Part shown: positions 1-64,000 of the stretch, one piece after another
Position numbering within the stretch: the stretch's first letter is position 1
Layout: each line of letters begins with the position of its first letter
IMG/VR virus record: IMGVR_UViG_3300045988_168162
Coordinates: 32,001-96,000 of that record
Origin: a virus
Length of the DNA: 64,000 nucleotides
Direction: 5' to 3' (one strand)
Program-made: the position numbers and the translations under genes
The notes under the pieces: model-generated
Seen by the model: the letters and a program-made list of their open reading frames with translations, nothing else
What the model was told of the DNA's origin: nothing
Databases searched by the model: none

Positions 1-1008
1 GTGCTTTTGAAAAAGAGAACTTAATTCTTTCGTCAGTGCCGGAATGATTTGATTCAATACACTCAAAGCACCATATTTTTTATTGAGTCCTGTTTTCTTT
101 TTGGCGAGTTTTTCTTGCCATGCAGTATCCTTATGTACGAGGTTATGATGCTTTGCGCATAAGCCAACGATATTGGCAATTGTGTTGCTGCCATTTTTAT
201 GTTGCGGTACTACATGATGGTAATGTTCAATAGGTTTCTTACAAAACAAGCAGTGCTGTTCCTGCATTTCAGAAACAGCGCTCTCAAGATCCCCTTTTTG
301 ATAGAGTGGACCCTGTTGGTACTGCCACTTCTTGATAACGGGATTATCAAGCTGCATGAAAGCAAATTTGTTAACCTCAAGCACAACATCACTGATGGGA
401 AGGAATTTTTGAATTTTCTTAACCAAGTTGATGTGTGTTTTGAGCAACTGATTTGCAGTAGGCGTAAGCCAGCCTTCCGGTCTTGTGCGATTGTTGAACT
501 TTGCTTCTTTGTTCTTGATGCCAATGCAAAGGACTTCTTTCTCGCAACCCGGAAGATGGCGCTTAATGACGCCAATTTCTTTTGCACGCTTGCTGACGCT
601 GCCATTTTGGGCAGTGTCTTGCTTCACGCACTTTTTAGAAATAGTGCCATTGGCTTTTGCTCTCCGCTGACGACGGCATCGTCTACCATTGGTACGTCTT
701 GCACGGCGGGAATCCTTACGCTTTTTCATCAATTTCGGAATTTCCTTGTTACGGGTTTCCAGATGTGCGGTAAAGACTGCCGTGCCGTCCGTTTTAACAA
801 CAGCAACACCGATATTGGTTCTGCCGGGGTCGATGCCCAAGTAAAGCGGTTGCACCACATCGTCAGTTTCATACAACAGTTGAATGGTAAACGGCTTTGT
901 TCTTACGGCTCGTGCTTTCTGCTCTTTAAGAAGATGGCGTACATGCCCACAGCGAGTCGTAGGCATTAAAGGTTTACCGTCTTTATTAAGCACATATACA
1001 GTGGACAT
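1..1008 (-). CDS. iscB: IscB-like RNA-guided nuclease (OMEGA), N-terminal 336 aa; C-terminus lies beyond the window start
   Basis: Frame is open from ATG 1008 to base 1 (checked codon by codon; absent from the ORF track). Motifs: PLMP (KDGKPLMP), RuvC-I LGIDPG, Arg-rich bridge [16 protein letters not shown], Ruv[44 protein letters not shown] lies 6 nt upstream. Confidence 0.85.
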
Positions 1009-1230
1009 ATACGCCACCTCCTTTACGATAAGTCTCCCCTGCCGAAGCGGGAGGTTATGTTTCCCTTGGCTAGGTAGCAGCTTAGTAGTGTTGCAAGCTG
1101 GGAAAACCTGCAAGTACATCTGCTATCTTGATGTACAAAAGTACATCTGCCTGTGATATTGAAGGAACTTAGTGGAATGATATTATTTTATTAAAGTTCT
1201 TCAATACCCTACGACGATGTGCCGTTTCGG
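1009..1230 (-). ncRNA. Candidate IscB omega RNA (HEARO-type scaffold); boundaries approximate
   Basis: ORF-free 220 nt directly 5' of iscB on the same strand, where IscB omega RNAs are encoded. Hairpins: GATGTAC-TTTT-GTACATC, CAGCTT..AAGCTG, and UUCG-capped CTCCCGC-TTCG-GCAGGGGAG. Confidence 0.45.
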
Positions 1231-1239
1231 AAACCCGGA

Positions 1240-1317
1240 TGGAACTGGAGGGCCTCGAACCCAAAATCATAATCCCAGTTATGAGCTGGACGCACTAACC
1301 ATTTGTGCTACAGTTCC
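1240..1317 (-). tRNA. tRNA-like gene with CAU anticodon (Met or Ile2), aberrant variable/T region
   Basis: Acceptor GGAACTG/CAGTTCC, D arm GCAC-AAATGGTTA-GTGC, anticodon arm TCCAG-CTCATAA-CTGGG, T loop TTCGAGG. Only 3 clean T-stem pairs, and about 10 nt sit between the anticodon and T arms. Confidence 0.45.
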
Positions 1318-1409
1318 TTATAAAATGGTTCCGTTTTTATCCTTAACGGTTTCCGTAACAGATAAGTAAGAATGAAACAAATATAGAAGGAGGGGGATAC
1401 CAGCCCCCA

Positions 1410-1485
1410 TGGTCGAATAGGCGAAACTCGAATTCGCGGCCTCTTGCTCCCAGGGCAAGCGTTCTACCAGCTGAACTACTACTCG
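1410..1485 (-). tRNA. tRNA-Pro (anticodon UGG), CCA encoded, unusual C at position 33
   Basis: Full 76-nt cloverleaf folded by hand: CGAGTAG TA GTTC AGCTGGTA GAAC G CTTGC CCTGGGA GCAAG AGGCC GCGAA TTCGAGT TTCGC CTATTCG A CCA. Confidence 0.8.
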
Positions 1486-1491
1486 ATAATA

Positions 1492-1580
1492 AGAGAGAAC
1501 CTACCCCTGGATGACTCGAACGTCCGTTTTCAGCCTGCGCTGCTGTCCTTGCCTATTAGACGAAGCGGCAAGCTCTCTCT
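1492..1580 (-). other. tRNA-like element or degenerate tRNA (canonical T arm, non-canonical remainder)
   Basis: 7-bp outer helix AGAGAGA/TCTCTCT, hairpin TTGCC..GGCAA, T-arm-like GGACG-TTCGAGT-CATCC. A 10-nt insert precedes the 3' strand, and there is no U33-type anticodon loop. Confidence 0.3.
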
Positions 1581-2190
1581 GAATTGGATTGAAAGTGTTT
1601 TCTTCTTGGCTCCCATTTCTATAGCCAGGATTCCGATAGTGGCGAACTATCCTAGGTGTTGGTTTATCTGCTAATGTTTACAGACTCTATAGCAGACCAC
1701 ATGCGAGTGGTGAAACCTTTGGCACCTGCCGGTTATCTGCAGGCACACGCTTTCAATCTTGGCGGGGCACTATCCCCAGCCTGTTGGTGGGACCTGGACC
1801 TTGCGGCCAGCCCCCGAGTTGTGCGAGACCTAGATCTGAGCGAGGCGAATCCTGCCTTTGCCGTTTGGCATCTCGCGGTAACGGAACCTGAATTCATGCG
1901 GATTTCACTGGGCGATATCTAATAAATAGACACCGAAACCGTTCATCATCCGAAGCAGCTGGATTCCGTTTTGCCCTGATTCCGGCTTTCGGCAGGTGAT
2001 CGGCCTGCTATAGAACCAGGGCAATGGTGCGGAATGAATCTTGACCAGACAGCCCGCGATTGGTATGTATAATGCAATGGGTGTGGCGCATGGTCTGGGT
2101 GACAAATTTGAACACTCGGATATGACCTGAGTGTGGCGCGTGTTGCAAGGGAATTCTCGTGCCTGGAGGCAGCTGCACATTTCGATTATA
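1581..2190 (-). ncRNA. Large ORF-free structured RNA candidate between tRNAs (copy A of the repeated 5' module; ROOL/GOLLD-like context)
   Basis: No credible ORF or SD. Flanked by tRNA genes on the same strand. Begins with the 42-nt module shared with 24105-24146 and 25863-25904. TATAAT lies about 52 nt upstream of the module. Confidence 0.4.
2093..2134 (-). repeat. Conserved RNA module, copy A (hairpin ACACTC-AGGTCATATCC-GAGTGT plus AATTTGTCACCCAGAC)
   Basis: 37/42 identical to copy C. The stem difference A3/T21 versus T3/A21 is compensatory. CCAGAC pairs with GTCTGG at 2045-2050. Confidence 0.8.
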
Positions 2191-2321
2191 CTGACAAAGT
2201 AGTGGCATAATCCACTGGACAACCTGGGCCGTGACTGTCATTAACCCTTGGCAGAAACCAGGTATTACTTTCGCGAGAATCCTGTGGCGCTGCTGTGCGC
2301 TGTTGGTAAGATTCATTCCGT

Positions 2322-2396
2322 TGGAGCGGCTGAGGGGCGTCGAACCCCCGTCCCCAGCTTGGAAGGCTGGTATACTGGCCGTTGTACGACAGCCGC
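2322..2396 (-). tRNA. tRNA-Gly (anticodon UCC), CCA encoded
   Basis: 75-nt cloverleaf: GCGGCTG TC GTAC AACGGCCA GTAT A CCAGC CTTCCAA GCTGG GGAC GGGGG TTCGACG CCCCT CAGCCGC T CCA. Confidence 0.85.
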
Positions 2397-2838
2397 ATAA
2401 TAGGGCGGATTATTTTTACATGCTACCGCCTTCGCATGTTGCCCATATACCAGCCTTGAGGACAGCGAACTGTCGCACAGCCGGACATATGACCTTGTAC
2501 CAAGGATTTTTAAGAAACGTTGAGCGTGTGAACCGTAATCATTAAGCGTTGACGAAAAATAAACTTTGAATCTTGAGCGTTAAGCTGTTAGCGTTGAGCT
2601 GTTAGCTTTCCCATCAATTGTCTTCGTTGGGCTGCGGGCTTCACAAGTATCCGCAGCACGATCAATAATGACAACGAAGACCGTCTTTTCAGCAATCATA
2701 ATTTTAATGATATGGCAGAGTTCCAGATTTCAGTTTCAACTCAGTCCTGAACCCCAAGGGGACGGAGCGGCTGTGATTTATCGCTTTCGATATACAGGCA
2801 AGATCTATTTAATAACGAGTGTTAAGCTCGGAAGGATA

Positions 2839-3501
2839 TCAGTATTCGATGGTGATGGTTGTGGTGGCGTTGGAGACCGAGAGGGCAGCATCCAGATCGT
2901 TCTGGAAGGTGGTTACCATAGTCTCCAGCTCCTCGATGCGGGACGAGATCGTCTGCTTGTTCTGCTTCAGGCCATCGAAAACCTCGTAGGTATTGGCCTT
3001 GACGTAGGCTTCGCGGGCAGCTTCGACCTCTTTGGGATCGGCCGCCTTGGCCGCCTTATCGCCGCCGTACAGAGATGCGATATAGGAATCCGTGCGCTTA
3101 TCCAGCGTGGCGTTTTCATCCTCGACTTCCGATACGGCGTTGCTGTACTGGTAGCGCAGCTGGTTGAGCAGGTCTTTATACGGCTGGTAGCCAACCTGTT
3201 TCATAACGATAGCCTCGGCCACGGTCATGGTTTTATCGCCGACCTGGATCTTGGTGGTGGCGTTGGATACGGGGATGGCCATTTTAATGGCGTTGCGGCG
3301 ATGGATCAGCTCACTGATTTTATCGTAGGCGGAGACTGCCTTTGCGGTGAACTCTTCTGTGGGCTGACCGAGCAGCTTTTTGGCATTCATCTTGGCGCTC
3401 ATGCAGAAGTTGGCTTCACCAATGGCCTTGCCGATGCGCTTATCAATGGTTTTGAGCTCGACAAGGGCGCGGTGGATGGTCATGGTTTCGGTAGTGGACA
3501 T
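2839..3501 (-). CDS. Hypothetical protein (220 aa, helical/coiled-coil character)
   Basis: ORF track. SD GGAGG upstream of ATG 3501. The antisense ORF 2668-3525 is a low-complexity shadow. Confidence 0.7.
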   Translation of the reverse strand: MSTTETMTIHRALVELKTIDKRIGKAIGEANFCMSAKMNAKKLLGQPTEEFTAKAVSAYDKISELIHRRNAIKMAIPVSNATTKIQVGDKTMTVAEAIVMKQVGYQPYKDLLNQLRYQYSNAVSEVEDENATLDKRTDSYIASLYGGDKAAKAADPKEVEAAREAYVKANTYEVFDGLKQNKQTISSRIEELETMVTTFQNDLDAALSVSNATTTITIEY

Positions 3502-3574
3502 GGGAAGGACCTCCTTGAAGTTTGAAATTTTATGGTTTATGTTTATGTGCCGTTAATTCTTGACGGCTTAAATA

Positions 3575-3603
3575 TCCCGGCCTGTATGACCGGGGTATTT
3601 TTT
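3575..3603. terminator. Hairpin CCCGG-N9-CCGGG with T-run on the + side and A-run on the - side (bidirectional-looking)
   Basis: Lies immediately 3' of the minus gene that ends at 3602. GTATTTTTTA follows the stem on the + strand. Confidence 0.45.
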
Positions 3604-4693
3604 ATTGGTCGCTGATTTCACACCAACGATAATAATTGATAGTGCAAAGGCGTTTATTGCAAGTGGAAACGTAGGAATCTGCAATTGCTTTTGCCTCTTC
3701 AGGCGGAAGATTCTCTTTTTTTAAACGATAGAATATCCCGCTTAACATGATGGTTTCAGGGGTAAGTGTTTTGCTGCGGAACGGAGAATCCGACGGCAAT
3801 CTTTCCTGATGGGGTTTCATATTGCGGCTAAACGTATGCAGATATTCAAGACGTGTGCCATTTTTAGCTTTGTTCTCTGCACGATCCGACTTGATATTAC
3901 TTCTTGCTTTTACGACACGGCGAAGAATGTAGTCGGTTTCATCGTCGCAATATCTTAACACAGTGGGAGTATAAGTGCCATCGTTACGCGGAGATTTATA
4001 GAGACCGTTACAAGTATCTGACACAATGGCCAGTTTTATTGTGCGTAAGAAATCTGCATCCGTGATACTGATGCTATGACCATTATACTGGATATACGCG
4101 GGGCTGTTTTCTGTCTTATCGTGAAAATCCTTATGAGTCATATTCTCGATTTCATTACGTGAGAAACCGATCCACAGTAAGACAAGGCTGGCAGCCAGGT
4201 GAATATACGTATCATTGGGGAATACCGCGAAACAGAAATCTTTAAATTCCTGCTCAGAAAAGAACATGGAATGACGATAATCTTCATCTGACTGAAATAC
4301 CAACTTATTGCCGATTACTGGCTTTTTGGTAGCATTGCCATCGCGGAGCATTTTTGTTCTGAAATAGATATCTTGTAGTGGATGCTGATTGCAGACAGCG
4401 TTAGGCACATAACCGGAAGAAGAGAGCCAATCAAGATACTGACGCATGGAGTTAATATAATAAATCAAGGAACGGTATTTCTCTGAATTTGTTTCTTTTA
4501 CAATAGCAGAATAGGAAAAATATTGTTCCAGACATTGCTCGACCTGGGAAGGTGTGAGATCTTGAAATGGGCACTGGACCTGCTTTTCAAAAAGAGCAAT
4601 TACTTTATTGATATATTTTTTAGTTGCGATGGTGGTGGTCTTATTATATTGATCGATATAGGAAATATGCGCGGAATCGTTTTGAGTTGCCAT
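3602..4693 (-). CDS. Hypothetical protein (363 aa)
   Basis: ORF track. A segment LLWIGFSRNEIENMTHKDF faintly resembles tyrosine-recombinase box I, but no HxxR..Y was found. Confidence 0.6.
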   Translation of the reverse strand: MATQNDSAHISYIDQYNKTTTIATKKYINKVIALFEKQVQCPFQDLTPSQVEQCLEQYFSYSAIVKETNSEKYRSLIYYINSMRQYLDWLSSSGYVPNAVCNQHPLQDIYFRTKMLRDGNATKKPVIGNKLVFQSDEDYRHSMFFSEQEFKDFCFAVFPNDTYIHLAASLVLLWIGFSRNEIENMTHKDFHDKTENSPAYIQYNGHSISITDADFLRTIKLAIVSDTCNGLYKSPRNDGTYTPTVLRYCDDETDYILRRVVKARSNIKSDRAENKAKNGTRLEYLHTFSRNMKPHQERLPSDSPFRSKTLTPETIMLSGIFYRLKKENLPPEEAKAIADSYVSTCNKRLCTINYYRWCEISDQ

Positions 4694-4751
4694 AGTAGGC
4701 CCACCTTTCTATAGTATTATTTTACACTATGTAGGTGGGCTTTTCAAGCCC

Positions 4752-5177
4752 TTAGCAGGGAATCGCTACTTGCTCAGACTGTGGAGCCGGCATATTAGAA
4801 ATGATCATGAAAGGATTTTGTGCGAGGATAGCCGGGATGACACGCTGCCAATTTTCGTTTGTGAAATAGCCAATCGGCTCAGACAATTGAGAATGCAGCA
4901 GCACATCGCGGCTTTCCACGACCAGGGTGGAATCATAGATAAGGCCATCCACTTCTGCCGCGGCAAAATCTACGTGAGCAGGATTGCGGCGGCCAAAGCG
5001 CTTTGTTGTGAAAGGAATCACCTCGCACTGGCCGGAGAAGCGGTTGTAGCGATTGTTGCTGATGACCAGATAGGGGTGAAGACCAACATACTTGTGAGTC
5101 GGGCTGGGGGTGCCCTGTTCGACGTACCCCAGCCGGATCTCTCCCAATTTAGGGATCGAAGTGCCGGGTGTAAACAT
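4752..5177 (-). CDS. PemK/MazF-family endoribonuclease toxin-like protein
   Basis: GEIRLGYV..HPYLVISNNRYNRFSGQCEVIPFTTK..NPAHVDF..DSTLVVESRDVL aligns motif by motif with MazF/EndoA (RPVLVIQND.GNRFSPT..V..IT..LPTHV). Confidence 0.75.
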   Translation of the reverse strand: MFTPGTSIPKLGEIRLGYVEQGTPSPTHKYVGLHPYLVISNNRYNRFSGQCEVIPFTTKRFGRRNPAHVDFAAAEVDGLIYDSTLVVESRDVLLHSQLSEPIGYFTNENWQRVIPAILAQNPFMIISNMPAPQSEQVAIPC

Positions 5178-5298
5178 AGGTTTAAATTCCTCCTTAAAGG
5201 ATATTCAGTAGGATTTTGGGTGCTTGCTTTGTTTTTTCTTACTGTAGCTATAGTATAGCATAGTTTTAACGGCACGTCAATAGCTTTTTGAAAAAAAT

Positions 5299-5604
5299 TT
5301 ATGCCATGGTAATGCGGAACGCCATGCCATGGGACAGCACTTGAAGTGCCACGCAAGAGGGGGTGGAGCCAAGCTCATATTCAACCTTAACAGCAGGGCC
5401 CTCGATACAAAAAGAAGCGGTATCGTTTACAAGATCCAACTGTTTTACGGTTCCGCCTGATTTATAAAGGGAAAGAGAAGCGCTGTTAAAACGGATCGTC
5501 AGGCCAGTTCGTCCATCAGGGCTATAATGATGTACGCTGATCGCATTGTACTGGCGAAAGATACTGGCAAGCTCCTGAAGCGTGATGGTTTTAGATTGCG
5601 GCAT
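5299..5604 (-). CDS. Hypothetical protein (101 aa)
   Basis: Internal ATG 5604 is preceded by GAGGAGGAGA. The longer ORF-track start lacks an SD. Confidence 0.55.
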   Translation of the reverse strand: MPQSKTITLQELASIFRQYNAISVHHYSPDGRTGLTIRFNSASLSLYKSGGTVKQLDLVNDTASFCIEGPAVKVEYELGSTPSCVALQVLSHGMAFRITMA

Positions 5605-5840
5605 GAAATTTCTCCTCCTCTTTGCCTGGATGTCCGAATTATAGGACACACTATATTGTATAATACTGTTATGTAAAGAAAGCACCCGCTGCCAGGCCCC
5701 TCATCCTGGCAACAACCGGCAACAACGATACAACCAACTGTTGTGTTTTGAATCTAGTATACACCAATCATTTCCAGATTGCAATAGGGAACCGGTAGCA
5801 ATTGGTTGCTCCTACTGAGATTTGAACGGAGGCATGTAGT

Positions 5841-6056
5841 ATGGTAAATGTTGGAAGCAAAATCAAATTATGGCGGACAAACCGCGGAATCAACCAGAAA
5901 CAGATGGCTGCCTTGACCGGGTTTAGTTTGCGGGCGCTGCAAGGATGGGAAAGAGGGGAGACATCACCCAGCCTGGACGCCGTAGTAGCACTGGCACTGG
6001 CTATGAACGTTACGGCGGATTGGTTGCTTGGGCTGGACGAAGATCAGAAGTCCTGA
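5841..6056 (+). CDS. XRE/Cro-CI family helix-turn-helix regulator
   Basis: IKLWRTNRGINQKQMAALTGFSLRALQGWERGETSPSLDAVVALALAMNV is the classic HTH_3 pattern. It is the only + gene in the leftward block. Confidence 0.8.
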   Translation: MVNVGSKIKLWRTNRGINQKQMAALTGFSLRALQGWERGETSPSLDAVVALALAMNVTADWLLGLDEDQKS

Positions 6057-6310
6057 AGTGCGGAGATCATTTCGCGCAGATCGTCGACCATGTTGGCAAG
6101 GTCATCCTTTTGTTCTTCCAGCGTGCCGATTCCTTCTTCCATTTCGATACCGCGGTCAGACTGCTGCAAAGATTCCGGCATGTTATCAAAGGCTTCGGAT
6201 TCATCATCATAGATTTGTTCGAGCAGGATCTGCTGTTCTTCGAGTGCGTCAGCAATAGTGCCTAGCCGTTTTGCGACGGACTTGAGCTGCTTACGACGAT
6301 CGTTATTCAT
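6044..6310 (-). CDS. Hypothetical acidic protein (88 aa)
   Basis: ORF track; compact fit to neighbours. Confidence 0.55.
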   Translation of the reverse strand: MNNDRRKQLKSVAKRLGTIADALEEQQILLEQIYDDESEAFDNMPESLQQSDRGIEMEEGIGTLEEQKDDLANMVDDLREMISALQDF

Positions 6311-6325
6311 AATAGACCTTCCTTA

Positions 6326-7792
6326 TTATAATAGGGGAGCATTGTGCTCCTGCATAAAAAGTTCTGCGTTTCGGCGCAGGAGACAGGGATCATTTTGGAA
6401 CTTGCCATCTACCACGCATTGCAGAAGATGGTTAAAGCATTGGCCGAACAAAGGGCCAGGACGATAGCCCATCTCCATAAGATCATGACCATTGATGTGC
6501 AGGTCCTGGATGGAGAGCTTGCGCCCCTCGAAAATTGCGATAGCGAGATACAGGTATGTGATTTCGGCCTTGCGCATAGCGTTCATAGTGCCAAACTTGG
6601 TATAATCGACACCGTGGGCGTAGAGATCAGCAAAACGGACAGCCATAAGCAGCTGGGCATTGACAGGACCAAGAGCGGCCAGCAGACGATTGGCACAGCG
6701 GACGGTGGGTTCAAATTGGCGGTCGTGGTTTTTGATGAGCAGGACGATCCGTTCCCGTTCCGCGTTAGAAAACTTGAGGCGGCGAAGAATGTCATCGGCA
6801 AGTTCGGCACTTTTTTCAGCATGGCCGTAAAAGTGGCCGGTGCCGCCATCATCGACCGTATAGCATACTGGTTTGGCAATATCATGCAAAAGCATCGTTA
6901 TGCAGAGCTCGAACCAGTGAGCGTGGATAGCAGCGGTAAACTCGGGGAGTTTTTGGGTGACGCTCTTCAGTTCCACGACAGACTTTAGAATATGATCTTG
7001 CACGGTGTAGATATGATAGGGACTGTGCTGCTGAAAATCACGACTGAGATAAAGTTCCGGGATAATTTCTTCCAGTACGTCGATATAATCGAAAAGAAGC
7101 AGACTGAAATCATCGTGCTCATAGCTGGAGGTGAAGATTTTGCGGAGTTCGGACTGTACACGTTCGGCGGAAAGACCGACAAGCATCTGAACATTCGCAT
7201 GAATTGCTGCTTCGGTTTGTACATCGATCGTCAAATCATAGCTGACGGCAAAGCGCAGGGCACGTAAGATACGCAGAGGGTCCTCCTGGAAGCGTTTGTT
7301 AGGGTCACCAACGCATTTGATGAAATTGCTGCACATATCCGCATAGCCTTTAAAGGGGTCGACGATCCCAATCGTGTAAGTGCCTTCTTGGGATGCATCA
7401 TCATTCGGTAAAATTCTGCCAGCGATGGCATTCATGGTGAAATCACGGCGGGCAAGATCTTCTGTGATATCATCGACAAACTCGACCGTATCAGGATGGC
7501 GGTGGTCTTTGTAAATGCCGTCTTTACGCATGGTTGTGACTTCGTACTGGCCGTCCGGCATGATAACTGTAACAGTGCCATGCTTGATGCCGGTATCAAT
7601 GGTAGGAGAGAAGAGAGATTTTACCGTGGTTGGGTCGGCCTGGGTGACAACATCATAATCGTGCGGTGTTTTATCGAATAGAATGTCCCGCATACAGCCA
7701 CCAACAAGGTAGGTTTTATAACCGGCACCTTCTAACTGGAGGACAAGGGTAACAAGATCATGCGGCAGGGGGATACCTTGTAGTACAGGCAT
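6326..7792 (-). CDS. cca: CCA-adding tRNA nucleotidyltransferase with C-terminal HD domain
   Basis: LVGGCMRDILF..PHDYDVVT, RKDGIYKDHRHPDTVEF, EDLARRDFTMNAIA (class II head domain). HD motif MLLHDIAKP. Confidence 0.9.
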   Translation of the reverse strand: MPVLQGIPLPHDLVTLVLQLEGAGYKTYLVGGCMRDILFDKTPHDYDVVTQADPTTVKSLFSPTIDTGIKHGTVTVIMPDGQYEVTTMRKDGIYKDHRHPDTVEFVDDITEDLARRDFTMNAIAGRILPNDDASQEGTYTIGIVDPFKGYADMCSNFIKCVGDPNKRFQEDPLRILRALRFAVSYDLTIDVQTEAAIHANVQMLVGLSAERVQSELRKIFTSSYEHDDFSLLLFDYIDVLEEIIPELYLSRDFQQHSPYHIYTVQDHILKSVVELKSVTQKLPEFTAAIHAHWFELCITMLLHDIAKPVCYTVDDGGTGHFYGHAEKSAELADDILRRLKFSNAERERIVLLIKNHDRQFEPTVRCANRLLAALGPVNAQLLMAVRFADLYAHGVDYTKFGTMNAMRKAEITYLYLAIAIFEGRKLSIQDLHINGHDLMEMGYRPGPLFGQCFNHLLQCVVDGKFQNDPCLLRRNAELFMQEHNAPLL

Positions 7793-8798
7793 GGTAGTTT
7801 ACCTCCATAACGAGTTCTTCTACCCGTTTATAATCCGAGGTTTTGGGGAGCATGGTGTTGGCTTTGTCATATTGCAGGCGCTTTTCATACTGATCGATGA
7901 GATCGAAAAACTCCTGGTAGTAAGTGCCGTCCGGCTTTTGGAACTTACCGGCGCGGATCTCCAAGAGGAAATCGCGGTCGTTTTCGCGGTAGGTGTTGAT
8001 CTCGCCTTTTTCAAGAATATCAAAGCACATGAGATAAAGCCAGACCAGGTGCATGGCGTGCTTATTCAGATGCAGATCATCCTTTTTGCTGTTGCGCTTT
8101 CCGAGCTTGGCGTACTGGCCGATGACCGTGCCGAGATCAGAATTCATTTCCTTAAAGCTGCGGAGTGGATAATGTTTAAGGTCGCAGTCAATGAAGATTT
8201 CTGTCTCCATGCCCTCTGTTACGCCTTTGTCAATATATAGGTGAACGGAATCACCAGGGATATCGGCGTGCTGCAAACGGAAGTTTTCAAAGACAGATTT
8301 GCAGGTGCCTAGAATATGGCGCTCTTTTTCATCCTGGTGATAGTGGTCATGTGCCAGGGCATTTTGCAGGCGGCGCAGCTGCTGATTGGCATAACCGCCA
8401 AAAGCGTGGACGGCCGTTTGAGAGAGAAATAGTTTTTTATTTTCAATAAGCATCTGGCCCGCCGGAGTGATGTAAAAATACTGGTCCGGTTTATTGCCGA
8501 GAAGTTCGATCGTGTTGGGATTACAAGAGAGCAGTAGACTGACGAGCTTATTGAAACCGAAGATCGTAGTGTCGGTGCCAGTATCAACACGCTGCTCAAA
8601 ATTAGAGAAACCGAGAATATCCTGCGGGGAGTTCATGGCACAGCCGCGGACATCCACATCCGAACCTTCGACATTGGTGCCATAGGCGTGACTGCCGCCG
8701 AGCGTTAGGAACATAATGTTTTCGCCCAGGTGCGGATCGGTGCGCAAGAAATCATAAGCAGGGGACAAGATCAGGTCATCGAATTCGTTTTGTGTCAT
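7758..8798 (-). CDS. Pol-beta-fold nucleotidyltransferase, RlaP-like (RNA-repair-associated family)
   Basis: N-terminal LTLGGSHAYGTNVEGSDVDVRGC matches the GS-x-YG..SD-x-D signature. Overlaps the cca start by 35 nt. Confidence 0.55.
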   Translation of the reverse strand: MTQNEFDDLILSPAYDFLRTDPHLGENIMFLTLGGSHAYGTNVEGSDVDVRGCAMNSPQDILGFSNFEQRVDTGTDTTIFGFNKLVSLLLSCNPNTIELLGNKPDQYFYITPAGQMLIENKKLFLSQTAVHAFGGYANQQLRRLQNALAHDHYHQDEKERHILGTCKSVFENFRLQHADIPGDSVHLYIDKGVTEGMETEIFIDCDLKHYPLRSFKEMNSDLGTVIGQYAKLGKRNSKKDDLHLNKHAMHLVWLYLMCFDILEKGEINTYRENDRDFLLEIRAGKFQKPDGTYYQEFFDLIDQYEKRLQYDKANTMLPKTSDYKRVEELVMEVNYHACTTRYPPAA

Positions 8799-8810
8799 AG
8801 GACCTCCTTA

Positions 8811-9446
8811 TCAATCGAGTAATGCTTTGTCGATGGTTTGGAAATTGGCGCGGTGGATATAGAGCGCACGGCCGTCGATCATGAGTTTGGTTGTCTTGGG
8901 CAGATTTTGACAGACTTCCCAATAGACATTCTCGCCGCTGTAAGCGCAGATGGGATCACCGAGCTGGCTTTGGATAACGACAACAACGGGCTTACCGAAA
9001 GCGTTTTTATAAGAATTGACGGTTTTAGCAATAATAGGGTTCTCACCCAGACTGCCATCGGTCGTGCTGTGAATATCCTGAACCTGAAAGTCAACATCAG
9101 GCTCCAAGCCTTCCTCGGCAAAAATAACGGTGGAGCCGCAGTTATTGATCTGTTTACCATCTACCGTAATGGTAACGACGGACGACATCGTTTTTGTAAC
9201 GCCCCAGCCGCCATCACTGGTGTAGGTGTATTCCTTAACGACGTTGGCGTTCATATCAATTTTTGAACCGGCGACATCCATGAATTCTTCGCCGTCATTG
9301 GTATAGAACTGGCAATTATATGTATGGCCTGTGATGCTGCCATTCATATCATGGACGCCGCTTTCTACGTTGGCGCAGGAAGAGAGGGATGCCGCCAGGA
9401 CGATGACGAGTGCAAGCGATGTGATATGGTGTATTGTCTTTTTCAT
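8811..9446 (-). CDS. Lipoprotein (211 aa)
   Basis: Signal peptide plus lipobox: MKKTIHHITSLALVIVLAASLSSC. Confidence 0.7.
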   Translation of the reverse strand: MKKTIHHITSLALVIVLAASLSSCANVESGVHDMNGSITGHTYNCQFYTNDGEEFMDVAGSKIDMNANVVKEYTYTSDGGWGVTKTMSSVVTITVDGKQINNCGSTVIFAEEGLEPDVDFQVQDIHSTTDGSLGENPIIAKTVNSYKNAFGKPVVVVIQSQLGDPICAYSGENVYWEVCQNLPKTTKLMIDGRALYIHRANFQTIDKALLD

Positions 9447-9457
9447 TGTGGGCCTCC

Positions 9458-10423
9458 TTACTGATTGGCGAGAGCGATCAGGGAGTTGCCGCAGGTGATG
9501 CGGTCGGCGTCCTCTTCTTTACTGGGAACAAACACGATGACGTCCCAACCGTCTTTGACGAGTGGCTGCTCGAACTTTTCGTAAACATCAAAATCGGTAA
9601 CGATTTCATAACCTTCGCTGACGGCCTCGACCGTTTCGTGGATGGGGGTGATCTTGACAATACACTTTTCTTTATCGAAGTATTTATTCATCAGATCCAC
9701 ATCGAGATTGTTCTGGGACGTGACAGCGAAGTTAAGGGTGTATTTACGTTTTTTAGGGGCGGGCAATTCTTTGATAATGTTGCTGATCTCCTGCAAAGAA
9801 AGGGAATGGCCGCGGAACATTTCATTGCGGGCGGCTTCATCCAATGTGTTGATGGAGAACTGCAGGCCGAAGCCATCCTCGCCGCCATAAACAGCGCCGG
9901 TACTGACCCATTGGTGCAGGAACTCTTTCAGGTTTTTATTTGCCTTTGGCATCATGGTAGAAACAACAGGATGATAGGTATCGAATTTGATATCGGAATT
10001 ACGGTCTTGCAGCATCCGTGCAATGAGCCTGGCGGACGTGATGACGTTGGGATTGAAAGTCGGTTCACCCATACGGGCGTAGTGAACATTCAATCTGGCG
10101 CCGTTATGGATACCTGACAGAGAGATGGCGGACATGATCTCGGACAAAAGCTCGGCCGTGGTGGCATTACCGTGGAACCCGAGCTTAGGGCAATCGCAGA
10201 AATTACAATTCATCGGGCAGCCCTTCTGACTGGAGACTGTGACGACCAGTTTTTCTTTGATATTCACCGGCTTATGCTCGACTTTTTCGATACGTTTGGT
10301 GTAGCCGAGAAAATCGGCTTTGATATTGTTTTCTTTGCCATAATCACCGACATAGAGATACTCAAGGCAAAGATCTGTATCGGAAATGATTTTGCCGGTG
10401 TGGGTTTGTGTAATCGTTCTCAT
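9458..10423 (-). CDS. Radical SAM enzyme, RlmN/Cfr-like
   Basis: VSSQKGCPMNCNFCDC (CxxxCxxC in the RlmN-type context VSSQ.GC), MGEPTFNP, and C-terminal DADRITCGNS, comparable to RlmN GDDIDAACGQ. Confidence 0.6.
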   Translation of the reverse strand: MRTITQTHTGKIISDTDLCLEYLYVGDYGKENNIKADFLGYTKRIEKVEHKPVNIKEKLVVTVSSQKGCPMNCNFCDCPKLGFHGNATTAELLSEIMSAISLSGIHNGARLNVHYARMGEPTFNPNVITSARLIARMLQDRNSDIKFDTYHPVVSTMMPKANKNLKEFLHQWVSTGAVYGGEDGFGLQFSINTLDEAARNEMFRGHSLSLQEISNIIKELPAPKKRKYTLNFAVTSQNNLDVDLMNKYFDKEKCIVKITPIHETVEAVSEGYEIVTDFDVYEKFEQPLVKDGWDVIVFVPSKEEDADRITCGNSLIALANQ

Positions 10424-10435
10424 TTTAAAACCTCC

Positions 10436-10813
10436 TTATCTGCGCCGCCGTTTCATCTCAGCAAGCCGTCCATACTCGCAGGAATACCGGAAATCCCAGC
10501 CGCTGATATGGTTGAGGTATCCCTCTGATACGGGAACACCTTCGTCCTCGTAAACATGCTGCCACCAGATCTTTTTGCGTTGCTCCGGCCACATGCCATC
10601 GGTGCCAAGCTGGTTGTACCACTCGCCGCGCTGGTTGTTGTAAGTGCCAGACCATTTGCGACGCACAGCACGAACCTGAGCAGAAACATCATTATCGGTC
10701 TCGCTGGGAATGCCGTAGCCTCCGGTGGAGTTGCTGCGATTCTCCGCGCCCATCATGGCGGCAGAGCCAAACAGGCCAGCGACACCTAACAGAAAAGCAG
10801 TTGCACCTAACAT
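10436..10813 (-). CDS. Membrane-anchored hypothetical protein (125 aa)
   Basis: ATG 10813 is preceded by TAGGAGTG. N-terminal TM segment MLGATAFLLGVAGLFGSAAMM. Confidence 0.6.
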   Translation of the reverse strand: MLGATAFLLGVAGLFGSAAMMGAENRSNSTGGYGIPSETDNDVSAQVRAVRRKWSGTYNNQRGEWYNQLGTDGMWPEQRKKIWWQHVYEDEGVPVSEGYLNHISGWDFRYSCEYGRLAEMKRRRR

Positions 10814-10826
10814 AAGATCACTCCTA

Positions 10827-11033
10827 TTAAATTTTTTTAGCACGACAGCGCATGATTTGGATGGCTTGTACGCTGCGGTTTAGTTTTGCGGACAGTTCGC
10901 GGTCTGGAATGGTATGGGAAAGAACCTGTGTGATTTCATGTGCGGTCCAGCCGCGGGGCTCGTACCCTTGGGTTTGCCGGTAATTATTGCGGCGATAGGT
11001 ATTTTTGGCTTCGTTATCTAATGTACTTCTTAT
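10827..11033 (-). CDS. Start-less in-frame ORF with Myb/SANT-like HTH (..GWTAHEITQVLSHTIPDRELSAKLNRSVQAIQIMRCRAKKI)
   Basis: Same frame as the 11040-11432 gene and separated from it only by TGA TGA. No ATG/GTG/TTG occurs until 7 codons before the stop. Confidence 0.3.
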   Translation of the reverse strand: MRSTLDNEAKNTYRRNNYRQTQGYEPRGWTAHEITQVLSHTIPDRELSAKLNRSVQAIQIMRCRAKKI

Positions 11034-11039
11034 GATTCA

Positions 11040-11432
11040 TCATATCCTTTCAGGCACAGGCTGCATGGTATCAATCAGATCATCCAGATCCATATTGACA
11101 ATGGCTGCGAACATATTGGCAGCTGCAATGCCGCTGTTGTGTCCCACATCCATTACGGCTGCGTAACCGGTATTAGCCACAGAGCGTCCCAAGGTTTCAT
11201 CGGTAACAGAATCCTCGTACATGGTTTCGGAAATACGAAAGCCAAGTTCCTCTTGCAGTTCTGGAATACGAGCAATAACGGCCAGCTTTTGCGCAGTGCT
11301 CTGATTGGTAAACGGAACAAGTTCATGGTCACAGTCGATACAGTTTGGCCGCTGATAAAGACCTGTACCAACATAGATCTGCTTACGGCCACAGTCAGGA
11401 CAGGTAAGCACATACCACGGGGTGTCGTTCAT
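11040..11432 (-). CDS. Zinc-ribbon protein (130 aa)
   Basis: ATG 11432 follows GAAAGGA. Contains CPDCGRKQ..NCIDCDHE. The upstream part of the ORF-track call overlaps the next gene. Confidence 0.6.
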   Translation of the reverse strand: MNDTPWYVLTCPDCGRKQIYVGTGLYQRPNCIDCDHELVPFTNQSTAQKLAVIARIPELQEELGFRISETMYEDSVTDETLGRSVANTGYAAVMDVGHNSGIAAANMFAAIVNMDLDDLIDTMQPVPERI

Positions 11433-11445
11433 AAGGATCATCCTT

Positions 11446-11787
11446 TCATTCCTTGATAATAAGAGCGCAGCTGCCGATGCGGTTGATGAAATCCTCGCCG
11501 TAGGTTTTATACAGCTCTTCAAAATCAGGGGTGTAGATGACATCATCGACATCGTGGAAATACTGGGCGAGCAGCTCGGCCATATCAACATCGGTAAGAC
11601 CGTAAAACTCATTGGTGAGGAACAGCTGGCCCAAGAGATTGCCGACTTCTTCAAACGGCGGGCCAAACTTGTCCAGCGAAATGTAATCGATATACTCGCC
11701 GTCGGAATCATAGAATTTGAGACGATCAGATTCCTCGGCGTTATTGGCGGACAGGAACTGGTTAGAAAATGAAAGAGATACGGACAT
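11446..11787 (-). CDS. Hypothetical acidic protein (113 aa)
   Basis: ORF track; AGGAGG upstream. Confidence 0.6.
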   Translation of the reverse strand: MSVSLSFSNQFLSANNAEESDRLKFYDSDGEYIDYISLDKFGPPFEEVGNLLGQLFLTNEFYGLTDVDMAELLAQYFHDVDDVIYTPDFEELYKTYGEDFINRIGSCALIIKE

Positions 11788-11789
11788 AA

Positions 11790-11954
11790 TTATTCCTCCT
11801 GTACAGGATGCAGGTCAATATGCCAGCCGTCATCTTCTTTGGTGCAGATGACACGGTCGATCAGTTGGCCGCCAACCGTCATAGCGATGGTCTCGCCCTT
11901 ACTTGGCAGACCATTGACGAGTTGTTTGAAATCTTTAAATGTAAAGGGAATCAT
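11790..11954 (-). CDS. Small hypothetical protein (54 aa, MIPFTFKDFKQLVNG..)
   Basis: Below the ORF-track cutoff. Fills the gap between neighbours exactly. Confidence 0.45.
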   Translation of the reverse strand: MIPFTFKDFKQLVNGLPSKGETIAMTVGGQLIDRVICTKEDDGWHIDLHPVQEE

Positions 11955-11956
11955 GG

Positions 11957-12292
11957 TTAGTCCTCAACTTTTACTTCTTCAACGCGGAACTCAGCAAAGG
12001 CATACAGGCCGCCAATTTCATTTCGATTCGGATCTGTGACCGTCATGCGGCTCCAATGGTAATCATCCGTCGGATCATCGGTTTCCTGATAATCAAACTT
12101 GAGCTGGCTGTTTTTGACTTCACAGTTTTGACGATACGAGTACATTTCCATTTCACCATAAGCAATAGCAGAATCGCGGTCAGGAAAGAAATGCACGTCT
12201 GTATTGATCTCGACAAGGTCGGCCATATCTGTAATCCAACCAGGGGTGTAGCTGTCAACACAGTGGTTGAGCGTTAATGTATAATACATCAC
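11957..12292 (-). CDS. Hypothetical protein (111 aa)
   Basis: ORF track; tight packing. Confidence 0.55.
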   Translation of the reverse strand: MMYYTLTLNHCVDSYTPGWITDMADLVEINTDVHFFPDRDSAIAYGEMEMYSYRQNCEVKNSQLKFDYQETDDPTDDYHWSRMTVTDPNRNEIGGLYAFAEFRVEEVKVED

Positions 12293-12303
12293 AACATCTC
12301 CTT

Positions 12304-12891
12304 TTAATTAAGGCATCCATAGAGCGGGTTCTTATCGCCGTACCAATAGGCATCATCGGTGAAGACGGAGGTTTCTTCTTTGTCGTCCCAATCAATGATG
12401 TCATCGGCATTGATGCATGGATAGGTCCCGCCATCAATGGTGACTGTTTCATTTTCGAGCTGGGCATCCTCGCCGGGGCAGCCTGCGCAGCCGATGTTGA
12501 ATACACGGTGTGTGAAAAGATCGACTTTGCAGGGGGAATCGAAATAGGAGCCGTCGTCCCAGTTGGAGGTAAAGGTGGCGTCCACGATCTGGGAGCTAGT
12601 GGTAAACAGGGGTTCATCTAGCGGCTTATGGTTGAACAGCTTGCTAAAGACATTGTTGTACTGCTCGTCCTTGAAGTGTTCGCCGTCATCAGTTTCTTGT
12701 GGATATTCAAATTCACCCTGAAATTCAGCCTGGTCGCCAATTTCATCGAAAATGGCAATGATGCCCTGCAGCATATTGTCGAGATCGCCGTTATGATATG
12801 TATCGAAAAACTTGTCCGTCAGTTCAACCAGAAGCATTTTTTGCTGGTAGAAAGATACTGGATCAAGGTTCAGATTTACAGTAGTATTCAT
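12304..12891 (-). CDS. Hypothetical protein (195 aa)
   Basis: ATG 12891 follows AGAGGTG. Confidence 0.55.
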   Translation of the reverse strand: MNTTVNLNLDPVSFYQQKMLLVELTDKFFDTYHNGDLDNMLQGIIAIFDEIGDQAEFQGEFEYPQETDDGEHFKDEQYNNVFSKLFNHKPLDEPLFTTSSQIVDATFTSNWDDGSYFDSPCKVDLFTHRVFNIGCAGCPGEDAQLENETVTIDGGTYPCINADDIIDWDDKEETSVFTDDAYWYGDKNPLYGCLN

Positions 12892-12967
12892 ATGGTTCAC
12901 CTCTTTTACTCCAGCGTGATCTTGACTTGACATTGGTTGTAATTCTTTGACATGGTGCAGAGCCTCC

Positions 12968-13600
12968 TTATTTAAGCGTTTCGTTTACGAAAAAGATGTT
13001 GTTATGTTCGTAGCATTTATGACATGTCAGGCAGTTGCGGGCACCGCAGTTGATTTCGACATTGTGCTGTTTGCTGTACGCCTTATCGTAGACGGTGAAT
13101 ACCTTATCGATCCAGCTGTAGTTGGAGAAATCCTGCGAGACCTGATTGAGGTGGTCGGAGCTGTATACGCAAATCAGATTGTCCGGCTTGCCAAGCTCCT
13201 TAATGGCCTTATCCATGAAAGCTGCGTTCTTCGTCCAGAGAGCGATCGTACACCACGGATTCGCCCTGGCAATGCGGATGTAGTTCTTGGCGTGGGTCAC
13301 ATTGACAAGGTCGCCATGGCTTTCAAACCGGGCAATGCGGCTATTCAGGACGGGCAGCTCGTAAACCTCAAGGTCATGACTGGAAAGGATCTTGGTGTTT
13401 CCTGCATAGCGGTTTCGTGCGGCGGGATAGATGGCCAGACCACGCTTGGCATAGCAGTGTGAGCATACGCTGGTTTCATCCTTGGCACGCTGCTCACAAA
13501 TGGGATTGCAGAGCATACTGGTGGTGATGGTCGGAATGCCATTCATTTTGCCTTGCGGGTGAGAGATAAAAATCTGTTCTATGACACGATCATTTTTCAT
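12968..13600 (-). CDS. Cys-rich hypothetical protein (210 aa)
   Basis: ATG 13600 follows GAAAGGAT. Contains LCNPICEQRAKDETSVCSHCY and FESHGDL..ALWTKN. Confidence 0.55.
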   Translation of the reverse strand: MKNDRVIEQIFISHPQGKMNGIPTITTSMLCNPICEQRAKDETSVCSHCYAKRGLAIYPAARNRYAGNTKILSSHDLEVYELPVLNSRIARFESHGDLVNVTHAKNYIRIARANPWCTIALWTKNAAFMDKAIKELGKPDNLICVYSSDHLNQVSQDFSNYSWIDKVFTVYDKAYSKQHNVEINCGARNCLTCHKCYEHNNIFFVNETLK

Positions 13601-13749
13601 TTTATGTATCCTTTCTTGGCAGCGCACAAGAGCGGATACAATATTCAATTTTTATATCTCACCCTTGGTGGCTGGTATTACAGCATCAGCGCGACGAAAA
13701 GTGGTTGTTTTGTTTCAATCAGGGCAAGGAGATCCATTATGATTCCTCC

Positions 13750-13950
13750 TCACTCATCCATCGGGATGGCATCCGTCACCTCATAGTGGCCGTTTCGCAT
13801 GGAATAGCCAATGTTACTGGCAACATCAGCGCTCATGTTTGCATCACCATTATTCAATGCCTGACTTACCTTTTCGATGGCATCATCAGCGCTCTCAGCA
13901 TCAATGTAGACAGTCGTGGAAACAGAAATGACAACTTTGTAGGTATTCAT
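13750..13950 (-). CDS. Hypothetical protein (66 aa)
   Basis: ORF track; stop/start overlap with the next gene. Confidence 0.5.
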   Translation of the reverse strand: MNTYKVVISVSTTVYIDAESADDAIEKVSQALNNGDANMSADVASNIGYSMRNGHYEVTDAIPMDE

Positions 13951-14186
13951 AATACACTCTCCTTGAAAAAGCCCCAGTTTGTCATAGTCGATTCGATACG
14001 GTCGGAAAGATCGCCATAATCACAGCCGTAGATGTTTGTATCACTGCAGGATGCATCACCGATGGCATCCATGTCGCGGTCGGGATTGTCGATCTTGACA
14101 CCCTTTTCATCGAGAAAGTCTTCGAAGATGTCAATGATCTGGCCGATAAATTCGAGCTTATCGCTGTTTGTCATATGATATATCAC
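13947..14186 (-). CDS. Hypothetical acidic protein (79 aa)
   Basis: ORF track; operon packing. Confidence 0.5.
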   Translation of the reverse strand: MIYHMTNSDKLEFIGQIIDIFEDFLDEKGVKIDNPDRDMDAIGDASCSDTNIYGCDYGDLSDRIESTMTNWGFFKESVL

Positions 14187-14248
14187 TCCTTTGTGTAACC
14201 GGTGGCGGTGATTTCATTTTTAAAGTTGATCATTTTCAGAACCTCTTA

Positions 14249-14437
14249 TCAGTCATTCATATATTGGAAGTCGTGAATAATACCGAGCTTGTTTAGAAGA
14301 TCGATTAGGCCATCATGGACCCCTTCAATATAACCAGTATCATAACCAGGGTCAGAAATTTCAAGATTGTCGTCATTGTCTTTGATAAGAGCGGCAACAA
14401 CATTGCGGATTTGTGACGACGTATAGGAATTTTCCAT
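14249..14437 (-). CDS. Hypothetical protein (62 aa)
   Basis: ORF track. Confidence 0.45.
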   Translation of the reverse strand: MENSYTSSQIRNVVAALIKDNDDNLEISDPGYDTGYIEGVHDGLIDLLNKLGIIHDFQYMND

Positions 14438-14455
14438 TTGCAGAACCCCTCCGTT

Positions 14456-14632
14456 TTATTCAACTTCTACCATTTCGAGCAGATCATATGCACTGGAGCC
14501 GTCATCGGTTTCATCGTCAAGGCGCTGAAGCAGCTCTTTCATTGCATCATTTTTATCTTCTGCTGTGACAAGGTAGGTATCGCTAAATTTGCGTTTATTG
14601 TTGTAAACACGACAATCATACAGATGTCTCAT
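14456..14632 (-). CDS. Small hypothetical protein (58 aa, MRHLYDCRVYNNKRKF..)
   Basis: Below the ORF-track cutoff; overlaps the upstream stop. Confidence 0.4.
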   Translation of the reverse strand: MRHLYDCRVYNNKRKFSDTYLVTAEDKNDAMKELLQRLDDETDDGSSAYDLLEMVEVE

Positions 14633-14823
14633 ACTTCGTCATGCTCCTTTGCGACAAGTTTCTGCAGCTTTTCATACAGTTTGCTGCAGGCATTAGCTCG
14701 CTGCTTTGCCAACTTGGCCTCTCCGCCTTCAAGTGTGCTTGCATATTCCTCGAAGTTTTCGCGGTTGGCTTCCAAGGCATCAATAATGGTCCAGAGTTGA
14801 TTATCAGTTAAAGTGATTTTCAT
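14629..14823 (-). CDS. Hypothetical protein (64 aa)
   Basis: ATG 14823 follows GGAGGTG. Confidence 0.5.
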   Translation of the reverse strand: MKITLTDNQLWTIIDALEANRENFEEYASTLEGGEAKLAKQRANACSKLYEKLQKLVAKEHDEV

Positions 14824-14836
14824 GGTTACACCTCCG

Positions 14837-15055
14837 TCAATGCCAGTCGTGGGAATTAAATTCTTCGATTGCACGGTCAAGCTCGTCACAATCATTTGAA
14901 ATGCGTTTTTGATCGTCCAACCACTTAGGAGGAACAACCATATCTTTCCTTTCATTTCTTGTGATTTGTTCTTCTGCAAAACACAGTGATTCGTTTGCGC
15001 GTTCCCGCTCATCAGAAAGAGCCTTATAAATTCGTTGTAAGGTTTTAAAGGTCAT
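14837..15055 (-). CDS. Hypothetical protein (72 aa)
   Basis: ATG 15055 follows GAGGTG. Confidence 0.5.
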   Translation of the reverse strand: MTFKTLQRIYKALSDERERANESLCFAEEQITRNERKDMVVPPKWLDDQKRISNDCDELDRAIEEFNSHDWH

Positions 15056-15082
15056 ACCGCACCTCAATCGAAGCTTTGTTTT

Positions 15083-15355
15083 TTATTCGTCCGTTAAAAT
15101 GATATCTTCGCCAACGACCAGCGAGAGCGGATGAGAATTATAATGATCTGTGATACCCCAGCAGTTATAATACTCGTTATCTTCATCCAGACCAACGCCC
15201 TCATTTACATCATCCAAAATATCTTGCGTAGTTGGAAGTTCGGTTTCGTCGGCAGTATCAATGCCAGCATCCAAAACCTCTTTTCGCTTGGCAGCGCACT
15301 CTGCAATAAAGCGTTTGACAGTCCGATAACCATTGACAGTAAAAACGTATCGCAT
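15083..15355 (-). CDS. Hypothetical protein (90 aa)
   Basis: ORF track. Confidence 0.5.
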   Translation of the reverse strand: MRYVFTVNGYRTVKRFIAECAAKRKEVLDAGIDTADETELPTTQDILDDVNEGVGLDEDNEYYNCWGITDHYNSHPLSLVVGEDIILTDE

Positions 15356-15367
15356 GTTGTACCTCCG

Positions 15368-15754
15368 TCATTGACAAATTTCCCAGCCTTCATCCCACAG
15401 ATAACGTTCTCTAAGCTCACACCAAATCTGTCTTGAAATATCCTTGATCTCTTGATGTACACAGATGTGTTTCCAAATTTCTTTGGTTTCCTCGACTGTG
15501 CGTGGTTCGTAGATGTTGTTGAGCCACTTTGCAATGGTTTCGTTGGTACCATCTGGAAATATAAAGCGCGGTTTGTTTGTGTCATCGGAAATGTAGGACC
15601 CAAACCACCGGTTGAGGGTGCCTTTCGGCGCGGCTTTTTCGCGCTGTTTCAGATCCTTTGTTTTGACACCACCAAAGACGGCGGCGACTGCGCAGACTTC
15701 CTCGTCAAAGCGCGGATAGCTGGCGCTACCGGCATATTCATAACTCATGCCCAT
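15368..15754 (-). CDS. Hypothetical protein (128 aa)
   Basis: ATG 15754 follows AAAGGGAA. Confidence 0.5.
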   Translation of the reverse strand: MGMSYEYAGSASYPRFDEEVCAVAAVFGGVKTKDLKQREKAAPKGTLNRWFGSYISDDTNKPRFIFPDGTNETIAKWLNNIYEPRTVEETKEIWKHICVHQEIKDISRQIWCELRERYLWDEGWEICQ

Positions 15755-15814
15755 AATAGGTTCCCTTTCATCAAACATAAACTTTATTGATTCGCGATTA
15801 ACGTAGTATCGTTG

Positions 15815-16270
15815 TTATTCCTTTTCTACAACTTCTATAATTTTATAAAAGTCTCCATATTCCTTAAAGATACGTTCCTGCTCTGCAGATGCGGCCTCAA
15901 AATCAAACCTTTTTGCAGCAGCAAGGCAAGCTGTATCTGCGCATTCGTCCAAAGAAATATAAAGTGGAACACGGGATGTACGGATGCTTCGCTTAAGAAC
16001 ATATTGAGGTTCATCGATGCTAATACTGAATACAGACCATGTTGTAACATCATTTGCTGGCGTATTTTTTTCTAGTGTGATTTTTAATGTCTGATGGTCA
16101 CTTCTCATACAACAATTGATACCATTTTTAAGGCTATTGTCGAATTCTTTGTTGGCGTCACGAACTGCTGCTTGAAAGCACTCAACATCACTATCAAATG
16201 GGCCAACCACAGTAATATCTGGATCAAAAGAATATGTACACAAGTAATACCATTTACACATAAGTTTCAC
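15815..16270 (-). CDS. Hypothetical protein (151 aa)
   Basis: ORF track. Confidence 0.5.
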   Translation of the reverse strand: MKLMCKWYYLCTYSFDPDITVVGPFDSDVECFQAAVRDANKEFDNSLKNGINCCMRSDHQTLKITLEKNTPANDVTTWSVFSISIDEPQYVLKRSIRTSRVPLYISLDECADTACLAAAKRFDFEAASAEQERIFKEYGDFYKIIEVVEKE

Positions 16271-16299
16271 CTCATCTTTTCACAAAAATAGAAAACCTA

Positions 16300-16698
16300 T
16301 CAGTCGTAGAAATCTCTCACGATAGTTTCGCACCATTCATCATTCGGGATGCCGTCATCGGCGCTGTCGATGAAAGAGTTGGCAATCGTCTCCGCATCGC
16401 CTTCATCCATGGCACGCTTGATACGATCTTCGATTTCATCTGTAGACCATTCATCATCGTATCTGTATTTGTTTTGGAAGTATTCACGGATGTAATACTT
16501 GGCTTCTTCAGTAGCACGTCGCATGAGTTCATTTTCATGCTCATCTACAACGATAGAATCAAGGTTTGTGAGGACAAGTTCAAAAGATTCAATGCGACCG
16601 AGTTCGTACATTGAAAGAAACTTGTCACCGAGCATCACATAATTGTCCATTTTCTTTTTGCTGGTAGCCAGTAATTCTTCTAAGTTTTTCTTAGTCAT
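16300..16698 (-). CDS. Hypothetical acidic protein (132 aa)
   Basis: ORF track. Confidence 0.55.
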   Translation of the reverse strand: MTKKNLEELLATSKKKMDNYVMLGDKFLSMYELGRIESFELVLTNLDSIVVDEHENELMRRATEEAKYYIREYFQNKYRYDDEWSTDEIEDRIKRAMDEGDAETIANSFIDSADDGIPNDEWCETIVRDFYD

Positions 16699-16728
16699 AA
16701 ATGTTACCTCAATTCATAAAACGATTTC

Positions 16729-16947
16729 TTAGCGAATGGGGATATTCTTTCTGAGAGAAAAAACGTAAGCAAACTTAGGGTCAAGATCAAAAACGTGGTC
16801 TGTGCGGAACACTTCTTCGGCGTTGTTTTGCAAAACTCGTTTTGCTTTTTCACTGGCTTCCTGTTTGGAGTTGGCGGCAAGAATAACTTCTTCACCATAA
16901 ATTCTTGCGCCGTCATCCATAACACCAACAACTTTGTACCAATTCAT
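16729..16947 (-). CDS. Hypothetical protein (72 aa)
   Basis: ORF track. Confidence 0.5.
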   Translation of the reverse strand: MNWYKVVGVMDDGARIYGEEVILAANSKQEASEKAKRVLQNNAEEVFRTDHVFDLDPKFAYVFSLRKNIPIR

Positions 16948-16961
16948 GTTGTCACCTTAAC

Positions 16962-17294
16962 TTACTTTTTTACAGCATTCGATAAATGTTCACACAGGGA
17001 ATTAAGCTTCTCGGCCATTTCGTCCGCGTCACGAAGCAAGGTGCGGATACCAGGTGCCTCACGCATATCGACGCAGAAGAGAGCGTGTTCTTCGGGATCG
17101 AAATCTTCAGCGTATTCGTACAGGCTATGTAAAATTTCATCATCGTTGCTGCCATAAAGATAGACAAGGAAATCCTCACCGGCGGGAGACCATGTTTCAA
17201 GTTCAAGACCAATGGGATTTGTATCGTTATCAAAATCGACACTATAGAGCCAACCTTTTTCTTGGATGGCATTAAGTAGAGTATTAGAAAACAT
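16962..17294 (-). CDS. Hypothetical acidic protein (110 aa)
   Basis: ORF track. Confidence 0.55.
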   Translation of the reverse strand: MFSNTLLNAIQEKGWLYSVDFDNDTNPIGLELETWSPAGEDFLVYLYGSNDDEILHSLYEYAEDFDPEEHALFCVDMREAPGIRTLLRDADEMAEKLNSLCEHLSNAVKK

Positions 17295-17371
17295 TATGCT
17301 CTCCTTTGTTGGTTAAAAATGAATTCTTTTGTACATTGGGCGCCGAGGATATGTATGTGCCACGAGATATT

Positions 17372-17686
17372 TCATTTTACATTCACCTTTAACAGATAAT
17401 TGATGGTGTCTGTTAGATTCTGTACGGAATTGATGCCGTAACCGTAGACACATTCGATTATTGTGTCAGAGCTTCCCTGCACGAGTTCACAGTAGTGTTC
17501 CCACTGGAATGTGCCGTCGTCTTTCATGCAAAGTTCAAAGGAAATGTCGAGCAGGACATCCGGCGTATCGGTGACGAATACCATGGTTCTAGTATCAAAC
17601 CCGGCAGGCATTTCACCTTGGCCGTCCCAGTTTGTGGGATTCATTTCATGCAGAAATGCTTTTGCGATTTCATCAGGCTTCATCAT
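17372..17686 (-). CDS. Hypothetical protein (104 aa)
   Basis: ATG 17686 follows GGGAGGGA. Confidence 0.5.
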   Translation of the reverse strand: MMKPDEIAKAFLHEMNPTNWDGQGEMPAGFDTRTMVFVTDTPDVLLDISFELCMKDDGTFQWEHYCELVQGSSDTIIECVYGYGINSVQNLTDTINYLLKVNVK

Positions 17687-17706
17687 GCGATTCGTCCCTC
17701 CCAACC

Positions 17707-18105
17707 TTACTGTGAAAGCATATAGCCGCGCTGAAAGTCTACGCAGCGATTCCAGTCCATGACTTCAGAGATGGAATTATCGCCGACTTCATTTTCAAAG
17801 GCACACTCGGCAATGAGCTGGCAATAGTCTGCGACCGACATATCCTTGCCATAAGACTCGACCATAGCCTGGACGGAATCATAGAAGCCGCAGATGGCAG
17901 TCTCGATCTTATCAAGATCCATGGAGCCGACATTGACCGTGGAGTTTGTGACGCAGTAGTCTGAGTCTTCGCGCGGGAGCATATCCATCAACTGGAGTTG
18001 GACAAACTCGTACTCGGTATCCGTGATTTTACGGCAATACTGGGCGCAGGAATCATCGGTAAGGAACCATGGGCCTACGGTGGCGGGCAGAGAGCAGACA
18101 GACAT
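17707..18105 (-). CDS. Hypothetical protein (132 aa)
   Basis: ORF track. Confidence 0.5.
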   Translation of the reverse strand: MSVCSLPATVGPWFLTDDSCAQYCRKITDTEYEFVQLQLMDMLPREDSDYCVTNSTVNVGSMDLDKIETAICGFYDSVQAMVESYGKDMSVADYCQLIAECAFENEVGDNSISEVMDWNRCVDFQRGYMLSQ

Positions 18106-18107
18106 GG

Positions 18108-18455
18108 TTAATCCTCCAGCGTTTCATCGACAATTTTGTATTTTATAGAGGACGGAAGACCATCGTACTGCGGATGATCAAAGAAAAGATAGGAGAGGAC
18201 ATCTTCCATGATGTATTTCATATTGCCGTTGTTGATATGCTCCATCTCTTTTTCGGAGCACATGTAGGTATCACTATCGCCAGAGATAAAACCACAGTCA
18301 TCTTCAGCATGACCAACAAATTCATCGACAGCGCAATTGATATAACCGGCATAGCCTTCCTCGATATCTTCGGGCAGAAGGTTATCGCCGGTGCCGGGAG
18401 TCAGAGTGACGATATAATTCTTACCGGCATCTTCATCTTTTACATAAACAAGCAT
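18108..18455 (-). CDS. Hypothetical acidic protein (115 aa)
   Basis: ORF track. Confidence 0.5.
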   Translation of the reverse strand: MLVYVKDEDAGKNYIVTLTPGTGDNLLPEDIEEGYAGYINCAVDEFVGHAEDDCGFISGDSDTYMCSEKEMEHINNGNMKYIMEDVLSYLFFDHPQYDGLPSSIKYKIVDETLED

Positions 18456-18485
18456 TGAGAAACTTCCTTTCTTGAAAAAAATAAA

Positions 18486-18800
18486 TCAGACCATACTGTA
18501 CAGGTCTGCGAATGTAAGAATGGGGTGGACTGCTTCGGCCTGTACCGTGCCGGTAGCACAATCAATTTCTGCTATATCCACCATCATAAGGTGTCCATCC
18601 CAGGTTCTAATCATATATGTTTCACTATAGAGGGAGTTGGCACAATCCATAATAGTAGCCAGGTGGCCATAACGATGTTTATTAGAGCTGAAAGCCCAGA
18701 CTTCACCAATTTTGATATCGCCATGATTATCTTCGCCAAATTCCTTTGCTAGATCATCCCAGCTGCGGAGCTTGACGGTGTCATCGATGTTGTAGGTCAT
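18486..18800 (-). CDS. Paralog family 1, member 1 (one GDxV(R/K)(V/L)R-type domain; tail PILTFADLYSMV)
   Basis: N-terminus MTYNIDDTVKLRSWDDLAKEFG; shares the domain and C-terminal motif with the next five genes. Confidence 0.65.
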   Translation of the reverse strand: MTYNIDDTVKLRSWDDLAKEFGEDNHGDIKIGEVWAFSSNKHRYGHLATIMDCANSLYSETYMIRTWDGHLMMVDIAEIDCATGTVQAEAVHPILTFADLYSMV

Positions 18801-18814
18801 AAAATCACCTGCCT

Positions 18815-19393
18815 TTACGGTGTAACAGAAAAGAGATCGTCGAACGAAATGGTGGGGGCGATGATAGTTGCGGAATCCTTAATGACGCAATCAATGCAGT
18901 ATTTGGTGAACTCAAAATATTGGAATGAAAATTCAGGCTCGGGCATATCCTCGACGATAATTCCTTCAATTCTTTCATCACCCTGCTTATAGGTTTTGAT
19001 TTCTTTGATCGTAAGCGGAACATCGACGAAGAATTTAGAAAAATCACCGCTAAGGCAGGTCGGGTTGTCATTCTCGGGGCCCAGGCCGTTCATATTAAAA
19101 TCGGCCTGCATATCAGCCCAGGAGCGAAGCTGAATCCTATCGCCGGGGTAATAGGCTGGTTCCGGCTCGAGCATTTCATCGCCCCAGCTCCAATAACTTA
19201 AATCAGACAAGAAATCTATATAATAACTACATTCATATACACACGTGATTTTGCCCCAGCGGCCGCAATATTCACGCATAGTATCGGTAAATGTCAAGGG
19301 AACCAGAATGTTTCCATATACGTCCATACCATATTCAGCTTCCATATCGTCCCACTGGCGGATACGGACCCAATCGCCTACTTTATGCTGCAT
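18815..19393 (-). CDS. Paralog family 1, member 2 (two domains; tail PTISFDDLFSVTP)
   Basis: KVGDWVRIRQWDDMEAEYG..YCGRWGKIT, plus a second copy YPGDRIQLRSWADMQADF. Confidence 0.65.
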   Translation of the reverse strand: MQHKVGDWVRIRQWDDMEAEYGMDVYGNILVPLTFTDTMREYCGRWGKITCVYECSYYIDFLSDLSYWSWGDEMLEPEPAYYPGDRIQLRSWADMQADFNMNGLGPENDNPTCLSGDFSKFFVDVPLTIKEIKTYKQGDERIEGIIVEDMPEPEFSFQYFEFTKYCIDCVIKDSATIIAPTISFDDLFSVTP

Positions 19394-19404
19394 ACAAAAT
19401 CACC

Positions 19405-19977
19405 TCACATTGCGGCATCAGAGAAAAGATCGGAAAAAGACAGCGTGGGGACGACTTGCGGTAAAGAGGTTGGCACAGCGTGGCAAAACTCATAGCCAGA
19501 AAAAACATACATTTCGAGGTGTGTGTTCTCTTTACAGAATATATGATAGTGATAAATACCTGCACCTCTGTGCGTTATATCCTTGATCGTGGCAAGGACA
19601 GGATTTTGAAACCTGGATTCAAATTCAGGCTTCGTAAAAAATGTCGGATTTATACTTTTGTCGACCCCATTCATATCGAAATCACGATCCAGTGCGTCCA
19701 TACTGCTGACGATGACCTGATCTCCTACCTGGTAGGGCTCATTTGGTTCCAGCATAGCATCTTTCCAGTACCAATTATTATCGACACCTTTAAAGGAGAT
19801 CCGACAAGCATTGCCCCATATGTCTGTTATTTTGCCCCAGCGGCCGCAGAGCTTTTGCATTTTGGGAGCAAAACAAAATTCATCAACCAGAAGGCAATCA
19901 TGATCATCCTTACGGTATTCTTGACAAAGGTCATCCCATTGGCGAACACGCACCCAGTCACCAATTTTATATTTCAC
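19405..19977 (-). CDS. Paralog family 1, member 3 (two domains; tail PTLSFSDLFSDAAM)
   Basis: KIGDWVRVRQWDDLCQEY..LCGRWGKIT, plus a second copy QVGDQVIVSSMDALDRDF. Confidence 0.65.
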   Translation of the reverse strand: MKYKIGDWVRVRQWDDLCQEYRKDDHDCLLVDEFCFAPKMQKLCGRWGKITDIWGNACRISFKGVDNNWYWKDAMLEPNEPYQVGDQVIVSSMDALDRDFDMNGVDKSINPTFFTKPEFESRFQNPVLATIKDITHRGAGIYHYHIFCKENTHLEMYVFSGYEFCHAVPTSLPQVVPTLSFSDLFSDAAM

Positions 19978-19989
19978 GGCAAAATCACC

Positions 19990-20322
19990 TCACATTGCAA
20001 AAAGTTCTTCAAAGGAGACTGTAGGTTCGACCTGGTCGGAAACAGGATCTAACATATCATCGTTAAAACCCCATAGCATGTAAGATATATCATCGGGAGA
20101 TAAAACATTGCCGTTATCATCCTGTAAATTGTAGCGATTACCAGACCTGCTTACCGTAAAAACCTGGCCGCAATACTTACGCATAGCTGGGTTAAAATAC
20201 AAACCGTTTACATTTGGCCCTGCCATGCTCGGTATCTTTTCATACTGCATAGCCCACTTAGAAACCAGCTCGTCCCAATCCTTGACGCGGACACAATCGC
20301 CGGGTTTGAATTTGTTTTTCAT
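19990..20322 (-). CDS. Paralog family 1, member 4 (tail PTVSFEELFAM)
   Basis: KPGDCVRVKDWDELVSKW..YCGQVFTV. Confidence 0.65.
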   Translation of the reverse strand: MKNKFKPGDCVRVKDWDELVSKWAMQYEKIPSMAGPNVNGLYFNPAMRKYCGQVFTVSRSGNRYNLQDDNGNVLSPDDISYMLWGFNDDMLDPVSDQVEPTVSFEELFAM

Positions 20323-20669
20323 TGCAGTGCCCCTTTGGCAAAAAGTTTTTCAAAAGACAAGGCGGGCTCGATCGCCATAGTAGGGACATCCTCGGCAGGC
20401 TCCAGCATTTTTTCACTGAATGACCATGTTATTTTGAAATCACGAGAGCGAAGAATATCCCCGGCATCGTCTACAAGATTGAAATAATCTCCGCTGTATT
20501 TGCAAATTGTATAAACATGACCGCAATACGGGATCATGCGGGAGTTAAATAAAAGACCGTCGATACGAAATCCGTCTACGACGGGCACCATATCTTTGGC
20601 ATTCTCGCTGATGGCTGTGAGTGCTTCCAAGCTTTTGACACGGACGCGGTCGCCGATACGATAGGGCAT
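20319..20669 (-). CDS. Paralog family 1, member 5 (tail PALSFEKLFAKGALQ)
   Basis: RIGDRVRVKSLEALTAI..YCGHVYTI. Confidence 0.65.
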   Translation of the reverse strand: MPYRIGDRVRVKSLEALTAISENAKDMVPVVDGFRIDGLLFNSRMIPYCGHVYTICKYSGDYFNLVDDAGDILRSRDFKITWSFSEKMLEPAEDVPTMAIEPALSFEKLFAKGALQ

Positions 20670-20672
20670 GTA

Positions 20673-21296
20673 TCATTCATCCTTTCCAAAAAGTTCTTCA
20701 AAAGAAACAGTGGGCTGTGTGATGATGGACTGGACAAATTTGCTGCAGTAATAAAGCGTGCTGAGGGGAAATTTCCAGGTAGTATCATTCTCGTCCTGCA
20801 GATTGGCAGCAGTAGTGTCGCCATTGCGATCATAACTTATATGAACGATCTGATACTTTTTAAGGCACATCTTTTTCATGCTTCTGGTGATAAAGATGTT
20901 ATTGACCATACAGTCAGGATCAACCAATGTGGCAGGGGGATTTGCCTGGGCAATGATTTCATTCCAGGGACGCACCCAGACGCTGCTGCCTACTGTTACA
21001 GGAACCTCAGAAGCAGGAACGGCTTCGTACAAAAGAGTATCAGAGAAGATCATCTGACCGCCATCTTTGTAGCGGACAACCATGCACGTCATAGGATCAA
21101 TAAGATCATAACGGATGAGGCATGTCCTTGCATGTATCTGCCCAACACGCATAAGACGGCCGCAGTAAGCAGCTTTTTCCTTATTGAAGCTGATACCGTC
21201 CCTTGTATAAAACGCCTCATCGTTACTACGGCCATTTTCCGCGAGGATCGTTTCAAGGCTGCGGACGATGACCCAATCTCCTGCTTTATAACTCAT
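20673..21296 (-). CDS. Paralog family 1, member 6 (two domains; tail PTVSFEELFGKDE)
   Basis: ATG 21296. KAGDWVIVRSLETILAENG..YCGRLMRV, plus a second copy VGSSVWVRPWNEIIAQ. Confidence 0.65.
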   Translation of the reverse strand: MSYKAGDWVIVRSLETILAENGRSNDEAFYTRDGISFNKEKAAYCGRLMRVGQIHARTCLIRYDLIDPMTCMVVRYKDGGQMIFSDTLLYEAVPASEVPVTVGSSVWVRPWNEIIAQANPPATLVDPDCMVNNIFITRSMKKMCLKKYQIVHISYDRNGDTTAANLQDENDTTWKFPLSTLYYCSKFVQSIITQPTVSFEELFGKDE

Positions 21297-21912
21297 ACAG
21301 CTCCCTCGCTTTTTCTTCCGGAATGATTTCGGCATGGCTGCTGCCAAAGAAAGCCTCAAACATTTCATCGTCGTGATCGGTATGGAAGCCGCTGCAGCTA
21401 TCATGGTATTCCCAGGAACCCGTGTCAGTATCATAGACATAAACATCATAGACGTAGCTGGGACCGGTGAGATAATCATCGTAAGCCCGGATCTCATCCC
21501 GAATCAGCTTCTGTGCAGTCTGCTGCCAGTTTTCATCCGTGCCGAACTGGTCGATCACATTCTGTTTGGTGCAGATGGCGTAACCAATCTGACCGGAATC
21601 CCACTGATCATGATAGGGCAGCACACTGATGGAAATACCGCTGTGCGCATACAGGAACAACGGCAGAGCCACGAACTCCTGACCGATTTCACGGCGGGAA
21701 TCCAGTTCCGTGCGCGGATCATCGCAGGTGATATCGCCCCAGAAATAGCGGTTCTTGGTGGTGACAAGTTCGATCGTGCCGTAATCTTCGTGCGGGTTGA
21801 CGGGGTCGGTATCGTAGCTGGCGGTGACAAAATACAGTTCCCCATCCTTGGTAAGAACATAAATACCATCCATGGTCTGGGTCGTTTTGACCTCGATCGT
21901 AAGAGCGGACAT
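21286..21912 (-). CDS. Hypothetical protein (208 aa)
   Basis: ATG 21912 shares one base with the upstream stop (TGATG). Contains LFLYAHSGISISVLPYHDQWDSGQIGYAI. Confidence 0.6.
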   Translation of the reverse strand: MSALTIEVKTTQTMDGIYVLTKDGELYFVTASYDTDPVNPHEDYGTIELVTTKNRYFWGDITCDDPRTELDSRREIGQEFVALPLFLYAHSGISISVLPYHDQWDSGQIGYAICTKQNVIDQFGTDENWQQTAQKLIRDEIRAYDDYLTGPSYVYDVYVYDTDTGSWEYHDSCSGFHTDHDDEMFEAFFGSSHAEIIPEEKARELYEL

Positions 21913-23336
21913 CAGGCTTCCTCCTTTTGGGAGCACTTTGTGACCACGGCATCGGCTGCGAAAACAAACCGGTCGGTCAGAGAATCGCTGTTGATGAAGA
22001 GCTCGCGGCGCAGATTGGCCTTGACGCCGAATTTTTCTTGAAAGGCAGTGAATAACGCGGGCCAATTCGGTTTCATCTCGTCATAGATCAGGTGATAGCT
22101 GGCGGCGCTGTGTGCGGTGCGGTCGTTGGTGACATCGACAACAGACTTGACTGCCGCATCAATACGGCTGCCGTTGTTCGGGTTGGCGGTGGTGGAACGC
22201 AGCCATTTGATCTTGGGCTTGGCGGAAGCTTTCTGCTCCGGCGTTTCCTGCTTAGGGGCTTCATTCCCAAAGCTGTTGGCATCAAACTCGGCCAGACCGT
22301 TTTTATCGTACTTGACCTTGGGGTTATCCTTGACGCAGTGGAGAATGGAATCGTTATAGAAATCCTCCAGCACCGTATCAAAGATCTCGCGCCACTGGCG
22401 GTTGTCCTCGATGGCGGTCATGGTGCTGAAGTTGCCGCCCGTGCGGGGATGCTTGTTCATGTAATCGCGGCGGAGCTGCCATTTGACAAAGCCATACGTC
22501 CTGGTCATTTTGTCGTAAATCAGATTGACGACTTCGCGGGAATCATCATATTTGCCGGGCTGATTGGCAAGGATCTTACGGACAGTGTCATATACTTCGC
22601 CCTTCCACTCGCTGGTGGTAGCGCGGTGCTTGGTCGGCTTGACATGGGGAATCTTGCACTGGGCGCTCTCCGCCTTTTCGTTGGCAGCAGCGGTGAACTC
22701 GGCATCAACAGCGGCGTCATCCGTGGATTGTGACTCGGCGACAGGTTCGTTCTTGGCAGTGAGCATGCGCTGGTTCTGCTCCAGGATATGGTTGGCCAGC
22801 AGGGACATGGTGTTCATCATGGCAGCCATGGCGGTGCGGGAATCCTTCTGATCCTCGATAAAAGACTGGACAAGCGTGTTGGTAGTCTCCTGAGACTTGA
22901 CCAGCGTATCAAACATCAATTTGAAGGTATCATTGCTGACGGCAGTCTGCTGGTCAGGGGCGGCGAGAACGGAGTTGCCGTTATAGAGGGACTCCATCAC
23001 ATTCCAGACAAAGTCCATGAACTTATCGGCTTTATCTTGGCGGGAGAAGCGGCAGATCTCCATGGTGCCACGAAGAGTGTAGACAAAAGTCTCATGATCT
23101 CGACCATCAGCCCCCCTCAAAGTGAGGTAGGCTGACAGGGGATTCAATCTGTCTGCATTTCTCGAATGGATCTGCTGAATAGCGTCATTAGGCTTTGCGT
23201 ATTCAAGGGCAGTCCCAATCTGATTGCGGGTCATATAGAATTCGTTGTCGTTGCCCTGCCAGAAATCACAGGTCAGAGTGCCAAAAGGCTTCTGGGTGGC
23301 GAGGGTGAGAGAAGTAGTTGCGGTAGGCATAATCAT
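21912..23336 (-). CDS. Bro-N / antirepressor-like N-terminal domain protein (474 aa)
   Basis: ATG 23336 follows GAAAGGAAA. FGTLTCDFWQGNDNEFYMTRNQIGTALEY..IQQIHSRN..ETFVYTLRGTMEICRFSRQDKADKFMDFVWNVMESL fits the BRO-N pattern. Confidence 0.6.
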   Translation of the reverse strand: MIMPTATTSLTLATQKPFGTLTCDFWQGNDNEFYMTRNQIGTALEYAKPNDAIQQIHSRNADRLNPLSAYLTLRGADGRDHETFVYTLRGTMEICRFSRQDKADKFMDFVWNVMESLYNGNSVLAAPDQQTAVSNDTFKLMFDTLVKSQETTNTLVQSFIEDQKDSRTAMAAMMNTMSLLANHILEQNQRMLTAKNEPVAESQSTDDAAVDAEFTAAANEKAESAQCKIPHVKPTKHRATTSEWKGEVYDTVRKILANQPGKYDDSREVVNLIYDKMTRTYGFVKWQLRRDYMNKHPRTGGNFSTMTAIEDNRQWREIFDTVLEDFYNDSILHCVKDNPKVKYDKNGLAEFDANSFGNEAPKQETPEQKASAKPKIKWLRSTTANPNNGSRIDAAVKSVVDVTNDRTAHSAASYHLIYDEMKPNWPALFTAFQEKFGVKANLRRELFINSDSLTDRFVFAADAVVTKCSQKEEA

Positions 23337-23362
23337 TTTCCTTTCTTTGAAACAGATTTCTT

Positions 23363-23653
23363 TTAGTATTCGTCCGGGAAGAGGACCGTGGTTACGGAAC
23401 GGTCCCACTCGGTGATGATCCAGATGCGCCAATCGGGATGATCGGCGGGGTTATAGACGCTGAACAGGCGATCATTGCCAGAGGTAAGAGCTTCATTATT
23501 GAGCTGGGCATCCTCGGCACAGCAATCACCCCAGTCAGCGTTTTCGTGGCGGGTGATACACTGATACACATAGGTAAAGAAATTACGGTCATCATTCATC
23601 TTGGCGGCGATTTCATCCGTGACTACAAGAGAGCCAAGCTTGAATTTACTCAT
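23363..23653 (-). CDS. Hypothetical protein (96 aa; ..IWIITEWDRSVTTVLFPDEY)
   Basis: ORF track; ATGA-type overlap with the upstream small ORF. Confidence 0.6.
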   Translation of the reverse strand: MSKFKLGSLVVTDEIAAKMNDDRNFFTYVYQCITRHENADWGDCCAEDAQLNNEALTSGNDRLFSVYNPADHPDWRIWIITEWDRSVTTVLFPDEY

Positions 23654-23817
23654 ACAGAAGCACTTCCTTTCGGGTTGGCCGCGAAGAACTCATCCTCGGG
23701 GCAGAAGGGGCAATACCAGGAACCGCCGCGGTAGAAAGCGCCGGGTGTGTCCGGCAGACATTCGTAACAGACGGTGCCGTCTACAAAAGCAAGGGTGTAG
23801 GTGATGGATTTCATCAT
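23650..23817 (-). CDS. Small zinc-ribbon-like protein (55 aa; CYEC..CPFC)
   Basis: Not in the ORF track. MMKSITYTLAFVDGTVCYECLPDTPGAFYRGGSWYCPFCPEDEFFAANPKGSASV. GAAAGGAAA upstream; its stop overlaps the next ATG. Confidence 0.55.
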   Translation of the reverse strand: MMKSITYTLAFVDGTVCYECLPDTPGAFYRGGSWYCPFCPEDEFFAANPKGSASV

Positions 23818-23845
23818 TGAATATCATTTCCTTTCTGTGTGGTTT

Positions 23846-24190
23846 TGTGTGATGTAAGCTGATAAGGTGGCTGCCTGGACCAGGAGGTGGTCCCAACTCG
23901 TTATTCAGAAGCTGCTGCTCAATTTTAGGAAGTCCTGGTACGATTTTCTGGGTACGAAGCACTGTTGATTGGACGTGTAAGTGAGCTAATCGCTATGGAC
24001 TCTGACGCTTTTGCCAGTCGTTAGTTGGCAGTAAACTCTGAATCTTCGCTGAAGAATCACTAGGATCGCGATGGCCATCGGCGACTCGCCGATCGTGGTG
24101 GGTGGACTGGGTAACAAATTCATACTCTCGGATATGACCTGAGAGTTTTTGCCTTGAACTACAAAGCAAAAGTAAACCTTACATAACACA
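23846..24190 (-). ncRNA. Structured RNA, copy B (345 nt, closed by a 13-bp long-range helix)
   Basis: 5' arm TGTGTTATGTAAG (24178-24190) pairs with CTTACATCACACA (23846-23858), 12/13 bp. G then UUUAC follow the 5' arm, as in copy C. Carries the 42-nt module. Confidence 0.5.
24105..24146 (-). repeat. Conserved RNA module, copy B
   Basis: 40/42 identical to copy C. CCAGTC pairs with GACTGG at 24014-24019, so the A-to-T change is compensated. Confidence 0.8.
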
Positions 24191-24213
24191 GTTTATAGAA
24201 TGTAAAAACATTT

Positions 24214-24377
24214 CTGCGGCATTACCGAGCGCTCCAGATGGGGGTCTGAAGCGCCGGCAAGAAAGGAAGAAAAAATGAACAAGGGCTGCATGGAATCACC
24301 ACAAACCATGCGCCCGGTGGCCGGACGAACAACCGAAAGAAAGGAAGAAACGGCTGAAGCGCCCGGTAACACCGCAG
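24214..24377 (-). other. RT-proximal element: 20-bp long-range helix enclosing 124 nt with two UUCUUCCUUUCUU tracts
   Basis: CTGCGGTGTTACCGGGCGCT (24358-24377, minus sense) pairs with AGCGCTCGGTAATGCCGCAG (24214-24233). 17 Watson-Crick pairs plus 3 G.U pairs that work only in the minus-sense RNA. Confidence 0.45.
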
Positions 24378-24398
24378 AAACGGCGGGGGAAAACTGAA

Positions 24399-25589
24399 TC
24401 AAGCTGCTTTGGGCTTGAGATCGTCAGAGATACAGGTGAGAAGATCGGCACCATATCTGGCGTTGTACTTTTGGATGACACCGGCAATGGTGGCGGGTTC
24501 TACACTAAGGTAGTAGCTGATATTGCCGCGGAACTTTTGGAGATCCTCTTCGTCCCATTTTTTGCCGTTGCGGCGGTCTTTGAAATAGGTTTCGATGGTA
24601 GCTTTAAGGATTTTGTGGTTTCGATAACCAACGGTAATATCGCCATCCTTATTGAGCATCAGACCGAGCATCCAGTTACGACCGGCGCGGGTGCCGAAGT
24701 GGGTCTTTTCGGTATTCAAGGTAAAGGGAGCATCGAGTTCATGAAGCATGGCGATCAGTTCCCGCTCGACCTTGCGGTAGTTGAAGAAGACCCGGCAGGA
24801 GATATGAATATCATCGGCATAGCGGGTGTAACAGATGCGGTCTGTGATGGGCGTGCCATCTGGGTTGACTTTGCCGCTTTGGAACTGGTTGAGCAGGCGG
24901 GCAAACTTATGGTCGAAGGGAATCATCATGACATTGGTGATGAAAGGGGAGAACGGGGTGCCCTGTGGCAGGCCGTTATTGAGAAACGCCAGGCTTAAAG
25001 CGCGGCGAAGCTCCCTGCGGCCGGTGGGGTCTGCCAGGATCAGGTTGAAGGGATAGATCTCTTCCATCTGTTTGAAGACAAAGTGCGGTGTGGTGGATGG
25101 GAAAAAGCCGTGGAAATCATAATGGCAGAAGTACCAGCTGCGGAACCGCTGATGCTTGATAACGGCATCCTTGGTGGAGCGGCCATTGACATAGGCAAAA
25201 GCGCAGGTGTGGTGGTCGGCAAACATCCAGCCGGACATCATATCCTTGAGCTGAGCCAATGCCTTTTTGAGTTCCGGGTGCGGGGCATCAATGGGACGCA
25301 TCTTGCCGCCGGTCTTTTTCGGGATCTCGAAATGATCGTAGAGTTCCCATTTGTTGGGGTAATCGATCAGATCCTTATAGCAGGTATTGAACATCTTGAG
25401 CTGGCTGATCATGGCGTCCAGGCAAGTGATTTTCATAATGCGCTCAGGAACTTTGTCGCATACAACGGTGCGGGTGGAGCCGTGACCGCCGGAACGTAAG
25501 GAATCCAGCGGAATATCGACACCGAGCATAAGTTCCTCGAACGTGATTTGACGAACGGTTTCGGGGGTATTGTAAGTTATGTATACCAT
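24399..25589 (-). CDS. Reverse transcriptase, retron-like (396 aa)
   Basis: FEIPKKTGGKMRPIDAP, GRSTKDAVIKH (NAxxH-like), YDFHGFFPS, LPQGTPFSPFITN, YTRYADDIHIS, RNWMLGLMLN (VTG-like). ATG 25589 follows GAGGT; the ORF-track N-terminal extension covers the structured RNA. Confidence 0.85.
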   Translation of the reverse strand: MVYITYNTPETVRQITFEELMLGVDIPLDSLRSGGHGSTRTVVCDKVPERIMKITCLDAMISQLKMFNTCYKDLIDYPNKWELYDHFEIPKKTGGKMRPIDAPHPELKKALAQLKDMMSGWMFADHHTCAFAYVNGRSTKDAVIKHQRFRSWYFCHYDFHGFFPSTTPHFVFKQMEEIYPFNLILADPTGRRELRRALSLAFLNNGLPQGTPFSPFITNVMMIPFDHKFARLLNQFQSGKVNPDGTPITDRICYTRYADDIHISCRVFFNYRKVERELIAMLHELDAPFTLNTEKTHFGTRAGRNWMLGLMLNKDGDITVGYRNHKILKATIETYFKDRRNGKKWDEEDLQKFRGNISYYLSVEPATIAGVIQKYNARYGADLLTCISDDLKPKAA

Positions 25590-25607
25590 AGTGGTGTACC
25601 TCGATTG

Positions 25608-25944
25608 TGTTTGTGATCTTGAAGGAATGATGCTGATCTTGCGAAGCTGATCAGCTTCCTGGATTAGCTCCATACAGTGGTGGAATTGGCTTAAAACTCC
25701 AATCAGACAACTGACTGATGTCCAATCTGCGGCTGCCAAGTCTATTACATGACCAATCGACATCGATTGCCCGCTAAGTTAGCTTAAAATGCCCTTGATG
25801 TGAGCGGCGGAACTCGGCGATTCTTGTGGCACCCCCAGATGCGCCTGGCGCGTGCCTGCCCGGTCTGGGTAACAAATTCGTACTCTCGGATATGACCTGA
25901 GAGTCGTTGCGATTTACAAAATGCAACGGTAAACATCACAAACA
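25608..25944 (-). ncRNA. Structured RNA, copy C (337 nt) directly upstream of the RT; msr-msd-like candidate
   Basis: Perfect 10-bp closing helix TGTTTGTGAT (25935-25944) with ATCACAAACA (25608-25617). G then UUUAC follow the 5' arm. Contains the 42-nt module and many local hairpins. Confidence 0.55.
25863..25904 (-). repeat. Conserved RNA module, copy C (ACTCTC-AGGTCATATCC-GAGAGT ACGAATTTGTTACCCAGAC)
   Basis: CCCAGA pairs with TCTGGG at 25834-25839. Confidence 0.8.
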
Positions 25945-25993
25945 AATTTAAATTACAAAGTGTATTATACGGACGATATATTACATAGTGATA

Positions 25994-26677
25994 TTACATG
26001 GCCGTGATAGCTCCTTCCGTGTCGAGATTGAAAGGCGCAACCAGGATCAAATCCTTGATCTTGCCATCCGTGACAAACTTTTGGAAGTTGATAACGGTCA
26101 TGGTGGCAGCCATGCGAACCGTGGGCGCTACACCAAGGACCTCGCCACAGGCGGAACGGGGCACCTCAGCGGTCGCTTCCTCGTGGGTGAAGTTCATACT
26201 GTCGAGCAGTGCTTTCTTGGCCTGCGGGTCACGCCAGTCGGCTGCATAAAGCTGGGCATCAAACAATGCCGTGCGGACATCAAACATCGCCTTGATATTG
26301 GCGTTGTACTGATTGCGCTTGACAATGTCGCGCCGGATCGCAATATCATCCACGGCCAGGAACACATAGCCTGCCAGCGGCTCACCATGCCAGCCATCGG
26401 GTTTGACCTTGACGGTTTCATTACAGGTCAGATTGATATTACCAAGAATATCTCGCAAGGCATCGACCTTTTTCATGCCGACATGGTCATCGAAGAACAT
26501 CTGGTTGACGAGGTTTTTCTCCTCGACCTTGTCCATATCCCAAAGGGTGAACTTGGTGAGACCGTAGCGGGCCAGCAGCTCGGCGATGGTAGAACCGACA
26601 GAACCGCAGCCAATAATGTGAATGGGAGCGGTGATCTTGGCGGGGTCGAAAACCTCGCGGCTCTTATTTAAATTCAT
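25994..26677 (-). CDS. ThiF/MoeB/E1-like adenylyltransferase (227 aa), PRTRC-ThiF-like
   Basis: ATG 26677 follows AGGAGG and overlaps the JAB stop by 14 nt. Rossmann motif IHIIGCGSVGSTIAELLARYG; DMDKVEEKNLVNQ corresponds to the ThiF D-x-D-x-V..NL.RQ motif. Confidence 0.75.
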   Translation of the reverse strand: MNLNKSREVFDPAKITAPIHIIGCGSVGSTIAELLARYGLTKFTLWDMDKVEEKNLVNQMFFDDHVGMKKVDALRDILGNINLTCNETVKVKPDGWHGEPLAGYVFLAVDDIAIRRDIVKRNQYNANIKAMFDVRTALFDAQLYAADWRDPQAKKALLDSMNFTHEEATAEVPRSACGEVLGVAPTVRMAATMTVINFQKFVTDGKIKDLILVAPFNLDTEGAITAM

Positions 26678-27296
26678 CGGGGACCTCCTGACCGTAGGTG
26701 TACCAATCGTACTGCTTATAGTGGTTGTACTGGTTGAAATAGATGGGCGGCTGAACGACCGGCAGCGATTCGACCTTGACCATGGTTTTGACTTCATCCA
26801 GGAAGGACGGGTCAAAAGTATCGTAGGTAAGAAGAACTTCGTCCTGTTCACGAATCGTGCCATGATCGTAGATGTGGGCTGTGTAGTAGAGATCCTTGTT
26901 CCAGATCATGAAGATATAGAACTGGTTATCCGGGATGTGGCGTTCCTCCTGGCTTTGGATATCCGTACCGGAGGGGTGCGTGTCCATATAGACGTGGCTG
27001 TGACCGTGGTAGTGCAGGTCATCAAAGTTGGGATGCTCAAAGTACCAGCGGCCATATTCCTCCTGATCGACCACCACCGTAGCAGCGGTGACCGTTTGCG
27101 GATAGACCGTGATATCATAGACCTCCCAGCCATCCTGGATGGGGCGGGTAAGACCATGCCAGCCGATTTCGGTGTTATACTCGTTCAGCAGAGCGAGCTG
27201 TTTGTTCCAGGCATTGGCCGTGAAGTGGATATGAATGGGTTTCTTTGCGGGTGCCTTGACGGCGGGGGCCTTTTCATTCGGGCTCGTTTTGGACAT
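26664..27296 (-). CDS. JAB/MPN+ (JAMM) metallopeptidase-like protein
   Basis: HSHVYMDTHPSGTD fits HxH-x7-S-xx-D, with an upstream Glu in NTEIGWHG. Strong SD GAAAGGAGG. Confidence 0.7.
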   Translation of the reverse strand: MSKTSPNEKAPAVKAPAKKPIHIHFTANAWNKQLALLNEYNTEIGWHGLTRPIQDGWEVYDITVYPQTVTAATVVVDQEEYGRWYFEHPNFDDLHYHGHSHVYMDTHPSGTDIQSQEERHIPDNQFYIFMIWNKDLYYTAHIYDHGTIREQDEVLLTYDTFDPSFLDEVKTMVKVESLPVVQPPIYFNQYNHYKQYDWYTYGQEVPDEFK

Positions 27297-27299
27297 GGC

Positions 27300-28673
27300 T
27301 TACGCCTCCTTTCCGTTCATTTCATCACAGACGATCTGCATGGCTTCCTTGAATGTGATATCGGTGCCATCTTGCGTGCGGATGACCTTGCCACTGCCGA
27401 GAACCAGCTGCTGCGTAACACGACCCATGGCCCAAGTCTCAGACAGGGACACATTGGATGCGCTTTGCTGCGTGATAGCCAGGGCAGCGATATAATCATG
27501 GTTGCGCTCGGCATCTGCAAGATCGCCTGCATAGCCGCCCAGGCAGGTGGCAAAAGCGATATGCGGGTTATTGATATAGTCCGCAGCAATAGGCTCCATG
27601 GGATCATCGGCTTCCACAGCGTGGACAGCGGCATCTCTGTTGATGATGTAAGTGGCGGCCATCTTGATCGTGAACCGATGATCAACAAAGACAGCGCGGT
27701 AGAACGCGGTCATCTGATCGTTATCATACGGGTTATCGATTTCATGGGAGCCGCGGCCGATGCTGGAATAACCATCGAGAACGTCAGGGTAGTTCAGCAC
27801 ATAAGAATCGACCATGTCCTCATCATAACAGGAGAGGGTGGTGAGCACCGTGTACTGGATATAACCACTGCCGATGCCGATATGATCGATACGGAATCCG
27901 CCGCTGCGCAGGTAATCATAGATTTCCTGGCGAAGCTGATTCGTGTCGGTTTTGCGAAGGTAGGCAATCTTTGCGTTGTACTCTGCAATGAGACGAAGAT
28001 GATCGGAGATGCGGCGCTGGTAGCTCTTGATCTCTTGTTCGGCTTCCTCGATATTGCGGGAGGCGGAGCGGATCTGATCAGCCTGTGCGTTGACGGTGAT
28101 CTCCTGGGCGGCAGAACGATACTCGATCATATCGTAAGCGTACTTAGCGATAAAGGAAGCCGTGGCGTCCCAGAAATCTTTGCGCGATGCTGCGTTATCT
28201 TTTTGACTGATCTTGTAGACCAGCTGAAGCAGCGCGTATTCATCGGGCTGAAGCTTCTGTTCACCCTCGAACAGCCAGGGCAGGAGCATGGGGATGGCAC
28301 TAATCACACGAAGCCAGATCGCATGGCGTGGACGTACCGCCTGGTCAACATTCACGACGGCCCTGCGCTTATCGGGCAGGATAAAGACCTTGCTGTGCTC
28401 CGGGGCGATATAGTTTTCAAGCCGGGTCACACTGGTAAGGTTACTGGTAACAGGGAACGGAACCGTCCTGAGATAAAGGAACTCCGCATCCGTATCACCG
28501 TTATGGCCGTTTTCAAGATGAAGCGTTTCCGTTCTGGGGGCAACCACACACATCCAGACGGCCTGGAGGACGAGCAGATCATCACCGCTGACGGCGTAAT
28601 ACTGGTCACTGGTGAACCGCCCCTGCATGGAGCTTTCAAACGCTTTCGAGAGGATTCTTTCGTTGATTTCCAA
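27300..28673 (-). CDS. Large cassette protein of unknown function (457 aa, central coiled coil)
   Basis: TTG start follows AAAGGAGTG. Sits between the small Gly-terminated protein and JAB. Confidence 0.6.
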   Translation of the reverse strand: MEINERILSKAFESSMQGRFTSDQYYAVSGDDLLVLQAVWMCVVAPRTETLHLENGHNGDTDAEFLYLRTVPFPVTSNLTSVTRLENYIAPEHSKVFILPDKRRAVVNVDQAVRPRHAIWLRVISAIPMLLPWLFEGEQKLQPDEYALLQLVYKISQKDNAASRKDFWDATASFIAKYAYDMIEYRSAAQEITVNAQADQIRSASRNIEEAEQEIKSYQRRISDHLRLIAEYNAKIAYLRKTDTNQLRQEIYDYLRSGGFRIDHIGIGSGYIQYTVLTTLSCYDEDMVDSYVLNYPDVLDGYSSIGRGSHEIDNPYDNDQMTAFYRAVFVDHRFTIKMAATYIINRDAAVHAVEADDPMEPIAADYINNPHIAFATCLGGYAGDLADAERNHDYIAALAITQQSASNVSLSETWAMGRVTQQLVLGSGKVIRTQDGTDITFKEAMQIVCDEMNGKEA

Positions 28674-28705
28674 AACGGAAACACTCCTTTCTTTAAGCAG
28701 CGGAC

Positions 28706-28978
28706 TTAGCCGCGGCAGGCGTTATCCTGCTTGGGGATGTTGAGCATGTAGAAGCTGGTGGCGGTGTTGATCTTCTCGAAATTATCGGCGAACCAGCGGA
28801 TGGGCTTGTCCAGGTTTTCCTCGCCCAGAGCGATGCCGTTGAAATTCGTCTGGCCGACATGGTAGTCAACGCCGAACTGATCCAGCAGCTGACGGGGCGT
28901 GGTGGTGTCCACAGAGATGGGGGCGGACTCGTGACGATCGAAAGAAGTGCCGACTTTAACCTTGATGATGCTTTCCAT
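28706..28978 (-). CDS. Small protein ending in Gly (90 aa, ..IPKQDNACRG); ubiquitin-like candidate by context only
   Basis: ATG 28978 follows AAAGGAG. Size, position in an E1/JAB operon and the terminal Gly are the only evidence. Confidence 0.5.
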   Translation of the reverse strand: MESIIKVKVGTSFDRHESAPISVDTTTPRQLLDQFGVDYHVGQTNFNGIALGEENLDKPIRWFADNFEKINTATSFYMLNIPKQDNACRG

Positions 28979-29062
28979 AAAACTTGTCTCCTTTGAAATA
29001 TACATTTATTTTGTGATTTTATACAGTGTTTGTATGCGGGCTTTGGATGTAAAAGAGGGGGA

Positions 29063-29482
29063 TCAGCCCTCTGCGGTGGTGTCCTCGGCGTTGGCTTCAC
29101 CGGTCAGTTCCCGGATGAAGGCGGCCTTGCGATCCTTTTCATTCTGGACAGCGGTGGTGGCGGTGGCCTCGATCTCGTCCAGCTTGGCCTTGGCAGCGCC
29201 GACCTTATCAAAGATCTCGTTCAGCTGCTCATCTGCGGGCTTATTGGTGTCCAGCGTGTAGGTCAGGACGGCCTTGCCATCGCGGGTCTTGTTGGCGAAA
29301 ACGATGCCGTACTGGCTGATGCTGCCCATGGTGCCGCCGGTTTTGACAACGAACTGGACGTCGCCGTCCTTATCCTTGATGGCCAGGGCGTCGGGATTCT
29401 GCTTCTCCAGCAGTTTGATGTCGTCCAGCGACAGGGTGGAGATGAGGTCGAAAGTGGTTGCGTTCAGGGTGATCTTAGACAT
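29063..29482 (-). CDS. Hypothetical protein (139 aa, acidic tail), first gene of the cassette
   Basis: AAAGGAG upstream; ORF track. Confidence 0.6.
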   Translation of the reverse strand: MSKITLNATTFDLISTLSLDDIKLLEKQNPDALAIKDKDGDVQFVVKTGGTMGSISQYGIVFANKTRDGKAVLTYTLDTNKPADEQLNEIFDKVGAAKAKLDEIEATATTAVQNEKDRKAAFIRELTGEANAEDTTAEG

Positions 29483-29547
29483 AGTAGTTACTCCTTTGAA
29501 TTTGTTTTGTACGTTAGTACGTTATTGTGTGGATGGCGGATATATCA

Positions 29548-29664
29548 TCAAGACCTTGCGGCCTCGATTTCGTGGTAGGCTTCACGGATGGAATCCGCAG
29601 AGCAAAAGAACTGGCGGTCAAGATAGACTTCATAATGACCGCGGCGGTAATGGATGGTGAACAT
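29548..29664 (-). CDS. Possible micro-ORF (38 aa, MFTIHYRRGHYEVYLDRQFFCSADSIREAYHEIEAARS)
   Basis: GAAAGGAG lies 8 nt upstream. Below the ORF-track cutoff. Confidence 0.35.
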   Translation of the reverse strand: MFTIHYRRGHYEVYLDRQFFCSADSIREAYHEIEAARS

Positions 29665-29997
29665 AGGCATCACTCCTTTCTGTTGCATTTATGTACCGTT
29701 AAATGTAGGGCGAAAATTTGGACCTGCTGCGCAATGCAGGTGAGAACACCGACTGCGAGCAGGATCAGACTTGGCTATTCATGCGCCGTTAAATCTTGCC
29801 TAAAGGATACCACCGCACCATCGTTTTGTCAAGTGGGGTGGCAAAAGATTGCTTCTTGGTGCGCAAAATATGTGCGGTCTTGCGAAACGGCAGGGTTGGA
29901 CACGAGGCAAAACTACGAAATCCAAAATCGCCTAAGTAGGGGGTAAAGTTGCAGAAAGTGTTAAAGTATATTAGCAGTAATGACATTCGTAAAGTTA

Positions 29998-30082
29998 CTC
30001 CGTAATCCAGTCCTCTCCGAAATCCAGGTCCTTCGAGAACAAGTTCTCTGCGAACCAGTCTTTCTACGAGTCCAGTATTACT
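29998..30082 (+). repeat. Five tandem iteron-like repeats, 16-18 nt each (CGWAATCCAGKTCYT-type)
   Basis: CTCCGTAATCCAGTCCT / CTCCGAAATCCAGGTCCT / TCGAGAACAAGTTCT / CTGCGAACCAGTCTTT / CTACGAGTCCAGTATT. Confidence 0.6.
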
Positions 30083-30617
30083 ACATAACTTTACTCATGT
30101 CTTTGCGGCATTGTTCGGGTTTCGTCCTTGTTCGTGTTTGTTCAGGGTTTCGATTTTGTTCTGGTCTCGCAGGGGTCCAGGCTCTAAGAGGTGTCATCGT
30201 ACATAGTGTTCGTCCTTTTCTTGTCATGGTTTACAGGGTGTCATGGGCTTGGTTGTGCCCTTGTTTACGGAAATCGGTCTGAGAGGGCTTGTGCGGGGCT
30301 TGCTTGGTTCGGGAATATAAGCTGTCGGATTTGGTAAAGAACAGCTTGTAAGGCTTGCTAGGTGTCTTGTAGCGTGTCCTTACCAAAATCATGCTCGTGC
30401 TATAAGTGGTTCCGGGCTTCTCAGATCGTCTGTGGGGCGGCTGTGCGGCCTTGTACGGGGGTCACTTGGCTTGGCAGGGTAACTTACTTATGTAAAGGTA
30501 CAGGCTCGCAGAGAGGCTTATTGGCGGGCGTTACATGGTCGGTGCGGAAACGGCATTGGTCTTTTACTATGTAATTTGTAATTGTCGTTTTGCATGTATA
30601 TACACATTTTATGTATA

Positions 30618-30833
30618 TCAGCTGGCAAGGTGGTAGCTGCCGTGCGGGTCGATAAATTCGCTAACATAGAACATCTGCCCGGCATGGAAGAAGAAATCGC
30701 CCCCGCCCTTAGTGCGGCACAGGTGATGGATCTTGTGCTCAGTCAGGCGGCCATTGCGCCAAACGGTCAGCAGGATTCGTTCGTGGTCGCGGCTATGCTG
30801 GATGCGGTAGGTGGTGGAGCCGAGTTTAAGCAT
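30618..30833 (-). CDS. Hypothetical protein (71 aa)
   Basis: ATG 30833 follows AAAGGAGG. Confidence 0.55.
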   Translation of the reverse strand: MLKLGSTTYRIQHSRDHERILLTVWRNGRLTEHKIHHLCRTKGGGDFFFHAGQMFYVSEFIDPHGSYHLAS

Positions 30834-30865
30834 CTGCGATGGCCTCCTTTCAGGCAAGCAAATCA

Positions 30866-31069
30866 TCATTTAGAAATCAATTCAAAGGGCAAATTTTCAG
30901 CGGCCTGGACGCCGTAGGTGAAGCGCAGACCGTTGTGCAGGTTCTGAAATACGAAACGGGACGGAATTAAATCTCCACGCCAAATATCGCTGTTATCCTG
31001 ATAGCCGACGATCTTATAGTGGGTTCGTTTACCTTGGATGCGGACGATCATGCCGGGTTCAAGTTTCAT
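30866..31069 (-). CDS. Hypothetical protein (67 aa)
   Basis: ATG 31069; overlaps the upstream stop by 11 nt. Confidence 0.5.
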   Translation of the reverse strand: MKLEPGMIVRIQGKRTHYKIVGYQDNSDIWRGDLIPSRFVFQNLHNGLRFTYGVQAAENLPFELISK

Positions 31070-31349
31070 CGTTGACATCATCTCCTTCATCCTCGTCATC
31101 TTTGTCATCCTCGCCGTCATTGTAGCGCTCAAGGGCTTTCCAGTTTTTGAAGCCGAGCAGCTGGGCAATATAGTCATCCTCAAACCAGAACAGGTCGTTG
31201 ATTGCGGTGTCGGTCGGGTTTTCGCCCAGGACTTCCGGTAGCAGGCCATCCAGCCGGTCAAGCTGGTCGGTGGTCAAGTGGTCGATGCGTCCTTTAGCGC
31301 CGGACCAGAATTCAAACTGGCGCAGGGGCTTCTCTACGGTATAGGTCAT
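31059..31349 (-). CDS. Hypothetical protein with poly-acidic tail (96 aa)
   Basis: ORF track. Tail DGEDDKDDEDEGDDVNDET. Confidence 0.6.
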   Translation of the reverse strand: MTYTVEKPLRQFEFWSGAKGRIDHLTTDQLDRLDGLLPEVLGENPTDTAINDLFWFEDDYIAQLLGFKNWKALERYNDGEDDKDDEDEGDDVNDET

Positions 31350-31729
31350 GGTGTTCGTTCTCCCCTCTGTGATGTTTTGTCCAATAGGGAACGGCTTTGG
31401 TGGCCGCAGGCATACTCGATCATAACATCGGGGTTACTGCTGTGGCCGTGTGCCCAATCGACCTGGATAAGACCGCGGGTCTCACCGCAAACGGGGCATT
31501 TCATATCGGTCAGGTCATTGTAATACGGTTCGATCTGCACCCAGCCATCCGGGTTGCCGAGAATGACCTGCTCGATGAGGAACTTTTCGACCTCGGATTC
31601 CAGGTAGGGACGGGTTTGGTTGAACAATTTCAATTCCGGGTCATGGCTGAAGCTGCGATTGACATACCGGAACTCAGTGCCAGCCTTAATGCCGGGCAGG
31701 TCTTTGAGCGTGGTAACTTTGTAGATCAT
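31346..31729 (-). CDS. Hypothetical protein (127 aa)
   Basis: ORF track; contains CPVCGE. Confidence 0.55.
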   Translation of the reverse strand: MIYKVTTLKDLPGIKAGTEFRYVNRSFSHDPELKLFNQTRPYLESEVEKFLIEQVILGNPDGWVQIEPYYNDLTDMKCPVCGETRGLIQVDWAHGHSSNPDVMIEYACGHQSRSLLDKTSQRGERTP

Positions 31730-31778
31730 CTTCTGGCGGAGCCTTCTTTCTCTGACGGAGTCTTAGCTGGCGGCGTCA

Positions 31779-31958
31779 TTATTCATGAGACAGATCGTGC
31801 CAGTACATGACGGCAACCGTGACAAGTGCGGCAACGACCAGAGGGAACACGACCCAGCCGGGCAGGGTAGCGGCCAGCCACAGAATCATGATGAACAGGG
31901 CAAGGACGGCCAGGGTTGCGAGGATGCAGGCCAGGTGGAAAAGCGGTTTGGATTTCAT
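31779..31958 (-). CDS. Small membrane protein (59 aa, two TM segments)
   Basis: ATG 31958 follows AAGGAGTG. Confidence 0.5.
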   Translation of the reverse strand: MKSKPLFHLACILATLAVLALFIMILWLAATLPGWVVFPLVVAALVTVAVMYWHDLSHE

Positions 31959-32068
31959 TTCGTGTTCACTCCTTGATTGCTTTATCATAAATTTATTGAT
32001 TGATAGGGTAAAAGAAAAGCACCCTTAGTCCAGGATGCTGGCGGTTGCGACACTGGTCTCGCGGAGCG

Positions 32069-32248
32069 TCACTCTCCGATGGTGTACTCGTCGGTCTGAC
32101 CCCAGGCGGTGAGGTATACGGTGTCGCGTGCAATTTCGACCTGGATCTGGTTCATTGTGGCACGGTAGGTGAGCCAGGCGGTGGCCAGGACGGTGGCGGT
32201 GACGAGTGCGAGGGTGAGGATGATGCGGACGATGGGGTTCATTTTCAT
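32069..32248 (-). CDS. Small membrane protein (59 aa, one TM segment)
   Basis: ATG 32248 lies downstream of AAAGGAG. Confidence 0.5.
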   Translation of the reverse strand: MKMNPIVRIILTLALVTATVLATAWLTYRATMNQIQVEIARDTVYLTAWGQTDEYTIGE

Positions 32249-32360
32249 GGCGATTTCAGGCTCCTTTCTTGGATAGAAAATGGGCATAAAAATAGCGCCC
32301 GGCTTTTTAGGCAGGACGCTTTTGAGTAGTATTCGGTTTTCATTCTGATTTGGTTACAGG

Positions 32361-32540
32361 TTAATAAACGACCAATTCACCTTTACAAATCTTTTTGATT
32401 AGTTGGGTAACATTGGCGCAATTCGTCTCTTGCAAAATCGTTTCAAGCTGTTCGCCCTCTTGTTTTGTAAGAACGACATTTAGACGCTTTTTTGTGGACT
32501 CATGCAGTTTTTCATCCTGCGGCACGAAATCACTCTCCAT
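32361..32540 (-). CDS. RHH-like small protein (59 aa), paralog of 32564-32803
   Basis: Not in the ORF track. ..LTKQEGEQLETILQETNCANVTQLIKKICKGELVVY parallels ..PKEGEKLETEILPAFDCKNVSQFVKKIVNGELVV. No SD. Confidence 0.45.
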   Translation of the reverse strand: MESDFVPQDEKLHESTKKRLNVVLTKQEGEQLETILQETNCANVTQLIKKICKGELVVY

Positions 32541-32563
32541 TTACAATTGTATGTAAATGTAGT

Positions 32564-32803
32564 TTATTCTGGTTTAATCACAACCAATTCACCGTTGACA
32601 ATCTTTTTTACAAATTGCGAAACATTTTTGCAGTCGAAAGCTGGTAGAATTTCAGTTTCAAGTTTTTCGCCCTCTTTTGGTGCGAGAACACATGCCTTTT
32701 GCCATTTATATTGCTTATTTTTGCTCCTCATCATCTCAAGAAGCTCTTCTTTGGTCATATTGTCGTAATCAATTCTTTTAGGCACAGTTCGCCCTCCATT
32801 CAT
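32564..32803 (-). CDS. RHH-like small protein (79 aa)
   Basis: ORF track; paralogy with 32361-32540. Confidence 0.5.
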   Translation of the reverse strand: MNGGRTVPKRIDYDNMTKEELLEMMRSKNKQYKWQKACVLAPKEGEKLETEILPAFDCKNVSQFVKKIVNGELVVIKPE

Positions 32804-32920
32804 AGTAGTATGTAATTATGAATGTAGTCTACCATAAACGGAGAGCATTTTCAAGCCGGTTTCATTTTAGTTTCCGCTTGCAACCTGGGGCGCTATTGCA
32901 TCCCAGCTCCACGGCACTAA

Positions 32921-33109
32921 TTAGGCGGCCTTATGGGTGTTCATCCATTCTACAAGAGCGGTCTCTGCTACTTTGCTGTAACAATAGACAACGACAATGT
33001 CCTCGCCGGGATGGATTTCACGTCGGAAATCATATTGGTATTTAACAAGCCAATCCAAAAAGAGATTGGTAAGGGGTTTTGAAGTGAAACGGCAATTGAA
33101 CTTGGCCAT
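32921..33109 (-). CDS. Hypothetical protein (62 aa)
   Basis: ATG 33109 follows AAAGGAAG. Confidence 0.5.
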   Translation of the reverse strand: MAKFNCRFTSKPLTNLFLDWLVKYQYDFRREIHPGEDIVVVYCYSKVAETALVEWMNTHKAA

Positions 33110-33126
33110 GGTAATACTTCCTTTTA

Positions 33127-33612
33127 TCAATGCTTGAAAACACGAATACGATCCGGGAATCCTTTCGTATTGTCGTATAAATCAGCGGCGAAAACACTCT
33201 GATCTGCTTCAAAATCAAGGAAATCGTGCAGAGCTTCATCTTTGTCCCAGTACCCGTGAATACGGACAGGACCACAAGCGCCCGCGTATTCCTCGATAGT
33301 ATACGACGGAATGGGCTCTGCATCCTCGTCCAAATCGCACTCAATCGTGGCAAGGATTGCAATTTCCATGCAGTCGATCCACTGCGCGTTGGGGTACAGC
33401 TGTTCCGCAGTTTCGGTATCGGATTCATCCGGGCTAAACGCAAGAACACGGCGAATGTTATCATGCTGCAAATCCAGCACCTTATTTTCGGCACCACCAT
33501 TAGAGTATGCCGGAATCATCGTTTTATAGACGTTTCCGTCTACGGTTTCAAAACGGACAGGAAATAGCTGCAATTTAGAATTGTCCACGGTGGTACTTCC
33601 TTTCTCTGGCAA
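33127..33612 (-). CDS. Hypothetical protein (153-161 aa; alternative GTG start at 33588)
   Basis: ORF track. AGAAAGGAAG precedes GTG 33588. Confidence 0.55.
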   Translation of the reverse strand: MPEKGSTTVDNSKLQLFPVRFETVDGNVYKTMIPAYSNGGAENKVLDLQHDNIRRVLAFSPDESDTETAEQLYPNAQWIDCMEIAILATIECDLDEDAEPIPSYTIEEYAGACGPVRIHGYWDKDEALHDFLDFEADQSVFAADLYDNTKGFPDRIRVFKH

Positions 33613-33649
33613 GAGCCTTTTATTGTGTAGGCTTGCATAGCATTACTAC

Positions 33650-33690
33650 ATAGCAAAGCAAAAGCCCCGCGAATACAATCATCACGGGGC
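33650..33690 (-). terminator. Rho-independent terminator
   Basis: Minus sense: GCCCCG-tgatgattgtattc-GCGGGGC followed by TTTTGCTTTGC. Lies 3' of the gene ending at 33734. Confidence 0.7.
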
Positions 33691-33733
33691 AAGTCTTGCG
33701 TGTTCGGTTTTTCGCGCTACCAACTGCGTAGCA

Positions 33734-34267
33734 TTAGCGGATCGTGCCACCGTCCAGGTAGAAGCCCACCTTATCGGTGACGGTTACGCGGCGGCCATTC
33801 ATTTCGACGGTTGCGCCGTACTGTTCAATTGTAGCAAGGCGATATTCGGCACAATTGCCATGCTGGCGGCTCTTAAACTTCATGCCGCGCTTGCGAATAA
33901 CGCTTGTCTGTTCACCGCGCCAGATAGCGGCGGCGCTGTTTTGGCGTACCTTGCGGACTTCTTCGGCACGGGCTTTTTCTAGAGCGGATACCTTTACCGG
34001 CGGCATAGATACCCAGCGGCCAAGGATCTGACGCACAGTTTCCGCGCTTTTCGACTCTTTACAAGCCGACCAAAACAAGGGATTGTTAACGGAAGGGCGG
34101 CGGAATGACATGAAGCCCTTGTACATGGTTTTGTCCGTAACATAAGGGCCTTTTTCGTCAACGCCGTACACTTCGCCCGGCTTGACTTGCGTACCTTGCC
34201 AGTACATGAGCTGGACACACTCGCGCGGGGCACGCATTGCCTGGTTGCGCTGGTTCTTTTTTGCCAT
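33734..34267 (-). CDS. Hypothetical basic protein (177 aa)
   Basis: ATG 34267; ORF track. Confidence 0.55.
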   Translation of the reverse strand: MAKKNQRNQAMRAPRECVQLMYWQGTQVKPGEVYGVDEKGPYVTDKTMYKGFMSFRRPSVNNPLFWSACKESKSAETVRQILGRWVSMPPVKVSALEKARAEEVRKVRQNSAAAIWRGEQTSVIRKRGMKFKSRQHGNCAEYRLATIEQYGATVEMNGRRVTVTDKVGFYLDGGTIR

Positions 34268-34831
34268 TCTTAAACACTTCCAATCCACGATATTTTAGAT
34301 GTGCGGTTTTTCGCCGCTTGCTTTTGCAAATTCCGCTTCCCGCGCTCTTGCGCACGGGCGGCGGTTATATAAGCAACGGCGCGGCTTTACACCAGCGCGG
34401 ATATGTAAAAGCGTACACTTTGCCCCTTGCTTAAACCCGGCGAACATGGTATAATACCTATGTGTAAAAACACTTTCCGGGCGAGGGGCGGCACACCGGC
34501 CGCGCGGTTTTCGCTGGCCGTTGCTTTTGCCCTGTTTCCATTCTTCACATAGCCATTGCGGTTTTTGGCTGGTACACTTTCCGGGCGGAATTGTCGCGGC
34601 CCTTTTTGTCCCGCGCTATGTGAAGCGGCTGTTTTAAGTTGTCAATGTACTATACCTTTGCTTGCTAGGGGTTTAAGCCTTTACGGCTGGCCATGTTGCC
34701 CTTTATGGGCGGCGCTGAAACTTTCCTTGCGTGTTCCCGGTTGCGCGTGTATCCGTGCGGCGCACGGTATCGGACGCGGTATGTAGTGCAACCATTTGCC
34801 GCCCTTTACCGCGGGCGGCGGCGGTATGTAG

Positions 34832-35470
34832 TTAAGCGGCGGCGGCTTCCTTTACGGGGGCGGCGGTTTTTGCTTCCTTGGCGGCCTTGGCGGCTTCCTT
34901 CTTTGCTTTTGCGGCGGCCTTGCGTGCGGCTTTATCGGCCATAAATGCGGCGCTATCCATGACGGCCACATTATTGATACGATTGTAGACGTATGTTTCA
35001 AGAGCTTCAGAAGCGGCGGCAGTTGCGGCGGTATCGTTCAAAAGGTTAACACGTCCAACGCGTACGCCGTCCACGTCCCGCGCCGTGCCATTGATAGCGG
35101 CGGGCAAAATAGCGGTTGCAATACGAGCGGCGGCGGCGGCGGTTTTTTCGCCTTCCTTGACATTAAAGGCAATTGCAAGGCCGTCCGCTTTATTGGCGGC
35201 AAAAAAGAAACAATAGTCTTTTGCGGCGGTGGTCAGGGCGGCGGCGGTTGTCTTGATTGTTTCAGGTTCACCAGTGATAGCGGCGGCGCGATAATCGGCG
35301 GCGGCAGTGATGACCTTTGCAAGGGCGGCGCGGTATGCCTTGACGGCTTCACGCGCGGCGGCGGTTGCGCCTTCCTGGTTGTCAAGCGCGGCGGCGATGA
35401 TTTTTGCATTGATAGGCTTGTGTGCTTCATGGGCGGCGGTCAATGCGCGGCGGTATTCGTTAGCGGTCAT
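34832..35470 (-). CDS. Ala-rich protein with Lys/Ala-rich tail (212 aa)
   Basis: ORF track. Tail KAARKAAAKAKKEAAKAAKEAKTAAPVKEAAAA. First gene of the leftward block. Confidence 0.6.
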   Translation of the reverse strand: MTANEYRRALTAAHEAHKPINAKIIAAALDNQEGATAAAREAVKAYRAALAKVITAAADYRAAAITGEPETIKTTAAALTTAAKDYCFFFAANKADGLAIAFNVKEGEKTAAAAARIATAILPAAINGTARDVDGVRVGRVNLLNDTAATAAASEALETYVYNRINNVAVMDSAAFMADKAARKAAAKAKKEAAKAAKEAKTAAPVKEAAAA

Positions 35471-35707
35471 AGTGTGTACTTCCTTTCATGTGTTGTGTGT
35501 TGTGGTGAATTGTCAAGCGCGGGCTGTTCTGCTTGTTCCCCGTGTTTGATTGTAGCTGTATTGTAGCACGTAGGAAATGCCATTACCATGCACAAAACGC
35601 GTAAGTTTGCAAAGCTGCAAAAACGGCGATAATACGAAAGAAAATATATAAAAAGGGCACGGGGGACATGCACTATTGTTGCATGCGTTACGTGTTATAG
35701 GTGTGTC

Positions 35708-35920
35708 ATGCCAAAAACAAGTATAAAAAAATTAGCATCAAACAAAAAATATAACGATAAAGCGACGGATACCATAACAATAAGACTACAAAAAAAAGAC
35801 ATAGTCAATAAAGACAGTATCCGTATGTGGGCGGAAAACGCAGGTATTAGCATAAATAAATACGTTGTAACGGCAATATTTGAGAAGCACGCAAGGGATG
35901 AAGAAGCGCAAAAAATGTAA
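35708..35920 (+). CDS. RHH (CopG/Arc-like) small DNA-binding protein
   Basis: ..ITIRLQKKDIVNKDSIRMWAENAGISINKYVVTAIF. Paralog of the next gene. Confidence 0.55.
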   Translation: MPKTSIKKLASNKKYNDKATDTITIRLQKKDIVNKDSIRMWAENAGISINKYVVTAIFEKHARDEEAQKM

Positions 35921-35932
35921 AGGCGCATAATC

Positions 35933-36139
35933 ATGCGAAAAAAGCAGAACAAAACAAGCGCAAAAAAATTGGCTACAAATCAGCGTTATATCGACGAAAA
36001 AACAGATAAAATACAAGCGAATTTGCCACGCGGATATGCTGATAAACTGAATAAAATTGCAGAATCAGCCGGTACGAGCAAGGCGCAAGTGCTTAAAAAT
36101 TGCATAGATACGGCATATAATGCGTTATTTGATGAATGA
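35933..36139 (+). CDS. RHH (CopG/Arc-like) small DNA-binding protein
   Basis: ..IQANLPRGYADKLNKIAESAGTSKAQVLKNCI. Confidence 0.55.
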   Translation: MRKKQNKTSAKKLATNQRYIDEKTDKIQANLPRGYADKLNKIAESAGTSKAQVLKNCIDTAYNALFDE

Positions 36140-36150
36140 ATATATGCAAG

Positions 36151-36412
36151 GCGTGGGCGGCACACGGGCCACGGTATCCGGGCATATAAGGAACGCGCGA
36201 ACATTATATAGTAGTGAGAAACAATATATCGAAAAACGATAAATGTGTTGCCGTGGCAACAACTGGTAAAATATGGTAGTATGTTGTAGATACAACAAAC
36301 TGTGTATATTGTCTATATACAGTTATAAATATAACCATTAGCCGATACCAACTAACATAGTAGGTTATAGCAAAAAACAGGCCCACGGCCCACGCAATAC
36401 AGCCGCCCACGC
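36151..36412. repeat. AT-rich, palindrome-dense core bounded by a perfect 11-bp inverted repeat GCGTGGGCGGC / GCCGCCCACGC
   Basis: Arms at 36151-36161 and 36402-36412. Inside: GTTGCCGTGGCAAC, GTTGTAGATACAAC, TGTATATtgtcTATATACA, TATAACC..GGTTATA. Confidence 0.6.
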
Positions 36413-36911
36413 TGTACAGCGTACAAGTCCGCGCCGCTATGTTACCGCCCTATACTATGCAAAAGATTTGAAGTTTTTTGCATAGTGCATTTTTTAGCGA
36501 TAATACGTGTAAAAAGTGCCATACAATGGGGCGGGGGATGGTTAAAAATCCGGATCGGTTTTACTCTTTACTATTAAGGTAAGTAGTCCATTCTAACTCT
36601 CGGCTCTCATTTCTGGCTCTCATTTCGCCAAACCATCCAGCATCCCAGTCCGCGTCCCAGATCCAGCATTTTCCTTCGGCCCACCGCTTCGGCAATTCCA
36701 CGCTCCACCGTCCAAAATCACCGTTTCAAAACGCCTTCAAAACCATAAATTCCGGCCTATTTTTGCATCAAAATGATCAATTTCAGCCCATTTTCAACAA
36801 AAAACAGCGCATTTTCGTTCATTTTGCAGTAGCACCGCTCCATGCGGTCCCGAAAACGCCCTGCGAGGCCACTTTTACGCCTTTCAGGGGCATATTTTTT
36901 CGCGATTTCTA

Positions 36912-36940
36912 TTGACGTGCCGTTAAATGTAGTGTATAAT
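36912..36940 (+). promoter_or_regulatory. Sigma-70-type promoter for the recombinase operon
   Basis: TTGACG, 17-nt spacer, TATAAT. The spacer carries the CCGTTAAAT motif. Confidence 0.6.
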
Positions 36941-37007
36941 ATAGTTACGGAAACGAAAAAGCGCCGCAAAATACCGCTAATGCACACAGACTAAGGAGTT
37001 CCACACT

Positions 37008-37904
37008 ATGAAACGCTCTAATAAGCTCGTCGCCGCCACTAATGCAGCCAATGAATCCAAAATTCAGGCTTTGACAGCCATGTTGCTCCGCGCCAAGACC
37101 CAGGATGAGCGTTCTGTGTTGATTGAGGCTTTGGCAGAAGCCAATAATATGAACATCGTAGTGGGTGGCGCCCATAAGACCCCGGTCAGGAGCCATGACC
37201 GCTGTTTGACTTTGTCGCCATATAAGTCCAACGGTGCCCGCAAAGCTACCGCAGCCGAGCCCATCCGCAATCAGGATGATTTCCGCGCAATTGGCAACTA
37301 CCTGCTGACCCACGGCAACGAACGAAACCGGCAGCGCAACTATACCTTATATATATGTGGTATTACGCTTGGCCTACGAGTAGGGGACTTGCTGAATCTG
37401 ACCATTGGCGATGTGTATGATCTGGCAGAGGCATCTGTTCGCGGCCATCTTCAGATCATCAACCAGAAAACGCACAAGCGCACAACTGATCTGATAACTC
37501 CAATGGCCGCCAATGCAATTACTGATTTGGTCAATGAGATCCGCACAGCACAGAGCGGCGTGCTGGATGCCAGTTGGCCGTTGTTCCAGAGCCAAAAGTG
37601 GTGCCGCGCCGGTGGTATGACTAAGAAGCTTTCCAAAAGCCAAGTTTATCGGTTTTTGACAGAGGCTGCTAAGGCATGTGAAGTTCAAGGCCATATCAGT
37701 ACGCATAGTATGCGCAAGACCTATGGTTATGCTGCTAATAGTACACTAAGCCAGAGCGGAGTACCGGCAGCACAGATCATGGAGACCCTGCAGGCCAAAT
37801 TCCGCCATAGTGACCAGACTACAACAATGCGTTATATCGGTTTGCAACAGGAACAGATTGACGCAACCGCACTTAGTGTTGATGCCGCATTGGGCGGCTT
37901 ATAA
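37008..37904 (+). CDS. Tyrosine recombinase / integrase
   Basis: GLRVGDLLNL (Arg box), HISTHSMRKTYGY (HxxR), FRHSDQTTTMRYIG (catalytic Tyr region). Confidence 0.85.
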   Translation: MKRSNKLVAATNAANESKIQALTAMLLRAKTQDERSVLIEALAEANNMNIVVGGAHKTPVRSHDRCLTLSPYKSNGARKATAAEPIRNQDDFRAIGNYLLTHGNERNRQRNYTLYICGITLGLRVGDLLNLTIGDVYDLAEASVRGHLQIINQKTHKRTTDLITPMAANAITDLVNEIRTAQSGVLDASWPLFQSQKWCRAGGMTKKLSKSQVYRFLTEAAKACEVQGHISTHSMRKTYGYAANSTLSQSGVPAAQIMETLQAKFRHSDQTTTMRYIGLQQEQIDATALSVDAALGGL

Positions 37905-37963
37905 ATTCAGGCTACAATTAACGGCACATAAATATTATAAATGTATGATAAGAGGTTTTAACA

Positions 37964-38227
37964 ATGAGCAATACACAAACAACCGTCAGTACACTTTCGC
38001 CAGCTGCCAAGGACTTTATCAACCGCAATCGGCCGGGATTCCGCGCTGATATGCGCCACTTAATGATCACATTCATTGATGACATTGTAGACTTTGCGGA
38101 CGCGCACCATGTGGACCGCGAAACTACGATGCTGGAGGTAGGGCAGCAGCTGCGGATGATACCGAGCTATGCGGATCTGACGAGATATCGGCCAACTCCG
38201 TTAGATGACGATGCTCCGCAGGATTGA
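37964..38227 (+). CDS. Hypothetical protein (87 aa)
   Basis: ORF track; AGAGG upstream. Confidence 0.55.
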   Translation: MSNTQTTVSTLSPAAKDFINRNRPGFRADMRHLMITFIDDIVDFADAHHVDRETTMLEVGQQLRMIPSYADLTRYRPTPLDDDAPQD

Positions 38228-38472
38228 TGCTGCGCACCAGAGAGGTTCTACCAGAAATGATTACATATAATGGTGCACCCGTTATGGGCAGACATGTCGG
38301 CCTGCATGCCGTTACATTGGAAGATAGCAACCCGTATGAAGTGATTTACCATGTACGGCGCTGGATGAACATGATTGACGATAAGCGCGAAATTGATATT
38401 CAGAACATCACGCAGATTGCGGATGACCGCCGTGTCTACACAACGATTTGGTATACCGAGGTGGCGCGATGA
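38227..38472 (+). CDS. Hypothetical protein (81 aa)
   Basis: ATG overlaps the upstream TGA (TGATG). Confidence 0.55.
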   Translation: MLRTREVLPEMITYNGAPVMGRHVGLHAVTLEDSNPYEVIYHVRRWMNMIDDKREIDIQNITQIADDRRVYTTIWYTEVAR

Positions 38473-38595
38473 GATCGATTGATGCAAGCGCTGAGAACCG
38501 TTCACTGGAGCGTGCTGCGGTGACAACAGCCCATATGTCGCGGGTTTCGTAGATGGTGATTGCTGCTGTGGCGACTGGAAAGCGAGGCTAAAGAA

Positions 38596-39339
38596 GTGAC
38601 AACTATACTGACCAATATCCTGATATTTATTGTCGCAACCATAGTGTTTGTGCGGACATCAGGCCAGACACATGAGATTTATAAGCTACCCGGACTTTTA
38701 ATGCCATCAATACTGTCTGCGGCGTGTCTCGTTTTAGCTAGCATTAGCTCCATTGCTTATACGTATACCGAGTATCGCGTGGCTGCGGAACTCTTTAAGA
38801 ACGAGGGTAAAGAAGACTCCAATATGTTTGCTTTTGCGCTTATCGTATGCGCCGTTATTTGTGGCTTAACTATTTGCGTCTTCATATTTTGTTACGACAA
38901 CTTCCCGCTCGTAGAACTGCTTGCCTATCACAAACAGGTAGACAGTGCTTTTGACAACATCCCGCGTATTCCATACAGTACATTTAAAAAAATGTATAAG
39001 CTGCACCCTGAGAATTTCAAATTTATCGATTCGCAGATTTACTTTCCTTCTTATGGGTTTGAATATCGCGGTAAGAGGTTTTCTCTAAACTTTCTGGACT
39101 TTATGCGGGCGCTAAGCCTGGTCGATGAGCATATAACAGAAAAGGACTTAGCGCACGAAAGGGCCAAGCGGGTCAAAAAATATGAAGAGCAGGCAAAGCT
39201 TTACGCCATGATGCGCGATGACCTAGCCCGCGACCTTGCCGCCATAGAAAAGCAGAAGGTAGATGCCTATGACAAAATCAAAACATCTACAGATAACATC
39301 AACGAGATAGCCAGAAGGCTGACAAAGGAGGCGCACTGA
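38596..39339 (+). CDS. Membrane protein with C-terminal coiled coil (about 247 aa)
   Basis: GTG 38596 follows GAGG. About three TM segments, then a helical tail. Confidence 0.55.
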   Translation: MTTILTNILIFIVATIVFVRTSGQTHEIYKLPGLLMPSILSAACLVLASISSIAYTYTEYRVAAELFKNEGKEDSNMFAFALIVCAVICGLTICVFIFCYDNFPLVELLAYHKQVDSAFDNIPRIPYSTFKKMYKLHPENFKFIDSQIYFPSYGFEYRGKRFSLNFLDFMRALSLVDEHITEKDLAHERAKRVKKYEEQAKLYAMMRDDLARDLAAIEKQKVDAYDKIKTSTDNINEIARRLTKEAH

Positions 39340-39518
39340 TGGCACGAATTGTATTAGACGAACGACCTATTGGCTGCTGGGATTGCCCGTTCTATGCCTT
39401 ATTCGATTGCAGGTATTACAGAGACGACCAGATCTTTCCGGGATATTGCGAGTATATTACCACACCGGATGAACTTAAAGAAGAAAGAAAACACTATATA
39501 GAGGAGGTGCTCGACTAA
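39339..39518 (+). CDS. Small Cys-rich protein (59 aa, MARIVLDERPIGCWDCPFYALFDCRYY..)
   Basis: Not in the ORF track. ATG overlaps the upstream TGA, and its stop overlaps the next ATG. Confidence 0.5.
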   Translation: MARIVLDERPIGCWDCPFYALFDCRYYRDDQIFPGYCEYITTPDELKEERKHYIEEVLD

Positions 39519-39925
39519 TGGATGCACTACAATTCTTAAAAACGGCCAAGCGCATGTGCAACAAGCGCGGTCAATGCACCTGCTGCCCAATACACGATTT
39601 TTGCAACAATAACTTTAGCGAATGCTCAGATGCTTTGTTCCTTGACACAATAAAGGCTGTTGAACAATACAATAAGGACCATCCGGCCAAAGAGACCCGC
39701 AAAGACCGTCTGCTGCGCTCCCTTCCAACTTCGCCCATTAACGCCAATGGCGACCCGGATCTTTGCCCAGAAGATTATGGTGAAAATAATTATTACGATA
39801 ACGGATTGTTCCCTTGTGAGATTTTCAAAAGCGATTGCGCTACCTGCAAGCATGAATACTGGTCAGAAGAACCACATGGGCCAGCATATTGGGACAAGTA
39901 TTGGGAGGAAGACTATGGACGCTAA
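39518..39925 (+). CDS. Paralog family 2, member 1 (MDALQFLK.., Cys-rich)
   Basis: Shares MDAxEF(L/V)K, VEQ(W/Y).K..P, TR(Q/K)D..L..(F/L)P and C..C(K/R)..YW.EE with the next three genes. Confidence 0.65.
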   Translation: MDALQFLKTAKRMCNKRGQCTCCPIHDFCNNNFSECSDALFLDTIKAVEQYNKDHPAKETRKDRLLRSLPTSPINANGDPDLCPEDYGENNYYDNGLFPCEIFKSDCATCKHEYWSEEPHGPAYWDKYWEEDYGR

Positions 39926-40262
39926 AGAATTTTTGAAGTGTTTTATACGATATTGTAATAATACATCGTGTGATGACTGTGTGATGATTGCAGACGGGTG
40001 TTATCCCGGTGCAATTACGGATATTGATCGGCTGATTGATAAAGTCGAACAGTGGGGCAAAAACAACCCGCTTCCGCGCAAGGTTATTCGTCAGGACAGA
40101 ATGCTTGAACAGTTTCCATACGCCCCGCTTGATAAAAACGGCGTCATTGATCAATGCCCAGATTATCCGACCTATGGATTTTCGAGCGCACGATGCAAGA
40201 AATACAGCAATGATTGCTACGCTTGCCGTAAGGCATATTGGCTAGAGGAGATTGATGAGTAA
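39915..40262 (+). CDS. Paralog family 2, member 2 (MDAKEFLK..)
   Basis: ATG 39915 follows GGGAGGAAG. The ORF-track N-terminal extension is out of register with the family. Confidence 0.65.
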   Translation: MDAKEFLKCFIRYCNNTSCDDCVMIADGCYPGAITDIDRLIDKVEQWGKNNPLPRKVIRQDRMLEQFPYAPLDKNGVIDQCPDYPTYGFSSARCKKYSNDCYACRKAYWLEEIDE

Positions 40263-40579
40263 TGGACGCTGTTGAATTTCTGAAACTGCGCCGCCGCTAT
40301 TTCAATGAAAGCGGTTGGAATCCTAACATGCCCGACGGCTCCAGCCCTTACGCTGATGATGAAACTATCGAACGGTACGTTGCAAGAGTTGAACAATGGG
40401 GCAGAGAGCATCCAAAAGAAACACGGCAGAGCAAATTTTTGAAATTGTTCCCGGATGCGCCTATCGTTGATGGAACAATTCTGGTCTGTCCGAAGATTAT
40501 CGACAATGGCTGGAAACAACCTTGCGACAGAATGGATTGCCATAAATGCCGCGAAAAATATTGGAAGGAGATTTACTGA
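40262..40579 (+). CDS. Paralog family 2, member 3 (MDAVEFLK..)
   Basis: ORF track; family motifs present. Confidence 0.65.
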   Translation: MDAVEFLKLRRRYFNESGWNPNMPDGSSPYADDETIERYVARVEQWGREHPKETRQSKFLKLFPDAPIVDGTILVCPKIIDNGWKQPCDRMDCHKCREKYWKEIY

Positions 40580-40929
40580 TGGATGCAGTTGAATTTGTTA
40601 AGACGGTAAACAGGTTATGCAAAAATCTACGCTGCAAGGAATGTCCTGTTTATAAAGAGGGAATATGCACGGTTGGGTTCGACGACTATTCAGTTAAAAG
40701 CATTAAGGAAACAGTTTCAAAAGTCGAGCAATGGGCAAAAGACTATCCAGTCAAAACCAGGCAGGACGAGTTCTTGAAACTGTTTCCCAATGCCAGAATA
40801 GATAATTGTGGAATTTTGGACATTCGCCCTTGTTGTATTGAAGTTAGCCTTTGCGGTAAATGTGACCTGAGAAACTGCGATGGTTGCCGCCGCGAATACT
40901 GGCTTGAGGAGGTGACCGACAATGACTAA
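40579..40929 (+). CDS. Paralog family 2, member 4 (MDAVEFVK..)
   Basis: ATG 40579; family motifs present. Confidence 0.65.
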   Translation: MDAVEFVKTVNRLCKNLRCKECPVYKEGICTVGFDDYSVKSIKETVSKVEQWAKDYPVKTRQDEFLKLFPNARIDNCGILDIRPCCIEVSLCGKCDLRNCDGCRREYWLEEVTDND

Positions 40930-41512
40930 CATCACATCCCTGCGCCCTGGAGAACACTTCATGTTCAAAGGCTTCGAGTGGGTATGCCTTGACCCGAATC
41001 ACCCTGACGGCGGCATGCTGGCAATTATGGCAACGCCGTGGGCAAAAGATGTAAAATTCTGCCCAAGTGATAAATTCGTCGAGGAGAAAGGCAACTGGAA
41101 TAACTACCGCACGAGCTTGATTCGTGATATTCTGAATGATTCCCTTGCTAAAAAGATCAGAGCTAACAAGCTCGGAGACAACCTGCTTTTGCATACCGTT
41201 GACCTTGTTGCAGATAATGGCGACCGCGCCTATGGTGCTGTGGCAGACCTCGTTTTCATCCTCACTTGCGACGAGTACCGCAAGTACCGTGACTACATCC
41301 CGCACTACGATAGCTGTACATGGACTGCCACACCTTGGGGTTGCGGGTATGCGTATTACAACGCAGGCGCTGTTCGCCTTGTGAACACGGAAGGCAGGTT
41401 TTGTGAAAGCGGTGCGTACAACAGATATGCGGTCGTCCCAGCTTGTATTCTCAATCCGAAATCGCTCAATCTGCGCCAGAACATGGCATATGTAGAAGAG
41501 GTAGCAGAATGA
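40922..41512 (+). CDS. Hypothetical protein (196 aa)
   Basis: ORF track. Confidence 0.6.
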   Translation: MTNITSLRPGEHFMFKGFEWVCLDPNHPDGGMLAIMATPWAKDVKFCPSDKFVEEKGNWNNYRTSLIRDILNDSLAKKIRANKLGDNLLLHTVDLVADNGDRAYGAVADLVFILTCDEYRKYRDYIPHYDSCTWTATPWGCGYAYYNAGAVRLVNTEGRFCESGAYNRYAVVPACILNPKSLNLRQNMAYVEEVAE

Positions 41513-41781
41513 GCACCATTTTAAGACATAAATATGTCACGACCAGAAAACCGCATATCTGTTTTGGCTGTGGCCGTGAATTTGAACCGCCCGTAAAAAT
41601 GATTTCTGCCGCAAGCGCGGATGGCGGCACAGTGGAATCATACTACCTGTGTGAGACTTGCGACACGATTGTTTCCCGTATGAGATGGGATGATGAATAC
41701 GGCTTTGGAGAATTGCGCGAAGAAGCGTTAAAAATTGAAACAACGGCAGCTGCAAAAGGATGGGCTCCATATAATGACTAA
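41509..41781 (+). CDS. Zinc-ribbon protein (90 aa)
   Basis: ATG 41509 overlaps the upstream stop. Contains CFGCG..CETC. Confidence 0.55.
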   Translation: MSTILRHKYVTTRKPHICFGCGREFEPPVKMISAASADGGTVESYYLCETCDTIVSRMRWDDEYGFGELREEALKIETTAAAKGWAPYND

Positions 41782-41794
41782 CAGAGGATATAAC

Positions 41795-42055
41795 ATGAAC
41801 GACAACCCAGTCAAAGAAATCACACGCCCTTGCATCATGGTCTACAAAGGCTACGGTGTCACACAGATCTGTATGGAATGCGACGAAGAGACCGGCAGAG
41901 CTATCCTTTACGGCAAGCTGGATGGTATTACGGACCTTATTACGTTCCAGGCAGATTCAATGCGCGAGATTGAACAATCATTCCATAATGCTGTTGATGA
42001 CTACCTGGACTTCTGCAAGGAAGTGGGGAAGGAGCCGGAGCGGCCACAGCCGTAA
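41795..42055 (+). CDS. HicB-like fold protein (86 aa)
   Basis: YKGYGV....GRAILYGKLDGITDLITFQADSMREIEQSFHNAVDDYLDFCKEVGKEP follows the HicB N-terminal domain pattern. No HicA partner was seen. Confidence 0.45.
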   Translation: MNDNPVKEITRPCIMVYKGYGVTQICMECDEETGRAILYGKLDGITDLITFQADSMREIEQSFHNAVDDYLDFCKEVGKEPERPQP

Positions 42056-42142
42056 CGTTTACTAAGAGAAGAGGCTTTTCACTTAGCACGGTTGGATATG
42101 TTGCGGCGTTGTTTTTGATAGCAGAGCACGAACTTATAAAAA

Positions 42143-42484
42143 ATGGTGGAGAATAACAATATGTACTATGGGTTAGAGATCACTTGGCGAATGATAAACA
42201 AGACCATAAACAGGCCGAGTAAGGCTGTGCCTCATTGGATTTTCATTAAAGGCTATGACGCAGCGTCGGACAAAGCGTATGCCGAGCTGAACGGATATAA
42301 ATGGGAACCAAGTCCAGACAGATGGGTTTGCTCAAAATGCGGGGCGGCAACTAATGATATTTCTGCTAAGTGCTGCCCGCATTGTAATGTAGAGATGATT
42401 GGTAAGCCTGAAGTTATGTCGGAAACCATTGCAAGATTAAAAAAAGAAGTTCTTGAAGAAATGGAGGCAAAAAATGAGCTTTAA
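42143..42484 (+). CDS. Zinc-ribbon protein (113 aa)
   Basis: Contains CSKCG..CCPHC. Confidence 0.55.
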   Translation: MVENNNMYYGLEITWRMINKTINRPSKAVPHWIFIKGYDAASDKAYAELNGYKWEPSPDRWVCSKCGAATNDISAKCCPHCNVEMIGKPEVMSETIARLKKEVLEEMEAKNEL

Positions 42485-43298
42485 TGATGCCCTTGGTACT
42501 CGTATGAAAGAGTATTACGAGGCCGTTCCCAAAACTAAACTTATGCGACGTATGCCGGTAGCATTGAGAATCGACGGCAAGGCATTCCACACATTTACTC
42601 GTGGCTTTCAAAAACCTTTTGATATGATCCTGATGAAATCTATGTGGGACACCATGCGGTATCTTTGCCGGAATATCCAAGGCTGCGTGTTTGGCTATAC
42701 ACAGTCCGATGAAATCACGCTGATCCTGATTGACTACTAAACGCTTGCCACGGATGCTTGGTTCGATTACGAAGTCCAGAAGCTATGTAGCGTGTCCGCC
42801 AGCATGGCTACCATGGCATTTAATAATTTCTTTTCTGTTTGTGTTGACGATTATGGCAAAGCCAATATTGAAGACTGGTATCTTGGCGGCACAAATCGTG
42901 AGCTATCTGACAATGAACGCTCCGCTTTGAAGTACATAGAATCTTATACCAAATCATTGGCAGACGGCGCTATGTTTGATGCTCGTTGCTTCAATATCCC
43001 AAAAGAAGAAGTCTGCAATCTGATTTACTGGCGTCAGCTTGATGCGACACGCAATTCCATCCAGATGGTGGGACAAGCATATTTCTCACACAAACAGCTG
43101 GAGGGGAAGAAATGCAGTGATATTCAGGACATGCTTATGGAGCAATACAAAATCAATTGGGATAAATATACTACGCCATGTAAGCGCGGCACGGCCTGTA
43201 TTTATAAGGATGGCAAATGGGTCATCGACGCTGATATGCCTGTTCTGAAAGGTGAAGACCGCAAGTATGTTGACCAATACATTTTCGTAGGTGAGTAA
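42474..43298 (+). pseudogene. Thg1-like 3'-5' nucleotidyltransferase (tRNA-His guanylyltransferase family), interrupted by one in-frame TAA at 42738-42740
   Basis: GTRMKEYYE..LRIDGKAFHTFTRGF..KPFD..YTQSDEITLILIDY * TLATDAWFDYEVQKLCSVSASMATMAFNNFF. Both ORF-track pieces are in the same frame, and 42741-42791 is open. Confidence 0.65.
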
Positions 43299-43300
43299 CG

Positions 43301-43588
43301 ATGACGGAACGTGTACGATTGCGGTTAAAATCGCTGAGCAAAGACCAACTTGTCAAACTGGTGGAGGATTATAAATACGCATTAGATATCATTGGAGAGA
43401 TTTGCGTTGATGAGTCTAAGGGCGCAGACGCGCATAGTCTCTTTACTGATATTCGTTTGCTCCTTAGAGAGTTTGATAGTTATGATTTGAACAGCGACAA
43501 CCTTGTTGCAGAGATTGATTTAAGCATGGGAAAAATAACACCAGAGAAATTCAGAAGTGTTGTCTTAGGAGATGATAACGATGAGTGA
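43301..43588 (+). CDS. Hypothetical protein (95 aa)
   Basis: ORF track. Confidence 0.55.
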   Translation: MTERVRLRLKSLSKDQLVKLVEDYKYALDIIGEICVDESKGADAHSLFTDIRLLLREFDSYDLNSDNLVAEIDLSMGKITPEKFRSVVLGDDNDE

Positions 43589-44072
43589 ACATTTACTATC
43601 CTATAACGAGCGCCAGAACTGCAAGCTGGCTATGGCATGGTATGAGCGTATAGACGAAACCGTTCACAGCACGCGGCCTGTTGGCGAAACCAACTATGAC
43701 GAAGAATGCCTGAACTCTGTAAATTTCTATTGGCAGATGGCAGATGTGATGCTGCAGGAGCTGATGTTCGCGGCTGAGGATGCCAAGAAACTTGACCCGC
43801 ATTTGCAGATGTACAGTGTACGTAAGGTACATGACGAATGTGTAGAGGACCTAAAGGCGCTCCGGGCAGAGATTGATGATTGGCTGGATGAAAATACTGA
43901 GTCTGTGCCGCAGCAAACCATCAAAGAATTACTTGCCAAATATACACCAGAAGAATTACAACAAATTTTGAGAGAGGAGTTAGCCACTGTTGGAGTCGAT
44001 CCAGATGATGCAAATGCAGTACAAGAAATACTGCAACCAATTAACTGGAACGCCGCATCGGTAACATCATAA
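43581..44072 (+). CDS. Hypothetical protein (163 aa)
   Basis: ATG 43581 lies downstream of AGGAG. Confidence 0.55.
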   Translation: MSEHLLSYNERQNCKLAMAWYERIDETVHSTRPVGETNYDEECLNSVNFYWQMADVMLQELMFAAEDAKKLDPHLQMYSVRKVHDECVEDLKALRAEIDDWLDENTESVPQQTIKELLAKYTPEELQQILREELATVGVDPDDANAVQEILQPINWNAASVTS

Positions 44073-44077
44073 AAATC

Positions 44078-44974
44078 ATGGAATATATTGAACGCAAAGA
44101 TTACAACAAGGTTATCACCATAAAGCTGGTCATTCCTGGCGGCTGTAATTGTAAATGTCCTTTTTGCTATATGAAGGACTATGATGCGGTTATGGCGAAT
44201 GATTTTCAGGAATTCCATAAACATTATCTTAAATCTCTTATTGACCTCATAGAAAAAATTGGTGACAAAAACCCTATCTCGCTTGATATTACGGGGAATG
44301 AACCAACGCTGAATTTGACGCAGTTTATCACGATTCTTAGAGAGTTGGATGAGGCAGATATAAAAAGCAAAGTGCAGCGAGTTACACTGACGACGAATGG
44401 GTTTAATCTGATGAAAGTGGCCCCTTACCTTAAAGGCGTTGTGGATTATGTGAATATTTCTGTACATGATTATGATTTTGACAGGCGTCAGAGAATCATG
44501 GGGGCGAATACTTTTACGCGAGAGCAGTATTACAGTATGACGCACACGCTCAAGCAGTTGGGTATTACCACTTCTGCTTCGGCCGTGATCTATAAACCGG
44601 TTCCTGATTTTAAAAAGTGGTTTGACGAGTTTGTAAGCTGGTGTGAAGATGCTGGTTTTATTGCACTGAGACTGCGCTGCGATGTGTTTTGGCCGCAAAA
44701 AGAATTGTTTGATGACTACATGCAGCTGGCCATGGACGATAAGGAGTATACCGTTCTTACACATGAGCGTACCTTGGACTCACATTGGTGCCGGTTGCGG
44801 AAGAACGATAAATTCAGAGTCTTCTTTTTGCATGGTGTGCGTGATACATCTATTCTGACAAAGGGGATTGAATATGTAATAGATGAAGATGGCATTGCTT
44901 ACTGCGATTTTTATAAGCGGACAAAAGTCAGTGACTACAAATATGAGATTGGTAAAATCTATGATGCCATTTAA
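44078..44974 (+). CDS. Radical SAM enzyme (MoaA/viperin-like core)
   Basis: IPGGCNCKCPFCY (CxxxCxxC), ITGNEPTL, LTTNGFNL. Confidence 0.65.
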   Translation: MEYIERKDYNKVITIKLVIPGGCNCKCPFCYMKDYDAVMANDFQEFHKHYLKSLIDLIEKIGDKNPISLDITGNEPTLNLTQFITILRELDEADIKSKVQRVTLTTNGFNLMKVAPYLKGVVDYVNISVHDYDFDRRQRIMGANTFTREQYYSMTHTLKQLGITTSASAVIYKPVPDFKKWFDEFVSWCEDAGFIALRLRCDVFWPQKELFDDYMQLAMDDKEYTVLTHERTLDSHWCRLRKNDKFRVFFLHGVRDTSILTKGIEYVIDEDGIAYCDFYKRTKVSDYKYEIGKIYDAI

Positions 44975-44997
44975 CCACGTGGAGGTGGATATGACCT

Positions 44998-45258
44998 ATG
45001 CAAGATAACATATACATTGAACAGTTTGAACCACATGCAGCGGAGATTGCACATAAAACGCATAACAAAATGAAAGCTAAAGAACTGGATTATATATTCG
45101 AGGGTCTTATAGCATCTTTGTGCGAGAATAGGAATCCGGTTGTAAAGCCAGTTACGGTTCATACAAATGCACGTTATGTGTGGTGCGATGACCACTGGGA
45201 GAAAGTAGGGGAGATAGATGGGTTATTCAACTTTTCCGGGTGTTCAAACAATCAATAA
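44998..45258 (+). CDS. Hypothetical protein (86 aa)
   Basis: ORF track. Could alternatively lie inside the IS left end. Confidence 0.4.
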   Translation: MQDNIYIEQFEPHAAEIAHKTHNKMKAKELDYIFEGLIASLCENRNPVVKPVTVHTNARYVWCDDHWEKVGEIDGLFNFSGCSNNQ

Positions 45259-45289
45259 GTGCAAAAATCCTTAAAGGAGGAGAACTACT

Positions 45290-46399
45290 TTGAAGGTATA
45301 TAAAGGCTACAAGTTCAAACTTGAGCCTACAGAGGAGCAGAAAATCAAAATCAACAAAACGCTCGGCTGCTGCCGCTTTGTGTATAACTCCATGTTGGAT
45401 AGGCGCATAAAAGTCTATACACGGCGCGGTGAGAGTATAAGCTATATTGATACGCAGAATCTACTTCCTAAGATGAAGCAGTATCTACCTTGGCTTGCCG
45501 AAGTGGACAGTCAAGCGCTCAAATATAGCTGTCGTCAATTAGACGACGCTTATAAAGGGTTCTTTAAAAGTAGAAGAGGCTTTCCAAACTTCAAACGTAA
45601 AAGGGGAGAGGAAAGCTACACAACTACCAGCGCAAAGAATATTAAGATTGATGATAAATACATTCAGCTCCCAACGCTCGGAAAAGTGCGCTATCGCAAG
45701 AGCCGCAACATCGAAGGAAAGATTTGCAAGGCAACAATTCGTCGTTCCGCAAGTGGTAAATACTATGTAAGCATTCTTTGCAAAGTAGAAGTAACACCAC
45801 TTCTTGTTAAAGATACCGTCATCGGTTTAGATGTAGGCATCAAATCTTTTGCTGTTGACAGCAATGGTAACGAGCACCCAAATCATAAATATCTTCAAAA
45901 AGCGGAAGCCAAACTAAAGCGTGAACAGAAAAAGCTGTCACGTAAAAAGAAAGGCTCTGCCAACTGGGAAAAGCAGCGCATCAAGGTAGCTCGCTGCTAT
46001 GAAAAAGTTACCAATAAACGAAAAGATACATTGCACAAGTTGTCATCTACACTAGTGAAAGAAAATCAAATCATTTGTGTAGAAGACCTTAACGTTAAGG
46101 GTATGGTTCGTAATCACAACCTCGCAAAGAGTATTTCCGATGCTGCTTGGGGAGAGTTCTTCCGCCAACTTGAATATAAGGCTAATTGGGCAGGAAGAGT
46201 TATCGTTAAAGTGCCGACCTATTATCCAAGCAGCCAGACTTGCTCTTGCTGTGGATATCAAAACAAAGAAGTCAAAAACCTCAATGTGCGGCATTGGGTC
46301 TGCCCTCAATGTGGTATATCGCACGACAGAGATAAAAATGCTGCAGAAAACATTCTGAAAAAAGGAATGGACATGCTGGCTATGTTAGCTGCCTCATAA
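45290..46399 (+). CDS. tnpB: TnpB RNA-guided nuclease
   Basis: [20 protein letters not shown], RuvC D ([13 protein letters not shown]), E ([11 protein letters not shown]), Zn finger CSCCG..CPQCG, D ([11 protein letters not shown]). TTG start follows AAAGGAGG. Confidence 0.9.
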
Positions 46400-46548
46400 C
46401 TACAGGCGAACAGTACGGTCAGGACGACCGAATCTTAAAGTCTGCGGAGAGTGAGCCTCTATCAATGGCTGCGGCCTGCGGTAAGTTTGCTCTGTGAAGC
46501 AGAAATCCATACTTTTTTGCGGGAACGCCCGCAAAAAGTTGGAAGTCC
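46270..46548 (+). ncRNA. Candidate TnpB omega RNA (reRNA) scaffold; a guide would start near 46549
   Basis: Overlaps the tnpB 3' end. Ends with GTGAAGCAGAAATCC and the hairpin TTTTTGCGGG-AACG-CCCGCAAAAA, then GTTGGAAGT, as in IS605-family right ends. Confidence 0.5.
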
Positions 46549-46721
46549 GATGTCACCTGATATTGTATTGGGCTGACTGAAATGTGCCGGTTATGGACTT
46601 GGGTTAATTATTTGTATCGAGAGGACGAAACGGATAATTGTCCCACTGTTACTGTCTCGAAGATTAGTATTGCTCCAGACGGAACGATGTCACAAACTTT
46701 TGAAGTTAATGGGGGATCTGT

Positions 46722-46991
46722 ATGACAAGAAAACGATATGTAAAACTGATGATGGCCAGTGGTTGGGATAGAAATACGGCAAATTATATTGGCATTGATC
46801 CATCCAAGTGCCATCCATGTGTTCCACAGGAGCGGAGACTAATTGCCTGGGCTTATAGAGGAAGTTTCCCGTTTAAGAGTTACAAACAAGCTTGGGAAAA
46901 CGACAAAATGCTTGTAGCAATACAGCGAATGTACGATGGCTTGCCGCCGCTAAAAGCTGGCCGTGAAAAGGAGAATGTTGATGAATACTAA
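46722..46991 (+). CDS. Hypothetical protein (89 aa)
   Basis: ORF track. Confidence 0.5.
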   Translation: MTRKRYVKLMMASGWDRNTANYIGIDPSKCHPCVPQERRLIAWAYRGSFPFKSYKQAWENDKMLVAIQRMYDGLPPLKAGREKENVDEY

Positions 46992-47358
46992 AAATGATTT
47001 GATCCTGCGTGGAGATGCGATTGCCGCGCTTGGTGATGCGCCTATGAACTGGACGGATACGCCTGAAGAGATACAGGCTGTGAATGATTGGCAGGCTGCG
47101 ATTGAGGCGCTGGCTTCTATCCCTTGTACGAGTTTCCGGCTATGGGAATTGACCGAGCTGGATATTTGCGAACTGCATGGTGATATTGTTATTGTATCTG
47201 CGCCGGACATCCCGGAACTGAACAATAAAATGGTGCCGTGCCTTGGCAGCCATAAGGACCCGGATGGCCATAAATATGTTGTACTGGATGGGGAAGAATA
47301 CAGTCAGGATTTGATTGCCGGCGGGTTCATTAAGCTATACCGTATGGCCGGAGTGTGA
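46981..47358 (+). CDS. Hypothetical protein (125 aa)
   Basis: ATG 46981 follows AAAGGAG. Confidence 0.55.
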   Translation: MNTKNDLILRGDAIAALGDAPMNWTDTPEEIQAVNDWQAAIEALASIPCTSFRLWELTELDICELHGDIVIVSAPDIPELNNKMVPCLGSHKDPDGHKYVVLDGEEYSQDLIAGGFIKLYRMAGV

Positions 47359-48229
47359 TGGATTGTATTTAGAGAAAAAATATTTCGAGATACATAGGAT
47401 CATTGTGCCACAAGATTTGATTATAAATCCAGTCAATAAAATCGCGCTGCCTGTTTATTTGACCATGTACATAATGGATAACTCTACTGTAAATGACTGT
47501 TATAATTTACCTGTTACATTAAAAAATATATGTGACAGAATAAGAATTTATAAGAATATACAACTGCGGGAAGTACATTATACTGCCGTGGCAGACGCGA
47601 TTCAGTGGCTAATTGATAGAGAGTACATAGTGGTTGATAAATTTGATAGAAAATCTACCGCAAAGTTCTTTTACAAATTTACTGACGACTTGAAGAATGC
47701 CATTAAAAAAGGTGCAGACGGTAAAAAACAGCAGTTTTTATATGTGAGCATTAAAGAGATAAATAAGTTGTTTTCAGCAATATACTCCAATAATAAAAAT
47801 TGGAAATTTTCTACTGATGCACTTATTGTTTATATGTATTTAAAACTTAAAGAAACATCTTGGCAGTATACACAGAGACGTAAACCATTACCAGTATGGG
47901 TTGGCTATTTGGGAAACATGTATGATGTGCTAAATATTTCTTCAAGAAAAGTATCTCTTATTATAACATGGTTAAAATCAGAAAAAATTATACTACCTAT
48001 TTATGGTGCGAAAGAGAAAAGCAGCGGGAATAGGGCAAAAACCATTATTGTTTTTTTGTCGTGCTGCAATGAATGCGACATACGTAAAATTGTCGCGTCT
48101 GCAGAAACGCAGATAAAAGAAAAGGATAAAAATGCGTGTTGGTATCCGGTTGACATTGCCGAAGCAGATGTTGATGTACTTGATGAAACTGCGCTTGATG
48201 TGGTTTGCGACGAGGACGAACTTTACTAA
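47315..48229 (+). CDS. Hypothetical protein (about 300 aa; start uncertain, TTG in the ORF track)
   Basis: ORF track. AT-rich, with winged-helix-like character only. Confidence 0.5.
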   Translation: MPAGSLSYTVWPECDGLYLEKKYFEIHRIIVPQDLIINPVNKIALPVYLTMYIMDNSTVNDCYNLPVTLKNICDRIRIYKNIQLREVHYTAVADAIQWLIDREYIVVDKFDRKSTAKFFYKFTDDLKNAIKKGADGKKQQFLYVSIKEINKLFSAIYSNNKNWKFSTDALIVYMYLKLKETSWQYTQRRKPLPVWVGYLGNMYDVLNISSRKVSLIITWLKSEKIILPIYGAKEKSSGNRAKTIIVFLSCCNECDIRKIVASAETQIKEKDKNACWYPVDIAEADVDVLDETALDVVCDEDELY

Positions 48230-48354
48230 GAACTAACGCCCAACAGGGCGAAAATATAAATAGACTGGCCCCGATGGGGCAAGGGGGGGGTGATTTTATC
48301 GGAAATGCAGGAGTCTGGCTTTGAAATCTATGAACAGGGCATAATGGCCCCTGC

Positions 48355-48669
48355 ATGGATTGGCAAAATGTCAGACAGGGAGGTCATTATTTGGAAAAGA
48401 AAAAAATTGAAAATCTGTACTGCTTGATTGAAGCACTGTACGATGTGAAGGATGCCTTTAAGGCAATTGTATTTTTGACTTGCGCTGTATTTATCATTTG
48501 GTATTCCTCGGTAATTGTGAGCCGGGCATTCGCTATTGCTTTGTTTGTGGTATTGCCGCTGCTGATTGGCGTGCTGTGGTTCTGTATCTACAAAGAGGCT
48601 TTTGCGGATGGCGCTCTTTCTATTGAAGAGATTGAGAAAAAAGACGAGGATAACAAGGAGGGACGCTGA
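48355..48669 (+). CDS. Membrane protein (104 aa)
   Basis: Two TM segments; its stop overlaps the next ATG. Confidence 0.5.
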   Translation: MDWQNVRQGGHYLEKKKIENLYCLIEALYDVKDAFKAIVFLTCAVFIIWYSSVIVSRAFAIALFVVLPLLIGVLWFCIYKEAFADGALSIEEIEKKDEDNKEGR

Positions 48670-51245
48670 TGTTTGCACCTCCACTGTACATTGTACGGAA
48701 ATTCCCGCTATCTTTTATTATCAGCAATGACTTTAATATCCAGCTTGATGAGGATGAAGAAAAGCGGTTCCAGGTTAAGCAGCAGGACAATATGCTATTT
48801 AGGCAGATCCGGCTGATGACGTATGAAACGGACAAGTATAACCGGTTTGTAGTGTTCGTAAATTGCGTTGGCGGGCAGAACAAAAAGCCTGCCATGAAGC
48901 GGCTGATCCAGCACGGGTTCAAGATTGGCAAACAGGAATTTGTGCTGAGTGAGCGAAGTGCGAGCATGGTGCGCCAGGGAATTTTGAGCTTTGTAGATAA
49001 GCGGCTGGCTAAGGAACTGGATAAACGGATCACGATGGGAATCGAGATTGATAAGACTGTATTGCAGAAGCTATATGCTTACCGTGGGCTTATGTACTCC
49101 AGTTGCCACTGTATCGAAGGATGGCTGCCCAATATTGTAATTGTCCCTGATTGCTTTTTAACTATTAAAAATCAGCACATCAATTATGTGTATGACAAGA
49201 AGATACAATTCAAGGATAAAAATACTGGCAAAGACCGTGAATGGGAACAGAAAGATATTGCCGAGACCACCAAAGATATTGAGATAAATGCTTTTGATGG
49301 TTGTGGGATTGCACATCCTAAAATCATGGAAGAGATCCGCCGCCGGATTGGCAGCGATGAGCCGATAACTAGCTTTATAGCACGTGCGCCGTATCTAAAA
49401 GGTATGATTCACCAGTTTGATTATGAGAGTTTTTTCGCAGAACGCGGCGTGCGGTTTATTACAGATATTTGGGGCGTACAGCATGACGTAAGCCCTGGGT
49501 CTGAGCCAAAGATGTTCTGCCTGGAATCTATGTATAAAGGGTTGAAATACTTTAAGAAGACCGGAACTATAGCAGACTGGGAAGAATACTGGTATCAATT
49601 TAAAAAGTACAACCATTGTATTGGTGTGGCAAAGTGGAACTTCTCGGCAGAGCTGGAACCAATGTATACCCGCGGCAATTACCAAATCTTGCAGGATCTT
49701 GATTTGCCGTTTGAAAAGTTCAAATCATTAACCGATTATACGATTGACTGGTTTGAACGGATCACTGACGGAGACCCGGTATATACCTACTGCTTTTTGG
49801 GTATGCAGGCTGACCGCCATAAAGCGTTGAATGATTATTGTGCTGCTATCCTTAAAAATCCAGAAATGATGAATGAGGATGGAGTACGAAATTACATAGT
49901 AAATCTATTAAGCAAATATCGTGATGATATGAAGTGCGGCAAAGTTTGGCTGCATGGATCGTTCTGTTTTTTGGTGCCTGACCTGATTATGCTGGCCGAG
50001 CATATTGGTGGGTTGCCATTACAAGGGGCGCTGCAGGCGGATGAATTTTATCGATTCAATCGAGAGGGCACGTTGCTTGGAGAACATTTGATTGAACGAA
50101 ACCCACATATTTGTAAAAGCGAACATGTTATCTTAAAAGGTGTAACGAACGAGGTACTGGAAAAATATTGCGGTCACCTGGTAAATACCTGCATGGTAAA
50201 TTGCCGGTCAATTGTGCCGCAGAGATTGAATGGCGCGGATTACGATGGAGATTTAGTCCTCGTATTGGATAACAAAACTATGATGGAAGGAGTTGACAGA
50301 AACGCAGCAATAACACTGGATATTGACGATAAGGTTTGCGCCCTTGTAGAAGCTGATACGGTACAGAACAAAACAGAGTGTATTATCCGCGGATTAAAAT
50401 CCCGTATTGGTGAAATCTCTAATTTTGCAAGTTCGTACCATAATAAATGCCCCAGGACAGAAGAACAACGGCAGCGGTACAATACATTCATAAATCTTTT
50501 GAGTGTCAGTAACGGAAAAGAAATTGACGCTGCAAAGACGGGTGTACATTTTAAGATACCGCGCAACATTGAAAAGTATGGCCGCCCATTGCCGTACTTT
50601 ATGAAATACGCAAGCCCCTACTACAAGCGCATGAAGAATCTATCTGCAGCGCACAGTAATATGAACCAGTTGTGCTGGTTTATCGAACGCTGGGAGAACA
50701 CGATACGCCGCCGCAGAACAAAGAAATTTGACTGGTCCATTATGTTTGATGCGGACGTAGGATACACACAGGAGCATTTCCAAGAGATTGAAGCTATCTA
50801 TCTTGAATTTTGTAAGCTATGCAAAGACTTGGCAGAGTTTGAGCGACAGTGCAAGAATTATGATAGATACCGCGAGATCCTGGCAGAGCAGGGTGTGTCC
50901 CGTGAACAGGCGCGAGAATTTGAAACGAACTGGCAATATTATTACAGCGTATACCGCAATAGATGCCAGCTTCTCGTGCCGGATCAGCATGAACTTGCCA
51001 ATATCTGTGTTGAACTTTGCTACGGCAAATACCCAAGCCGGAACAAAAAGTTTATGTGGATGATGGCGGGGAAGGGCATTGTAGAAAATATTAAACAGGT
51101 AAATATCTGCTTGCCATTGCAGTGCGATGATGGTGAGTATGAATACCTTGGCAAACGATACACACTGGCACCAATGGAGAATGATATCCAGGTAGAATAT
51201 GTTGATGCTGAACTTATTCCCGGAGGTGATGCGGATGTATTATGA
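48669..51245 (+). CDS. YonO / cellular-RdRP-like double-psi beta-barrel RNA polymerase (858 aa)
   Basis: NGADYDGDLVLVLDN (DxDGD metal motif as in QDE-1/RDR and multisubunit beta-prime), preceded by GEHLIERNPHICKSEHVILKGV (RNP..h.gd pattern of RdRPs). Size is close to that of YonO. Confidence 0.65.
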   Translation: MFAPPLYIVRKFPLSFIISNDFNIQLDEDEEKRFQVKQQDNMLFRQIRLMTYETDKYNRFVVFVNCVGGQNKKPAMKRLIQHGFKIGKQEFVLSERSASMVRQGILSFVDKRLAKELDKRITMGIEIDKTVLQKLYAYRGLMYSSCHCIEGWLPNIVIVPDCFLTIKNQHINYVYDKKIQFKDKNTGKDREWEQKDIAETTKDIEINAFDGCGIAHPKIMEEIRRRIGSDEPITSFIARAPYLKGMIHQFDYESFFAERGVRFITDIWGVQHDVSPGSEPKMFCLESMYKGLKYFKKTGTIADWEEYWYQFKKYNHCIGVAKWNFSAELEPMYTRGNYQILQDLDLPFEKFKSLTDYTIDWFERITDGDPVYTYCFLGMQADRHKALNDYCAAILKNPEMMNEDGVRNYIVNLLSKYRDDMKCGKVWLHGSFCFLVPDLIMLAEHIGGLPLQGALQADEFYRFNREGTLLGEHLIERNPHICKSEHVILKGVTNEVLEKYCGHLVNTCMVNCRSIVPQRLNGADYDGDLVLVLDNKTMMEGVDRNAAITLDIDDKVCALVEADTVQNKTECIIRGLKSRIGEISNFASSYHNKCPRTEEQRQRYNTFINLLSVSNGKEIDAAKTGVHFKIPRNIEKYGRPLPYFMKYASPYYKRMKNLSAAHSNMNQLCWFIERWENTIRRRRTKKFDWSIMFDADVGYTQEHFQEIEAIYLEFCKLCKDLAEFERQCKNYDRYREILAEQGVSREQAREFETNWQYYYSVYRNRCQLLVPDQHELANICVELCYGKYPSRNKKFMWMMAGKGIVENIKQVNICLPLQCDDGEYEYLGKRYTLAPMENDIQVEYVDAELIPGGDADVL

Positions 51246-52053
51246 TTTTTTCTGCAATGAGAAGATGTTACTTGATCATTATGAGGATTATCATATGGGA
51301 AACCGGACTTTAAACCGGCTATTGGCCCAGAGTGGTATGCCACCGGATGTTTGTGCAGATACCTATCTGGCTAAAATGGACAACCATAAAGGGCTTACCT
51401 ATGACAGATACGATCTGATACTTGATTATGAAAAAAGATGTACGAAAACCAGCAGACTTTTAGAAATTGATAAAATACAGATTTATAAGCAGGATATTGA
51501 GTTTATTAAGGATTGCGCCAGAAAATACCCGCTAAAGCAGCGTGAGCTGCTTGTGTTGTTTGGCGTGATAGTGATGTGCCGGATCTGGCAGACCGACACG
51601 TTAGATCTGACAACAGAATTTAACTTAAAGCAATTTTGTAGTTGCTTTAATGGAAAAATCTGGAAAGTGCGGATCAAAACAGACAAATGGTATGATACAT
51701 ACCACGAGCCTGAAAATATGAAGAATCTATATAGTAAGTATAATATTTTACTACGGACACCGTGTGAACCAGGCCCCAAGAAAATTGGCTGTTATTATAC
51801 TTACAGTAACTATGAATTGTACGATAGAGAAGTCGTTTATGAATATGTGATAACACCGCGGACCAATCGGCTGAACCTGTGTGAGGTATTTAAAGAGGTA
51901 GGACTTGAAAATATCCACTTTTGCCAGTGCTGTGGGGCGGAATATCACTTGAACAGTAAATCTACAAAATATTGCTCCAAATGTGCCAAAGAAATGCGCC
52001 GCGAGAAAACACGGGTTCGGACACGAAAGTACCGTAGCCATGCGAAAATGTGA
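51235..52053 (+). CDS. Hypothetical protein with C-terminal zinc ribbon and basic tail (272 aa)
   Basis: ATG 51235 follows GGAGGTG. Contains CQCCG..CSKC. Confidence 0.55.
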   Translation: MYYDFFCNEKMLLDHYEDYHMGNRTLNRLLAQSGMPPDVCADTYLAKMDNHKGLTYDRYDLILDYEKRCTKTSRLLEIDKIQIYKQDIEFIKDCARKYPLKQRELLVLFGVIVMCRIWQTDTLDLTTEFNLKQFCSCFNGKIWKVRIKTDKWYDTYHEPENMKNLYSKYNILLRTPCEPGPKKIGCYYTYSNYELYDREVVYEYVITPRTNRLNLCEVFKEVGLENIHFCQCCGAEYHLNSKSTKYCSKCAKEMRREKTRVRTRKYRSHAKM

Positions 52054-52095
52054 CGCTTTCTGAGGAAAGAGTTTTATGTAGGATTGGGTATAGTT

Positions 52096-52128
52096 GCCCG
52101 CTTGGTTTTAAGCCTGGCGGGCTTTTTG
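52096..52128 (+). terminator. Rho-independent terminator
   Basis: GCCCGC-N15-GCGGGC followed by TTTTTG. Confidence 0.7.
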
Positions 52129-52168
52129 TATGCCCGGAATTATATTTTTAAAGGAGACTTGTTTTTTT

Positions 52169-52384
52169 ATGATTACTGTTACTAAGGCTGAGGCCAAGAT
52201 GATCCGCAAGATGTTCCCGAAAGCGCACATGAGCAAGACCGTACACCACATTATGGTGGACGAAGTAAAAGACATTTTGAATGTCCTGCCCAATAATGTT
52301 GACGCGCAGGCTGCCCTTGCGGAGATGGAGCGCGATGAAAAGCGCCGTACTGCCCGCACTTTTGATGGCGAGGTGAGTGCATGA
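52169..52384 (+). CDS. Hypothetical protein (71 aa)
   Basis: ATG 52169 lies downstream of AAAGGAG. Confidence 0.5.
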   Translation: MITVTKAEAKMIRKMFPKAHMSKTVHHIMVDEVKDILNVLPNNVDAQAALAEMERDEKRRTARTFDGEVSA

Positions 52385-53565
52385 ACAATTGGCCGATTTT
52401 TGAAGGAGAGACAGAGGACCATTACGTTTACCGCATTTGTTCCATGAAAGACCAGATTGGCACATGGCCTGATGTGGCGAATGTTATCAATGAAACGCTG
52501 GGGCAGAATAAGGGCGAGTGCGCCTACCGCAAAACTTGGAAGGCTTTCCAGGACATGCAGGATGCTTGCGGCTATGACACGACTGACTCGCAGGCGGTAC
52601 TTGAAGAAATTAAGAATGAGCGGCGCGAGTTGGAAAAGGCCAAGGTCAAGTTCCGCGATGAGCGGAATGAGGTAAGCCGCCTGATGCGTGTACAAGCCCG
52701 CGGTGAATCCATGCGCGAGCTGATTGAACGCTGCATTGATGCCTATGACCCAGCTGAATATGAGCATGTGGATGTGATGCAGTGTGTGGGGCAGGGTGAT
52801 TGCGACCTTGTGGTACACCTGACGGATCTGCATGCGGGTATCCATATTGACAATACCTTTAATAAGTTTAACCAGGAGATCATGGCTTACCGGCTGCGGA
52901 AATACGCCGGAAAGATTACAGAGATCTGGCGGCGGCACAATGCCAAGAACTGCTACATAGTGCTTGGTGGCGACATGGTGAACGGTGCGATCCACGTAAA
53001 CAGCCGCCTGGAAAACAACGAGCATGTTGTGGACCAGGTGATCACGGCCAGTGAAGCTGTGAGCTGGTTTGTGGCAGAGATGGCCAAGCTGTTTGTAAAT
53101 GTGGAAGTGTACAGCGTGCCGGGCAACCATAGCCGTGTATTCCCTAATAAGGAAGACAACCAGTATGGGGAATATCTGGACAAGTTGGTGACGTATTTTG
53201 TTGGCGCGAAATGTGCCTGCATTAACAACATCCACATGCATGATAACAAAATTGACGATACCGTGGCGAATCTCACCGTGCGCGACCAGCTGATTTATGC
53301 TGTGCATGGAGATAAGGATGCGGCTGGCAGTGTTGTGCAGACCCTGACGATGATGACGGGTGCAAAACCGGCCATTGTACTGATGGGGCACCGCCATACA
53401 AATGCCTTGACTACTGTTTACGATACCAAGGTTTACGAGAGCGGCTGCGTGAATGGCCCTGACGGGTATTGCATGGAAAAAAGACTTAGAAATAAACCGG
53501 AGCAGACCGTGCTTGTGGTAAATGACCAGGGCGTGGACTGCGCTTATGATATTAAGCTGGATTAA
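52381..53565 (+). CDS. Calcineurin-like metallophosphoesterase (Mre11/SbcD-like motif set)
   Basis: VVHLTDLHAG, VLGGDMVNG, VPGNHSR, AVHGDKD, MGHRHTN. Confidence 0.7.
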   Translation: MNNWPIFEGETEDHYVYRICSMKDQIGTWPDVANVINETLGQNKGECAYRKTWKAFQDMQDACGYDTTDSQAVLEEIKNERRELEKAKVKFRDERNEVSRLMRVQARGESMRELIERCIDAYDPAEYEHVDVMQCVGQGDCDLVVHLTDLHAGIHIDNTFNKFNQEIMAYRLRKYAGKITEIWRRHNAKNCYIVLGGDMVNGAIHVNSRLENNEHVVDQVITASEAVSWFVAEMAKLFVNVEVYSVPGNHSRVFPNKEDNQYGEYLDKLVTYFVGAKCACINNIHMHDNKIDDTVANLTVRDQLIYAVHGDKDAAGSVVQTLTMMTGAKPAIVLMGHRHTNALTTVYDTKVYESGCVNGPDGYCMEKRLRNKPEQTVLVVNDQGVDCAYDIKLD

Positions 53566-53594
53566 GCCAGCGGGAATTTTGAGAGGGAAGGGGG

Positions 53595-53855
53595 ATGGTT
53601 TTTGTGGAAGACCATGAGAAGCAGCAGCCGGAATACTTTTGCAGCTATTCTGGACGGCTGACCAGTTTTTTGAAGGCTTTTGGACTGAGCTATAGCGAAC
53701 GAGCAAAGAACCCGATTACCGGCGCAACGTTTTGTATTTTTGAGCGGAACCAGAAGCTGCTGGATATTGTGGAGTTTTGGTCTGAGTGCCGTAACAAATT
53801 TAAGGATTACGACGAGGCCGGAAACCGTATTGAGCATGAGGCGGGTGATGCATGA
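53595..53855 (+). CDS. Hypothetical protein (86 aa)
   Basis: ORF track. Confidence 0.5.
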   Translation: MVFVEDHEKQQPEYFCSYSGRLTSFLKAFGLSYSERAKNPITGATFCIFERNQKLLDIVEFWSECRNKFKDYDEAGNRIEHEAGDA

Positions 53856-54901
53856 TGCCAGGACGGCCGAAAGGATCAAAGAATAAAGCGACTATTTTGC
53901 GGGAACACGCCGAGGCCCAAGCGCGAGCACAGCGCCGGATGGAAGAAGACGAGGTCCCCGCTTATTTTGTTTGTGCGCATTGCGGCAAGCGTTTTTTGAA
54001 ACAGCAGGAAAATTTTTCGGTTTGCCAGAGTACGCTTTGGGCCGGGAATAATTATTACCTGCCGATTTGTAATAACTGCCTGAACAAGCTGTTTGACCAT
54101 TACGTGGAGACATTGGGCAATGAGAACGATGCCTGCAAGCGTATTTGCATGAAGTTTGATATTTACTACAGCCAGTCGCTGCTTGACTCTACCGCGAAAC
54201 ATGCGCCAAATATCCCGCGCATGAAAGCCTGGCTGCGGCAAACCAATATGATCCAGCACAGAGGCAAGACATTTGATACATACCTTGCCGAAGTGGAAGG
54301 ACGTATCATCAATGAGCCGGAAGAAATCTTGGACGCTAAAGGCAAGGTTAGCCAGCGTATGCTGGAATTTTGGGGCCCAGGGTTTAAGGACCAGGATTAT
54401 GTATTTTTAGATAAGGAATACAAGGACTGGATCAGCCGGTATGAGTGTAAGACCAAAGCGCAGGAGGTTTTGTTTAAAAACATTGCTATTGCGCAGCTGA
54501 ACGGCATGAAGGTTGCCAAGACGGGTGATCCAAAGGATATTAAGACTGCCAACGACAACCTGCAAAGCCTGTTGGGAAGTGCAAATATCAAACCCAACCA
54601 GACAAACGATAATGCGCTGACAGATGCCAATACATTTGGCACACTGATTGAAAAGTGGGAACGGACAAAACCGATCCCAGAGCCTGACCCTGCATGGAAA
54701 GATGTAGATGGTATTGGGCATTACTTTAGAGTCTGGGTGCTTGGTACTTTGTGCGAATTGTTTAATTTAAAAAATCCATACAAGGCCGAATATGATGCCG
54801 AGATGGAGAAGTACACGGCGCATAAACCTGAGTACCATATGGACGAAGATGAGTCCAGCACCGCCGCAATCCGTAGCGCTGTTTTTGGCGAGGCAGAGTA
54901 A
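53852..54901 (+). CDS. Hypothetical protein; small-terminase candidate by position only (349 aa)
   Basis: Immediately upstream of the large terminase. Basic N-terminus MMPGRPKGSKNK and Cys clusters. Confidence 0.4.
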   Translation: MMPGRPKGSKNKATILREHAEAQARAQRRMEEDEVPAYFVCAHCGKRFLKQQENFSVCQSTLWAGNNYYLPICNNCLNKLFDHYVETLGNENDACKRICMKFDIYYSQSLLDSTAKHAPNIPRMKAWLRQTNMIQHRGKTFDTYLAEVEGRIINEPEEILDAKGKVSQRMLEFWGPGFKDQDYVFLDKEYKDWISRYECKTKAQEVLFKNIAIAQLNGMKVAKTGDPKDIKTANDNLQSLLGSANIKPNQTNDNALTDANTFGTLIEKWERTKPIPEPDPAWKDVDGIGHYFRVWVLGTLCELFNLKNPYKAEYDAEMEKYTAHKPEYHMDEDESSTAAIRSAVFGEAE

Positions 54902-54912
54902 GGCGGTGCATT

Positions 54913-56667
54913 ATGGCTCAGAAACGAATGAGTGCAAATGAAGTTGCGAATGACAAAGCCGACCGTGTGATGAATGCGGTGGCAATATGGTGCTCTTACT
55001 ACAGGGCGAATCCGCACAGATTTTGCAAAGACTACCTTAATATAGACCTGCATCCGTTCCAGATGATCCTGATTTATATGATGAATCTGGCAACGAATTT
55101 TTGCTTCACGGGCAGTCGAGGGTTAGGCAAGACTTACCTGACAGCGGTTTTTGTTGTTACGAGGGCAATCCTTTGGCCTAAGACGAAAATTTGTATAGCA
55201 GCAAAGACGCGCGGCCAAGGGATACAAGTTCTTGAAAAGATAACAAAAGAGTTGATGCCAAACTCTGGTCTGTTGCGAGGAGAAATTAAGGATGTAGTAA
55301 TTAACCAAAGTAATGCGCAAATTACGTTCCGTAATGGAAGTTACATAGAAGTTGTTACCGCGAACGATAACTCCCGTGGCCACCGTGCCAATTTATTGGT
55401 ATGCGACGAGTTCCGTATGATCAATAAAGATGTCATCGACCTTGTTTTGAAGAAGTTTTTGACAGTTGCAAGACAGCCTGGATATTTGAAGAAGCCGGAG
55501 TACAAACATCTGATTGAGAGACCAAAGGAAATGTATTTGAGCAGTTCGTGGTTTCAGAGCCATTGGTCATGGCAGCTATGCAAAGACTACTTTGTATCAA
55601 TGCTTGACCCCAATAAAAAATATTTCTGTTTCCGGTTCCCATATCAGATGCCTGTTAAGGAAGGTATGTTGTCAATTGAGCAGGTAGAAGATGAGATGGC
55701 TGAATCCTCGTTCAGTGATATCAAGTTCCGTATGGAAATGGAAGCTATGTTTATTGGGGCTACAGATGGAGGATTGTTCAGTTTCGACGACATCAACAAA
55801 GTTCGCAATTTGAAGAAGCCGTTCTATGCACCCAATGTGATACTTGGCGGCAAAGATTTTGTACCGCCCGCAAAGAAGCCGGGGGAAAAGCGAATCTTGA
55901 CGGCTGATATTGCTTTGATGAGCAGCAAGCACAACGACAATGATGCCACGAGTATTTTCCTGAACAGCCTAGTACCGGATAGTTCTGGGCGTTGTACCAG
56001 CAATATGGTGTATACGGAAAACTGCGAGGGTATCATCACGCAGGATCTGGTGCTTAAACTGCGCCGGTATTTTAAGTGGTTTGACTGCGACTACATTGGC
56101 ATTGATGCCAAGGGCCTTGGTGCCCCCATTATGGATTTGCTGATGCATGAGTGTTATGACCCGGAGACGGGGGAGACTTATCCGCCGCTGAATTGTTGTA
56201 ACAACCCGGACTTTCAGGAACGGTGCCCGGACAAAACTGCGCCAAAGGTGATTTGGGCTATCCTGGGCAGCGCACAGCTGAACAATGATGCTACGATTTC
56301 TTTGCGAAGTGGCATACAGCAGGGAAGAATCCGGTTTTTGGAATCGGAATACGACTGCGAGGACTTGCTGCGCAAGGAGATAAAAGGTTACGACAAGATG
56401 ACGCCGACAGAAAAGACGGCTTTGCAGCTACCTTTTATAAACACGGGGCTGATGGTAAACGAATTGGTGAACCTGGAATATGAGGCCACTAATAACGTGA
56501 TCAAAGTACATGAGAAGCCTGGTGCCCGCAAAGACCGCTACAGCTCGGTTAGTTATAACTACTACATCGCACAGCAAGTAGAACGAAGCATGGCGAAAAA
56601 CTATGCTAAGAGCAAGAAAATTGAAATAAACTTTAGAGCGCCGAATCTGAGGAGGGGTAGCTTATGA
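54913..56667 (+). CDS. terL: Terminase large subunit
   Basis: Walker A GSRGLGKTYL, Walker B LLVCDEF. Size and position, directly before the portal gene, fit. Confidence 0.85.
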   Translation: MAQKRMSANEVANDKADRVMNAVAIWCSYYRANPHRFCKDYLNIDLHPFQMILIYMMNLATNFCFTGSRGLGKTYLTAVFVVTRAILWPKTKICIAAKTRGQGIQVLEKITKELMPNSGLLRGEIKDVVINQSNAQITFRNGSYIEVVTANDNSRGHRANLLVCDEFRMINKDVIDLVLKKFLTVARQPGYLKKPEYKHLIERPKEMYLSSSWFQSHWSWQLCKDYFVSMLDPNKKYFCFRFPYQMPVKEGMLSIEQVEDEMAESSFSDIKFRMEMEAMFIGATDGGLFSFDDINKVRNLKKPFYAPNVILGGKDFVPPAKKPGEKRILTADIALMSSKHNDNDATSIFLNSLVPDSSGRCTSNMVYTENCEGIITQDLVLKLRRYFKWFDCDYIGIDAKGLGAPIMDLLMHECYDPETGETYPPLNCCNNPDFQERCPDKTAPKVIWAILGSAQLNNDATISLRSGIQQGRIRFLESEYDCEDLLRKEIKGYDKMTPTEKTALQLPFINTGLMVNELVNLEYEATNNVIKVHEKPGARKDRYSSVSYNYYIAQQVERSMAKNYAKSKKIEINFRAPNLRRGSL

Positions 56668-58190
56668 CAGATAAGGAACAGCGTCAGGTTGCCGTGATTT
56701 CCCCAGACGGCAAGCGTAATTATGTGCCGGTCTCGGAATTTATGAGCAAGCTGCGCTATGCAAACTTGTCCAACATTAAAGTAAGAGACCTGGAAAACAA
56801 CAAAGATTACAACCCCACATATCGCAAATACACGAAATCACAGATCGTGACCTACCTGAGCAACCCGGCCAGCTATGAAACGCAGCTGCGCCAGATGAGC
56901 CAGTACCTTTTTAATATATCGAACTATTACCGGCGGCTGATCCAGTATTTTGCTAGTATGAGTATGTTCAGCTACATTGTGGTGCCGTATGGTGTTGACT
57001 ACTCCAAGAGCGTGAACGTAAACAAGTTTAAAAAGGGATATTACGGTGTCATTAGCCAGTTGGAACGTATGAATATCCGGCACGAGTTCTCGAAGGTATT
57101 GATGGTTGCATTCCGGGATGATGTGTATTACGGATATGCCTGGGAGACCAATGACAGTTATGCTTTACAGCAGTTGGACCCGGATTATTGTAAGATTTCC
57201 AGCATTGAAGATGGTGTTTACAATTTTGCGTTCAACTTTAGCTATTTTGATGCTAACAGCGAGCGGCTGCCGAATTTCCCGCCGGAATTTACCACGATGT
57301 ATAACGCTTACCAGAAAGACACCAACCTGAAATGGCAGGAGCTTTCCAGTGAGAATTCTGTTTGCATTAAGATCAATGAGCAAACCTATGTGCCGATCCC
57401 GCCCTTTGTGAGTCTGTTTAGTGCATTGGCGGACATTGAAGACTACCGCGCTATCAGCAAAAATGCCAGCGAAGTGAACAACTACAAAGCATTGGCGCTG
57501 GAAATCCCGGTTGATGATGAAGGTACTTTTTTGATCGACTATGATTTGTGCAAGGACTTCTACGATATGCTGTGCAACGTGTTGCCGGAAAATATCGGAG
57601 CCTTTATGAGCCCGATGAAAGTATCCAGCTGGGATTTTGAAAAGAGCGGTGCCGTGAGCGGTAGTGATGATGTTGAGAAGGCTGAAGCGTCCATGTGGAC
57701 GCAAGCTGGCGTAAACAGCATCCTGTTTGGCGGCGGAGATAAGGACTCGGCCACCTCGGTCAAATGGTCCACCATCAACGACCAGATGATCGTGTTTACT
57801 GTGATGCGGCAAATTGAACGCTGGATCAACCGCAAATTGAAGAGTGTTTCTACGGCATATAAGTTTAAGGTAAATATCTTAGATGTTACATATTTTAACC
57901 GTGACGAGATGCATGACCGCTATATTAAGGACGGCCAGTATGGATTGCCTGTCCGCGCTGCTATTATGGCGACCGGCGGCTATACGCCCAGTGATGTAGA
58001 AAACCTGATGTATTTGGAAAACACGATTTTGGACTTGAGTTCCAAGGAAGTGCCGCTGAAAAGCTCCAATACGCAGACTGTAGATAACGGTGACGGCGGA
58101 CGGCCTACCAATGAGAGCCAGGGGAAAGACCTGAGCGATGCGGGGGCTGTCACACAGAAGAATGACTCCAACGCGAACTCGGAGGGCTAA
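56664..58190 (+). CDS. Portal protein
   Basis: 508 aa. ATGA overlap with terL; position in the head module. Confidence 0.7.
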   Translation: MTDKEQRQVAVISPDGKRNYVPVSEFMSKLRYANLSNIKVRDLENNKDYNPTYRKYTKSQIVTYLSNPASYETQLRQMSQYLFNISNYYRRLIQYFASMSMFSYIVVPYGVDYSKSVNVNKFKKGYYGVISQLERMNIRHEFSKVLMVAFRDDVYYGYAWETNDSYALQQLDPDYCKISSIEDGVYNFAFNFSYFDANSERLPNFPPEFTTMYNAYQKDTNLKWQELSSENSVCIKINEQTYVPIPPFVSLFSALADIEDYRAISKNASEVNNYKALALEIPVDDEGTFLIDYDLCKDFYDMLCNVLPENIGAFMSPMKVSSWDFEKSGAVSGSDDVEKAEASMWTQAGVNSILFGGGDKDSATSVKWSTINDQMIVFTVMRQIERWINRKLKSVSTAYKFKVNILDVTYFNRDEMHDRYIKDGQYGLPVRAAIMATGGYTPSDVENLMYLENTILDLSSKEVPLKSSNTQTVDNGDGGRPTNESQGKDLSDAGAVTQKNDSNANSEG

Positions 58191-58196
58191 TGCTTT

Positions 58197-58382
58197 ATGG
58201 TAAAAGAAGTAAAGGTCCGAGGACGAGCGATTGCGCTGCACCTGATTTTGGGCGGTGCGGCTTTAGTGCGTGAAGAAAAAGACGAGGCAGGGCATAAGAT
58301 TTATGTGTTTGTTTTGGAAGATTGGCGCATTGAAGAGCTAAAAGAATATGTGAAAGAACAACAGGATAGAAACTACTTTTGA
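58197..58382 (+). CDS. Hypothetical protein (61 aa)
   Basis: ORF track. Confidence 0.45.
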   Translation: MVKEVKVRGRAIALHLILGGAALVREEKDEAGHKIYVFVLEDWRIEELKEYVKEQQDRNYF

Positions 58383-58438
58383 CCGGCGGCCGGGCTTATA
58401 CCCGACTGGCGGCCTTTTTGATTTGTGGGGGTATAACG

Positions 58439-60100
58439 GTGGATAAGAGACTTAACCGCTTGCCCGTCACCTTTGAGAAAACGGGAGAAGTTGCCGGTAA
58501 AGATGTGCGTTTTATCAACGTAACGATTGATGTGATGCACACCGGCGACAACTTGAACGGCTCCACTTTCTCGAAAGAGGTGGTGGAACAAGCTTTGGAC
58601 AGTATCAAGAATACACCGATCCTTGGTTATATTGAGCAGAACAAAGATGGCGACCTTGATTTTAAGGGCCATGAACATGAGCTGCAGGTAGACGAGGACG
58701 GTATTAAATATGTGTACGCGGGCAGTGCTTACGGAGTGATCCCGGAAAGCTGCAATGCCCGTTGGGTGACACGCGACGATGGAACGGGAACCGAGCGGGA
58801 GTACCTGCGCGTGGATGGTTTGCTGTGGACCAAATTTGATGATTCCTGTGATATTTTTACGCGGGATGGTGTGAAAGCGCAGAGCATGGAACTGACCGAA
58901 ATGGATGGCCGGGTAGATAAACGCGGTTATTACATTGTGGACAAGTTTGCCTTTGATGGCTGCTGTGTGCTTTCGACCACTGACCCGCGCATTAAGCCAG
59001 CTATGACGGGCAGCGAGGTTGTGGCGAATTTTAGCGCCGGGACGATTGCTGGCCAGATCAAGGATATGCTGGCTGAATACACAGCTTTACAAGGATCTCA
59101 ATCCTCCAAGGAGGCTGAGATAGATAATTTTGCGAAAGGAGAAGATGTTTTGGAGAAGAAGAATGAAATTCTTGCATCCTACGGCATCGATGCTTCTAAG
59201 CTGGATTTCTCTTTGGAGGATATTACCATTGAGGAACTGGAAGAGAAGTGCAAAGCCATGACGGCAGAGCCTGCTCAGGAACCGGAAGCTGAACCTGCTG
59301 CTGAAATGACGGCGGAAGAGCCGGAGCAGGAACCTGTCCAGGAGCCTGCTGCGCAGATGAGTGCCGAGCCTGAATCTGTTGAGCCTGCGGCCGAGCCGAA
59401 AGAGTTTAGCCTGACGGTAAACCAGCAGATGAACGAGCTGCGTAGTGCTATTGCTCAGGTTACTTTTGTTGACCGTTGGGGCGATGAAGGCGTCCGCTAC
59501 TGGATGCAGGATGTACAGGACAACCGTGCCATTGTTTGCGATATGCAGGACTGGAAAACTTACGCAATTCCGTTTGCCATGGACGGCGACAATGTTGTTG
59601 TTGACTGGGACGGTAAGAAGCGCGTGAAGGTACAGTATGTGGACTGGGAGGACGGCGCTGCCGAGCCTGAGCTGCCTGTGCTGTATGAAGAGCTGGCTGG
59701 CCGCATTGATGCTGCTAAGAAAGCGATCTCTGATTATGCAGAGGTAAAGGCACAGCTGAATGAGATCCAGCCGAAGTACGATGCCTATGTGGCTGCAGAA
59801 GCCGCCGCGAAACAGGCTGCTGATGAGGCGAAACGCGCACAGCTGTTTGAACTGATGGACAAAAAGCTGGAGGGTGTTGCAGAATATGCTGCCCTGCGCG
59901 AAAACAAGGATATGGAATTTAGTGCCCTTGAGGACGAGTGCTATAAGCTGCTTGGCAAGAAGGCCGCTGAATTCAGCTACATGCCGCCCAAAAATGCTAA
60001 GGGCGAAGTGAAGAATGCACGCTTTGGCGTGGACGGGGTCCAGATGCAGCCTGCTGAGGGCAAATACGGTGACCTGTTTGAACGCTATCACGTTCGATAA
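58439..60100 (+). CDS. Head scaffold / prohead-protease-like protein (about 553 aa)
   Basis: GTG 58439 lies after GGGGGT. Acidic Pro/Glu repeat AEPAQEPEAEPAAEMTAEEPEQEPVQEPAAQ and a coiled-coil C-terminus. Sits between portal and capsid. Confidence 0.5.
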   Translation: MDKRLNRLPVTFEKTGEVAGKDVRFINVTIDVMHTGDNLNGSTFSKEVVEQALDSIKNTPILGYIEQNKDGDLDFKGHEHELQVDEDGIKYVYAGSAYGVIPESCNARWVTRDDGTGTEREYLRVDGLLWTKFDDSCDIFTRDGVKAQSMELTEMDGRVDKRGYYIVDKFAFDGCCVLSTTDPRIKPAMTGSEVVANFSAGTIAGQIKDMLAEYTALQGSQSSKEAEIDNFAKGEDVLEKKNEILASYGIDASKLDFSLEDITIEELEEKCKAMTAEPAQEPEAEPAAEMTAEEPEQEPVQEPAAQMSAEPESVEPAAEPKEFSLTVNQQMNELRSAIAQVTFVDRWGDEGVRYWMQDVQDNRAIVCDMQDWKTYAIPFAMDGDNVVVDWDGKKRVKVQYVDWEDGAAEPELPVLYEELAGRIDAAKKAISDYAEVKAQLNEIQPKYDAYVAAEAAAKQAADEAKRAQLFELMDKKLEGVAEYAALRENKDMEFSALEDECYKLLGKKAAEFSYMPPKNAKGEVKNARFGVDGVQMQPAEGKYGDLFERYHVR

Positions 60101-60134
60101 ATTAAAAAAACATACCATATGGAGGTAATTTACT

Positions 60135-60644
60135 ATGGCTGAAAAGCATGCTGTTGTGCGTCTGGACAATATGTCCGGCACCAAAGATGGCTCTCTGCTG
60201 AAGAGTGTCAAGGTTTATAAGAGCGATGCCGCTGTTGCGATTGATAACGCACAGCTGGTTGTCCTGGGTGACCGCGAGGGTCGTGAAGTTTATAAGGCTA
60301 CCGCTCCTGTCGCCGCTTCTAAGGTTTCTGACCTGGTGCTGATTGCCAGCGAGGAGCTGTTCTATGATGAGACCCGCACCCACTACCTGACCGAGTGGGA
60401 GAACGAGGCCGGTTCTATCTGCCGTGGCTATAAGCTGCACAACGGCGACATTTTTAGTGCCACCGCCGAGGCATTTAACGAGGCCCCCGCTGTTGGCAAG
60501 TTTGTTGGCTTTGCTGCTGATGACACCAAGATCCAGGTCCAGGCCGCTGCCGACGATAAGACCTTTGGTAAGATTGCCAGCTCTGAGAAGGTTGGCTTTG
60601 GCGACGGCGCTTACGAGTATTTCGAGATCGACGTTGCTCTGTAA
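60135..60644 (+). CDS. Head-module protein (169 aa; decoration/scaffold candidate)
   Basis: Strong SD GGAGGT; highly-expressed-type codon usage; precedes the capsid gene. Confidence 0.5.
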   Translation: MAEKHAVVRLDNMSGTKDGSLLKSVKVYKSDAAVAIDNAQLVVLGDREGREVYKATAPVAASKVSDLVLIASEELFYDETRTHYLTEWENEAGSICRGYKLHNGDIFSATAEAFNEAPAVGKFVGFAADDTKIQVQAAADDKTFGKIASSEKVGFGDGAYEYFEIDVAL

Positions 60645-60684
60645 TTGACGGTTAGCTAAAACTAATTAAATGTTGAAATTATCT

Positions 60685-60716
60685 GCGCTGCCCTGAAATA
60701 TGGGCGGCGCTTTTTC
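60685..60716 (+). terminator. Rho-independent terminator
   Basis: GCGCTGCCC-N8-GGGCGGCGC followed by TTTTT. Confidence 0.65.
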
Positions 60717-60735
60717 TATTTAGGAGGAAAATACT

Positions 60736-61728
60736 ATGATCGATGAGAAGCTGATTAAGCTTGCCGTTGACGGCTACCATGGTCGACTGGGCAATGAATA
60801 TAGCGTTGCTGACAGCCAGGAAGTGCTGCGCCAGGCGCTGATTGAGGCTAATAATGGCAGCACCAAGCTGGATTACAAGGCCGTTCGTGATGGTAAATGC
60901 CAGAATCTGTTCGCTATTGCCGAAGTCCTGGTCGAGAAGGTCAGCGAGGAAGGTCTGAAGGGCGACGAGTTCTTTACCAACTTTATTGAGGACCGCAACA
61001 AGGCGCTGGGCGACGAGGATGTTTTCCATATCACCAAGGATTGCCTGTTTGCCATTGCTGACATTGCCGAGGGCACCCAGGGCATTCGTCGTCAGCGCAT
61101 TGAGGCTGGCCAGGACATTACCCTGCACACCAAGCTGCAGGCTGTCAAGGTTTACGAGGAGCTGAACCGCGTTCTGGCTGGTCGTGTTGACTTTAACCAC
61201 ATGGTTGAGTTGGTTGGCCGCAGCTTTACCCAGAATGATCTGGACGCTGCCTATGCCGCTTTCAATGGCCTGGTTGGCAGCCTGAGTGCCCCCTACATGC
61301 AGACCGGCACCTTTGACGAGGATAAGATGCTGGACCTGATTGCCCATGTTGAGGCTTCTACCGGCGAGACCGCTACCATTGTTGGCACCAAGAAGGCTCT
61401 GCGTAAGATCACTACTGCTGTTATGGCTGATGAGGCCAAGAGCGACATTTACGCAATGGGCTACATGGGCAAACTGGCAGGTACTAACCTGATCTCCATG
61501 AAGCAGCGCCACCAGATTGGCTCTACCAACTTTATCCTGCCTGACGACGTGCTGTATGTTATTGCTGGCGACACCAAGCCCGTGAAGCGCGTTACCGAGG
61601 GCAGTGTTACTATGCTGATGGGCGACCCCATGAACAATGCTGATTTGAGCCAGGATTACCTGATGATGAAGCGCACCGGCATTGGCCTGATCATGGACCG
61701 TGATTTTGGTGTTTACAAGCTGTCCTGA
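60736..61728 (+). CDS. Major capsid protein candidate (330 aa)
   Basis: AGGAGG upstream, biased codon usage, strong terminator directly after; size and position are typical of an HK97-fold MCP. Confidence 0.65.
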   Translation: MIDEKLIKLAVDGYHGRLGNEYSVADSQEVLRQALIEANNGSTKLDYKAVRDGKCQNLFAIAEVLVEKVSEEGLKGDEFFTNFIEDRNKALGDEDVFHITKDCLFAIADIAEGTQGIRRQRIEAGQDITLHTKLQAVKVYEELNRVLAGRVDFNHMVELVGRSFTQNDLDAAYAAFNGLVGSLSAPYMQTGTFDEDKMLDLIAHVEASTGETATIVGTKKALRKITTAVMADEAKSDIYAMGYMGKLAGTNLISMKQRHQIGSTNFILPDDVLYVIAGDTKPVKRVTEGSVTMLMGDPMNNADLSQDYLMMKRTGIGLIMDRDFGVYKLS

Positions 61729-61746
61729 TAGATAGCGTAACAATAT

Positions 61747-61780
61747 CCCTGGGCGGGTGACCGCCTGGGGCTTTTTATTT
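61747..61780 (+). terminator. Rho-independent terminator
   Basis: CCCTGGGCGG-GTGA-CCGCCTGGGG followed by CTTTTTATTT. Confidence 0.75.
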
Positions 61781-61803
61781 GAGTATTTTTGGAGGTACTT
61801 ATT

Positions 61804-62322
61804 TTGGCAGCAACAAGAAAAATCACGAACGACACCATGGTGGAATGTAAAAACGGCACCCATGGCCCACTGATTTACAAGAGTAGCCGCAATGCCGGTT
61901 ATGTTGTGGAGTGGGAGAACTTTGGCGAGGTGCAGGAGATCGACTATGGTGAGCTTTTGAATATGCGAGCCAGCCAGCAGCGCTTTTTCCGCGATAACTG
62001 GATCTTGATTGAAGATGCAGAGGTACTGAGAAAGCTTGGTATGGACCGTTATTACAAAAACGCTCTGACTACGGAGAATTTTGACGAGGTGTTCCACTGG
62101 GCACCCGCCGACATCCGCAGCAAAGTAGCAGCTATGAGCAACGGTATGAAGGACTCTATCCGTATCCGTGCCAAGGAGCTGGTGAAAACCGGAGAACTGG
62201 ACAGCCGCGGCGTGATCAAAGCACTGAACGAGGTGCTGCACTGCGACCTGGAAGAAGATATTGAGCTGGAAACCAAGAAGCCCAAAGCCAAGAAAGCCAT
62301 TGAGACTTTTACCATTGAATAA
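61804..62322 (+). CDS. Hypothetical head-module protein (about 172 aa)
   Basis: TTG 61804 lies 7 nt after GGAGGT, in frame with the ORF-track call. Confidence 0.5.
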   Translation: MAATRKITNDTMVECKNGTHGPLIYKSSRNAGYVVEWENFGEVQEIDYGELLNMRASQQRFFRDNWILIEDAEVLRKLGMDRYYKNALTTENFDEVFHWAPADIRSKVAAMSNGMKDSIRIRAKELVKTGELDSRGVIKALNEVLHCDLEEDIELETKKPKAKKAIETFTIE

Positions 62323-62336
62323 TGGAGGTGTGAGCC

Positions 62337-62771
62337 ATGGGCACTAAATACGAGGAAGTCTATGAGCGTTATCGTGCCCGAGTTCGCAACTACGAATTTC
62401 TGGACTACGATGCATTGACACGCGGGACATATCAGCTGGATCTTTTACATTTGGCTATTAGTGATTTTGAGGAGATCTGCAAGCAGGATTTAAACGATAG
62501 GGAAGACGATATCCTGCGCTTTAACATTACTTTGACCAACCGGGAGAAGGATATTTTGGCGCTGGGAATGGTACTTCATTTCGTGGAGCCATATGTGTAC
62601 AACACGGATGCTTTGCAGAATGCCTTGAACACAAAGGACTTTACGCTATACAGCCCAGCCAATCTGCTGGAAAAGATGACAGACTTGATGAACATTACCA
62701 GCAAGCGGCTGAAAGGGGAGATCAACCTGTATTCCTTTAGGAATGGAGAGATTTCCAGCCTGACCGAGTGA
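62337..62771 (+). CDS. Hypothetical protein (144 aa; head-tail connector candidate by position)
   Basis: ORF track; GGAGGTG upstream. Confidence 0.5.
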   Translation: MGTKYEEVYERYRARVRNYEFLDYDALTRGTYQLDLLHLAISDFEEICKQDLNDREDDILRFNITLTNREKDILALGMVLHFVEPYVYNTDALQNALNTKDFTLYSPANLLEKMTDLMNITSKRLKGEINLYSFRNGEISSLTE

Positions 62772-62783
62772 GGTGATGTCCCC

Positions 62784-63788
62784 ATGAACTATGAGATGTA
62801 TGCCGCTATGCTTGGCGGGGCAGGAAGCAGCCGCCGAAGCCGCATTATTGCGAAATCTGCCCATGATACAAACCACATGGGGCCTGATTCGCCCGCCTAT
62901 AAACAGGTGGAGATCGAGGGTGTGCCGCACCACATGATGATTATTTCCAGCACGGTCACGAACCAGAAGATCATACGCACTTTACCTGGCGATGATTTTG
63001 AGATCGGCAAGATCATGCTGTGGAGTAAGAGCCATTGGTTGATCACGGAGCGTGATGCTGACGATGAAATTACGGTGCGCGGCAAGATCGAGCTGTGTAA
63101 CCGCAATATCCAATGGCAGGATGACGAGACCGGCGAGATCATTACCCGCTGGGCCGTTGTGGACAAGCCTTATTTCTCGAACCTTTCGGAAAACAAGCTG
63201 ATGACGCTTTCGAGCCGCGAATTCCAGATAAAAATACCGTATGACGAAGAATCCAGTTTACTGGACATTGGCAAACGATTGATGCTGGAAGAGATCAATG
63301 GCCAGGCCAAAACCTACCGCATTACCTGTGTGGATGGTATGACCGAGCGCTATGACCGCGACGATGAGCAGACCGGTTTTTTGGTGTTGAACCTTGAGCA
63401 GGATCAGCTTGACCCGAGCACGGATAGCAAGGCCGAGATGATTTGCGATTATAAGGAAGCGAAGAAGGTGCCGGAAGTTGGCAACGTAGCGATCAAGTAC
63501 AGCGGCGAAGCCAAAGTACGTATTTGCGGCCGTGGCAAAGTATTGACTGCTACCCGTGACGGCAAAGAATACAATGACTGCATCTGGCATATTGAGCCGG
63601 ATGATGAGCTGCTTCGTGAACAGGTGTATTTTGCGGAATCGGCAAATTGGGACCATTTTGTGGGAGGCAAGTGCCGGATTGCTGCGGCGGATAATCCAAA
63701 ATTGAACGGGCATAGTGTTACGGTTACGGTACTATCCCCGGACGAAAAGAGCCGAGACAGTGTTGTGATAAAGGTGGTGGATGCATGA
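62784..63788 (+). CDS. Hypothetical structural-module protein (334 aa)
   Basis: ORF track. Confidence 0.55.
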   Translation: MNYEMYAAMLGGAGSSRRSRIIAKSAHDTNHMGPDSPAYKQVEIEGVPHHMMIISSTVTNQKIIRTLPGDDFEIGKIMLWSKSHWLITERDADDEITVRGKIELCNRNIQWQDDETGEIITRWAVVDKPYFSNLSENKLMTLSSREFQIKIPYDEESSLLDIGKRLMLEEINGQAKTYRITCVDGMTERYDRDDEQTGFLVLNLEQDQLDPSTDSKAEMICDYKEAKKVPEVGNVAIKYSGEAKVRICGRGKVLTATRDGKEYNDCIWHIEPDDELLREQVYFAESANWDHFVGGKCRIAAADNPKLNGHSVTVTVLSPDEKSRDSVVIKVVDA

Positions 63789-64000
63789 ACCTGAGCGAAC
63801 TTGGCGCGTACAAGCACAAGGTGGCCGGGTTGTTTGCAAGTGACCCCGATATTATTGACTTGATGCTTGGCCCTGTTGATGACGATGCGGATACTGATGA
63901 AATGCTGCTGGGAGACGACAAAGACTCCTGCGGGCATATTTACGAGTTTGAGTATACGCCGGACATTAACGAAACAACAGATACTTACCTTTGTATGGAG
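63785..64000 (+). CDS. Hypothetical protein, 5' partial (runs off the window end)
   Basis: ATG 63785 overlaps the upstream TGA. The frame is open for 72 codons to base 64000. Confidence 0.55.
   Translation, partial: MNLSELGAYKHKVAGLFASDPDIIDLMLGPVDDDADTDEMLLGDDKDSCGHIYEFEYTPDINETTDTYLCME

Follow-up and report, generated by a model that had tools for sequence, protein, structure and literature searches.

The 836-nt gap between tRNA-Gly and tRNA-Pro (1486-2321, minus strand) in the window, meaning the whole 64-kb stretch of phage DNA analysed here, is best read as a series of structured RNA modules, each self-contained, in a phage tRNA operon, with a probability of about 0.6. Positions 2029-1585 constitute a new conserved multi-domain RNA of ~450 nt with strong covariation. 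Positions 2321-2030, here called copy A, are paralogous to two ncRNAs on either side of a reverse transcriptase (RT) gene of the same phage; the shared features are a 43-nt module and a terminal inverted repeat. The coordinates of all features are collected in Table 1.

Table 1. Features of the tRNA-Gly/tRNA-Pro gap and of the RT locus in the window
Feature	Position	Strand	Evidence and remarks
tRNA-Met	1240-1317	minus	ARAGORN, Rfam
tRNA-Pro(UGG)	1410-1485	minus	ARAGORN; Rfam 61.5 bits; downstream boundary
Optional tRNA-like element	1492-1580	minus	Closing stem, mini-hairpin, T arm
Closed six-helix 3' block	1585-1760	minus	Alignment A7; covariance model R1
DUF3800-XI (RF02975)	1765-1814	minus	44.3 bits against a gathering threshold of 37.8; E 1.3e-6 for the whole window
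Core RNA 5' domain	1816-2029	minus	Alignment A8
Orphan copy A, retron-type ncRNA	2030-2321	minus	Long-range helix of the minimum free energy (MFE) fold; module
43-nt shared module, copy A	2092-2134	minus	Hairpin ACACUC-AGGUCAUAUCC-GAGUGU, then UCAAAUUUGUCACCCAGACC
tRNA-Gly(UCC)	2322-2396	minus	ARAGORN; Rfam tRNA 56.6 bits; upstream boundary
ncRNA B, downstream of RT	23847-24189	minus	a1 24189-24178; module from 24145; a2 23858-23847
Retron-like RT, 397 aa	24399-25592	minus	Pfam RVT_1 4e-16; presumed partner of copy A
ncRNA C, upstream of RT	25608-25943	minus	a1 25943-25934; module from 25903; a2 25617-25608

The tRNA-Gly/tRNA-Pro gap

The first ncRNA element begins 1 nt past the 3' end of tRNA-Gly. 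A sequence-only reading of this DNA had let the region begin at 2190; because the start is really at 2321, that reading omitted ~130 nt of the first element. Its description of the region as hairpin-rich is borne out by covarying helices and by the MFE of the 836-nt gap (-283 kcal/mol, where dinucleotide-shuffled sequences reach -258 ± 7; z = -3.6). It was also right that the region holds no protein gene, the ORFs being overlapping and different between relatives. The transcript is assigned to the minus strand on the strength of numerous G.U pairs in the covarying helices, which are compatible only with an RNA of that strand. Scanning the minus strand of the gap for promoters gave no convincing candidate, and a possible internal promoter (TATAAT, ~2183-2178) was discarded, as it is not kept in the L004-type version. 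A CCA-adding enzyme and an RlaP-family protein are also encoded in the 64-kb window.

Copy A and the ncRNAs of the RT locus

Copy A is built from an a1/a2-like closing helix, a variable inner domain of ~140 nt, the module, and a short hairpin ahead of a2. In the MFE fold, the closing helix pairs 2320-2308 with 2042-2030 (13 bp, perfect) and is extendable to 22 bp via 2307-2299 and 2053-2043, with two bulges. The inner domain, located between a1 and the module, occurs in two versions and its closing stem covaries (GGAUUCUCG/CGAGAAUUCC vs GGAUUCUUUGU/ACAAAGAAUUCC). The module itself is present three times in the window, always in the minus sense (2140-2092, 24152-24104 and 25910-25862), so that the earlier mention of a "copy A" of a conserved RNA module was correct, with two further copies in the window. 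Identity to the reference copy B is 73% for copy A, which has a compensatory change in the stem, and 92% for copy C. The stem variants (CUCUC/GAGAG, CACUC/GAGUG in copy A, CCCUC/GAGGG, CUCUU/AAGAG) are without exception Watson-Crick paired.

Copies B and C lie in the non-coding stretches downstream and upstream of the RT gene. In ncRNA C, a2 ends immediately ahead of the RT ribosome-binding site; in ncRNA B, a1 and a2 pair over 11/12 bp, the pairing of this window copy having been read by eye. A search at E<=1e-10 returned 2296 RT homologs, with many of the best matches on long contigs of up to 306 kb, and relatives with 61-70% identity likewise have module-bearing non-coding stretches on both sides of the gene. 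These RT-linked ncRNAs have just two things in common, the module (hairpin and tail) and the terminal inverted repeat. At every RT locus the a1/a2 repeats measure 9-16 bp, are lineage-specific in sequence and lie ~260-290 nt past the module (for example TGTTTGTGAT/ATCACAAACA, TTTTTTTGTTTGAT/ATCAAACAAAAAAA, AAAACTACAAAGCAAA/TTTGCTTTGTAGTTTT and AAAAATCAATTTGT/ACAAATTGATTTTT). In one contig (L010), tRNA-Pro and tRNA-Met directly follow an RT-linked ncRNA.

All 25 PADLOC matches listed for the RT are retron-type RT models, the best being retron RT_II-A (2.6e-45), and its best NCBIfam match is retron_St85_RT (1.4e-50, 172 bits, under the curated cut-off of 235). By eye, the protein shows MLG at the position where retron RTs presumably have VTG; this and the score under the cut-off count against the retron link. 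The resemblance to retrons covers the best HMM matches of the RT, ncRNAs bounded by a1/a2, conserved 5' hairpins followed by a variable region, and an a2 just ahead of the RT start. Terminal a1/a2 repeats with a2 before the RT are the retron msr-msd architecture (PMC7736814). Unlike the retrons classified by Mestre et al. (2020, PMC7736814), the system is phage-encoded, each RT locus has two ncRNAs (upstream and downstream), and an orphan third one lies 22 kb off in the tRNA operon. The ncRNAs are also long (~290-345 nt), the RT scores under the St85 cut-off, and an msDNA product is putative here. Furthermore, no recognisable effector is seen, the neighbours of the RT being a ThiF/E1-like protein and two uncharacterised proteins.

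Copy A departs from copies B and C in several respects. Some 22 kb separate it from the RT gene, which they directly adjoin, and it lacks their GUUUAC plus hairpin-1 context, the 140-nt domain taking the place of hairpin 1. The G found right after a1 in copies B and C occurs in copy A only past the extended 22-bp helix. Its a1/a2 helix carries single uncompensated changes in L068, L079 and L074 and has zero covariation support. The distance from the RT, the lack of a1/a2 covariation and the missing G after the 13-bp a1 weaken the case for copy A as a retron template. Rather than an RT handle, the module might be a hairpin for processing, regulation or protein binding (e.g., an RNase site or antitermination signal) that by coincidence marks three non-coding regions, with copy A no template; the distance, the missing context and the uncompensated variants all favour this explanation. 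We nevertheless consider it rather doubtful, since in IMG/VR the module pattern occurs solely beside this RT family, on both gene sides, or at A-type positions in RT-bearing genomes, and all copies, including copy A, are enclosed by terminal inverted repeats, a hallmark of retron ncRNAs. One point favours a link to the RT: the IMG/VR contigs in which copy A was found, two in number, both carry the RT. The module has no match in nine core-bearing IMG/VR contigs without copy A.

The conserved core RNA

The core consists of the 5' domain, the DUF3800-XI motif and the 3' block. In the 5' domain, stem P1' carries an inner hairpin with an invariant CYGAUCA loop, and a long-range helix, AACGGAAU (1970-1963) with GGUUCCGUU (1888-1880), surrounds three helices. 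An insert of ~65 nt (about 1879-1816) is restricted to the lineage of the window. The 3' block, at 176 nt, is the most conserved part of the core and is closed by P1 (AAGAUUGAAAG/CUUUCAAUC, alternating with AAGAUGAAAAG/CUUUUCAUCUU).

Pairing was assessed in two alignments. Alignment A8 covers the 5' domain and DUF3800-XI in 16 distinct sequences and comprises 46 pairs in 8 helices, with 98.1% of cells paired; its covariation score was reached by 0/500 shuffles, and slid controls were 34-50% paired. Alignment A7 covers the 3' block in 19 distinct sequences and has six helices with a total of 35 pairs; pairing reaches 99.8%, against 35-45% in slid controls, which had 0-2 pairs with both-side changes. 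Changes on both sides affect 16/46 pairs in A8 (70 cells) and 6/35 in A7, counts that stand for few independent events because diversity is low (~4-5 lineages plus phage L052, described below).

The covariance model R1 scores the 3' block of the window at 193 bits. Following an nhmmer search, R1 also matched positions 6083-6260 of L052 over its full length (47.6 bits, E 1.5e-9). L052 is a phage of 36% GC with an array of 22 tRNAs and no other similarity to the window. Its copy has rebuilt helices: P1 AUAAUGAC/GUCAUUAU, P3 GCAAC/GUUGU, P4 UUCC/GGAA and P5 UAGG/CCUA. There the 3' block stands alone, 4 kb from the DUF3800-XI motif of that phage. A visual comparison suggested that the 3' block begins like the 3' terminus of RNase P RNA (AGAUGAA..CAGAnnCCGGCU..GUUUCnCC). 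This reading was rejected because AGAUGAA is one strand of the covarying P1, and because no CR-I-like partner is kept in relatives and Rfam gives no match.

Between the two domains lies a 50-nt two-hairpin motif that exceeds the Rfam gathering threshold for DUF3800-XI; at the gathering thresholds, Rfam finds this motif, the three tRNAs and nothing else. It consists of a GNRA-capped hairpin and a GC-rich hairpin, here without a U tail, and makes up ~10% of the conserved RNA. DUF3800-XI was first defined near DUF3800 genes (Weinberg et al., 2017, PMC5737381), and the literature on DUF3800 offers no function accounting for the motif. The homologs L004, L050 and L052 contain it as well. Its pattern was found at 16 IMG/VR loci, 7 of them in phage tRNA arrays (the one in the window included); L050, L054 and L055 have it flanked by tRNA-Gly(tcc) and tRNA-Pro(tgg), as does the window. 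The other arrangement, seen at 9/16 loci, is promoter, hairpin, motif and U tract, and a DUF3800-like ORF lies downstream of the motif in the three loci read (L046, L048, L056). In contrast, the seven tRNA-array loci lack a U tail and apparently also a nearby DUF3800 gene; a crude motif test for such a gene, the xIDESG N-terminal signature, found zero ORFs in the 64-kb window. No gene association hints at what the core RNA does.

The tRNA-like element

In the element next to tRNA-Pro, a conserved closing stem of 14-16 bp (AGAGAGAGCUUGCC/GGUAGGUUCUCUCU, 1580-1567 with 1505-1492) takes the place of the acceptor stem. The T loop is canonical (GUUCGAGUC), as expected from the "textbook T arm" reported earlier, but the T stem (GGACG/CAUCC) pairs in 4/5 positions, with a C.A mismatch. 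Near-identical phages differ in their equivalent of the anticodon arm. The window and L061 types have a 4-bp stem topped by a GNAG tetraloop (CAGC-GCAG-GCUG vs UAAC-GUAG-GUUG); the L070 and L004 versions have a 5-bp stem and a 7-nt loop, which ARAGORN weakly calls tRNA-Ser(gct) or tRNA-Asn(gtt), the L070/L085 version giving tRNA-Ser(gct). For 1492-1580, a tRNA is called neither by ARAGORN, even in the relaxed mode proposed with the sequence-only reading (-ps90), nor by the Rfam model RF00005, and RNAalifold does not recover the T arm. The element is a hairpin derived from a tRNA but lacking an anticodon loop that could be used, and the copy in the window cannot decode. It is present only in the gap classes of 542, 689, 749 and 836-839 nt; in gaps without it, tRNA-Pro follows 24 nt past the 3' block.

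Relation to known RNA families

The region is neither ROOL nor GOLLD, the RNAs to which the sequence-only reading had compared its context. With permissive Rfam filters, ROOL (RF03087) and GOLLD (RF01998) have no match at E<=10 in positions 1000-3000 of the window, and the same type of search (2 kb, E<=10) finds no tmRNA, RNase P, group I, HDV-like or YrlA match in the gap. The tmRNA, RNase P and group I models that had been suggested alongside ROOL and GOLLD are thus equally negative, and ARAGORN finds no tmRNA in the gap. The counterparts of the gap in L050 and L054 likewise yield no match to the ROOL, GOLLD, tmRNA, RNase P, group I and HDV-like models at E<=1. The negative result for the gap is meaningful because the same tool, run on the L052 tRNA array, detects a genuine, full-length ROOL (324.7 bits). 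That array also contains DUF3800-XI, the 3' block, weak, below-threshold HDV-like matches (right after two tRNAs) and a weak, below-threshold YrlA-like match; the L050 array contains RAGATH-33.

The earlier remark that the setting suits ROOL and GOLLD does hold: the region is ORF-free, several hundred nt long and part of a phage tRNA array. Like these RNAs it is large, heavily structured, without an assigned function, and phage-encoded in or near tRNA islands; in L052, a ROOL and a copy of the 3' block even share one tRNA array. It differs in having no sequence or model match to them, another helix layout, a smaller size (core ~450 nt) and separable modules. A second likeness, drawn by description, is to species 1 and 2, stable RNAs from the tRNA gene cluster of phage T4. 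These are small (~120-140 nt), have no assigned function, are co-transcribed with the phage tRNAs and are released by tRNA-processing enzymes. Theta (HDV-like) ribozymes adjoin tRNA genes of gut phages and act in tRNA end formation (PMC10879173). In contrast, no HDV-like match exists in the gap of the window or in L050 and L054, those in L052 being weak, and the position directly after tRNA-Gly is occupied by copy A here and by the 5' domain in other phages, not by a theta ribozyme.

Modularity and distribution of the gap

Conservation in related phages had been proposed as a check on the region; at least 23 distinct sequences from gut phages have kept it. IMG/VR was scanned with exact patterns. 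The Gly-Pro gaps with the core come from phage contigs of 124-233 kb, mostly from the human gut, and in every one the core is flanked by tRNA-Gly(tcc) and tRNA-Pro(tgg). They fall into size classes (451-454, 509, 533, 542, 590-600, 689, 745-749 and 836-839 nt), and their alignment shows entire modules present or missing between relatives. The 5' domain, the DUF3800-XI motif and the 3' block are common to all, and copy A occurs only in the 745-749 and 836-839 classes, being missing from 451-689; other lineages have inserts of ~60 nt and ~150 nt. INPHARED phage records yield matches to the tRNAs only, and the block pattern has 0 matches in 185,579 bacterial and archaeal species genomes. Looser block patterns in IMG/VR retrieve main-group members, L052 and two chance coding matches (L095, L096); a metagenome match (L090) was likewise dismissed as chance.

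A single ornate RNA of ~830 nt could also act as a unit in the manner of ROOL or GOLLD (e.g., as an RNA-only multimer), the modules being its domains. No tRNA and no terminator-like site is seen between the modules on the minus strand of 1486-2321. GOLLD likewise combines a conserved 3' part with a variable 5' part and variable linkers, at times with tRNAs inside the linker (PMC12286853), and the invariant GAUC of the CYGAUCA loop and an invariant GAAUUC could be kissing sites. However, chance alone should yield ~8 palindromic hexamers in 545 nt, and the suggestion that the palindromic GAUC, GAAUUC and AGAUCU are dimer sites is only an idea. ROOL and GOLLD give no Rfam match at E<=10 although ROOL scores 325 bits in L052. 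Moreover, most phages have the core without copy A, L052 has the 3' block alone, and the tRNA-like element is optional. Of the earlier proposal of one large ncRNA, the conserved, structured RNA stands, but a single RNA is unlikely given modules separately gained and lost among the 23 gaps; the region is probably a chain of modules.

It is very improbable that the gap is a mere spacer in the tRNA precursor, broken down once processing is over and conserved only through recent common descent. The main group is indeed closely related (60-95% identity), but 22 base pairs show compensatory double changes with <2% unpaired cells, the block is kept with every helix rebuilt in an otherwise dissimilar phage of 36% GC, and a sub-motif is already a curated Rfam family. 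That the region encodes small proteins can be practically dismissed: the mechanical ORFs of 88-105 aa (none in 1486-2321 exceeds 105 aa) overlap one another on both strands and vary in length and position among relatives, the longest in the minimal homologs L087, L071 and L075 being 47-57 aa and located elsewhere in the gap, no ORF is conserved across the homologous gaps, and module indels with pairwise compensatory substitutions fit RNA rather than codons.

A model for the modular gap

In the modular reading, the whole array would be transcribed as one minus-strand precursor. RNase P, cutting at the 5' ends of tRNA-Pro and the tRNA-like element, would set the ncRNA ends together with tRNA 3'-end processing after tRNA-Gly, and we infer that the tRNA-like element may be a handle for processing or stabilisation. 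Copy A could be bound in trans by the RT via the common hairpin, and reverse transcription of the stretch just ahead of its a2 would give a short msDNA-like product. The core RNA would be a stable, folded and trans-acting RNA of the functional class of ROOL, GOLLD and the T4 tRNA-cluster stable RNAs; we would guess that, as a decoy or scaffold, it takes part in phage-host conflict centred on tRNAs. A more specific version, tentative and at less than even odds, is that of an undescribed modular structured-RNA family in gut-phage tRNA operons with the ~176-nt six-helix block as its hallmark. One lineage would have fused this RNA to a spare retron template, and a single RT would have three ncRNA loci to serve, with tRNA processing delivering one of them.

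Implications

Phage tRNA arrays are hubs for ncRNAs. The structures of ROOL and GOLLD are known and their function is not; here, an independent family occupies the same niche. Because modules are gained and lost between near-identical phages, these phages provide natural deletion mutants for functional tests. DUF3800-XI, hitherto an orphan Rfam entry, belongs to larger RNAs in phage tRNA arrays. Finally, if the phage RT is indeed retron-like, with two flanking ncRNAs and a third copy in the tRNA operon, it would represent an unusual retron layout.

Genes and RNAs around the tRNA array and the RT operon

The positions of the features discussed here, in the window and in two compared phage loci (L050 and L052), are collected in the table.

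Features near the tRNA arrays and the RT operon
Feature	Position	Strand	Remarks
IscB RNA-guided nuclease gene	start 1008, extends past window start	minus	Pfam RRXRR (8e-51) + HNH
Intergenic stretch, 442 nt	2397-2838		upstream of tRNA-Gly
PemK/MazF-like toxin ORF, CCA-adding enzyme (PolyA_pol + HD), RlaP-family nucleotidyltransferase	4752-5177 and 6326-8798	minus	
Small ORF, ~55 aa	about 23817-23650	minus	directly after a2 of ncRNA B
RT operon	23847-28673	minus	kept in relatives L009 and L010
DUF3800-XI	L052:2200-2246		
HDV-like, two weak matches	L052:2867-2923 and 8798-8866		each directly after a tRNA
3' block	L052:6083-6260		
YrlA-like, weak match	L052:7014-7121		
ROOL	L052:7644-8224		325 bits
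RAGATH-33 RNA	L050:1282-1408		between tRNA-Leu and tRNA-Thr; 121.7 bits (gathering score 120.4)

The RT operon encodes, in order, a ~450-aa protein, a ~170-210-aa protein, a ThiF/E1-like protein (227 aa), ncRNA C, the retron-like RT and ncRNA B; no known retron effector is recognised among its genes. A stretch of about 200 nt (24398-24190) that separates the RT stop from the inverted repeat a1, which opens ncRNA B, is conserved too and contains a polypyrimidine tract, UUUCUUCCUUUCUU. The small ORF that follows ncRNA B has a good ribosome-binding site, and its product carries two CxxC pairs (MMKSITYTLAFVDGTVCYECLPD...CPFCPEDEFF). Within copy A, the orphan paralog of these ncRNAs in the tRNA array, the word GCGCCACA occurs three times at 2299-2092 on the minus strand, as AGCGCCACAGG, CGCGCCACACUC and UGCGCCACACCC.

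RNAs within and beside tRNA arrays

In L052, an unrelated phage, all the RNAs tabulated for it lie within one 22-tRNA array (L052:1-13337), and a small basic ORF (MSHRRKMEEKHRLKH...) stands immediately upstream of its 3' block. The RAGATH-33 RNA in the tRNA array of the relative L050 has no counterpart in the window. Upstream of tRNA-Gly, the window presents a promoter-like site on the minus strand (TTGTCA-17-GATACT, 2674-2646) and, on the plus strand at 2521-2610, the recurring short words TTGAGCGT, TTAAGC and GTTAGC.

In some relatives (L071, L093, L097, L075), the tRNA in the slot of tRNA-Pro(UGG) is called as Ser, with the anticodon UGA, or as Gln, with UUG, although its body, compared by eye, is similar to that of tRNA-Pro(UGG). 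This looks like anticodon switching inside one phage tRNA lineage. After tRNA-Pro, many relatives carry a GC-rich hairpin, GGGAUGCCCCCUCAUCCC. The Pro-Met gap was compared at L004:1821-2551 and in L050, L054, L055 and L060. Its length, 92 nt in the window, rises to about 230-240 nt in several relatives and reaches 730 nt in L004; this gap may hold more non-coding modules.

Genes flanking the array

The product of the IscB gene scores 203 bits against NCBIfam guided_IscB (cut-off 175). Between this gene and tRNA-Met lie 231 non-coding nt (1009-1239), the expected place of its omega RNA; Rfam gives no HEARO match. Relatives have additional tRNAs (Gln or Ser) past tRNA-Met instead, which suggests that the IscB gene was inserted in this lineage specifically. 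The genes of the PemK/MazF-like toxin, the CCA-adding enzyme and the RlaP-family nucleotidyltransferase are found within a few kb of the window's array, and their proximity to the tRNAs suggests investment in tRNA repair.

Follow-up and report, generated by a model that had tools for sequence, protein, structure and literature searches.

What is a 42-nt module doing at three widely separated places on the minus strand of one phage genome? The first-pass annotation of the 64,000-nt stretch of viral DNA analysed here (the window) had taken the module for a structured RNA, serving either as a recognition handle for a protein, perhaps a reverse transcriptase (RT), or as a put-like antitermination leader. 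We find the three copies where it had placed them (A, B and C; Table 1), with B and C identical at 40/42 positions and A and C at 37/42, as it had reported, and A and B at 35/42. The 17-nt core of the module, CTCAGGTCATATCCGAG, has exactly three occurrences in the window; about 0.09 matches are expected by chance when three mismatches are allowed, and three were reached in 0/100 shuffles.

From a repeated module to a family of closed RNA units

The compensated change proposed for the hairpin stem is borne out, with ACACTC/GAGTGT in A as against ACTCTC/GAGAGT in B and C, the 11-nt AGGTCATATCC being identical in all three. Relatives add a third pair type at that position (ACCCTC/GAGGGT) and further changes in the stem (CTCTT/AAGAG). 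The module is thus real, but 42 nt is not the extent of what is conserved: upstream of it, B and C have G-UUUAC in common as well as a hairpin, P1, the latter kept in structure but not in sequence. In these two copies the module forms the second hairpin (P2) and the linker of a unit of ~335 nt, which runs in the order a1, invariant G, P1, P2, linker, ~250-nt variable core, YAG and a2; module C starts at 25904 in a unit that starts at 25944. In unit C, a1 and a2 match as perfect complements over 10 nt, anchored on the G. In unit B, 12/13 positions pair, with seven perfect and contiguous pairs adjoining the G, and the orthologue of unit B in locus L020 has 13/13, fully compensated (ATTATTATGTAAG/CTTACATAATAAT). 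The folding energies of whole units are unexceptional (z -1.0 to -1.8). Units C and B flank a retron-type RT gene, C ending 18 nt before its start codon and B, downstream, starting ~210 nt past its stop codon. The GC-rich region between the stop codon and unit B has a long closing helix and internal hairpins that are kept in L019, L020 and partly L021; it is missing from L030 and L025 and is hence lineage-specific, and its membership of the RT/ncRNA system is uncertain.

Table 1. Coordinates of the module copies, RNA units and neighbouring genes in the window
Feature	Position	Strand	Details
Module A	2093-2134	-	
Module B	24105-24146	-	
Module C	25863-25904	-	
Hexamer (TATAAT/TATAAA) upstream of A	2190-2185	-	
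Hexamer upstream of B	24196-24191	-	
Hexamer upstream of C	25969-25964	-	
Copy A	2030..2320	-	derived non-canonical unit
Copy A, a1'	2320-2308	-	CGGAAUGAAUCUU; starts 2 nt after tRNA-Gly
Copy A, P2; linker	2134-2112; 2111-2098	-	
Copy A, CCAGAC	2098-2093	-	pairs with GUCUGG 2050-2045
Copy A, a2'	2042-2030	-	AAGAUUCAUUCCG
Unit B	23846..24190	-	complete retron-like ncRNA gene
Unit B, a1; G; UUUAC; P1	24190-24178; 24177; 24176-24172; 24171-24147	-	
Unit B, P2; linker	24146-24124; 24123-24110	-	module hairpin; AUGAAUUUGUUACC
Unit B, core; UCAG; a2	24109-23863; 23862-23859; 23858-23846	-	variable core
Structured GC-rich region	24200..24398	-	RT stop codon to unit B
RT gene	24399..25589	-	396 aa
Unit C	25608..25944	-	complete retron-like ncRNA gene
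Unit C, a1; G; UUUAC; P1	25944-25935; 25934; 25933-25929; 25928-25905	-	
Unit C, P2; linker	25904-25882; 25881-25868	-	module hairpin; ACGAAUUUGUUACC
Unit C, core; CAAG; a2	25867-25622; 25621-25618; 25617-25608	-	variable core
ThiF/E1-like adenylyltransferase gene	25994..26677	-	227 aa; directly upstream of unit C
Gene Y, JAB/MPN+ (JAMM)-like	26664..27296	-	210 aa
Gene X	27300..28673	-	457 aa; protein of unknown fold family

In 46 related loci, a structural descriptor scan recovered 87 non-identical units, which lie almost without exception on the RT strand, number one to five per locus and have a median length of 296 nt (background: two matches per 127 kb of shuffled sequence). The loci belong to phages or MAGs of gut Clostridia, with RT identities of 34-100%, and in L037, L042 and L030 units follow each other in tandem with no gene between them. 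The canonical unit comprises a1, the invariant G, 3-6 nt, P1, P2 (a 6-bp stem, usually with one bulged base, GG/CC and a small loop), an A/U-rich linker (…AAUUUGUUAC…), a fast-evolving core of 190-290 nt, YAG and a2. Among 17 hand-parsed units from 10 loci, 16 have the closing helix: the 7-16 nt directly 5' of the conserved G have a perfect complement 190-293 nt beyond the linker; by chance, each unit would have an anchored 8-mer match within 800 nt with a probability of ~1%. The two bases before the a2 site are AG 15 times and CG once in these units, and the bases preceding a2 have the consensus W-U-R-N-A-G.

An alignment of 16 units has 96.8% of its cells paired versus 60% in shuffles (0/500 reach the observed value) and 36-46% when the partners are slid by 1-3 columns, with both-side changes at 21/24 pairs and a covariation score of 0.84 versus 0.20; since the alignment was made by hand to fit the structure, with a2 picked by complementarity, the a1/a2 numbers among these are inflated. 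All three helices, a1/a2, P1 and P2, covary strongly. The P2 stem, 100% paired over the 16 diverse units with both-side changes at 5/6 pairs, supports the earlier claim of selection on RNA structure. A downstream partner for the trailing CCAGAC/CCAGTC fares less well: such pairing is present in all three window copies but is weak family-wide, a complement of at least 6 nt occurring in 33% of 90 related units versus 22% in shuffles, a slight enrichment. Rfam holds no matching family, and a covariance model made from the P2 and linker of distant relatives alone is too weak for significant recovery of the window copies (B comes first with E 1.4, C sixth with E 3.7 and A is not found).

The core evolves quite differently from its surroundings. 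In six closely related phages the unit C core (25860-25640) is 45-57% identical as against 92-100% in the flanks, with sharp boundaries at the module end and ~25 nt ahead of a2. The unit B core exists as alleles and mosaics among relatives. Further, the cores carry many point substitutions (71-87% identity versus ~97% in the flanks), and folding them gives no single obvious long msd-type hairpin.

Copy A, 22 kb away from the RT locus and beside tRNA genes, is not the equal of B and C; of the earlier three-member family, two are full units and one is a derivative. Copy A keeps the handle, but its geometry departs from the canonical layout: a C replaces the canonical G after a 10-nt a1, and the scan for canonical units misses it. 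Its a1' and a2' form a perfect inverted repeat of 13 nt. The ~170 nt upstream of P2 vary among close relatives; an alignment to L002 and L006 shows no change at the C, and the indels in the variable segment are non-triplet, which marks it as non-coding. Processing of the tRNA would free copy A from the tRNA-Gly precursor, and the copy is probably a relic or a derivative without templating function, for instance a decoy that binds the RT or a regulator. Module A lies between two copies of a 9-nt direct repeat, GCGCCACAC.

The reverse transcriptase and its gene cassette

The true start of the RT is Met59 of a 454-aa ORF. Its homologues have ~380-410 aa, and Y257, D259 and D260 of its catalytic YADD are invariant in them. 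The protein matches Pfam RVT_1 (5.9e-16) and PADLOC RT_II-A (3.9e-45), with retron RTs making up 25/25 of the best models and 13/13 of the PDB sequence matches, among which there is no DRT2 or DRT9 structure; it scores 172 bits with NCBIfam retron_St85_RT, under the cutoff of 235, and a marginal 28 bits with Drt2. Retron RTs bear the sequence hallmarks NAxxH and VTG. In an alignment to a solved retron RT, the phage enzyme has AVIKH and MLG at these places, and it carries an N-terminal extension of ~75 aa.

The RT belongs to a four-gene cassette, kept throughout, with the genes for X, the JAB/JAMM-like Y and a ThiF/E1-like protein. The last matches Pfam ThiF (1.4e-20) and the PADLOC E1-E2 models, and its gene precedes that of the RT in 53 related loci (41-100% identity). 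Units occupy the space between these two genes in at least 29/53 loci, the gap being at least 300 nt in 51/53, and their placement around the RT is the same in homologues down to 34% identity. The true module-bearing viral and metagenomic contigs all come from this phage group, and the RT is present on every one whose RT region is available. Gene Y, which adjoins ThiF in nearly all loci, has no Pfam match over threshold; its invariant motif H99-x-H101-x7-S109-x2-D112 and a poor model (pLDDT 49), whose top Foldseek PDB matches are all MPN/JAB (TM 0.2-0.33), suggest a JAB/MPN+ (JAMM)-like protein. Gene X, syntenic in most related loci, has no match in family scans including Pfam, PADLOC and NCBIfam; its AF2 model (pLDDT 78.6) has a long central helix and a C-terminal alpha/beta domain, and Foldseek returns nothing from PDB better than E 0.9. 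On the strength of the conserved JAB-like and ThiF/E1-like genes one may speculate that a ubiquitin-like conjugation step controls, or mediates the action of, the RT/ncRNA system, with no E2 domain or ubiquitin-like protein identified.

A proposed role for the units and its rivals

We consider it likely that the module is the P2 and linker of an msr-like 5' domain in retron-like ncRNA genes that serve the adjacent phage RT. Beyond the established architecture and covariation of the units, their fixed place by the ThiF-like and RT genes, their multiplicity per genome and the hypervariability of their cores, we infer retron-like cDNA synthesis, for which we advance the following mechanism. The a1/a2 pairing would set the G beside the template 3' end; the RT would recognise the common P1/P2/linker handle, prime on the invariant G via a 2'-OH branch as in retrons, and copy the variable core, with the base just 5' of a2 copied first. 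As the units around the RT carry different fast-evolving middles, a single enzyme probably reverse-transcribes a small set of RNAs, and copying of each core would yield an equally small repertoire of different single-stranded DNAs. Of the earlier guesses, the RT handle is the one favoured by the evidence, with units C and B around the RT in an arrangement kept to 34% identity.

The units might instead be templates in the manner of UG27 arrays or DRTs, with cDNA made from an internal hairpin, no 2',5' branch on the G, a need for X, JAB or ThiF as accessories, and a1/a2 as merely the unit base. The ecology and logic agree (gut prophages, a single RT of 380-450 aa, sequence-diverse but structure-conserved units, domain-poor accessory proteins), the RT has no retron hallmark motifs, and W-U-R-N-A-G faintly recalls the UANAG end of the UG27 motif. 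We nevertheless hold this to be unlikely: AUCN7UANAG is absent from the units and occurs no more often than chance predicts in the window, L020, L042 and L065, the window matches all falling outside units; no UUYA follows a1; the units have ~300 rather than 135-167 nt; the motif is YADD and not YSDD; the RT is far nearer to the retron models than to Drt2, as the scores and PDB matches given above indicate; and the cassette includes ThiF, whereas the UG27 preprint has three proteins with accessories devoid of conserved domains.

A cis-acting leader heading leftward transcription units and unrelated to the RT, be it a put/nut-like antitermination site or an element for RNA processing or stability, has little probability in our estimate. 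The hexamers noticed earlier 45-60 nt upstream of each copy do exist and are -10-like, the downstream cargo varies (RT, small ORFs, tRNA genes), and a hairpin whose loop is invariant, with conserved single-stranded sequence after it, would suit such a role. Yet a consensus scan upstream of A, B and C yields no -35/-10 promoter, and the hexamer of copy A is not kept in close relatives. Further, the units are discrete modules of ~300 nt closed by a distal, covarying a2 directly ahead of the next gene; the tandem units, the fixed placement over RT identities of 34-100%, and the presence of the RT on all assessable module contigs likewise speak against a leader, in which a hypervariable non-coding insert of ~250 nt would be unexpected, and the put-like version of the earlier reading is not supported. 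Least credible to us is a role of the repeats as DNA, namely as boundaries for modular exchange, either promoter/stem-loop cassettes of the PeSL kind known from T4-type phages or site-specific recombination sites. This would explain the swapping of sequence just downstream between close relatives, and agrees with the sharp breakpoints, the mosaic alleles of the unit B core and the direct repeat around module A. Against it, the compensatory changes in P1, P2 and a1/a2 (16-87 units) speak for selection on pairing in RNA rather than on a DNA site, the cores differ by point substitutions too, and a conserved handle can be expected to bring about recombination at conserved flanks as a side effect, which is compatible with a role as RNA.

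Comparison with known systems

The retron-like reading rests on a resemblance to the msr-msd of retrons (Ec86, St85/Sen2 type II-A): an ncRNA gene directly upstream of a retron-like RT and in the same orientation; inverted repeats a1/a2 at the two ends that close the RNA, with a conserved G immediately 3' of a1; and conserved 5' stem-loops followed by a variable 3' part. A closing helix with a conserved G beside it is the layout of the retron msr-msd. Unlike retrons, the system is carried by gut phages and has: (i) several ncRNA genes per RT (two canonical and one derived in the window, up to five per locus elsewhere), which lie to either side of the RT and at times in tandem; (ii) a variable part of ~250 nt without a single long hairpin; (iii) an RT with the N-terminal extension, without NAxxH and VTG, and under the NCBIfam retron cutoff; (iv) JAB-like, ThiF/E1-like and X partners, none of which belongs to the effector types in Mestre et al. 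2020 (PMC7736814).

ThiF/E1-like adenylating enzymes also adjoin JAMM/JAB-like proteins beside a nucleotide-polymerising enzyme in the E1/JAB pairs of CBASS type II (Cap2/Cap3), Bil and PRTRC; here that enzyme is an RT with ncRNAs instead of a cGAS-like one, there is no identified E2 or ubiquitin-like partner, and protein X has no structural match. DRT2 (UG2) and DRT9 (UG28) similarly place a structured template ncRNA, more conserved in structure than in sequence, beside an RT, but they have one ncRNA per system, concatemeric or homopolymeric products and a home in the defence islands of bacteria, not in phages, and the similarity of the phage RT to Drt2 is only marginal.

Nearest among published systems is the UG27 ncRNA array, described in a preprint of September 2026: its phage RTs were found experimentally to make short cDNAs from arrays of ncRNAs that are diverse in sequence but conserved in structure, with accessory proteins required for the synthesis (bioRxiv 10.64898/2026.09.22.753630). 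The description of UG27 sets the present units apart by the absence of AUCN7UANAG and UUYA, a length of ~300 versus ~150 nt, YADD versus YSDD and the ThiF/E1-like gene, and the RT scores with retron models, not with class 2 UG/DRT2. Both are found in gut (pro)phages, those of Bacillota and Bacteroidota in the case of UG27, with RTs of 380-450 aa, accessory proteins without recognisable domains, and several units per locus, conserved in structure and diverse in sequence, in arrays that gain and lose units (bioRxiv 10.64898/2026.09.22.753630; Mestre et al. 2022, PMC9226505).

A module beside a reverse transcriptase

The three minus-strand copies (A, B and C) of a 42-nt module reported by the first-pass annotation are borne out, together with its identities of 40/42 between B and C and 37/42 between A and C (35/42 between A and B), and the compensated stem swap that distinguishes ACACUC/GAGUGU from ACUCUC/GAGAGU around the hairpin loop AGGUCAUAUCC. 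A conserved 17-nt piece of the module, CTCAGGTCATATCCGAG, occurs exactly three times in the 64 kb, the chance expectation being ~0.09 with three mismatches permitted. Two other claims stand only in part: the trailing pairing of the CCAGAC/GUCUGG type is present in the three copies but reaches 33% against 22% in shuffles across the wider family, a marginal enrichment; and the TATAAT/TATAAA hexamers do lie upstream, but the consensus scan for promoters upstream of the module copies was negative, with no -35 partner, and the hexamer of A is not kept in close relatives.

The genes around copies B and C run leftward. A 454-aa ORF codes for a reverse transcriptase (RT; Pfam RVT_1, 5.9e-16); copy C is upstream of it, and copy B is in the non-coding stretch beyond its stop codon. 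Since homologues measure ~380-410 aa, the true start is Met59, and a non-coding gap of ~400 nt separates the RT gene from the ThiF-like gene that precedes it. The best PADLOC model for this protein is RT_II-A (3.9e-45), and all 25 best models are retron RTs, as are all 13 matches among PDB sequences; NCBIfam retron_St85_RT matches at 1.8e-50 and 172 bits, under its cutoff of 235, and no more than about 25-29% of residues are identical to those of classical retron RTs. The enzyme has YADD as its catalytic motif. Retron RTs are marked by NAxxH in the finger region and VTG after YxDD; these hallmarks are missing here, NALAH aligning with AVIKH and VTG with MLG in a HMMER alignment to one solved retron RT. 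In one relative (L021), the RT that is 66% identical to that of the window is followed, 1.8 kb downstream, by the gene of another RVT_1 protein (448 aa).

Upstream of the RT are genes for X (457 aa), Y (210 aa) and a ThiF/E1-like protein (227 aa), which are syntenic in ~50 loci with RTs of 34-100% identity; the conservation of ThiF (41-100%) exceeds that of the RT. Y carries an invariant H-x-H-x7-S-x2-D (JAMM/JAB) motif. Its sequence has no match in the PDB and its structural model is poor (pLDDT 49), yet the PDB structural matches are all MPN/JAB proteins, and hence, with the motif, we regard Y as JAB-like. The structural model of X is decent (pLDDT 78.6) but finds no neighbour in the PDB, and X matches no family. 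By analogy, an E1-like/JAB-like pair beside a nucleotide polymerase recalls the regulation of CBASS type II, which may serve as a lead.

Two further features lie past the RT. Directly past its stop codon is a GC-rich structured RNA closed by a helix of ~20 bp (GCGGUGUUACCGGGCGCUUCAG with CUGGAGCGCUCGGUAAUGCCGC), inside which are hairpins and a repeated motif, CCGG(G)CGCUUCAG; the structure is kept in L019 and L020, partly in L021, and is absent from L030 and L025. After unit B (see below) and two small ORFs comes a Bro-N/anti-repressor-like gene (506-aa ORF), which is retained only where the RT is at least 51% identical and is thus probably part of the phage backbone rather than of the system.

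Positions of the features (in the window unless a related locus is named)
Feature	Position	Strand
Module copy A	2134-2093	-
Module copy B	24146-24105	-
Module copy C	25904-25863	-
Unit B	24190-23846	-
Unit C	25944-25608	-
-10-like hexamer, unit B	24191-24196	-
-10-like hexamer, unit C	25964-25969	-
RT, full ORF	24399-25763	-
RT, start at Met59	25589	-
X, Y and ThiF-like genes	25994-28673	-
Structured RNA past the RT	24200-24398	-
Bro-N-like gene	21912-23432	-
Inverted repeat around copy A	2320-2308 with 2042-2030	
Direct repeat flanking module A	2131-2139 and 2081-2089	-
ORF over copy A	2008-2316	
tRNA genes	1240-2396	
DUF3800-XI match	1765-1814	
Structured region around it	1686-2014	-
Helices of that region	2014-2002/1698-1686 and 1998-1990/1731-1723	-
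Copy D, L001	883	
Copy D, L003	1266	
tRNA beside the downstream unit, L021	11650-11860	
Second RVT_1 protein, L021	13000-14346	

Architecture, covariation and multiplicity of the units

Copies B and C are embedded in units with a common layout: a 5' repeat (a1), a G, 3-6 nt (UUUAC, UAUAC, AAUA and the like), a hairpin of free sequence (P1), the module hairpin (P2), an A/U-rich linker, ~190-290 nt of unrelated sequence (the variable core), YAG, and a2, the exact complement of a1, which is directly followed by the ribosome-binding site of the next gene. In unit C, which has the orientation of the RT gene, 18 nt separate the end of a2 from the RT start codon. Perfect a1/a2 complements of 7-16 nt, anchored precisely on the G, are present in 16 of 17 parsed units, the two bases before the a2 complement being AG in 15 of these and CG in one. 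The G stands directly 3' of a1 in 16/16 hand-parsed units, including those of the window, and it is these that provide the evidence for its conservation, as the later scans demanded a G after a1.

Examples of a1 and a2 sequences
Unit	a1	a2
Window, C	UGUUUGUGAU	AUCACAAACA
L020, upstream unit	UUUUGUGAA	UUCACAAAA
L021	UUUUUUUGUUUGAU	AUCAAACAAAAAAA
L030	GAAAUUGGAU	AUCCAAUUUC
L032	UUGAGAAAU	AUUUCUCAA
L020, downstream unit	AUUAUUAUGUAAG	CUUACAUAAUAAU

In a hand-built alignment of 16 units, which is fitted to the structure and has a2 chosen by complementarity, and whose columns MAFFT left unchanged, 96.8% of cells are paired as against 60% in shuffles (none of 500 attaining the observed value) and 36-46% with slid partners; both sides have changed at 21 of 24 pairs, with a covariation score of 0.84 versus 0.20, and for a1/a2 in particular at 10 of the 10 counted pairs, with 93% of cells paired. 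Single-sequence folding of the three regions yields z-scores of only -1.0 to -1.8, and a covariance model (R1) of P2 and the linker from distant relatives has low power. A structural descriptor (a1 of at least 7-8 nt plus G, then P1, P2 and a G-preceded a2 at 150-450 nt), with a background of 2 matches per 127 kb of shuffled sequence, recovers exactly two canonical units in the window, at G25934 and G24177, and 87 non-identical units in 46 loci overall. These number 1-5 per locus (at least two in 28 of the 46) and have a median length of 296 nt; almost all share the strand of the RT, and several are in tandem with no gene between them. A generic a1-G...AG-a2 search free of hairpin constraints is unspecific (26 matches in the window versus ~16 in shuffles). 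The module-bearing units are a real, non-chance RNA family.

Minus-strand -10-like hexamers abut a1 of unit B and stand 19 nt before a1 of unit C, a placement by which each unit could be its own transcript; in unit B, a start ~7 nt past the hexamer would retain precisely 7 perfectly paired a1 bases.

The module and units match no Rfam family: the Rfam 15 covariance models (including msr, RT-1 to RT-19, ROOL, GOLLD, raiA and HEARO) yielded nothing over them at gathering score in the window or in 12 related loci, nor at E up to 10 in window 23700-26100 and 1000-2600. The only non-tRNA match is to DUF3800-XI, outside copy A.

Relatives, variable cores and the outlying copies

Only three contigs of IMG/VR contain the 17-nt piece; their RTs are all 97-98% identical to that of the window, and each contig bears two to four module copies, among them a fourth type, D, with the stem AACUC/GAGUU. 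A looser pattern adds five contigs with the stem ACCCUC/GAGGGU beside a 61% identical RT, while the relaxed pattern AGGTCATATCC-N8-14-AATTTGT gave, past the three close relatives, only chance matches in coding sequence. RT homologues are numerous in gut metagenomes, and one gene order (genes of ~450 aa and ~200-300 aa, then ThiF, a gap of 300-500 nt, the RT and a further gap) recurs at RT identities of 85, 70, 66, 63, 63, 51 and 46%. Scanning GTDB representative genomes with the RT alignment added ~47 loci at 34-62% identity. Nearly all are in MAGs of Clostridia, which come from the guts of humans, termites, rabbits, chickens and ruminants; a few are in MAGs binned to Bacteroidota. Among GenBank phages, neither megablast of both regions nor distant blastn of whole units B and C found a match, and tblastn of the RT retrieved a single in-family record, MT835544.1, an uncultured, unannotated human-gut phage contig (44% identity). 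By a strict descriptor, at least 29 of 53 loci have a unit in the gap from ThiF to the RT, and by an anchored a1/a2 search 28 of 41 do; at least one lies downstream of the RT in 29 of 53. Wherever that region is present in the contigs, the module invariably accompanies the RT family.

The variable core changes in a manner of its own. Six phages are 92-100% identical over ThiF, the RT and the unit ends, yet over the stretch matching window 25860-25640 they are only 45-57% identical, with sharp breakpoints at the 3' end of the module and ~25 nt before a2. There are at least three alleles of the C core, and two plus one mosaic of the B core; recombination at the conserved unit ends probably occurs. 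Cores diverge faster than their flanks (71-87% versus ~97%), the substitutions between alleles have no adenine bias, blastn-short found no second copy of any unit core in the window, and the cores have no match among GenBank phages.

Copy A lies 22 kb from the RT locus, between tRNA-Gly and a run of the DUF3800-XI match, tRNA-Pro and tRNA-Met. It is bracketed by a 13-nt perfect inverted repeat, whose 5' arm begins 2 nt past the CCA that terminates tRNA-Gly. Beyond its initial 10 nt the sequence is C-UUACC as against G-UUUAC in B and C, so that the G is replaced and the helix extended over 'AAG'. The ~170 nt from the arm to P2 are variable in close relatives, with non-triplet indels, and the sequence downstream of P2 is nearly invariant. 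Copy A, with its C for G and altered geometry, is thus a derived form, as is the D copy of relatives; it keeps the handle but probably cannot prime. A coding reading of copy A was rejected, as the ORF over it has 5- and 11-nt indels among close relatives and no Pfam match.

Copy D (in L001, L003, L190, L209 and L219) lies downstream of copy A at a distance of ~1.8 kb; an inverted repeat of 9 nt connects its linker with a site ~185 nt upstream, in a geometry similar to that of copy A. The window is devoid of copy D, though the corresponding position should lie inside it. Module A is also flanked by a 9-nt direct repeat, GCGCCACAC, which supplies the 5' half of the stem and could be due to chance or an insertion scar. 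Between copy A and tRNA-Pro is a ~330-nt structured region, almost invariant in close relatives, whose nested helices enclose the DUF3800-XI match, which scores 44.3 bits against a gathering score of 37.8; those neighbouring ORFs that were tested included no DUF3800 protein. tRNA genes recur beside units, in the window as well as in L021, L058, L060, L049 and L052: in L021 a tRNA starts 8 nt after a2 of the downstream unit, and several distant relatives have tRNA arrays after the RT locus. The ncRNA ends may be trimmed by tRNA processing.

Interpretation and comparison with known systems

The architecture, covariation, position and multiplicity of the units are direct observations. Given the retron-like architecture around the RT, the best explanation of the module is that it is the RT-recognition part of retron-like ncRNAs, several of which are served by one RT; of the initial guesses, that of an RT handle is right on this reading. 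Mechanistically, the RT would prime on the conserved G after a1 and copy the variable core beginning at the base 5' of a2. On sequence grounds, the element is a phage-borne, multi-template, E1/JAB-associated retron-like variant with putative cDNA synthesis. It has no Rfam annotation and, as far as the searchable literature shows, is undescribed. More tentatively, and with considerable doubt, we propose a retroelement of a widespread family of gut Clostridia phages, comprising the RT, the E1/JAB-like pair and X, in which 2-5 rapidly diversifying templates would yield different ssDNAs for conflict with hosts or rival phages. Such ssDNAs might, for instance, act as exclusion effectors or divert DNA-sensing defences as decoys, and the conjugation enzymes would turn the RT on or off.

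Several other explanations can be weighed against this. Leaders of the put/nut type are cis-acting hairpins that head long operons independently of any RT and have no closure by a distal complement; an antitermination role, the other initial guess, is contradicted by the a2 closure of the units, their tandem arrangement with no genes between and the strict co-occurrence of the module with the RT family. A purely DNA-level recombination cassette is contradicted by the compensatory changes in three helices; selection on RNA rather than on a DNA repeat was also the reading of the first-pass annotation. Diversity-generating retroelements (DGRs) pair a template repeat with a variable repeat in a target gene, the two differing at adenines; the absence of adenine bias and of a second core copy, along with the fast core divergence, argues against such a mechanism and for diversifying change in a putative template, and the RT matches retron rather than DGR models. 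A UG27- or DRT-like mode of priming is a live alternative for the mechanism. In NCBIfam, retron models far outscore Drt2 for this RT.

If the units are reverse-transcribed as retron-like ncRNAs, the element would be a natural multiplexed retron, relevant to multi-donor genome editing, and its ~80-nt conserved handle and 3' YAG-a2 would mark the insertion point for a custom template. It would also be a first link of reverse transcription with ubiquitin-like conjugation machinery. The units constitute a new RNA family for Rfam-type annotation and account for the 'empty' intergenic stretches of 300-700 nt that many gut phages have in their genomes.

Retrons are known as bacterial anti-phage systems in which a single RT is combined with a single ncRNA and a single effector, and they have found wide use for making ssDNA inside cells; in their RNA the 5' repeat has a conserved G at its inner end, and conserved stem-loops on the 5' side precede a variable 3' part. 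In the msr-msd plan, the RNA gene is upstream of the RT and closed by an inverted repeat (Mestre et al. 2020, PMC7736814, and established knowledge). The system described here shares an ncRNA gene adjoining and co-oriented with the RT, the a1/a2 closure, the G 3' of a1 and the conserved 5' stem-loops, but the X, JAB-like and ThiF neighbours are absent from the effector table of Mestre et al. (2020, PMC7736814), so that by its partners the system belongs to none of the 13 described retron types. Thus, the same RNA logic (a1/a2, presumed priming G, handle and variable template) appears here on the phage side, with several interchangeable templates per enzyme and E1/JAB-type partners found in no described retron type.

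Our literature search for ThiF/JAB with retron RTs, or for natural multi-ncRNA retrons, found nothing besides the UG27 preprint (24 September 2026, 10.64898/2026.09.22.753630). UG27 RTs of gut prophages are accompanied by arrays of ncRNAs of ~150 nt, alike in structure but diverse in sequence, from which cDNA hairpins of 50-100 nt are made with the aid of two required, domain-less accessory proteins; the units are ~135-167 nt, with AUCN7UANAG and UUYA bracketing a central hairpin (10.64898/2026.09.22.753630). Our loci likewise have several structure-conserved, sequence-diverse units per phage (here 1-5), and a distant relationship is possible, UG27 being compared by description rather than by sequence. 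Nevertheless, the window, L020, L042 and L065 have AUCN7UANAG no more often than chance would give (0-7 matches per strand), none of the window matches being in a unit, and position counts over the units reveal neither AUC at -15 nor UUYA after a1. Of the 79 loci retained after scanning GTDB, none is in Blautia hansenii or Bacteroides coprophilus, and two candidate 'UG27-like' GenBank records (L113 and L114) yielded no UG27-type arrays. Moreover, the units here are about twice as long (median 296 nt) and closed in retron style, the catalytic motif is YADD as against YSDD, and ThiF belongs to the cassette, which sets it apart from UG27 as described in print. If the units are reverse-transcribed, the system would represent a second independent case, besides UG27, of phages keeping hypervariable cDNA repertoires.

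Follow-up and report, generated by a model that had tools for sequence, protein, structure and literature searches.

An accessory-gene island of a mid-sized gut phage with a predicted RlaP-CCA pair for rebuilding tRNA 3' ends

Genes of the island and related genes in the window

The window analysed here is a stretch of 64,000 nucleotides of a virus, with genes for integrases, a terminase, a portal and a tail fibre. Since a contig that is 94-97% identical to the phage of the window comprises 88,873 bp, the phage is roughly 89 kb in size; most samples in which it is seen are faecal or gut-derived. The segment at positions 4752-10423 is an accessory-gene island of this mid-sized gut phage. The genes themselves are genuine, and the domain assignments of a first-pass annotation stand for the most part. 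Profile searches upheld the assignments to PF01743, PF12627, PF01966, PF10127 and PF04446, and the radical SAM gene kept its identity as such but not its proposed RlmN membership, with PF04055 and TIGR00048 both below cut-off.

The first gene (4752-5177, minus strand) encodes a PemK/MazF-fold protein of 141 aa that matches PF02452 (PemK_toxin; E=1.8e-8; the 35 bits exceed the cut-off of 23.1) and phrog_1936 ('MazF-like growth inhibitor'). Aligned to MazF/EndoA of B. subtilis, it keeps Thr48 and carries a histidine at the position of the catalytic Arg25, and this residue could still serve acid-base catalysis. Its partner gene (5299-5685, minus strand, likely start ATG 5607) occupies a conserved position and is a candidate antitoxin; family searches in Pfam, NCBIfam and PHROGs gave no match, and the protein has no similarity to known antitoxins. 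A homologue (33% over 70 aa, E=3e-6) stands in the same position in L216, a distant phage. Both genes form a separate conserved toxin-antitoxin-like pair, for which PADLOC returned no match. The first-pass annotation had listed a PemK/MazF-type endoribonuclease alongside a repair toolkit; the fold is borne out, the grouping is not supported, as the gene belongs to a conserved pair of its own. A Cro/C1-type HTH regulator (5841-6056, plus strand; PF01381, E=4e-14) is transcribed divergently.

Two nucleotidyltransferase genes follow, and both had been called correctly, including their overlap. The gene at 6326-7792 (minus strand) encodes a class II CCA-adding-type tRNA nucleotidyltransferase of 488 aa with a C-terminal HD domain, supported by Pfam, PHROGs and PDB matches: PF01743 (110 bits), PF12627, PF01966 (HD) and PF13735 each exceed their cut-offs, phrog_2244 matches with E=7e-59, and the closest solved structures are the bacterial CCA-adding enzymes 6ibp (E=7e-52) and 1miv (E=3e-44). 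The motifs GGCMRD, DYDV, RRDFTMNA, EDPLRILR and HDIAKP are readable, and alignment to 6ibp/7otr places the head-domain motifs A-E (GGxVRD, DxD, RRD, EDxxR). Against PRK13299, the CCA equivalog of NCBIfam, the protein reaches 254 bits, under the cut-off of 290; CCA, CC, A and poly(A) specificities are not readable from sequence. The start of this gene overlaps by 35 nt the end of a gene (7758-8798, minus strand) for an RlaP-family Pol-beta nucleotidyltransferase of 346 aa, which matches PF10127 (E=1.3e-16; 61.5 bits, with the cut-off at 23) and phrog_388 (E=1e-50). The Pol-beta GS...DVD motif is readable in its sequence 'LGGSHAYGTNVEGSDVDVRG' as GGSHAYG...SDVDV. The island ends with a DUF5052 lipoprotein (8811-9446, minus strand; PF16475, E=1.7e-62), which is probably unrelated to RNA repair, and with an RlmN-fold radical SAM enzyme of 321 aa (9458-10423, minus strand) from a distinct clade, the function-unknown family phrog_24834 (E=5e-81).

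Further tRNA-related genes lie elsewhere in the window. The three tRNA genes of the first-pass annotation (1240-2396, minus strand) were all detected as Met-CAT, Pro-TGG and Gly-TCC; the Pro and Gly genes encode CCA, and the Met-like gene has TCC, not CCA, after the discriminator base. A gene for a bacterial-type Thg1-like protein (TLP; 42474-43298, plus strand) is well supported in its domain (PF04446, E=1.3e-27, 96.7 bits; phrog_4717, E=4e-83; B. thuringiensis TLP 4kgk, E=7e-57), and the catalytic-carboxylate motifs RIDG... and SDE are visible in its translation. It had been described as one open reading frame and as a 5'-end repair arm. However, an in-frame TAA at 42738-42740 (codon 89) divides it into a part of 88 codons, which starts with the ATG at 42474, and a remainder of 186 codons. 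The 32 relatives that were translated all have a sense codon at this position, either CAA/CAG (Gln) or AAG (Lys). Judged from its sequence, the gene is probably a pseudogene in this genome, so that the nonsense codon would leave the 5' arm inactive here. RNA ligases (Rnl1, Rnl2, RtcB), kinase/Pnk and KptA were not found in the window and about 18 kb beyond it, with about 8 kb of the presumed genome lying outside this search.

Proposed tRNA 3'-end rebuilding and competing readings

The adjacency of RlaP and CCA genes is kept in the phage loci L005, L047, L055, L111 and L284 at 37-54% identity; in L047, L055 and L284 among these, and also in L346, L348, L351, L354 and L355, the two genes are adjacent or near each other. 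In L111, from Flavonifractor sp. An82, they overlap by 26 nt. In L005 (RlaP 54%, CCA 37% identical) the adjacent genes are followed by a ligase-like protein and a Pnkp-type protein of 736 aa that combines kinase, metallophosphatase and Rnl1. Thg1-like genes stand 2-6 kb from RlaP, with or without CCA, in L036, L037, L047 and L055. Together with L005, this conserved adjacency upholds the proposed theme of tRNA end repair for the RlaP, CCA and Thg1-like families, though not for the MazF-like gene.

On balance we lean towards a reading of the island in which an RlaP-CCA pair rebuilds tRNA 3' ends, next to a separate MazF pair and a radical SAM cassette. Members of the RlaP family are reported to add 1-2 NMPs onto RNA 3'-OH ends (PMC12776372). 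The core would be a translationally coupled RlaP-CCA pair in which RlaP, going by its family, may extend a trimmed 3'-OH by one or two nucleotides, the CCA enzyme would restore the CCA tail, and its HD domain may remove a 3' or 2',3'-cyclic phosphate. An intact bacterial-type Thg1-like polymerase, nonsense-cut here, would fill in 5'-truncated acceptor stems. That one of the three phage tRNAs comes without an encoded CCA counts in favour of this 3'-end repair.

Several defences target tRNA, among them PrrC, RloC and retron and PARIS-type effectors. The kit proposed here would mend tRNA ends, not breaks in the anticodon loop: since neither a ligase nor a kinase turned up in the phage, its enzymes alone could not reseal cuts of the PrrC, RloC or VapC type, and the counter-measure against such cleavage put forward by the first-pass annotation is not supported, with ligase, Pnk, RtcB and KptA all missing from the searched sequence. 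End-filling enzymes without a ligase indicate damage at tRNA termini rather than in the anticodon loop.

A plausible alternative, which we nevertheless hold to be somewhat improbable, sees no integrated toolkit but independent cargo in a variable region next to tail-fibre genes, namely a toxin-antitoxin-like MazF pair for prophage stability or exclusion, an exclusion lipoprotein, a metabolic radical SAM gene and RlaP-CCA. Gene content indeed differs among relatives. MazF and its partner are kept as their own pair, and 64 of 69 more distant relatives retain RlaP and the MazF pair while CCA, radical SAM and DUF5052 genes are absent. The radical SAM and DUF5052 genes are a mobile two-gene cassette, which occurs without RlaP-CCA in L277 and L279-L281; four radical SAM copies of 97-99% identity stand without RlaP-CCA, and DUF5052 is missing from the radical SAM-RlaP-CCA clusters of L111 and L284. 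Among 80 viral loci with the radical SAM gene, about 55 have none of the RlaP, CCA, Thg1-like, RtcB-like or ligase genes within the 6 kb limit of the count. In L001 and L088-L090 the gene stands in a replication-module context, and some loci have replication or nucleotide-metabolism settings with PAPS reductases, ParB or guanylate kinase. Because the neighbours change between relatives, the adjacency of genes in the window is partly a historical accident. Against a mere patchwork speaks that the three genes are contiguous on one strand in L111 and L284, two independent lineages, and that 10 loci have a Thg1-like gene about 0.9 kb upstream of the radical SAM gene, with roughly 1.5-2 kb between the two gene starts. 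Various repair genes also recur within 6 kb of this same family (RlaP 11/80, CCA 8/80, Thg1-like 10/80, RtcB-like 3/80, Rnl2-like ligase 1/80). Two tRNAs separate radical SAM and RtcB genes in L121, tRNAs and Ro60 occur in the neighbourhood in L176, and in L320 an array of 20 tRNAs ends 113 nt upstream of the radical SAM gene.

We regard as unlikely a mere housekeeping role in which the CCA enzyme, alone or together with RlaP, matures the tRNAs encoded by the phage and raises the late tRNA supply, with no counter-defence involved. The phage has tRNA genes, near-identical relatives have 6-7 each, the Met-like gene encodes no CCA, and GenBank has 456 phage records with a CCA-adding enzyme, many of which are tRNA-rich. 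However, Firmicutes-type hosts already need and encode a CCA enzyme, and normal maturation of intact tRNAs has no role for RlaP or Thg1-like proteins. The Pnkp-Rnl1 repair enzyme beside the RlaP-CCA pair of L005 likewise speaks against this reading.

The radical SAM family

The radical SAM gene had been described as RlmN/Cfr-like, and its fold agrees with this description. In Foldseek, the ten best matches of the AF2 model (pLDDT 93) are all RlmN-type radical SAM methyltransferases, nine of them chains of E. coli RlmN and the tenth a homologue from Sphaerobacter; the best match is RlmN (E=4e-12, TM 0.63), other radical SAM enzymes reaching 1e-5 or worse. A CX3CX2C motif is present, RlmN sequence matches cover the cluster-binding region, and the C-terminal Cys311, equivalent to RlmN Cys355, is kept in 28 of 32 family members. 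PF04055 reaches 25.2 bits (cut-off 29.5). RlmN and Cfr need an equivalent of Cys118, the other of the two mechanistic cysteines outside the cluster (E. coli numbering), to resolve the enzyme-RNA adduct; this position is Thr62 here and not a cysteine across the family. TIGR00048 scores 43.2 bits against a cut-off of 290, over residues 46-131 only, Cfr models 24-27 bits against 468-550, and identity to RlmN is 16%. Cellular relatives are QueT (PF06177)-radical SAM-MtnN fusions, chromosomal genes of Clostridia and Bacilli, in which the partners are a QueT-type transporter (ECF S-component) and an MTA/SAH nucleosidase (MtnN). We therefore reject RlmN/Cfr orthology for the missing Cys118 equivalent, the low TIGR00048 score and the transporter-fused relatives, and a true RNA methyl synthase protecting tRNA A37 or rRNA A2503 seems quite doubtful.

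With a small-molecule importer as fusion partner in the cellular relatives, a small-molecule substrate is more likely than RNA methylation. The enzyme may be similar to QueL, the queuine lyase of Clostridioides difficile encoded in a queK-qrtT-queL operon (PMC11570991, PMC11477304), and possibly converts queuine to preQ1. It is a long shot that such a phage-borne queuine-lyase-like enzyme functionally belongs with tRNA repair. A nuclease would remove or damage the wobble position of Q-tRNAs, the end-filling enzymes would restore a plain nucleotide, and preQ1 regenerated from queuine would let the host TGT re-modify the repaired tRNA. If true, this would matter most in gut hosts unable to make preQ1 de novo, and phage tRNA-repair islands would have a recurrent component that has gone unrecognised, a small-molecule radical SAM enzyme. 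With thousands of gut metagenome copies and its recurrence beside RlaP, CCA, Thg1-like and RtcB genes, this abundant uncharacterised family is a worthwhile target for biochemistry.

Comparison with known systems

Like MazEF/PemIK type II systems, the MazF-like pair has a PemK fold and a small conserved gene directly upstream, in antitoxin-first order. The partner is dissimilar to MazE/PemI, however, the catalytic arginine is replaced by histidine, and a 121-nt gap instead of an overlap separates the genes. The radical SAM protein shares with RlmN/Cfr the fold, the SSQxGCxxxCxFC cluster motif and the C-terminal CG(Q/N) cysteine. It differs in the absent Cys118 equivalent, in a score far under the family cut-off, in a short N-terminal beta-strand region, with family matches beginning at about residue 46, and in having relatives whose fusion partners are a transporter and an MTA/SAH nucleosidase. 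Its likeness to QueL (CD1684, Q186P0) is drawn from the QueT-radical SAM gene context and not from direct sequence comparison: each is a gut-Firmicutes radical SAM enzyme linked to an ECF S-component for precursors of queuosine, in the present case through the fusion. A preQ1 riboswitch was searched for upstream of the fusions and not found, and the fused nucleosidase is of MtnN and not of QueK type.

Phage answers to tRNA-targeting defences beyond T4 Pnk/Rnl1 are poorly charted, and these defences are an active field. T4 Pnk and Rnl1, which heal and seal PrrC-cleaved tRNA-Lys, are a phage-encoded answer to tRNA damage as well, and T4 encodes an RlaP homologue, NrdC.11. In contrast to T4, the sequence searched here gave neither a kinase/phosphatase nor a ligase homologue, which leaves the anticodon-loop resealing route unavailable from the phage genes found. 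The combination of RlaP, CCA-adding enzyme and Thg1, which the first-pass annotation did not know from a phage, was already catalogued by Iyer et al. (2021; PMC7824862) as that arm of jumbo-phage RNA repair which restores RNA ends; they trace the RlaP concept to an earlier RNA-repair survey. The phage described here is not jumbo, its RlaP stands without a ligase found while RlaP distribution in jumbo phages mirrors that of ligases (PMC7824862), its Thg1-like gene is broken, and the module comes with a linked radical SAM gene. The island adds little new principle, and it is the radical SAM family that offers a lead; the mid-sized phage indicates that end-filling enzymes can be carried without a ligase. 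Both settings have the same three enzyme families and the same logic, by which nucleotides lost to nuclease attack on RNA ends would be restored.

The RlaP-CCA gene run

The window is phage DNA that encodes a large terminase, a portal protein, a tail-fibre protein, a tyrosine integrase and, in agreement with the first-pass annotation, three tRNAs (Met, Pro and Gly). A megablast against GenBank found no near-identical phage or close relative of the window, and IMG/VR contigs, one of them 88,873 bp long, share 94-97% DNA identity with the compared segments. On the minus strand, genes between 3.6 and 10.9 kb are tightly packed in one run. It encodes an integrase-like protein (3602-4693, 363 aa), a PemK/MazF-fold protein (4752-5177, 141 aa), an unknown protein (5299-5685, 128 aa), a phrog_4068 protein (6044-6310, 88 aa), a CCA-adding-type nucleotidyltransferase (6326-7792, 488 aa), RlaP (7758-8798, 346 aa), a DUF5052 lipoprotein (8811-9446, 211 aa), a radical SAM protein (9458-10423, 321 aa) and a predicted membrane protein (10436-10843, 135 aa); one Cro/C1 HTH gene (5841-6056) is on the plus strand. 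Elsewhere in the window, a 454-aa reverse transcriptase (24399-25763, minus strand) matches retron RT type II-A in PADLOC (E=3.9e-45) and PF00078, suggesting a phage-borne retron-like enzyme. An 858-aa protein (48669-51245, plus strand; PF05183, eukaryotic-type RdRP, E=1.8e-11; phrog_8308, E=1e-81) presumably belongs to the YonO/crAss-type single-subunit RNA polymerase class.

Profile searches bear out the nucleotidyltransferases proposed earlier. RlaP matches PF10127 (E=1.3e-16) and phrog_388 (E=1e-50), and the CCA enzyme matches PF01743, PF12627, HD and PF13735, its head domain resembling Planococcus and Bacillus CCA-adding enzymes (E=7e-52 and 3e-44) with complete motifs. The two genes overlap by 35 nt in the window. 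In a locus of Flavonifractor sp. An82, which has the gene order radical SAM-RlaP-CCA and no lipoprotein gene, the overlap is 26 nt. In a further related locus, L005, RlaP (54% identity) and the CCA enzyme (37%) are also adjacent, followed by a DNA-ligase-like gene and then by a complete healing-and-sealing enzyme, a 736-aa protein with kinase, metallophosphatase and Rnl1 parts. This Pnkp-type gene (L005 13111-15321) lies two genes past RlaP-CCA, and beside it is an intein-interrupted ThyX gene (15293-16930). Four other loci (L055, at 9047-10009; L348, L354 and L355) have a conserved 320-aa protein without a Pfam match between RlaP and CCA, which could be a further unrecognised module component.

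When the large ORFs of the window were scanned against Pfam and PHROG, no RNA ligase, Pnk, RtcB or KptA came up. Likewise, tblastn with Pnkp-Rnl1, Rnl2-type ligase, RtcB and KptA queries found no match in the window or in flanks of 8.6 kb and 9.8 kb on its two sides. These flanks were taken from near-identical contigs, so that the search covered the presumed 89-kb genome except for about 8 kb; judged by position, the remainder is probably structural. The lack of a ligase points to end repair and not to resealing of anticodon-loop cuts. In the most likely mechanism, RlaP and the CCA enzyme would act in series on tRNAs with trimmed 3' ends. RlaP would place one or two nucleotides onto the 3'-OH, an activity shown for Pseudomonas RlaP (PMC12776372), and the CCA enzyme would then restore the tail, while its HD domain may strip a terminal phosphate, by analogy with the E. 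coli enzyme. The Thg1-like protein (TLP), in those relatives whose gene is intact, would fill 5'-truncated acceptor stems. The natural target of such a system would be acceptor-end nucleases or toxins and not PrrC, RloC or VapC-type enzymes. More simply, the repair genes may support the tRNAs that the phage itself encodes, of which one, among three, has no encoded CCA. The first 1.2-1.4 kb of the window (1-1436) do not align to its closest relatives; where those have 6-7 tRNAs, the window has three. The tRNA-Met-like gene (1240-1317), the one without an encoded CCA, has a lower score (47.9 bits) and an odd variable region, and a DUF3800-XI RNA motif from Rfam (1765-1814, minus strand; 44.3 bits, gathering threshold 37.8) lies between the tRNA genes.

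The MazF-like gene had been listed alongside the repair toolkit. Its fold is confirmed (PF02452, above cut-off), but the window protein has His at the position of the catalytic Arg in B. subtilis MazF. We found homologues with 55-65% identity in 69 more distant phage contigs that are without CCA, radical SAM and DUF5052 genes; RlaP lies about 3 kb upstream in 64 of the 69 and a tail-fibre gene downstream in 66. In one of them (L216), the gene immediately upstream is homologous to ORF 5299-5685, indicating a conserved pair in antitoxin-toxin order, and this ORF showed no likeness to known antitoxins. We found no mechanistic tie between the MazF-like gene and the repair enzymes, and we regard the pair as a module of its own, either TA-like or for host shut-off. 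PADLOC returned no match for RlaP, the CCA enzyme, the MazF-like protein or the radical SAM protein of this run.

An interrupted Thg1-like gene

The Thg1-like gene (42474-43298, plus strand) matches PF04446 (E=1.3e-27) and phrog_4717 (E=4e-83), and its similarity to the B. thuringiensis Thg1-like protein 4kgk (E=7e-57) places it with the bacterial TLP type. An in-frame TAA (42738-42740), 11 codons past the catalytic SDE motif, splits the gene. In place of this stop, the 32 relatives examined all encode Gln (CAA/CAG) or Lys (AAG), among them one with CAA whose N-terminal 88 residues are identical. Recoding of the stop codon can be dismissed, since TAA is the most frequent terminator in the window (in a crude ORF set) and none of the three tRNAs is a suppressor. 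With the relatives' codons, this leaves either one C-to-T change that created a nonsense codon or an error in sequencing. Of the two repair arms that had been postulated, the genes for the 3' arm are present, whereas the 5' arm, although its family assignment stands, appears non-functional in the window genome as the sequence stands. In other loci, the Thg1-like gene can lie close to the other repair genes: L047 and L055 have it 2-4 kb upstream of same-strand RlaP and CCA genes, and L036 and L037 have RlaP 1.3 kb upstream of it.

The window encodes a second radical SAM protein (44078-44974, plus strand, 298 aa), whose gene is the second one downstream of Thg1-like. It has sub-threshold MoaA/viperin-like matches (PADLOC pVip, E=1.4e-11; NCBIfam MoaA, E=2.5e-12) and among 80 related Thg1 loci it occurs in only 6. 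Just downstream of it, a 1.3-kb segment (45221-46548) with an IS605-family TnpB gene (45290-46399; OrfB_IS605 and Cas12f1-like TNB) is missing in relatives with about 90-98% DNA identity across the flanks, and is a recent insertion.

The radical SAM family and its neighbours

The radical SAM protein at 9458-10423 had been described as RlmN/Cfr-like, and this holds for the fold only. It remains under the Pfam cut-off for PF04055 and reaches 43 bits (cut-off 290) with the RlmN model, over residues 46-131 only. A confident AlphaFold model (pLDDT 93) has RlmN as its clear best Foldseek neighbour (E=4e-12, TM 0.63), other radical SAM enzymes scoring 1e-5 or worse. A C-terminal Cys in a CG(N/Q) motif, like Cys355 of RlmN, is kept in 28 of 32 family sequences. 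The position of RlmN Cys118, however, is Thr in the window protein and not Cys across the family, and RlmN and Cfr require both cysteines.

Among 1.8 billion cluster representatives, 906 relatives were found. Several are triple fusions of 810-860 aa, encoded on chromosomes of gut Clostridia and Bacilli (L117, L118, L120, L122, L125; P0133, P0140), which combine, from N- to C-terminus, a QueT-type ECF S-component, a radical SAM domain of 37-39% identity and an MTA/SAH nucleosidase. A sister clade joins the radical SAM domain to isochorismatase-type hydrolases (P0215, P0246, P0263, P0267). A Lachnospiraceae homologue with 59% identity lies in an uninformative gene context. That a transporter is part of the fusion speaks for a small-molecule substrate. 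The fused nucleosidase is an MtnN equivalog (NCBIfam), which rules out a queuosine hydrolase and fits clearing of the radical SAM by-product 5'-deoxyadenosine. In the queK-qrtT-queL operon of C. difficile, an ECF S-component is paired with the radical SAM queuine lyase QueL (PMC11570991, PMC11477304). A QueL-like activity is therefore the leading alternative that we infer for the family. No preQ1 riboswitch was detected upstream of the fusions at gathering or E<=5 thresholds, and neither the radical SAM protein nor the fusions matched a QueL-named family in NCBIfam. None of the 80 best genome loci was from C. difficile.

In 80 viral loci, the neighbours that the radical SAM gene has within 6 kb include RlaP (11 loci), Thg1-like (10), CCA (8), RtcB-like (3) and an Rnl2-like ligase (1). 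Single loci have two tRNAs and then RtcB next to it (L121), tRNAs plus Ro60 (L176), or a 20-tRNA array ending 113 nt upstream (L320). Since tRNA genes adjoin it in 14 of 29 MAG loci but only in 6 of the 80 viral loci, there is no firm enrichment. The family also occurs beside PAPS-reductase pairs in replication modules, ParB or guanylate kinase, and four copies with 97-99% identity have the radical SAM and DUF5052 genes without RlaP-CCA. Both observations count against a fixed unit. The radical SAM and lipoprotein genes thus make up a mobile cassette, which lands repeatedly, though not always, among tRNA-repair genes. In L277 and L279-L281, the two genes move together in otherwise different phage backbones. 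The DUF5052 lipoprotein may act in surface or exclusion functions.

Comparison with jumbo-phage RNA repair

The observation of an RNA repair gene set in this phage is partly confirmed, and its interpretation as a counter-measure against tRNA-cleaving defences is partly supported. The first-pass annotation knew of no such combination in a phage, but RlaP, the CCA-adding enzyme and Thg1 have already been described as the nucleotide-restoring arm of jumbo-phage RNA repair (Iyer et al. 2021, PMC7824862). PHROGs includes families for all three, and CCA enzymes are present in about 460 GenBank phage records, as is RlaP; combinations of this kind are thus already known. Less expected is the repeated tie to the RlmN-fold radical SAM family, which is abundant and uncharacterised and is the part worth pursuing. 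The window phage has the three repair families in common with the jumbo phages, yet, unlike in that framework, the set is found here in a mid-sized gut phage and in a ligase-free configuration, which was likewise less expected.
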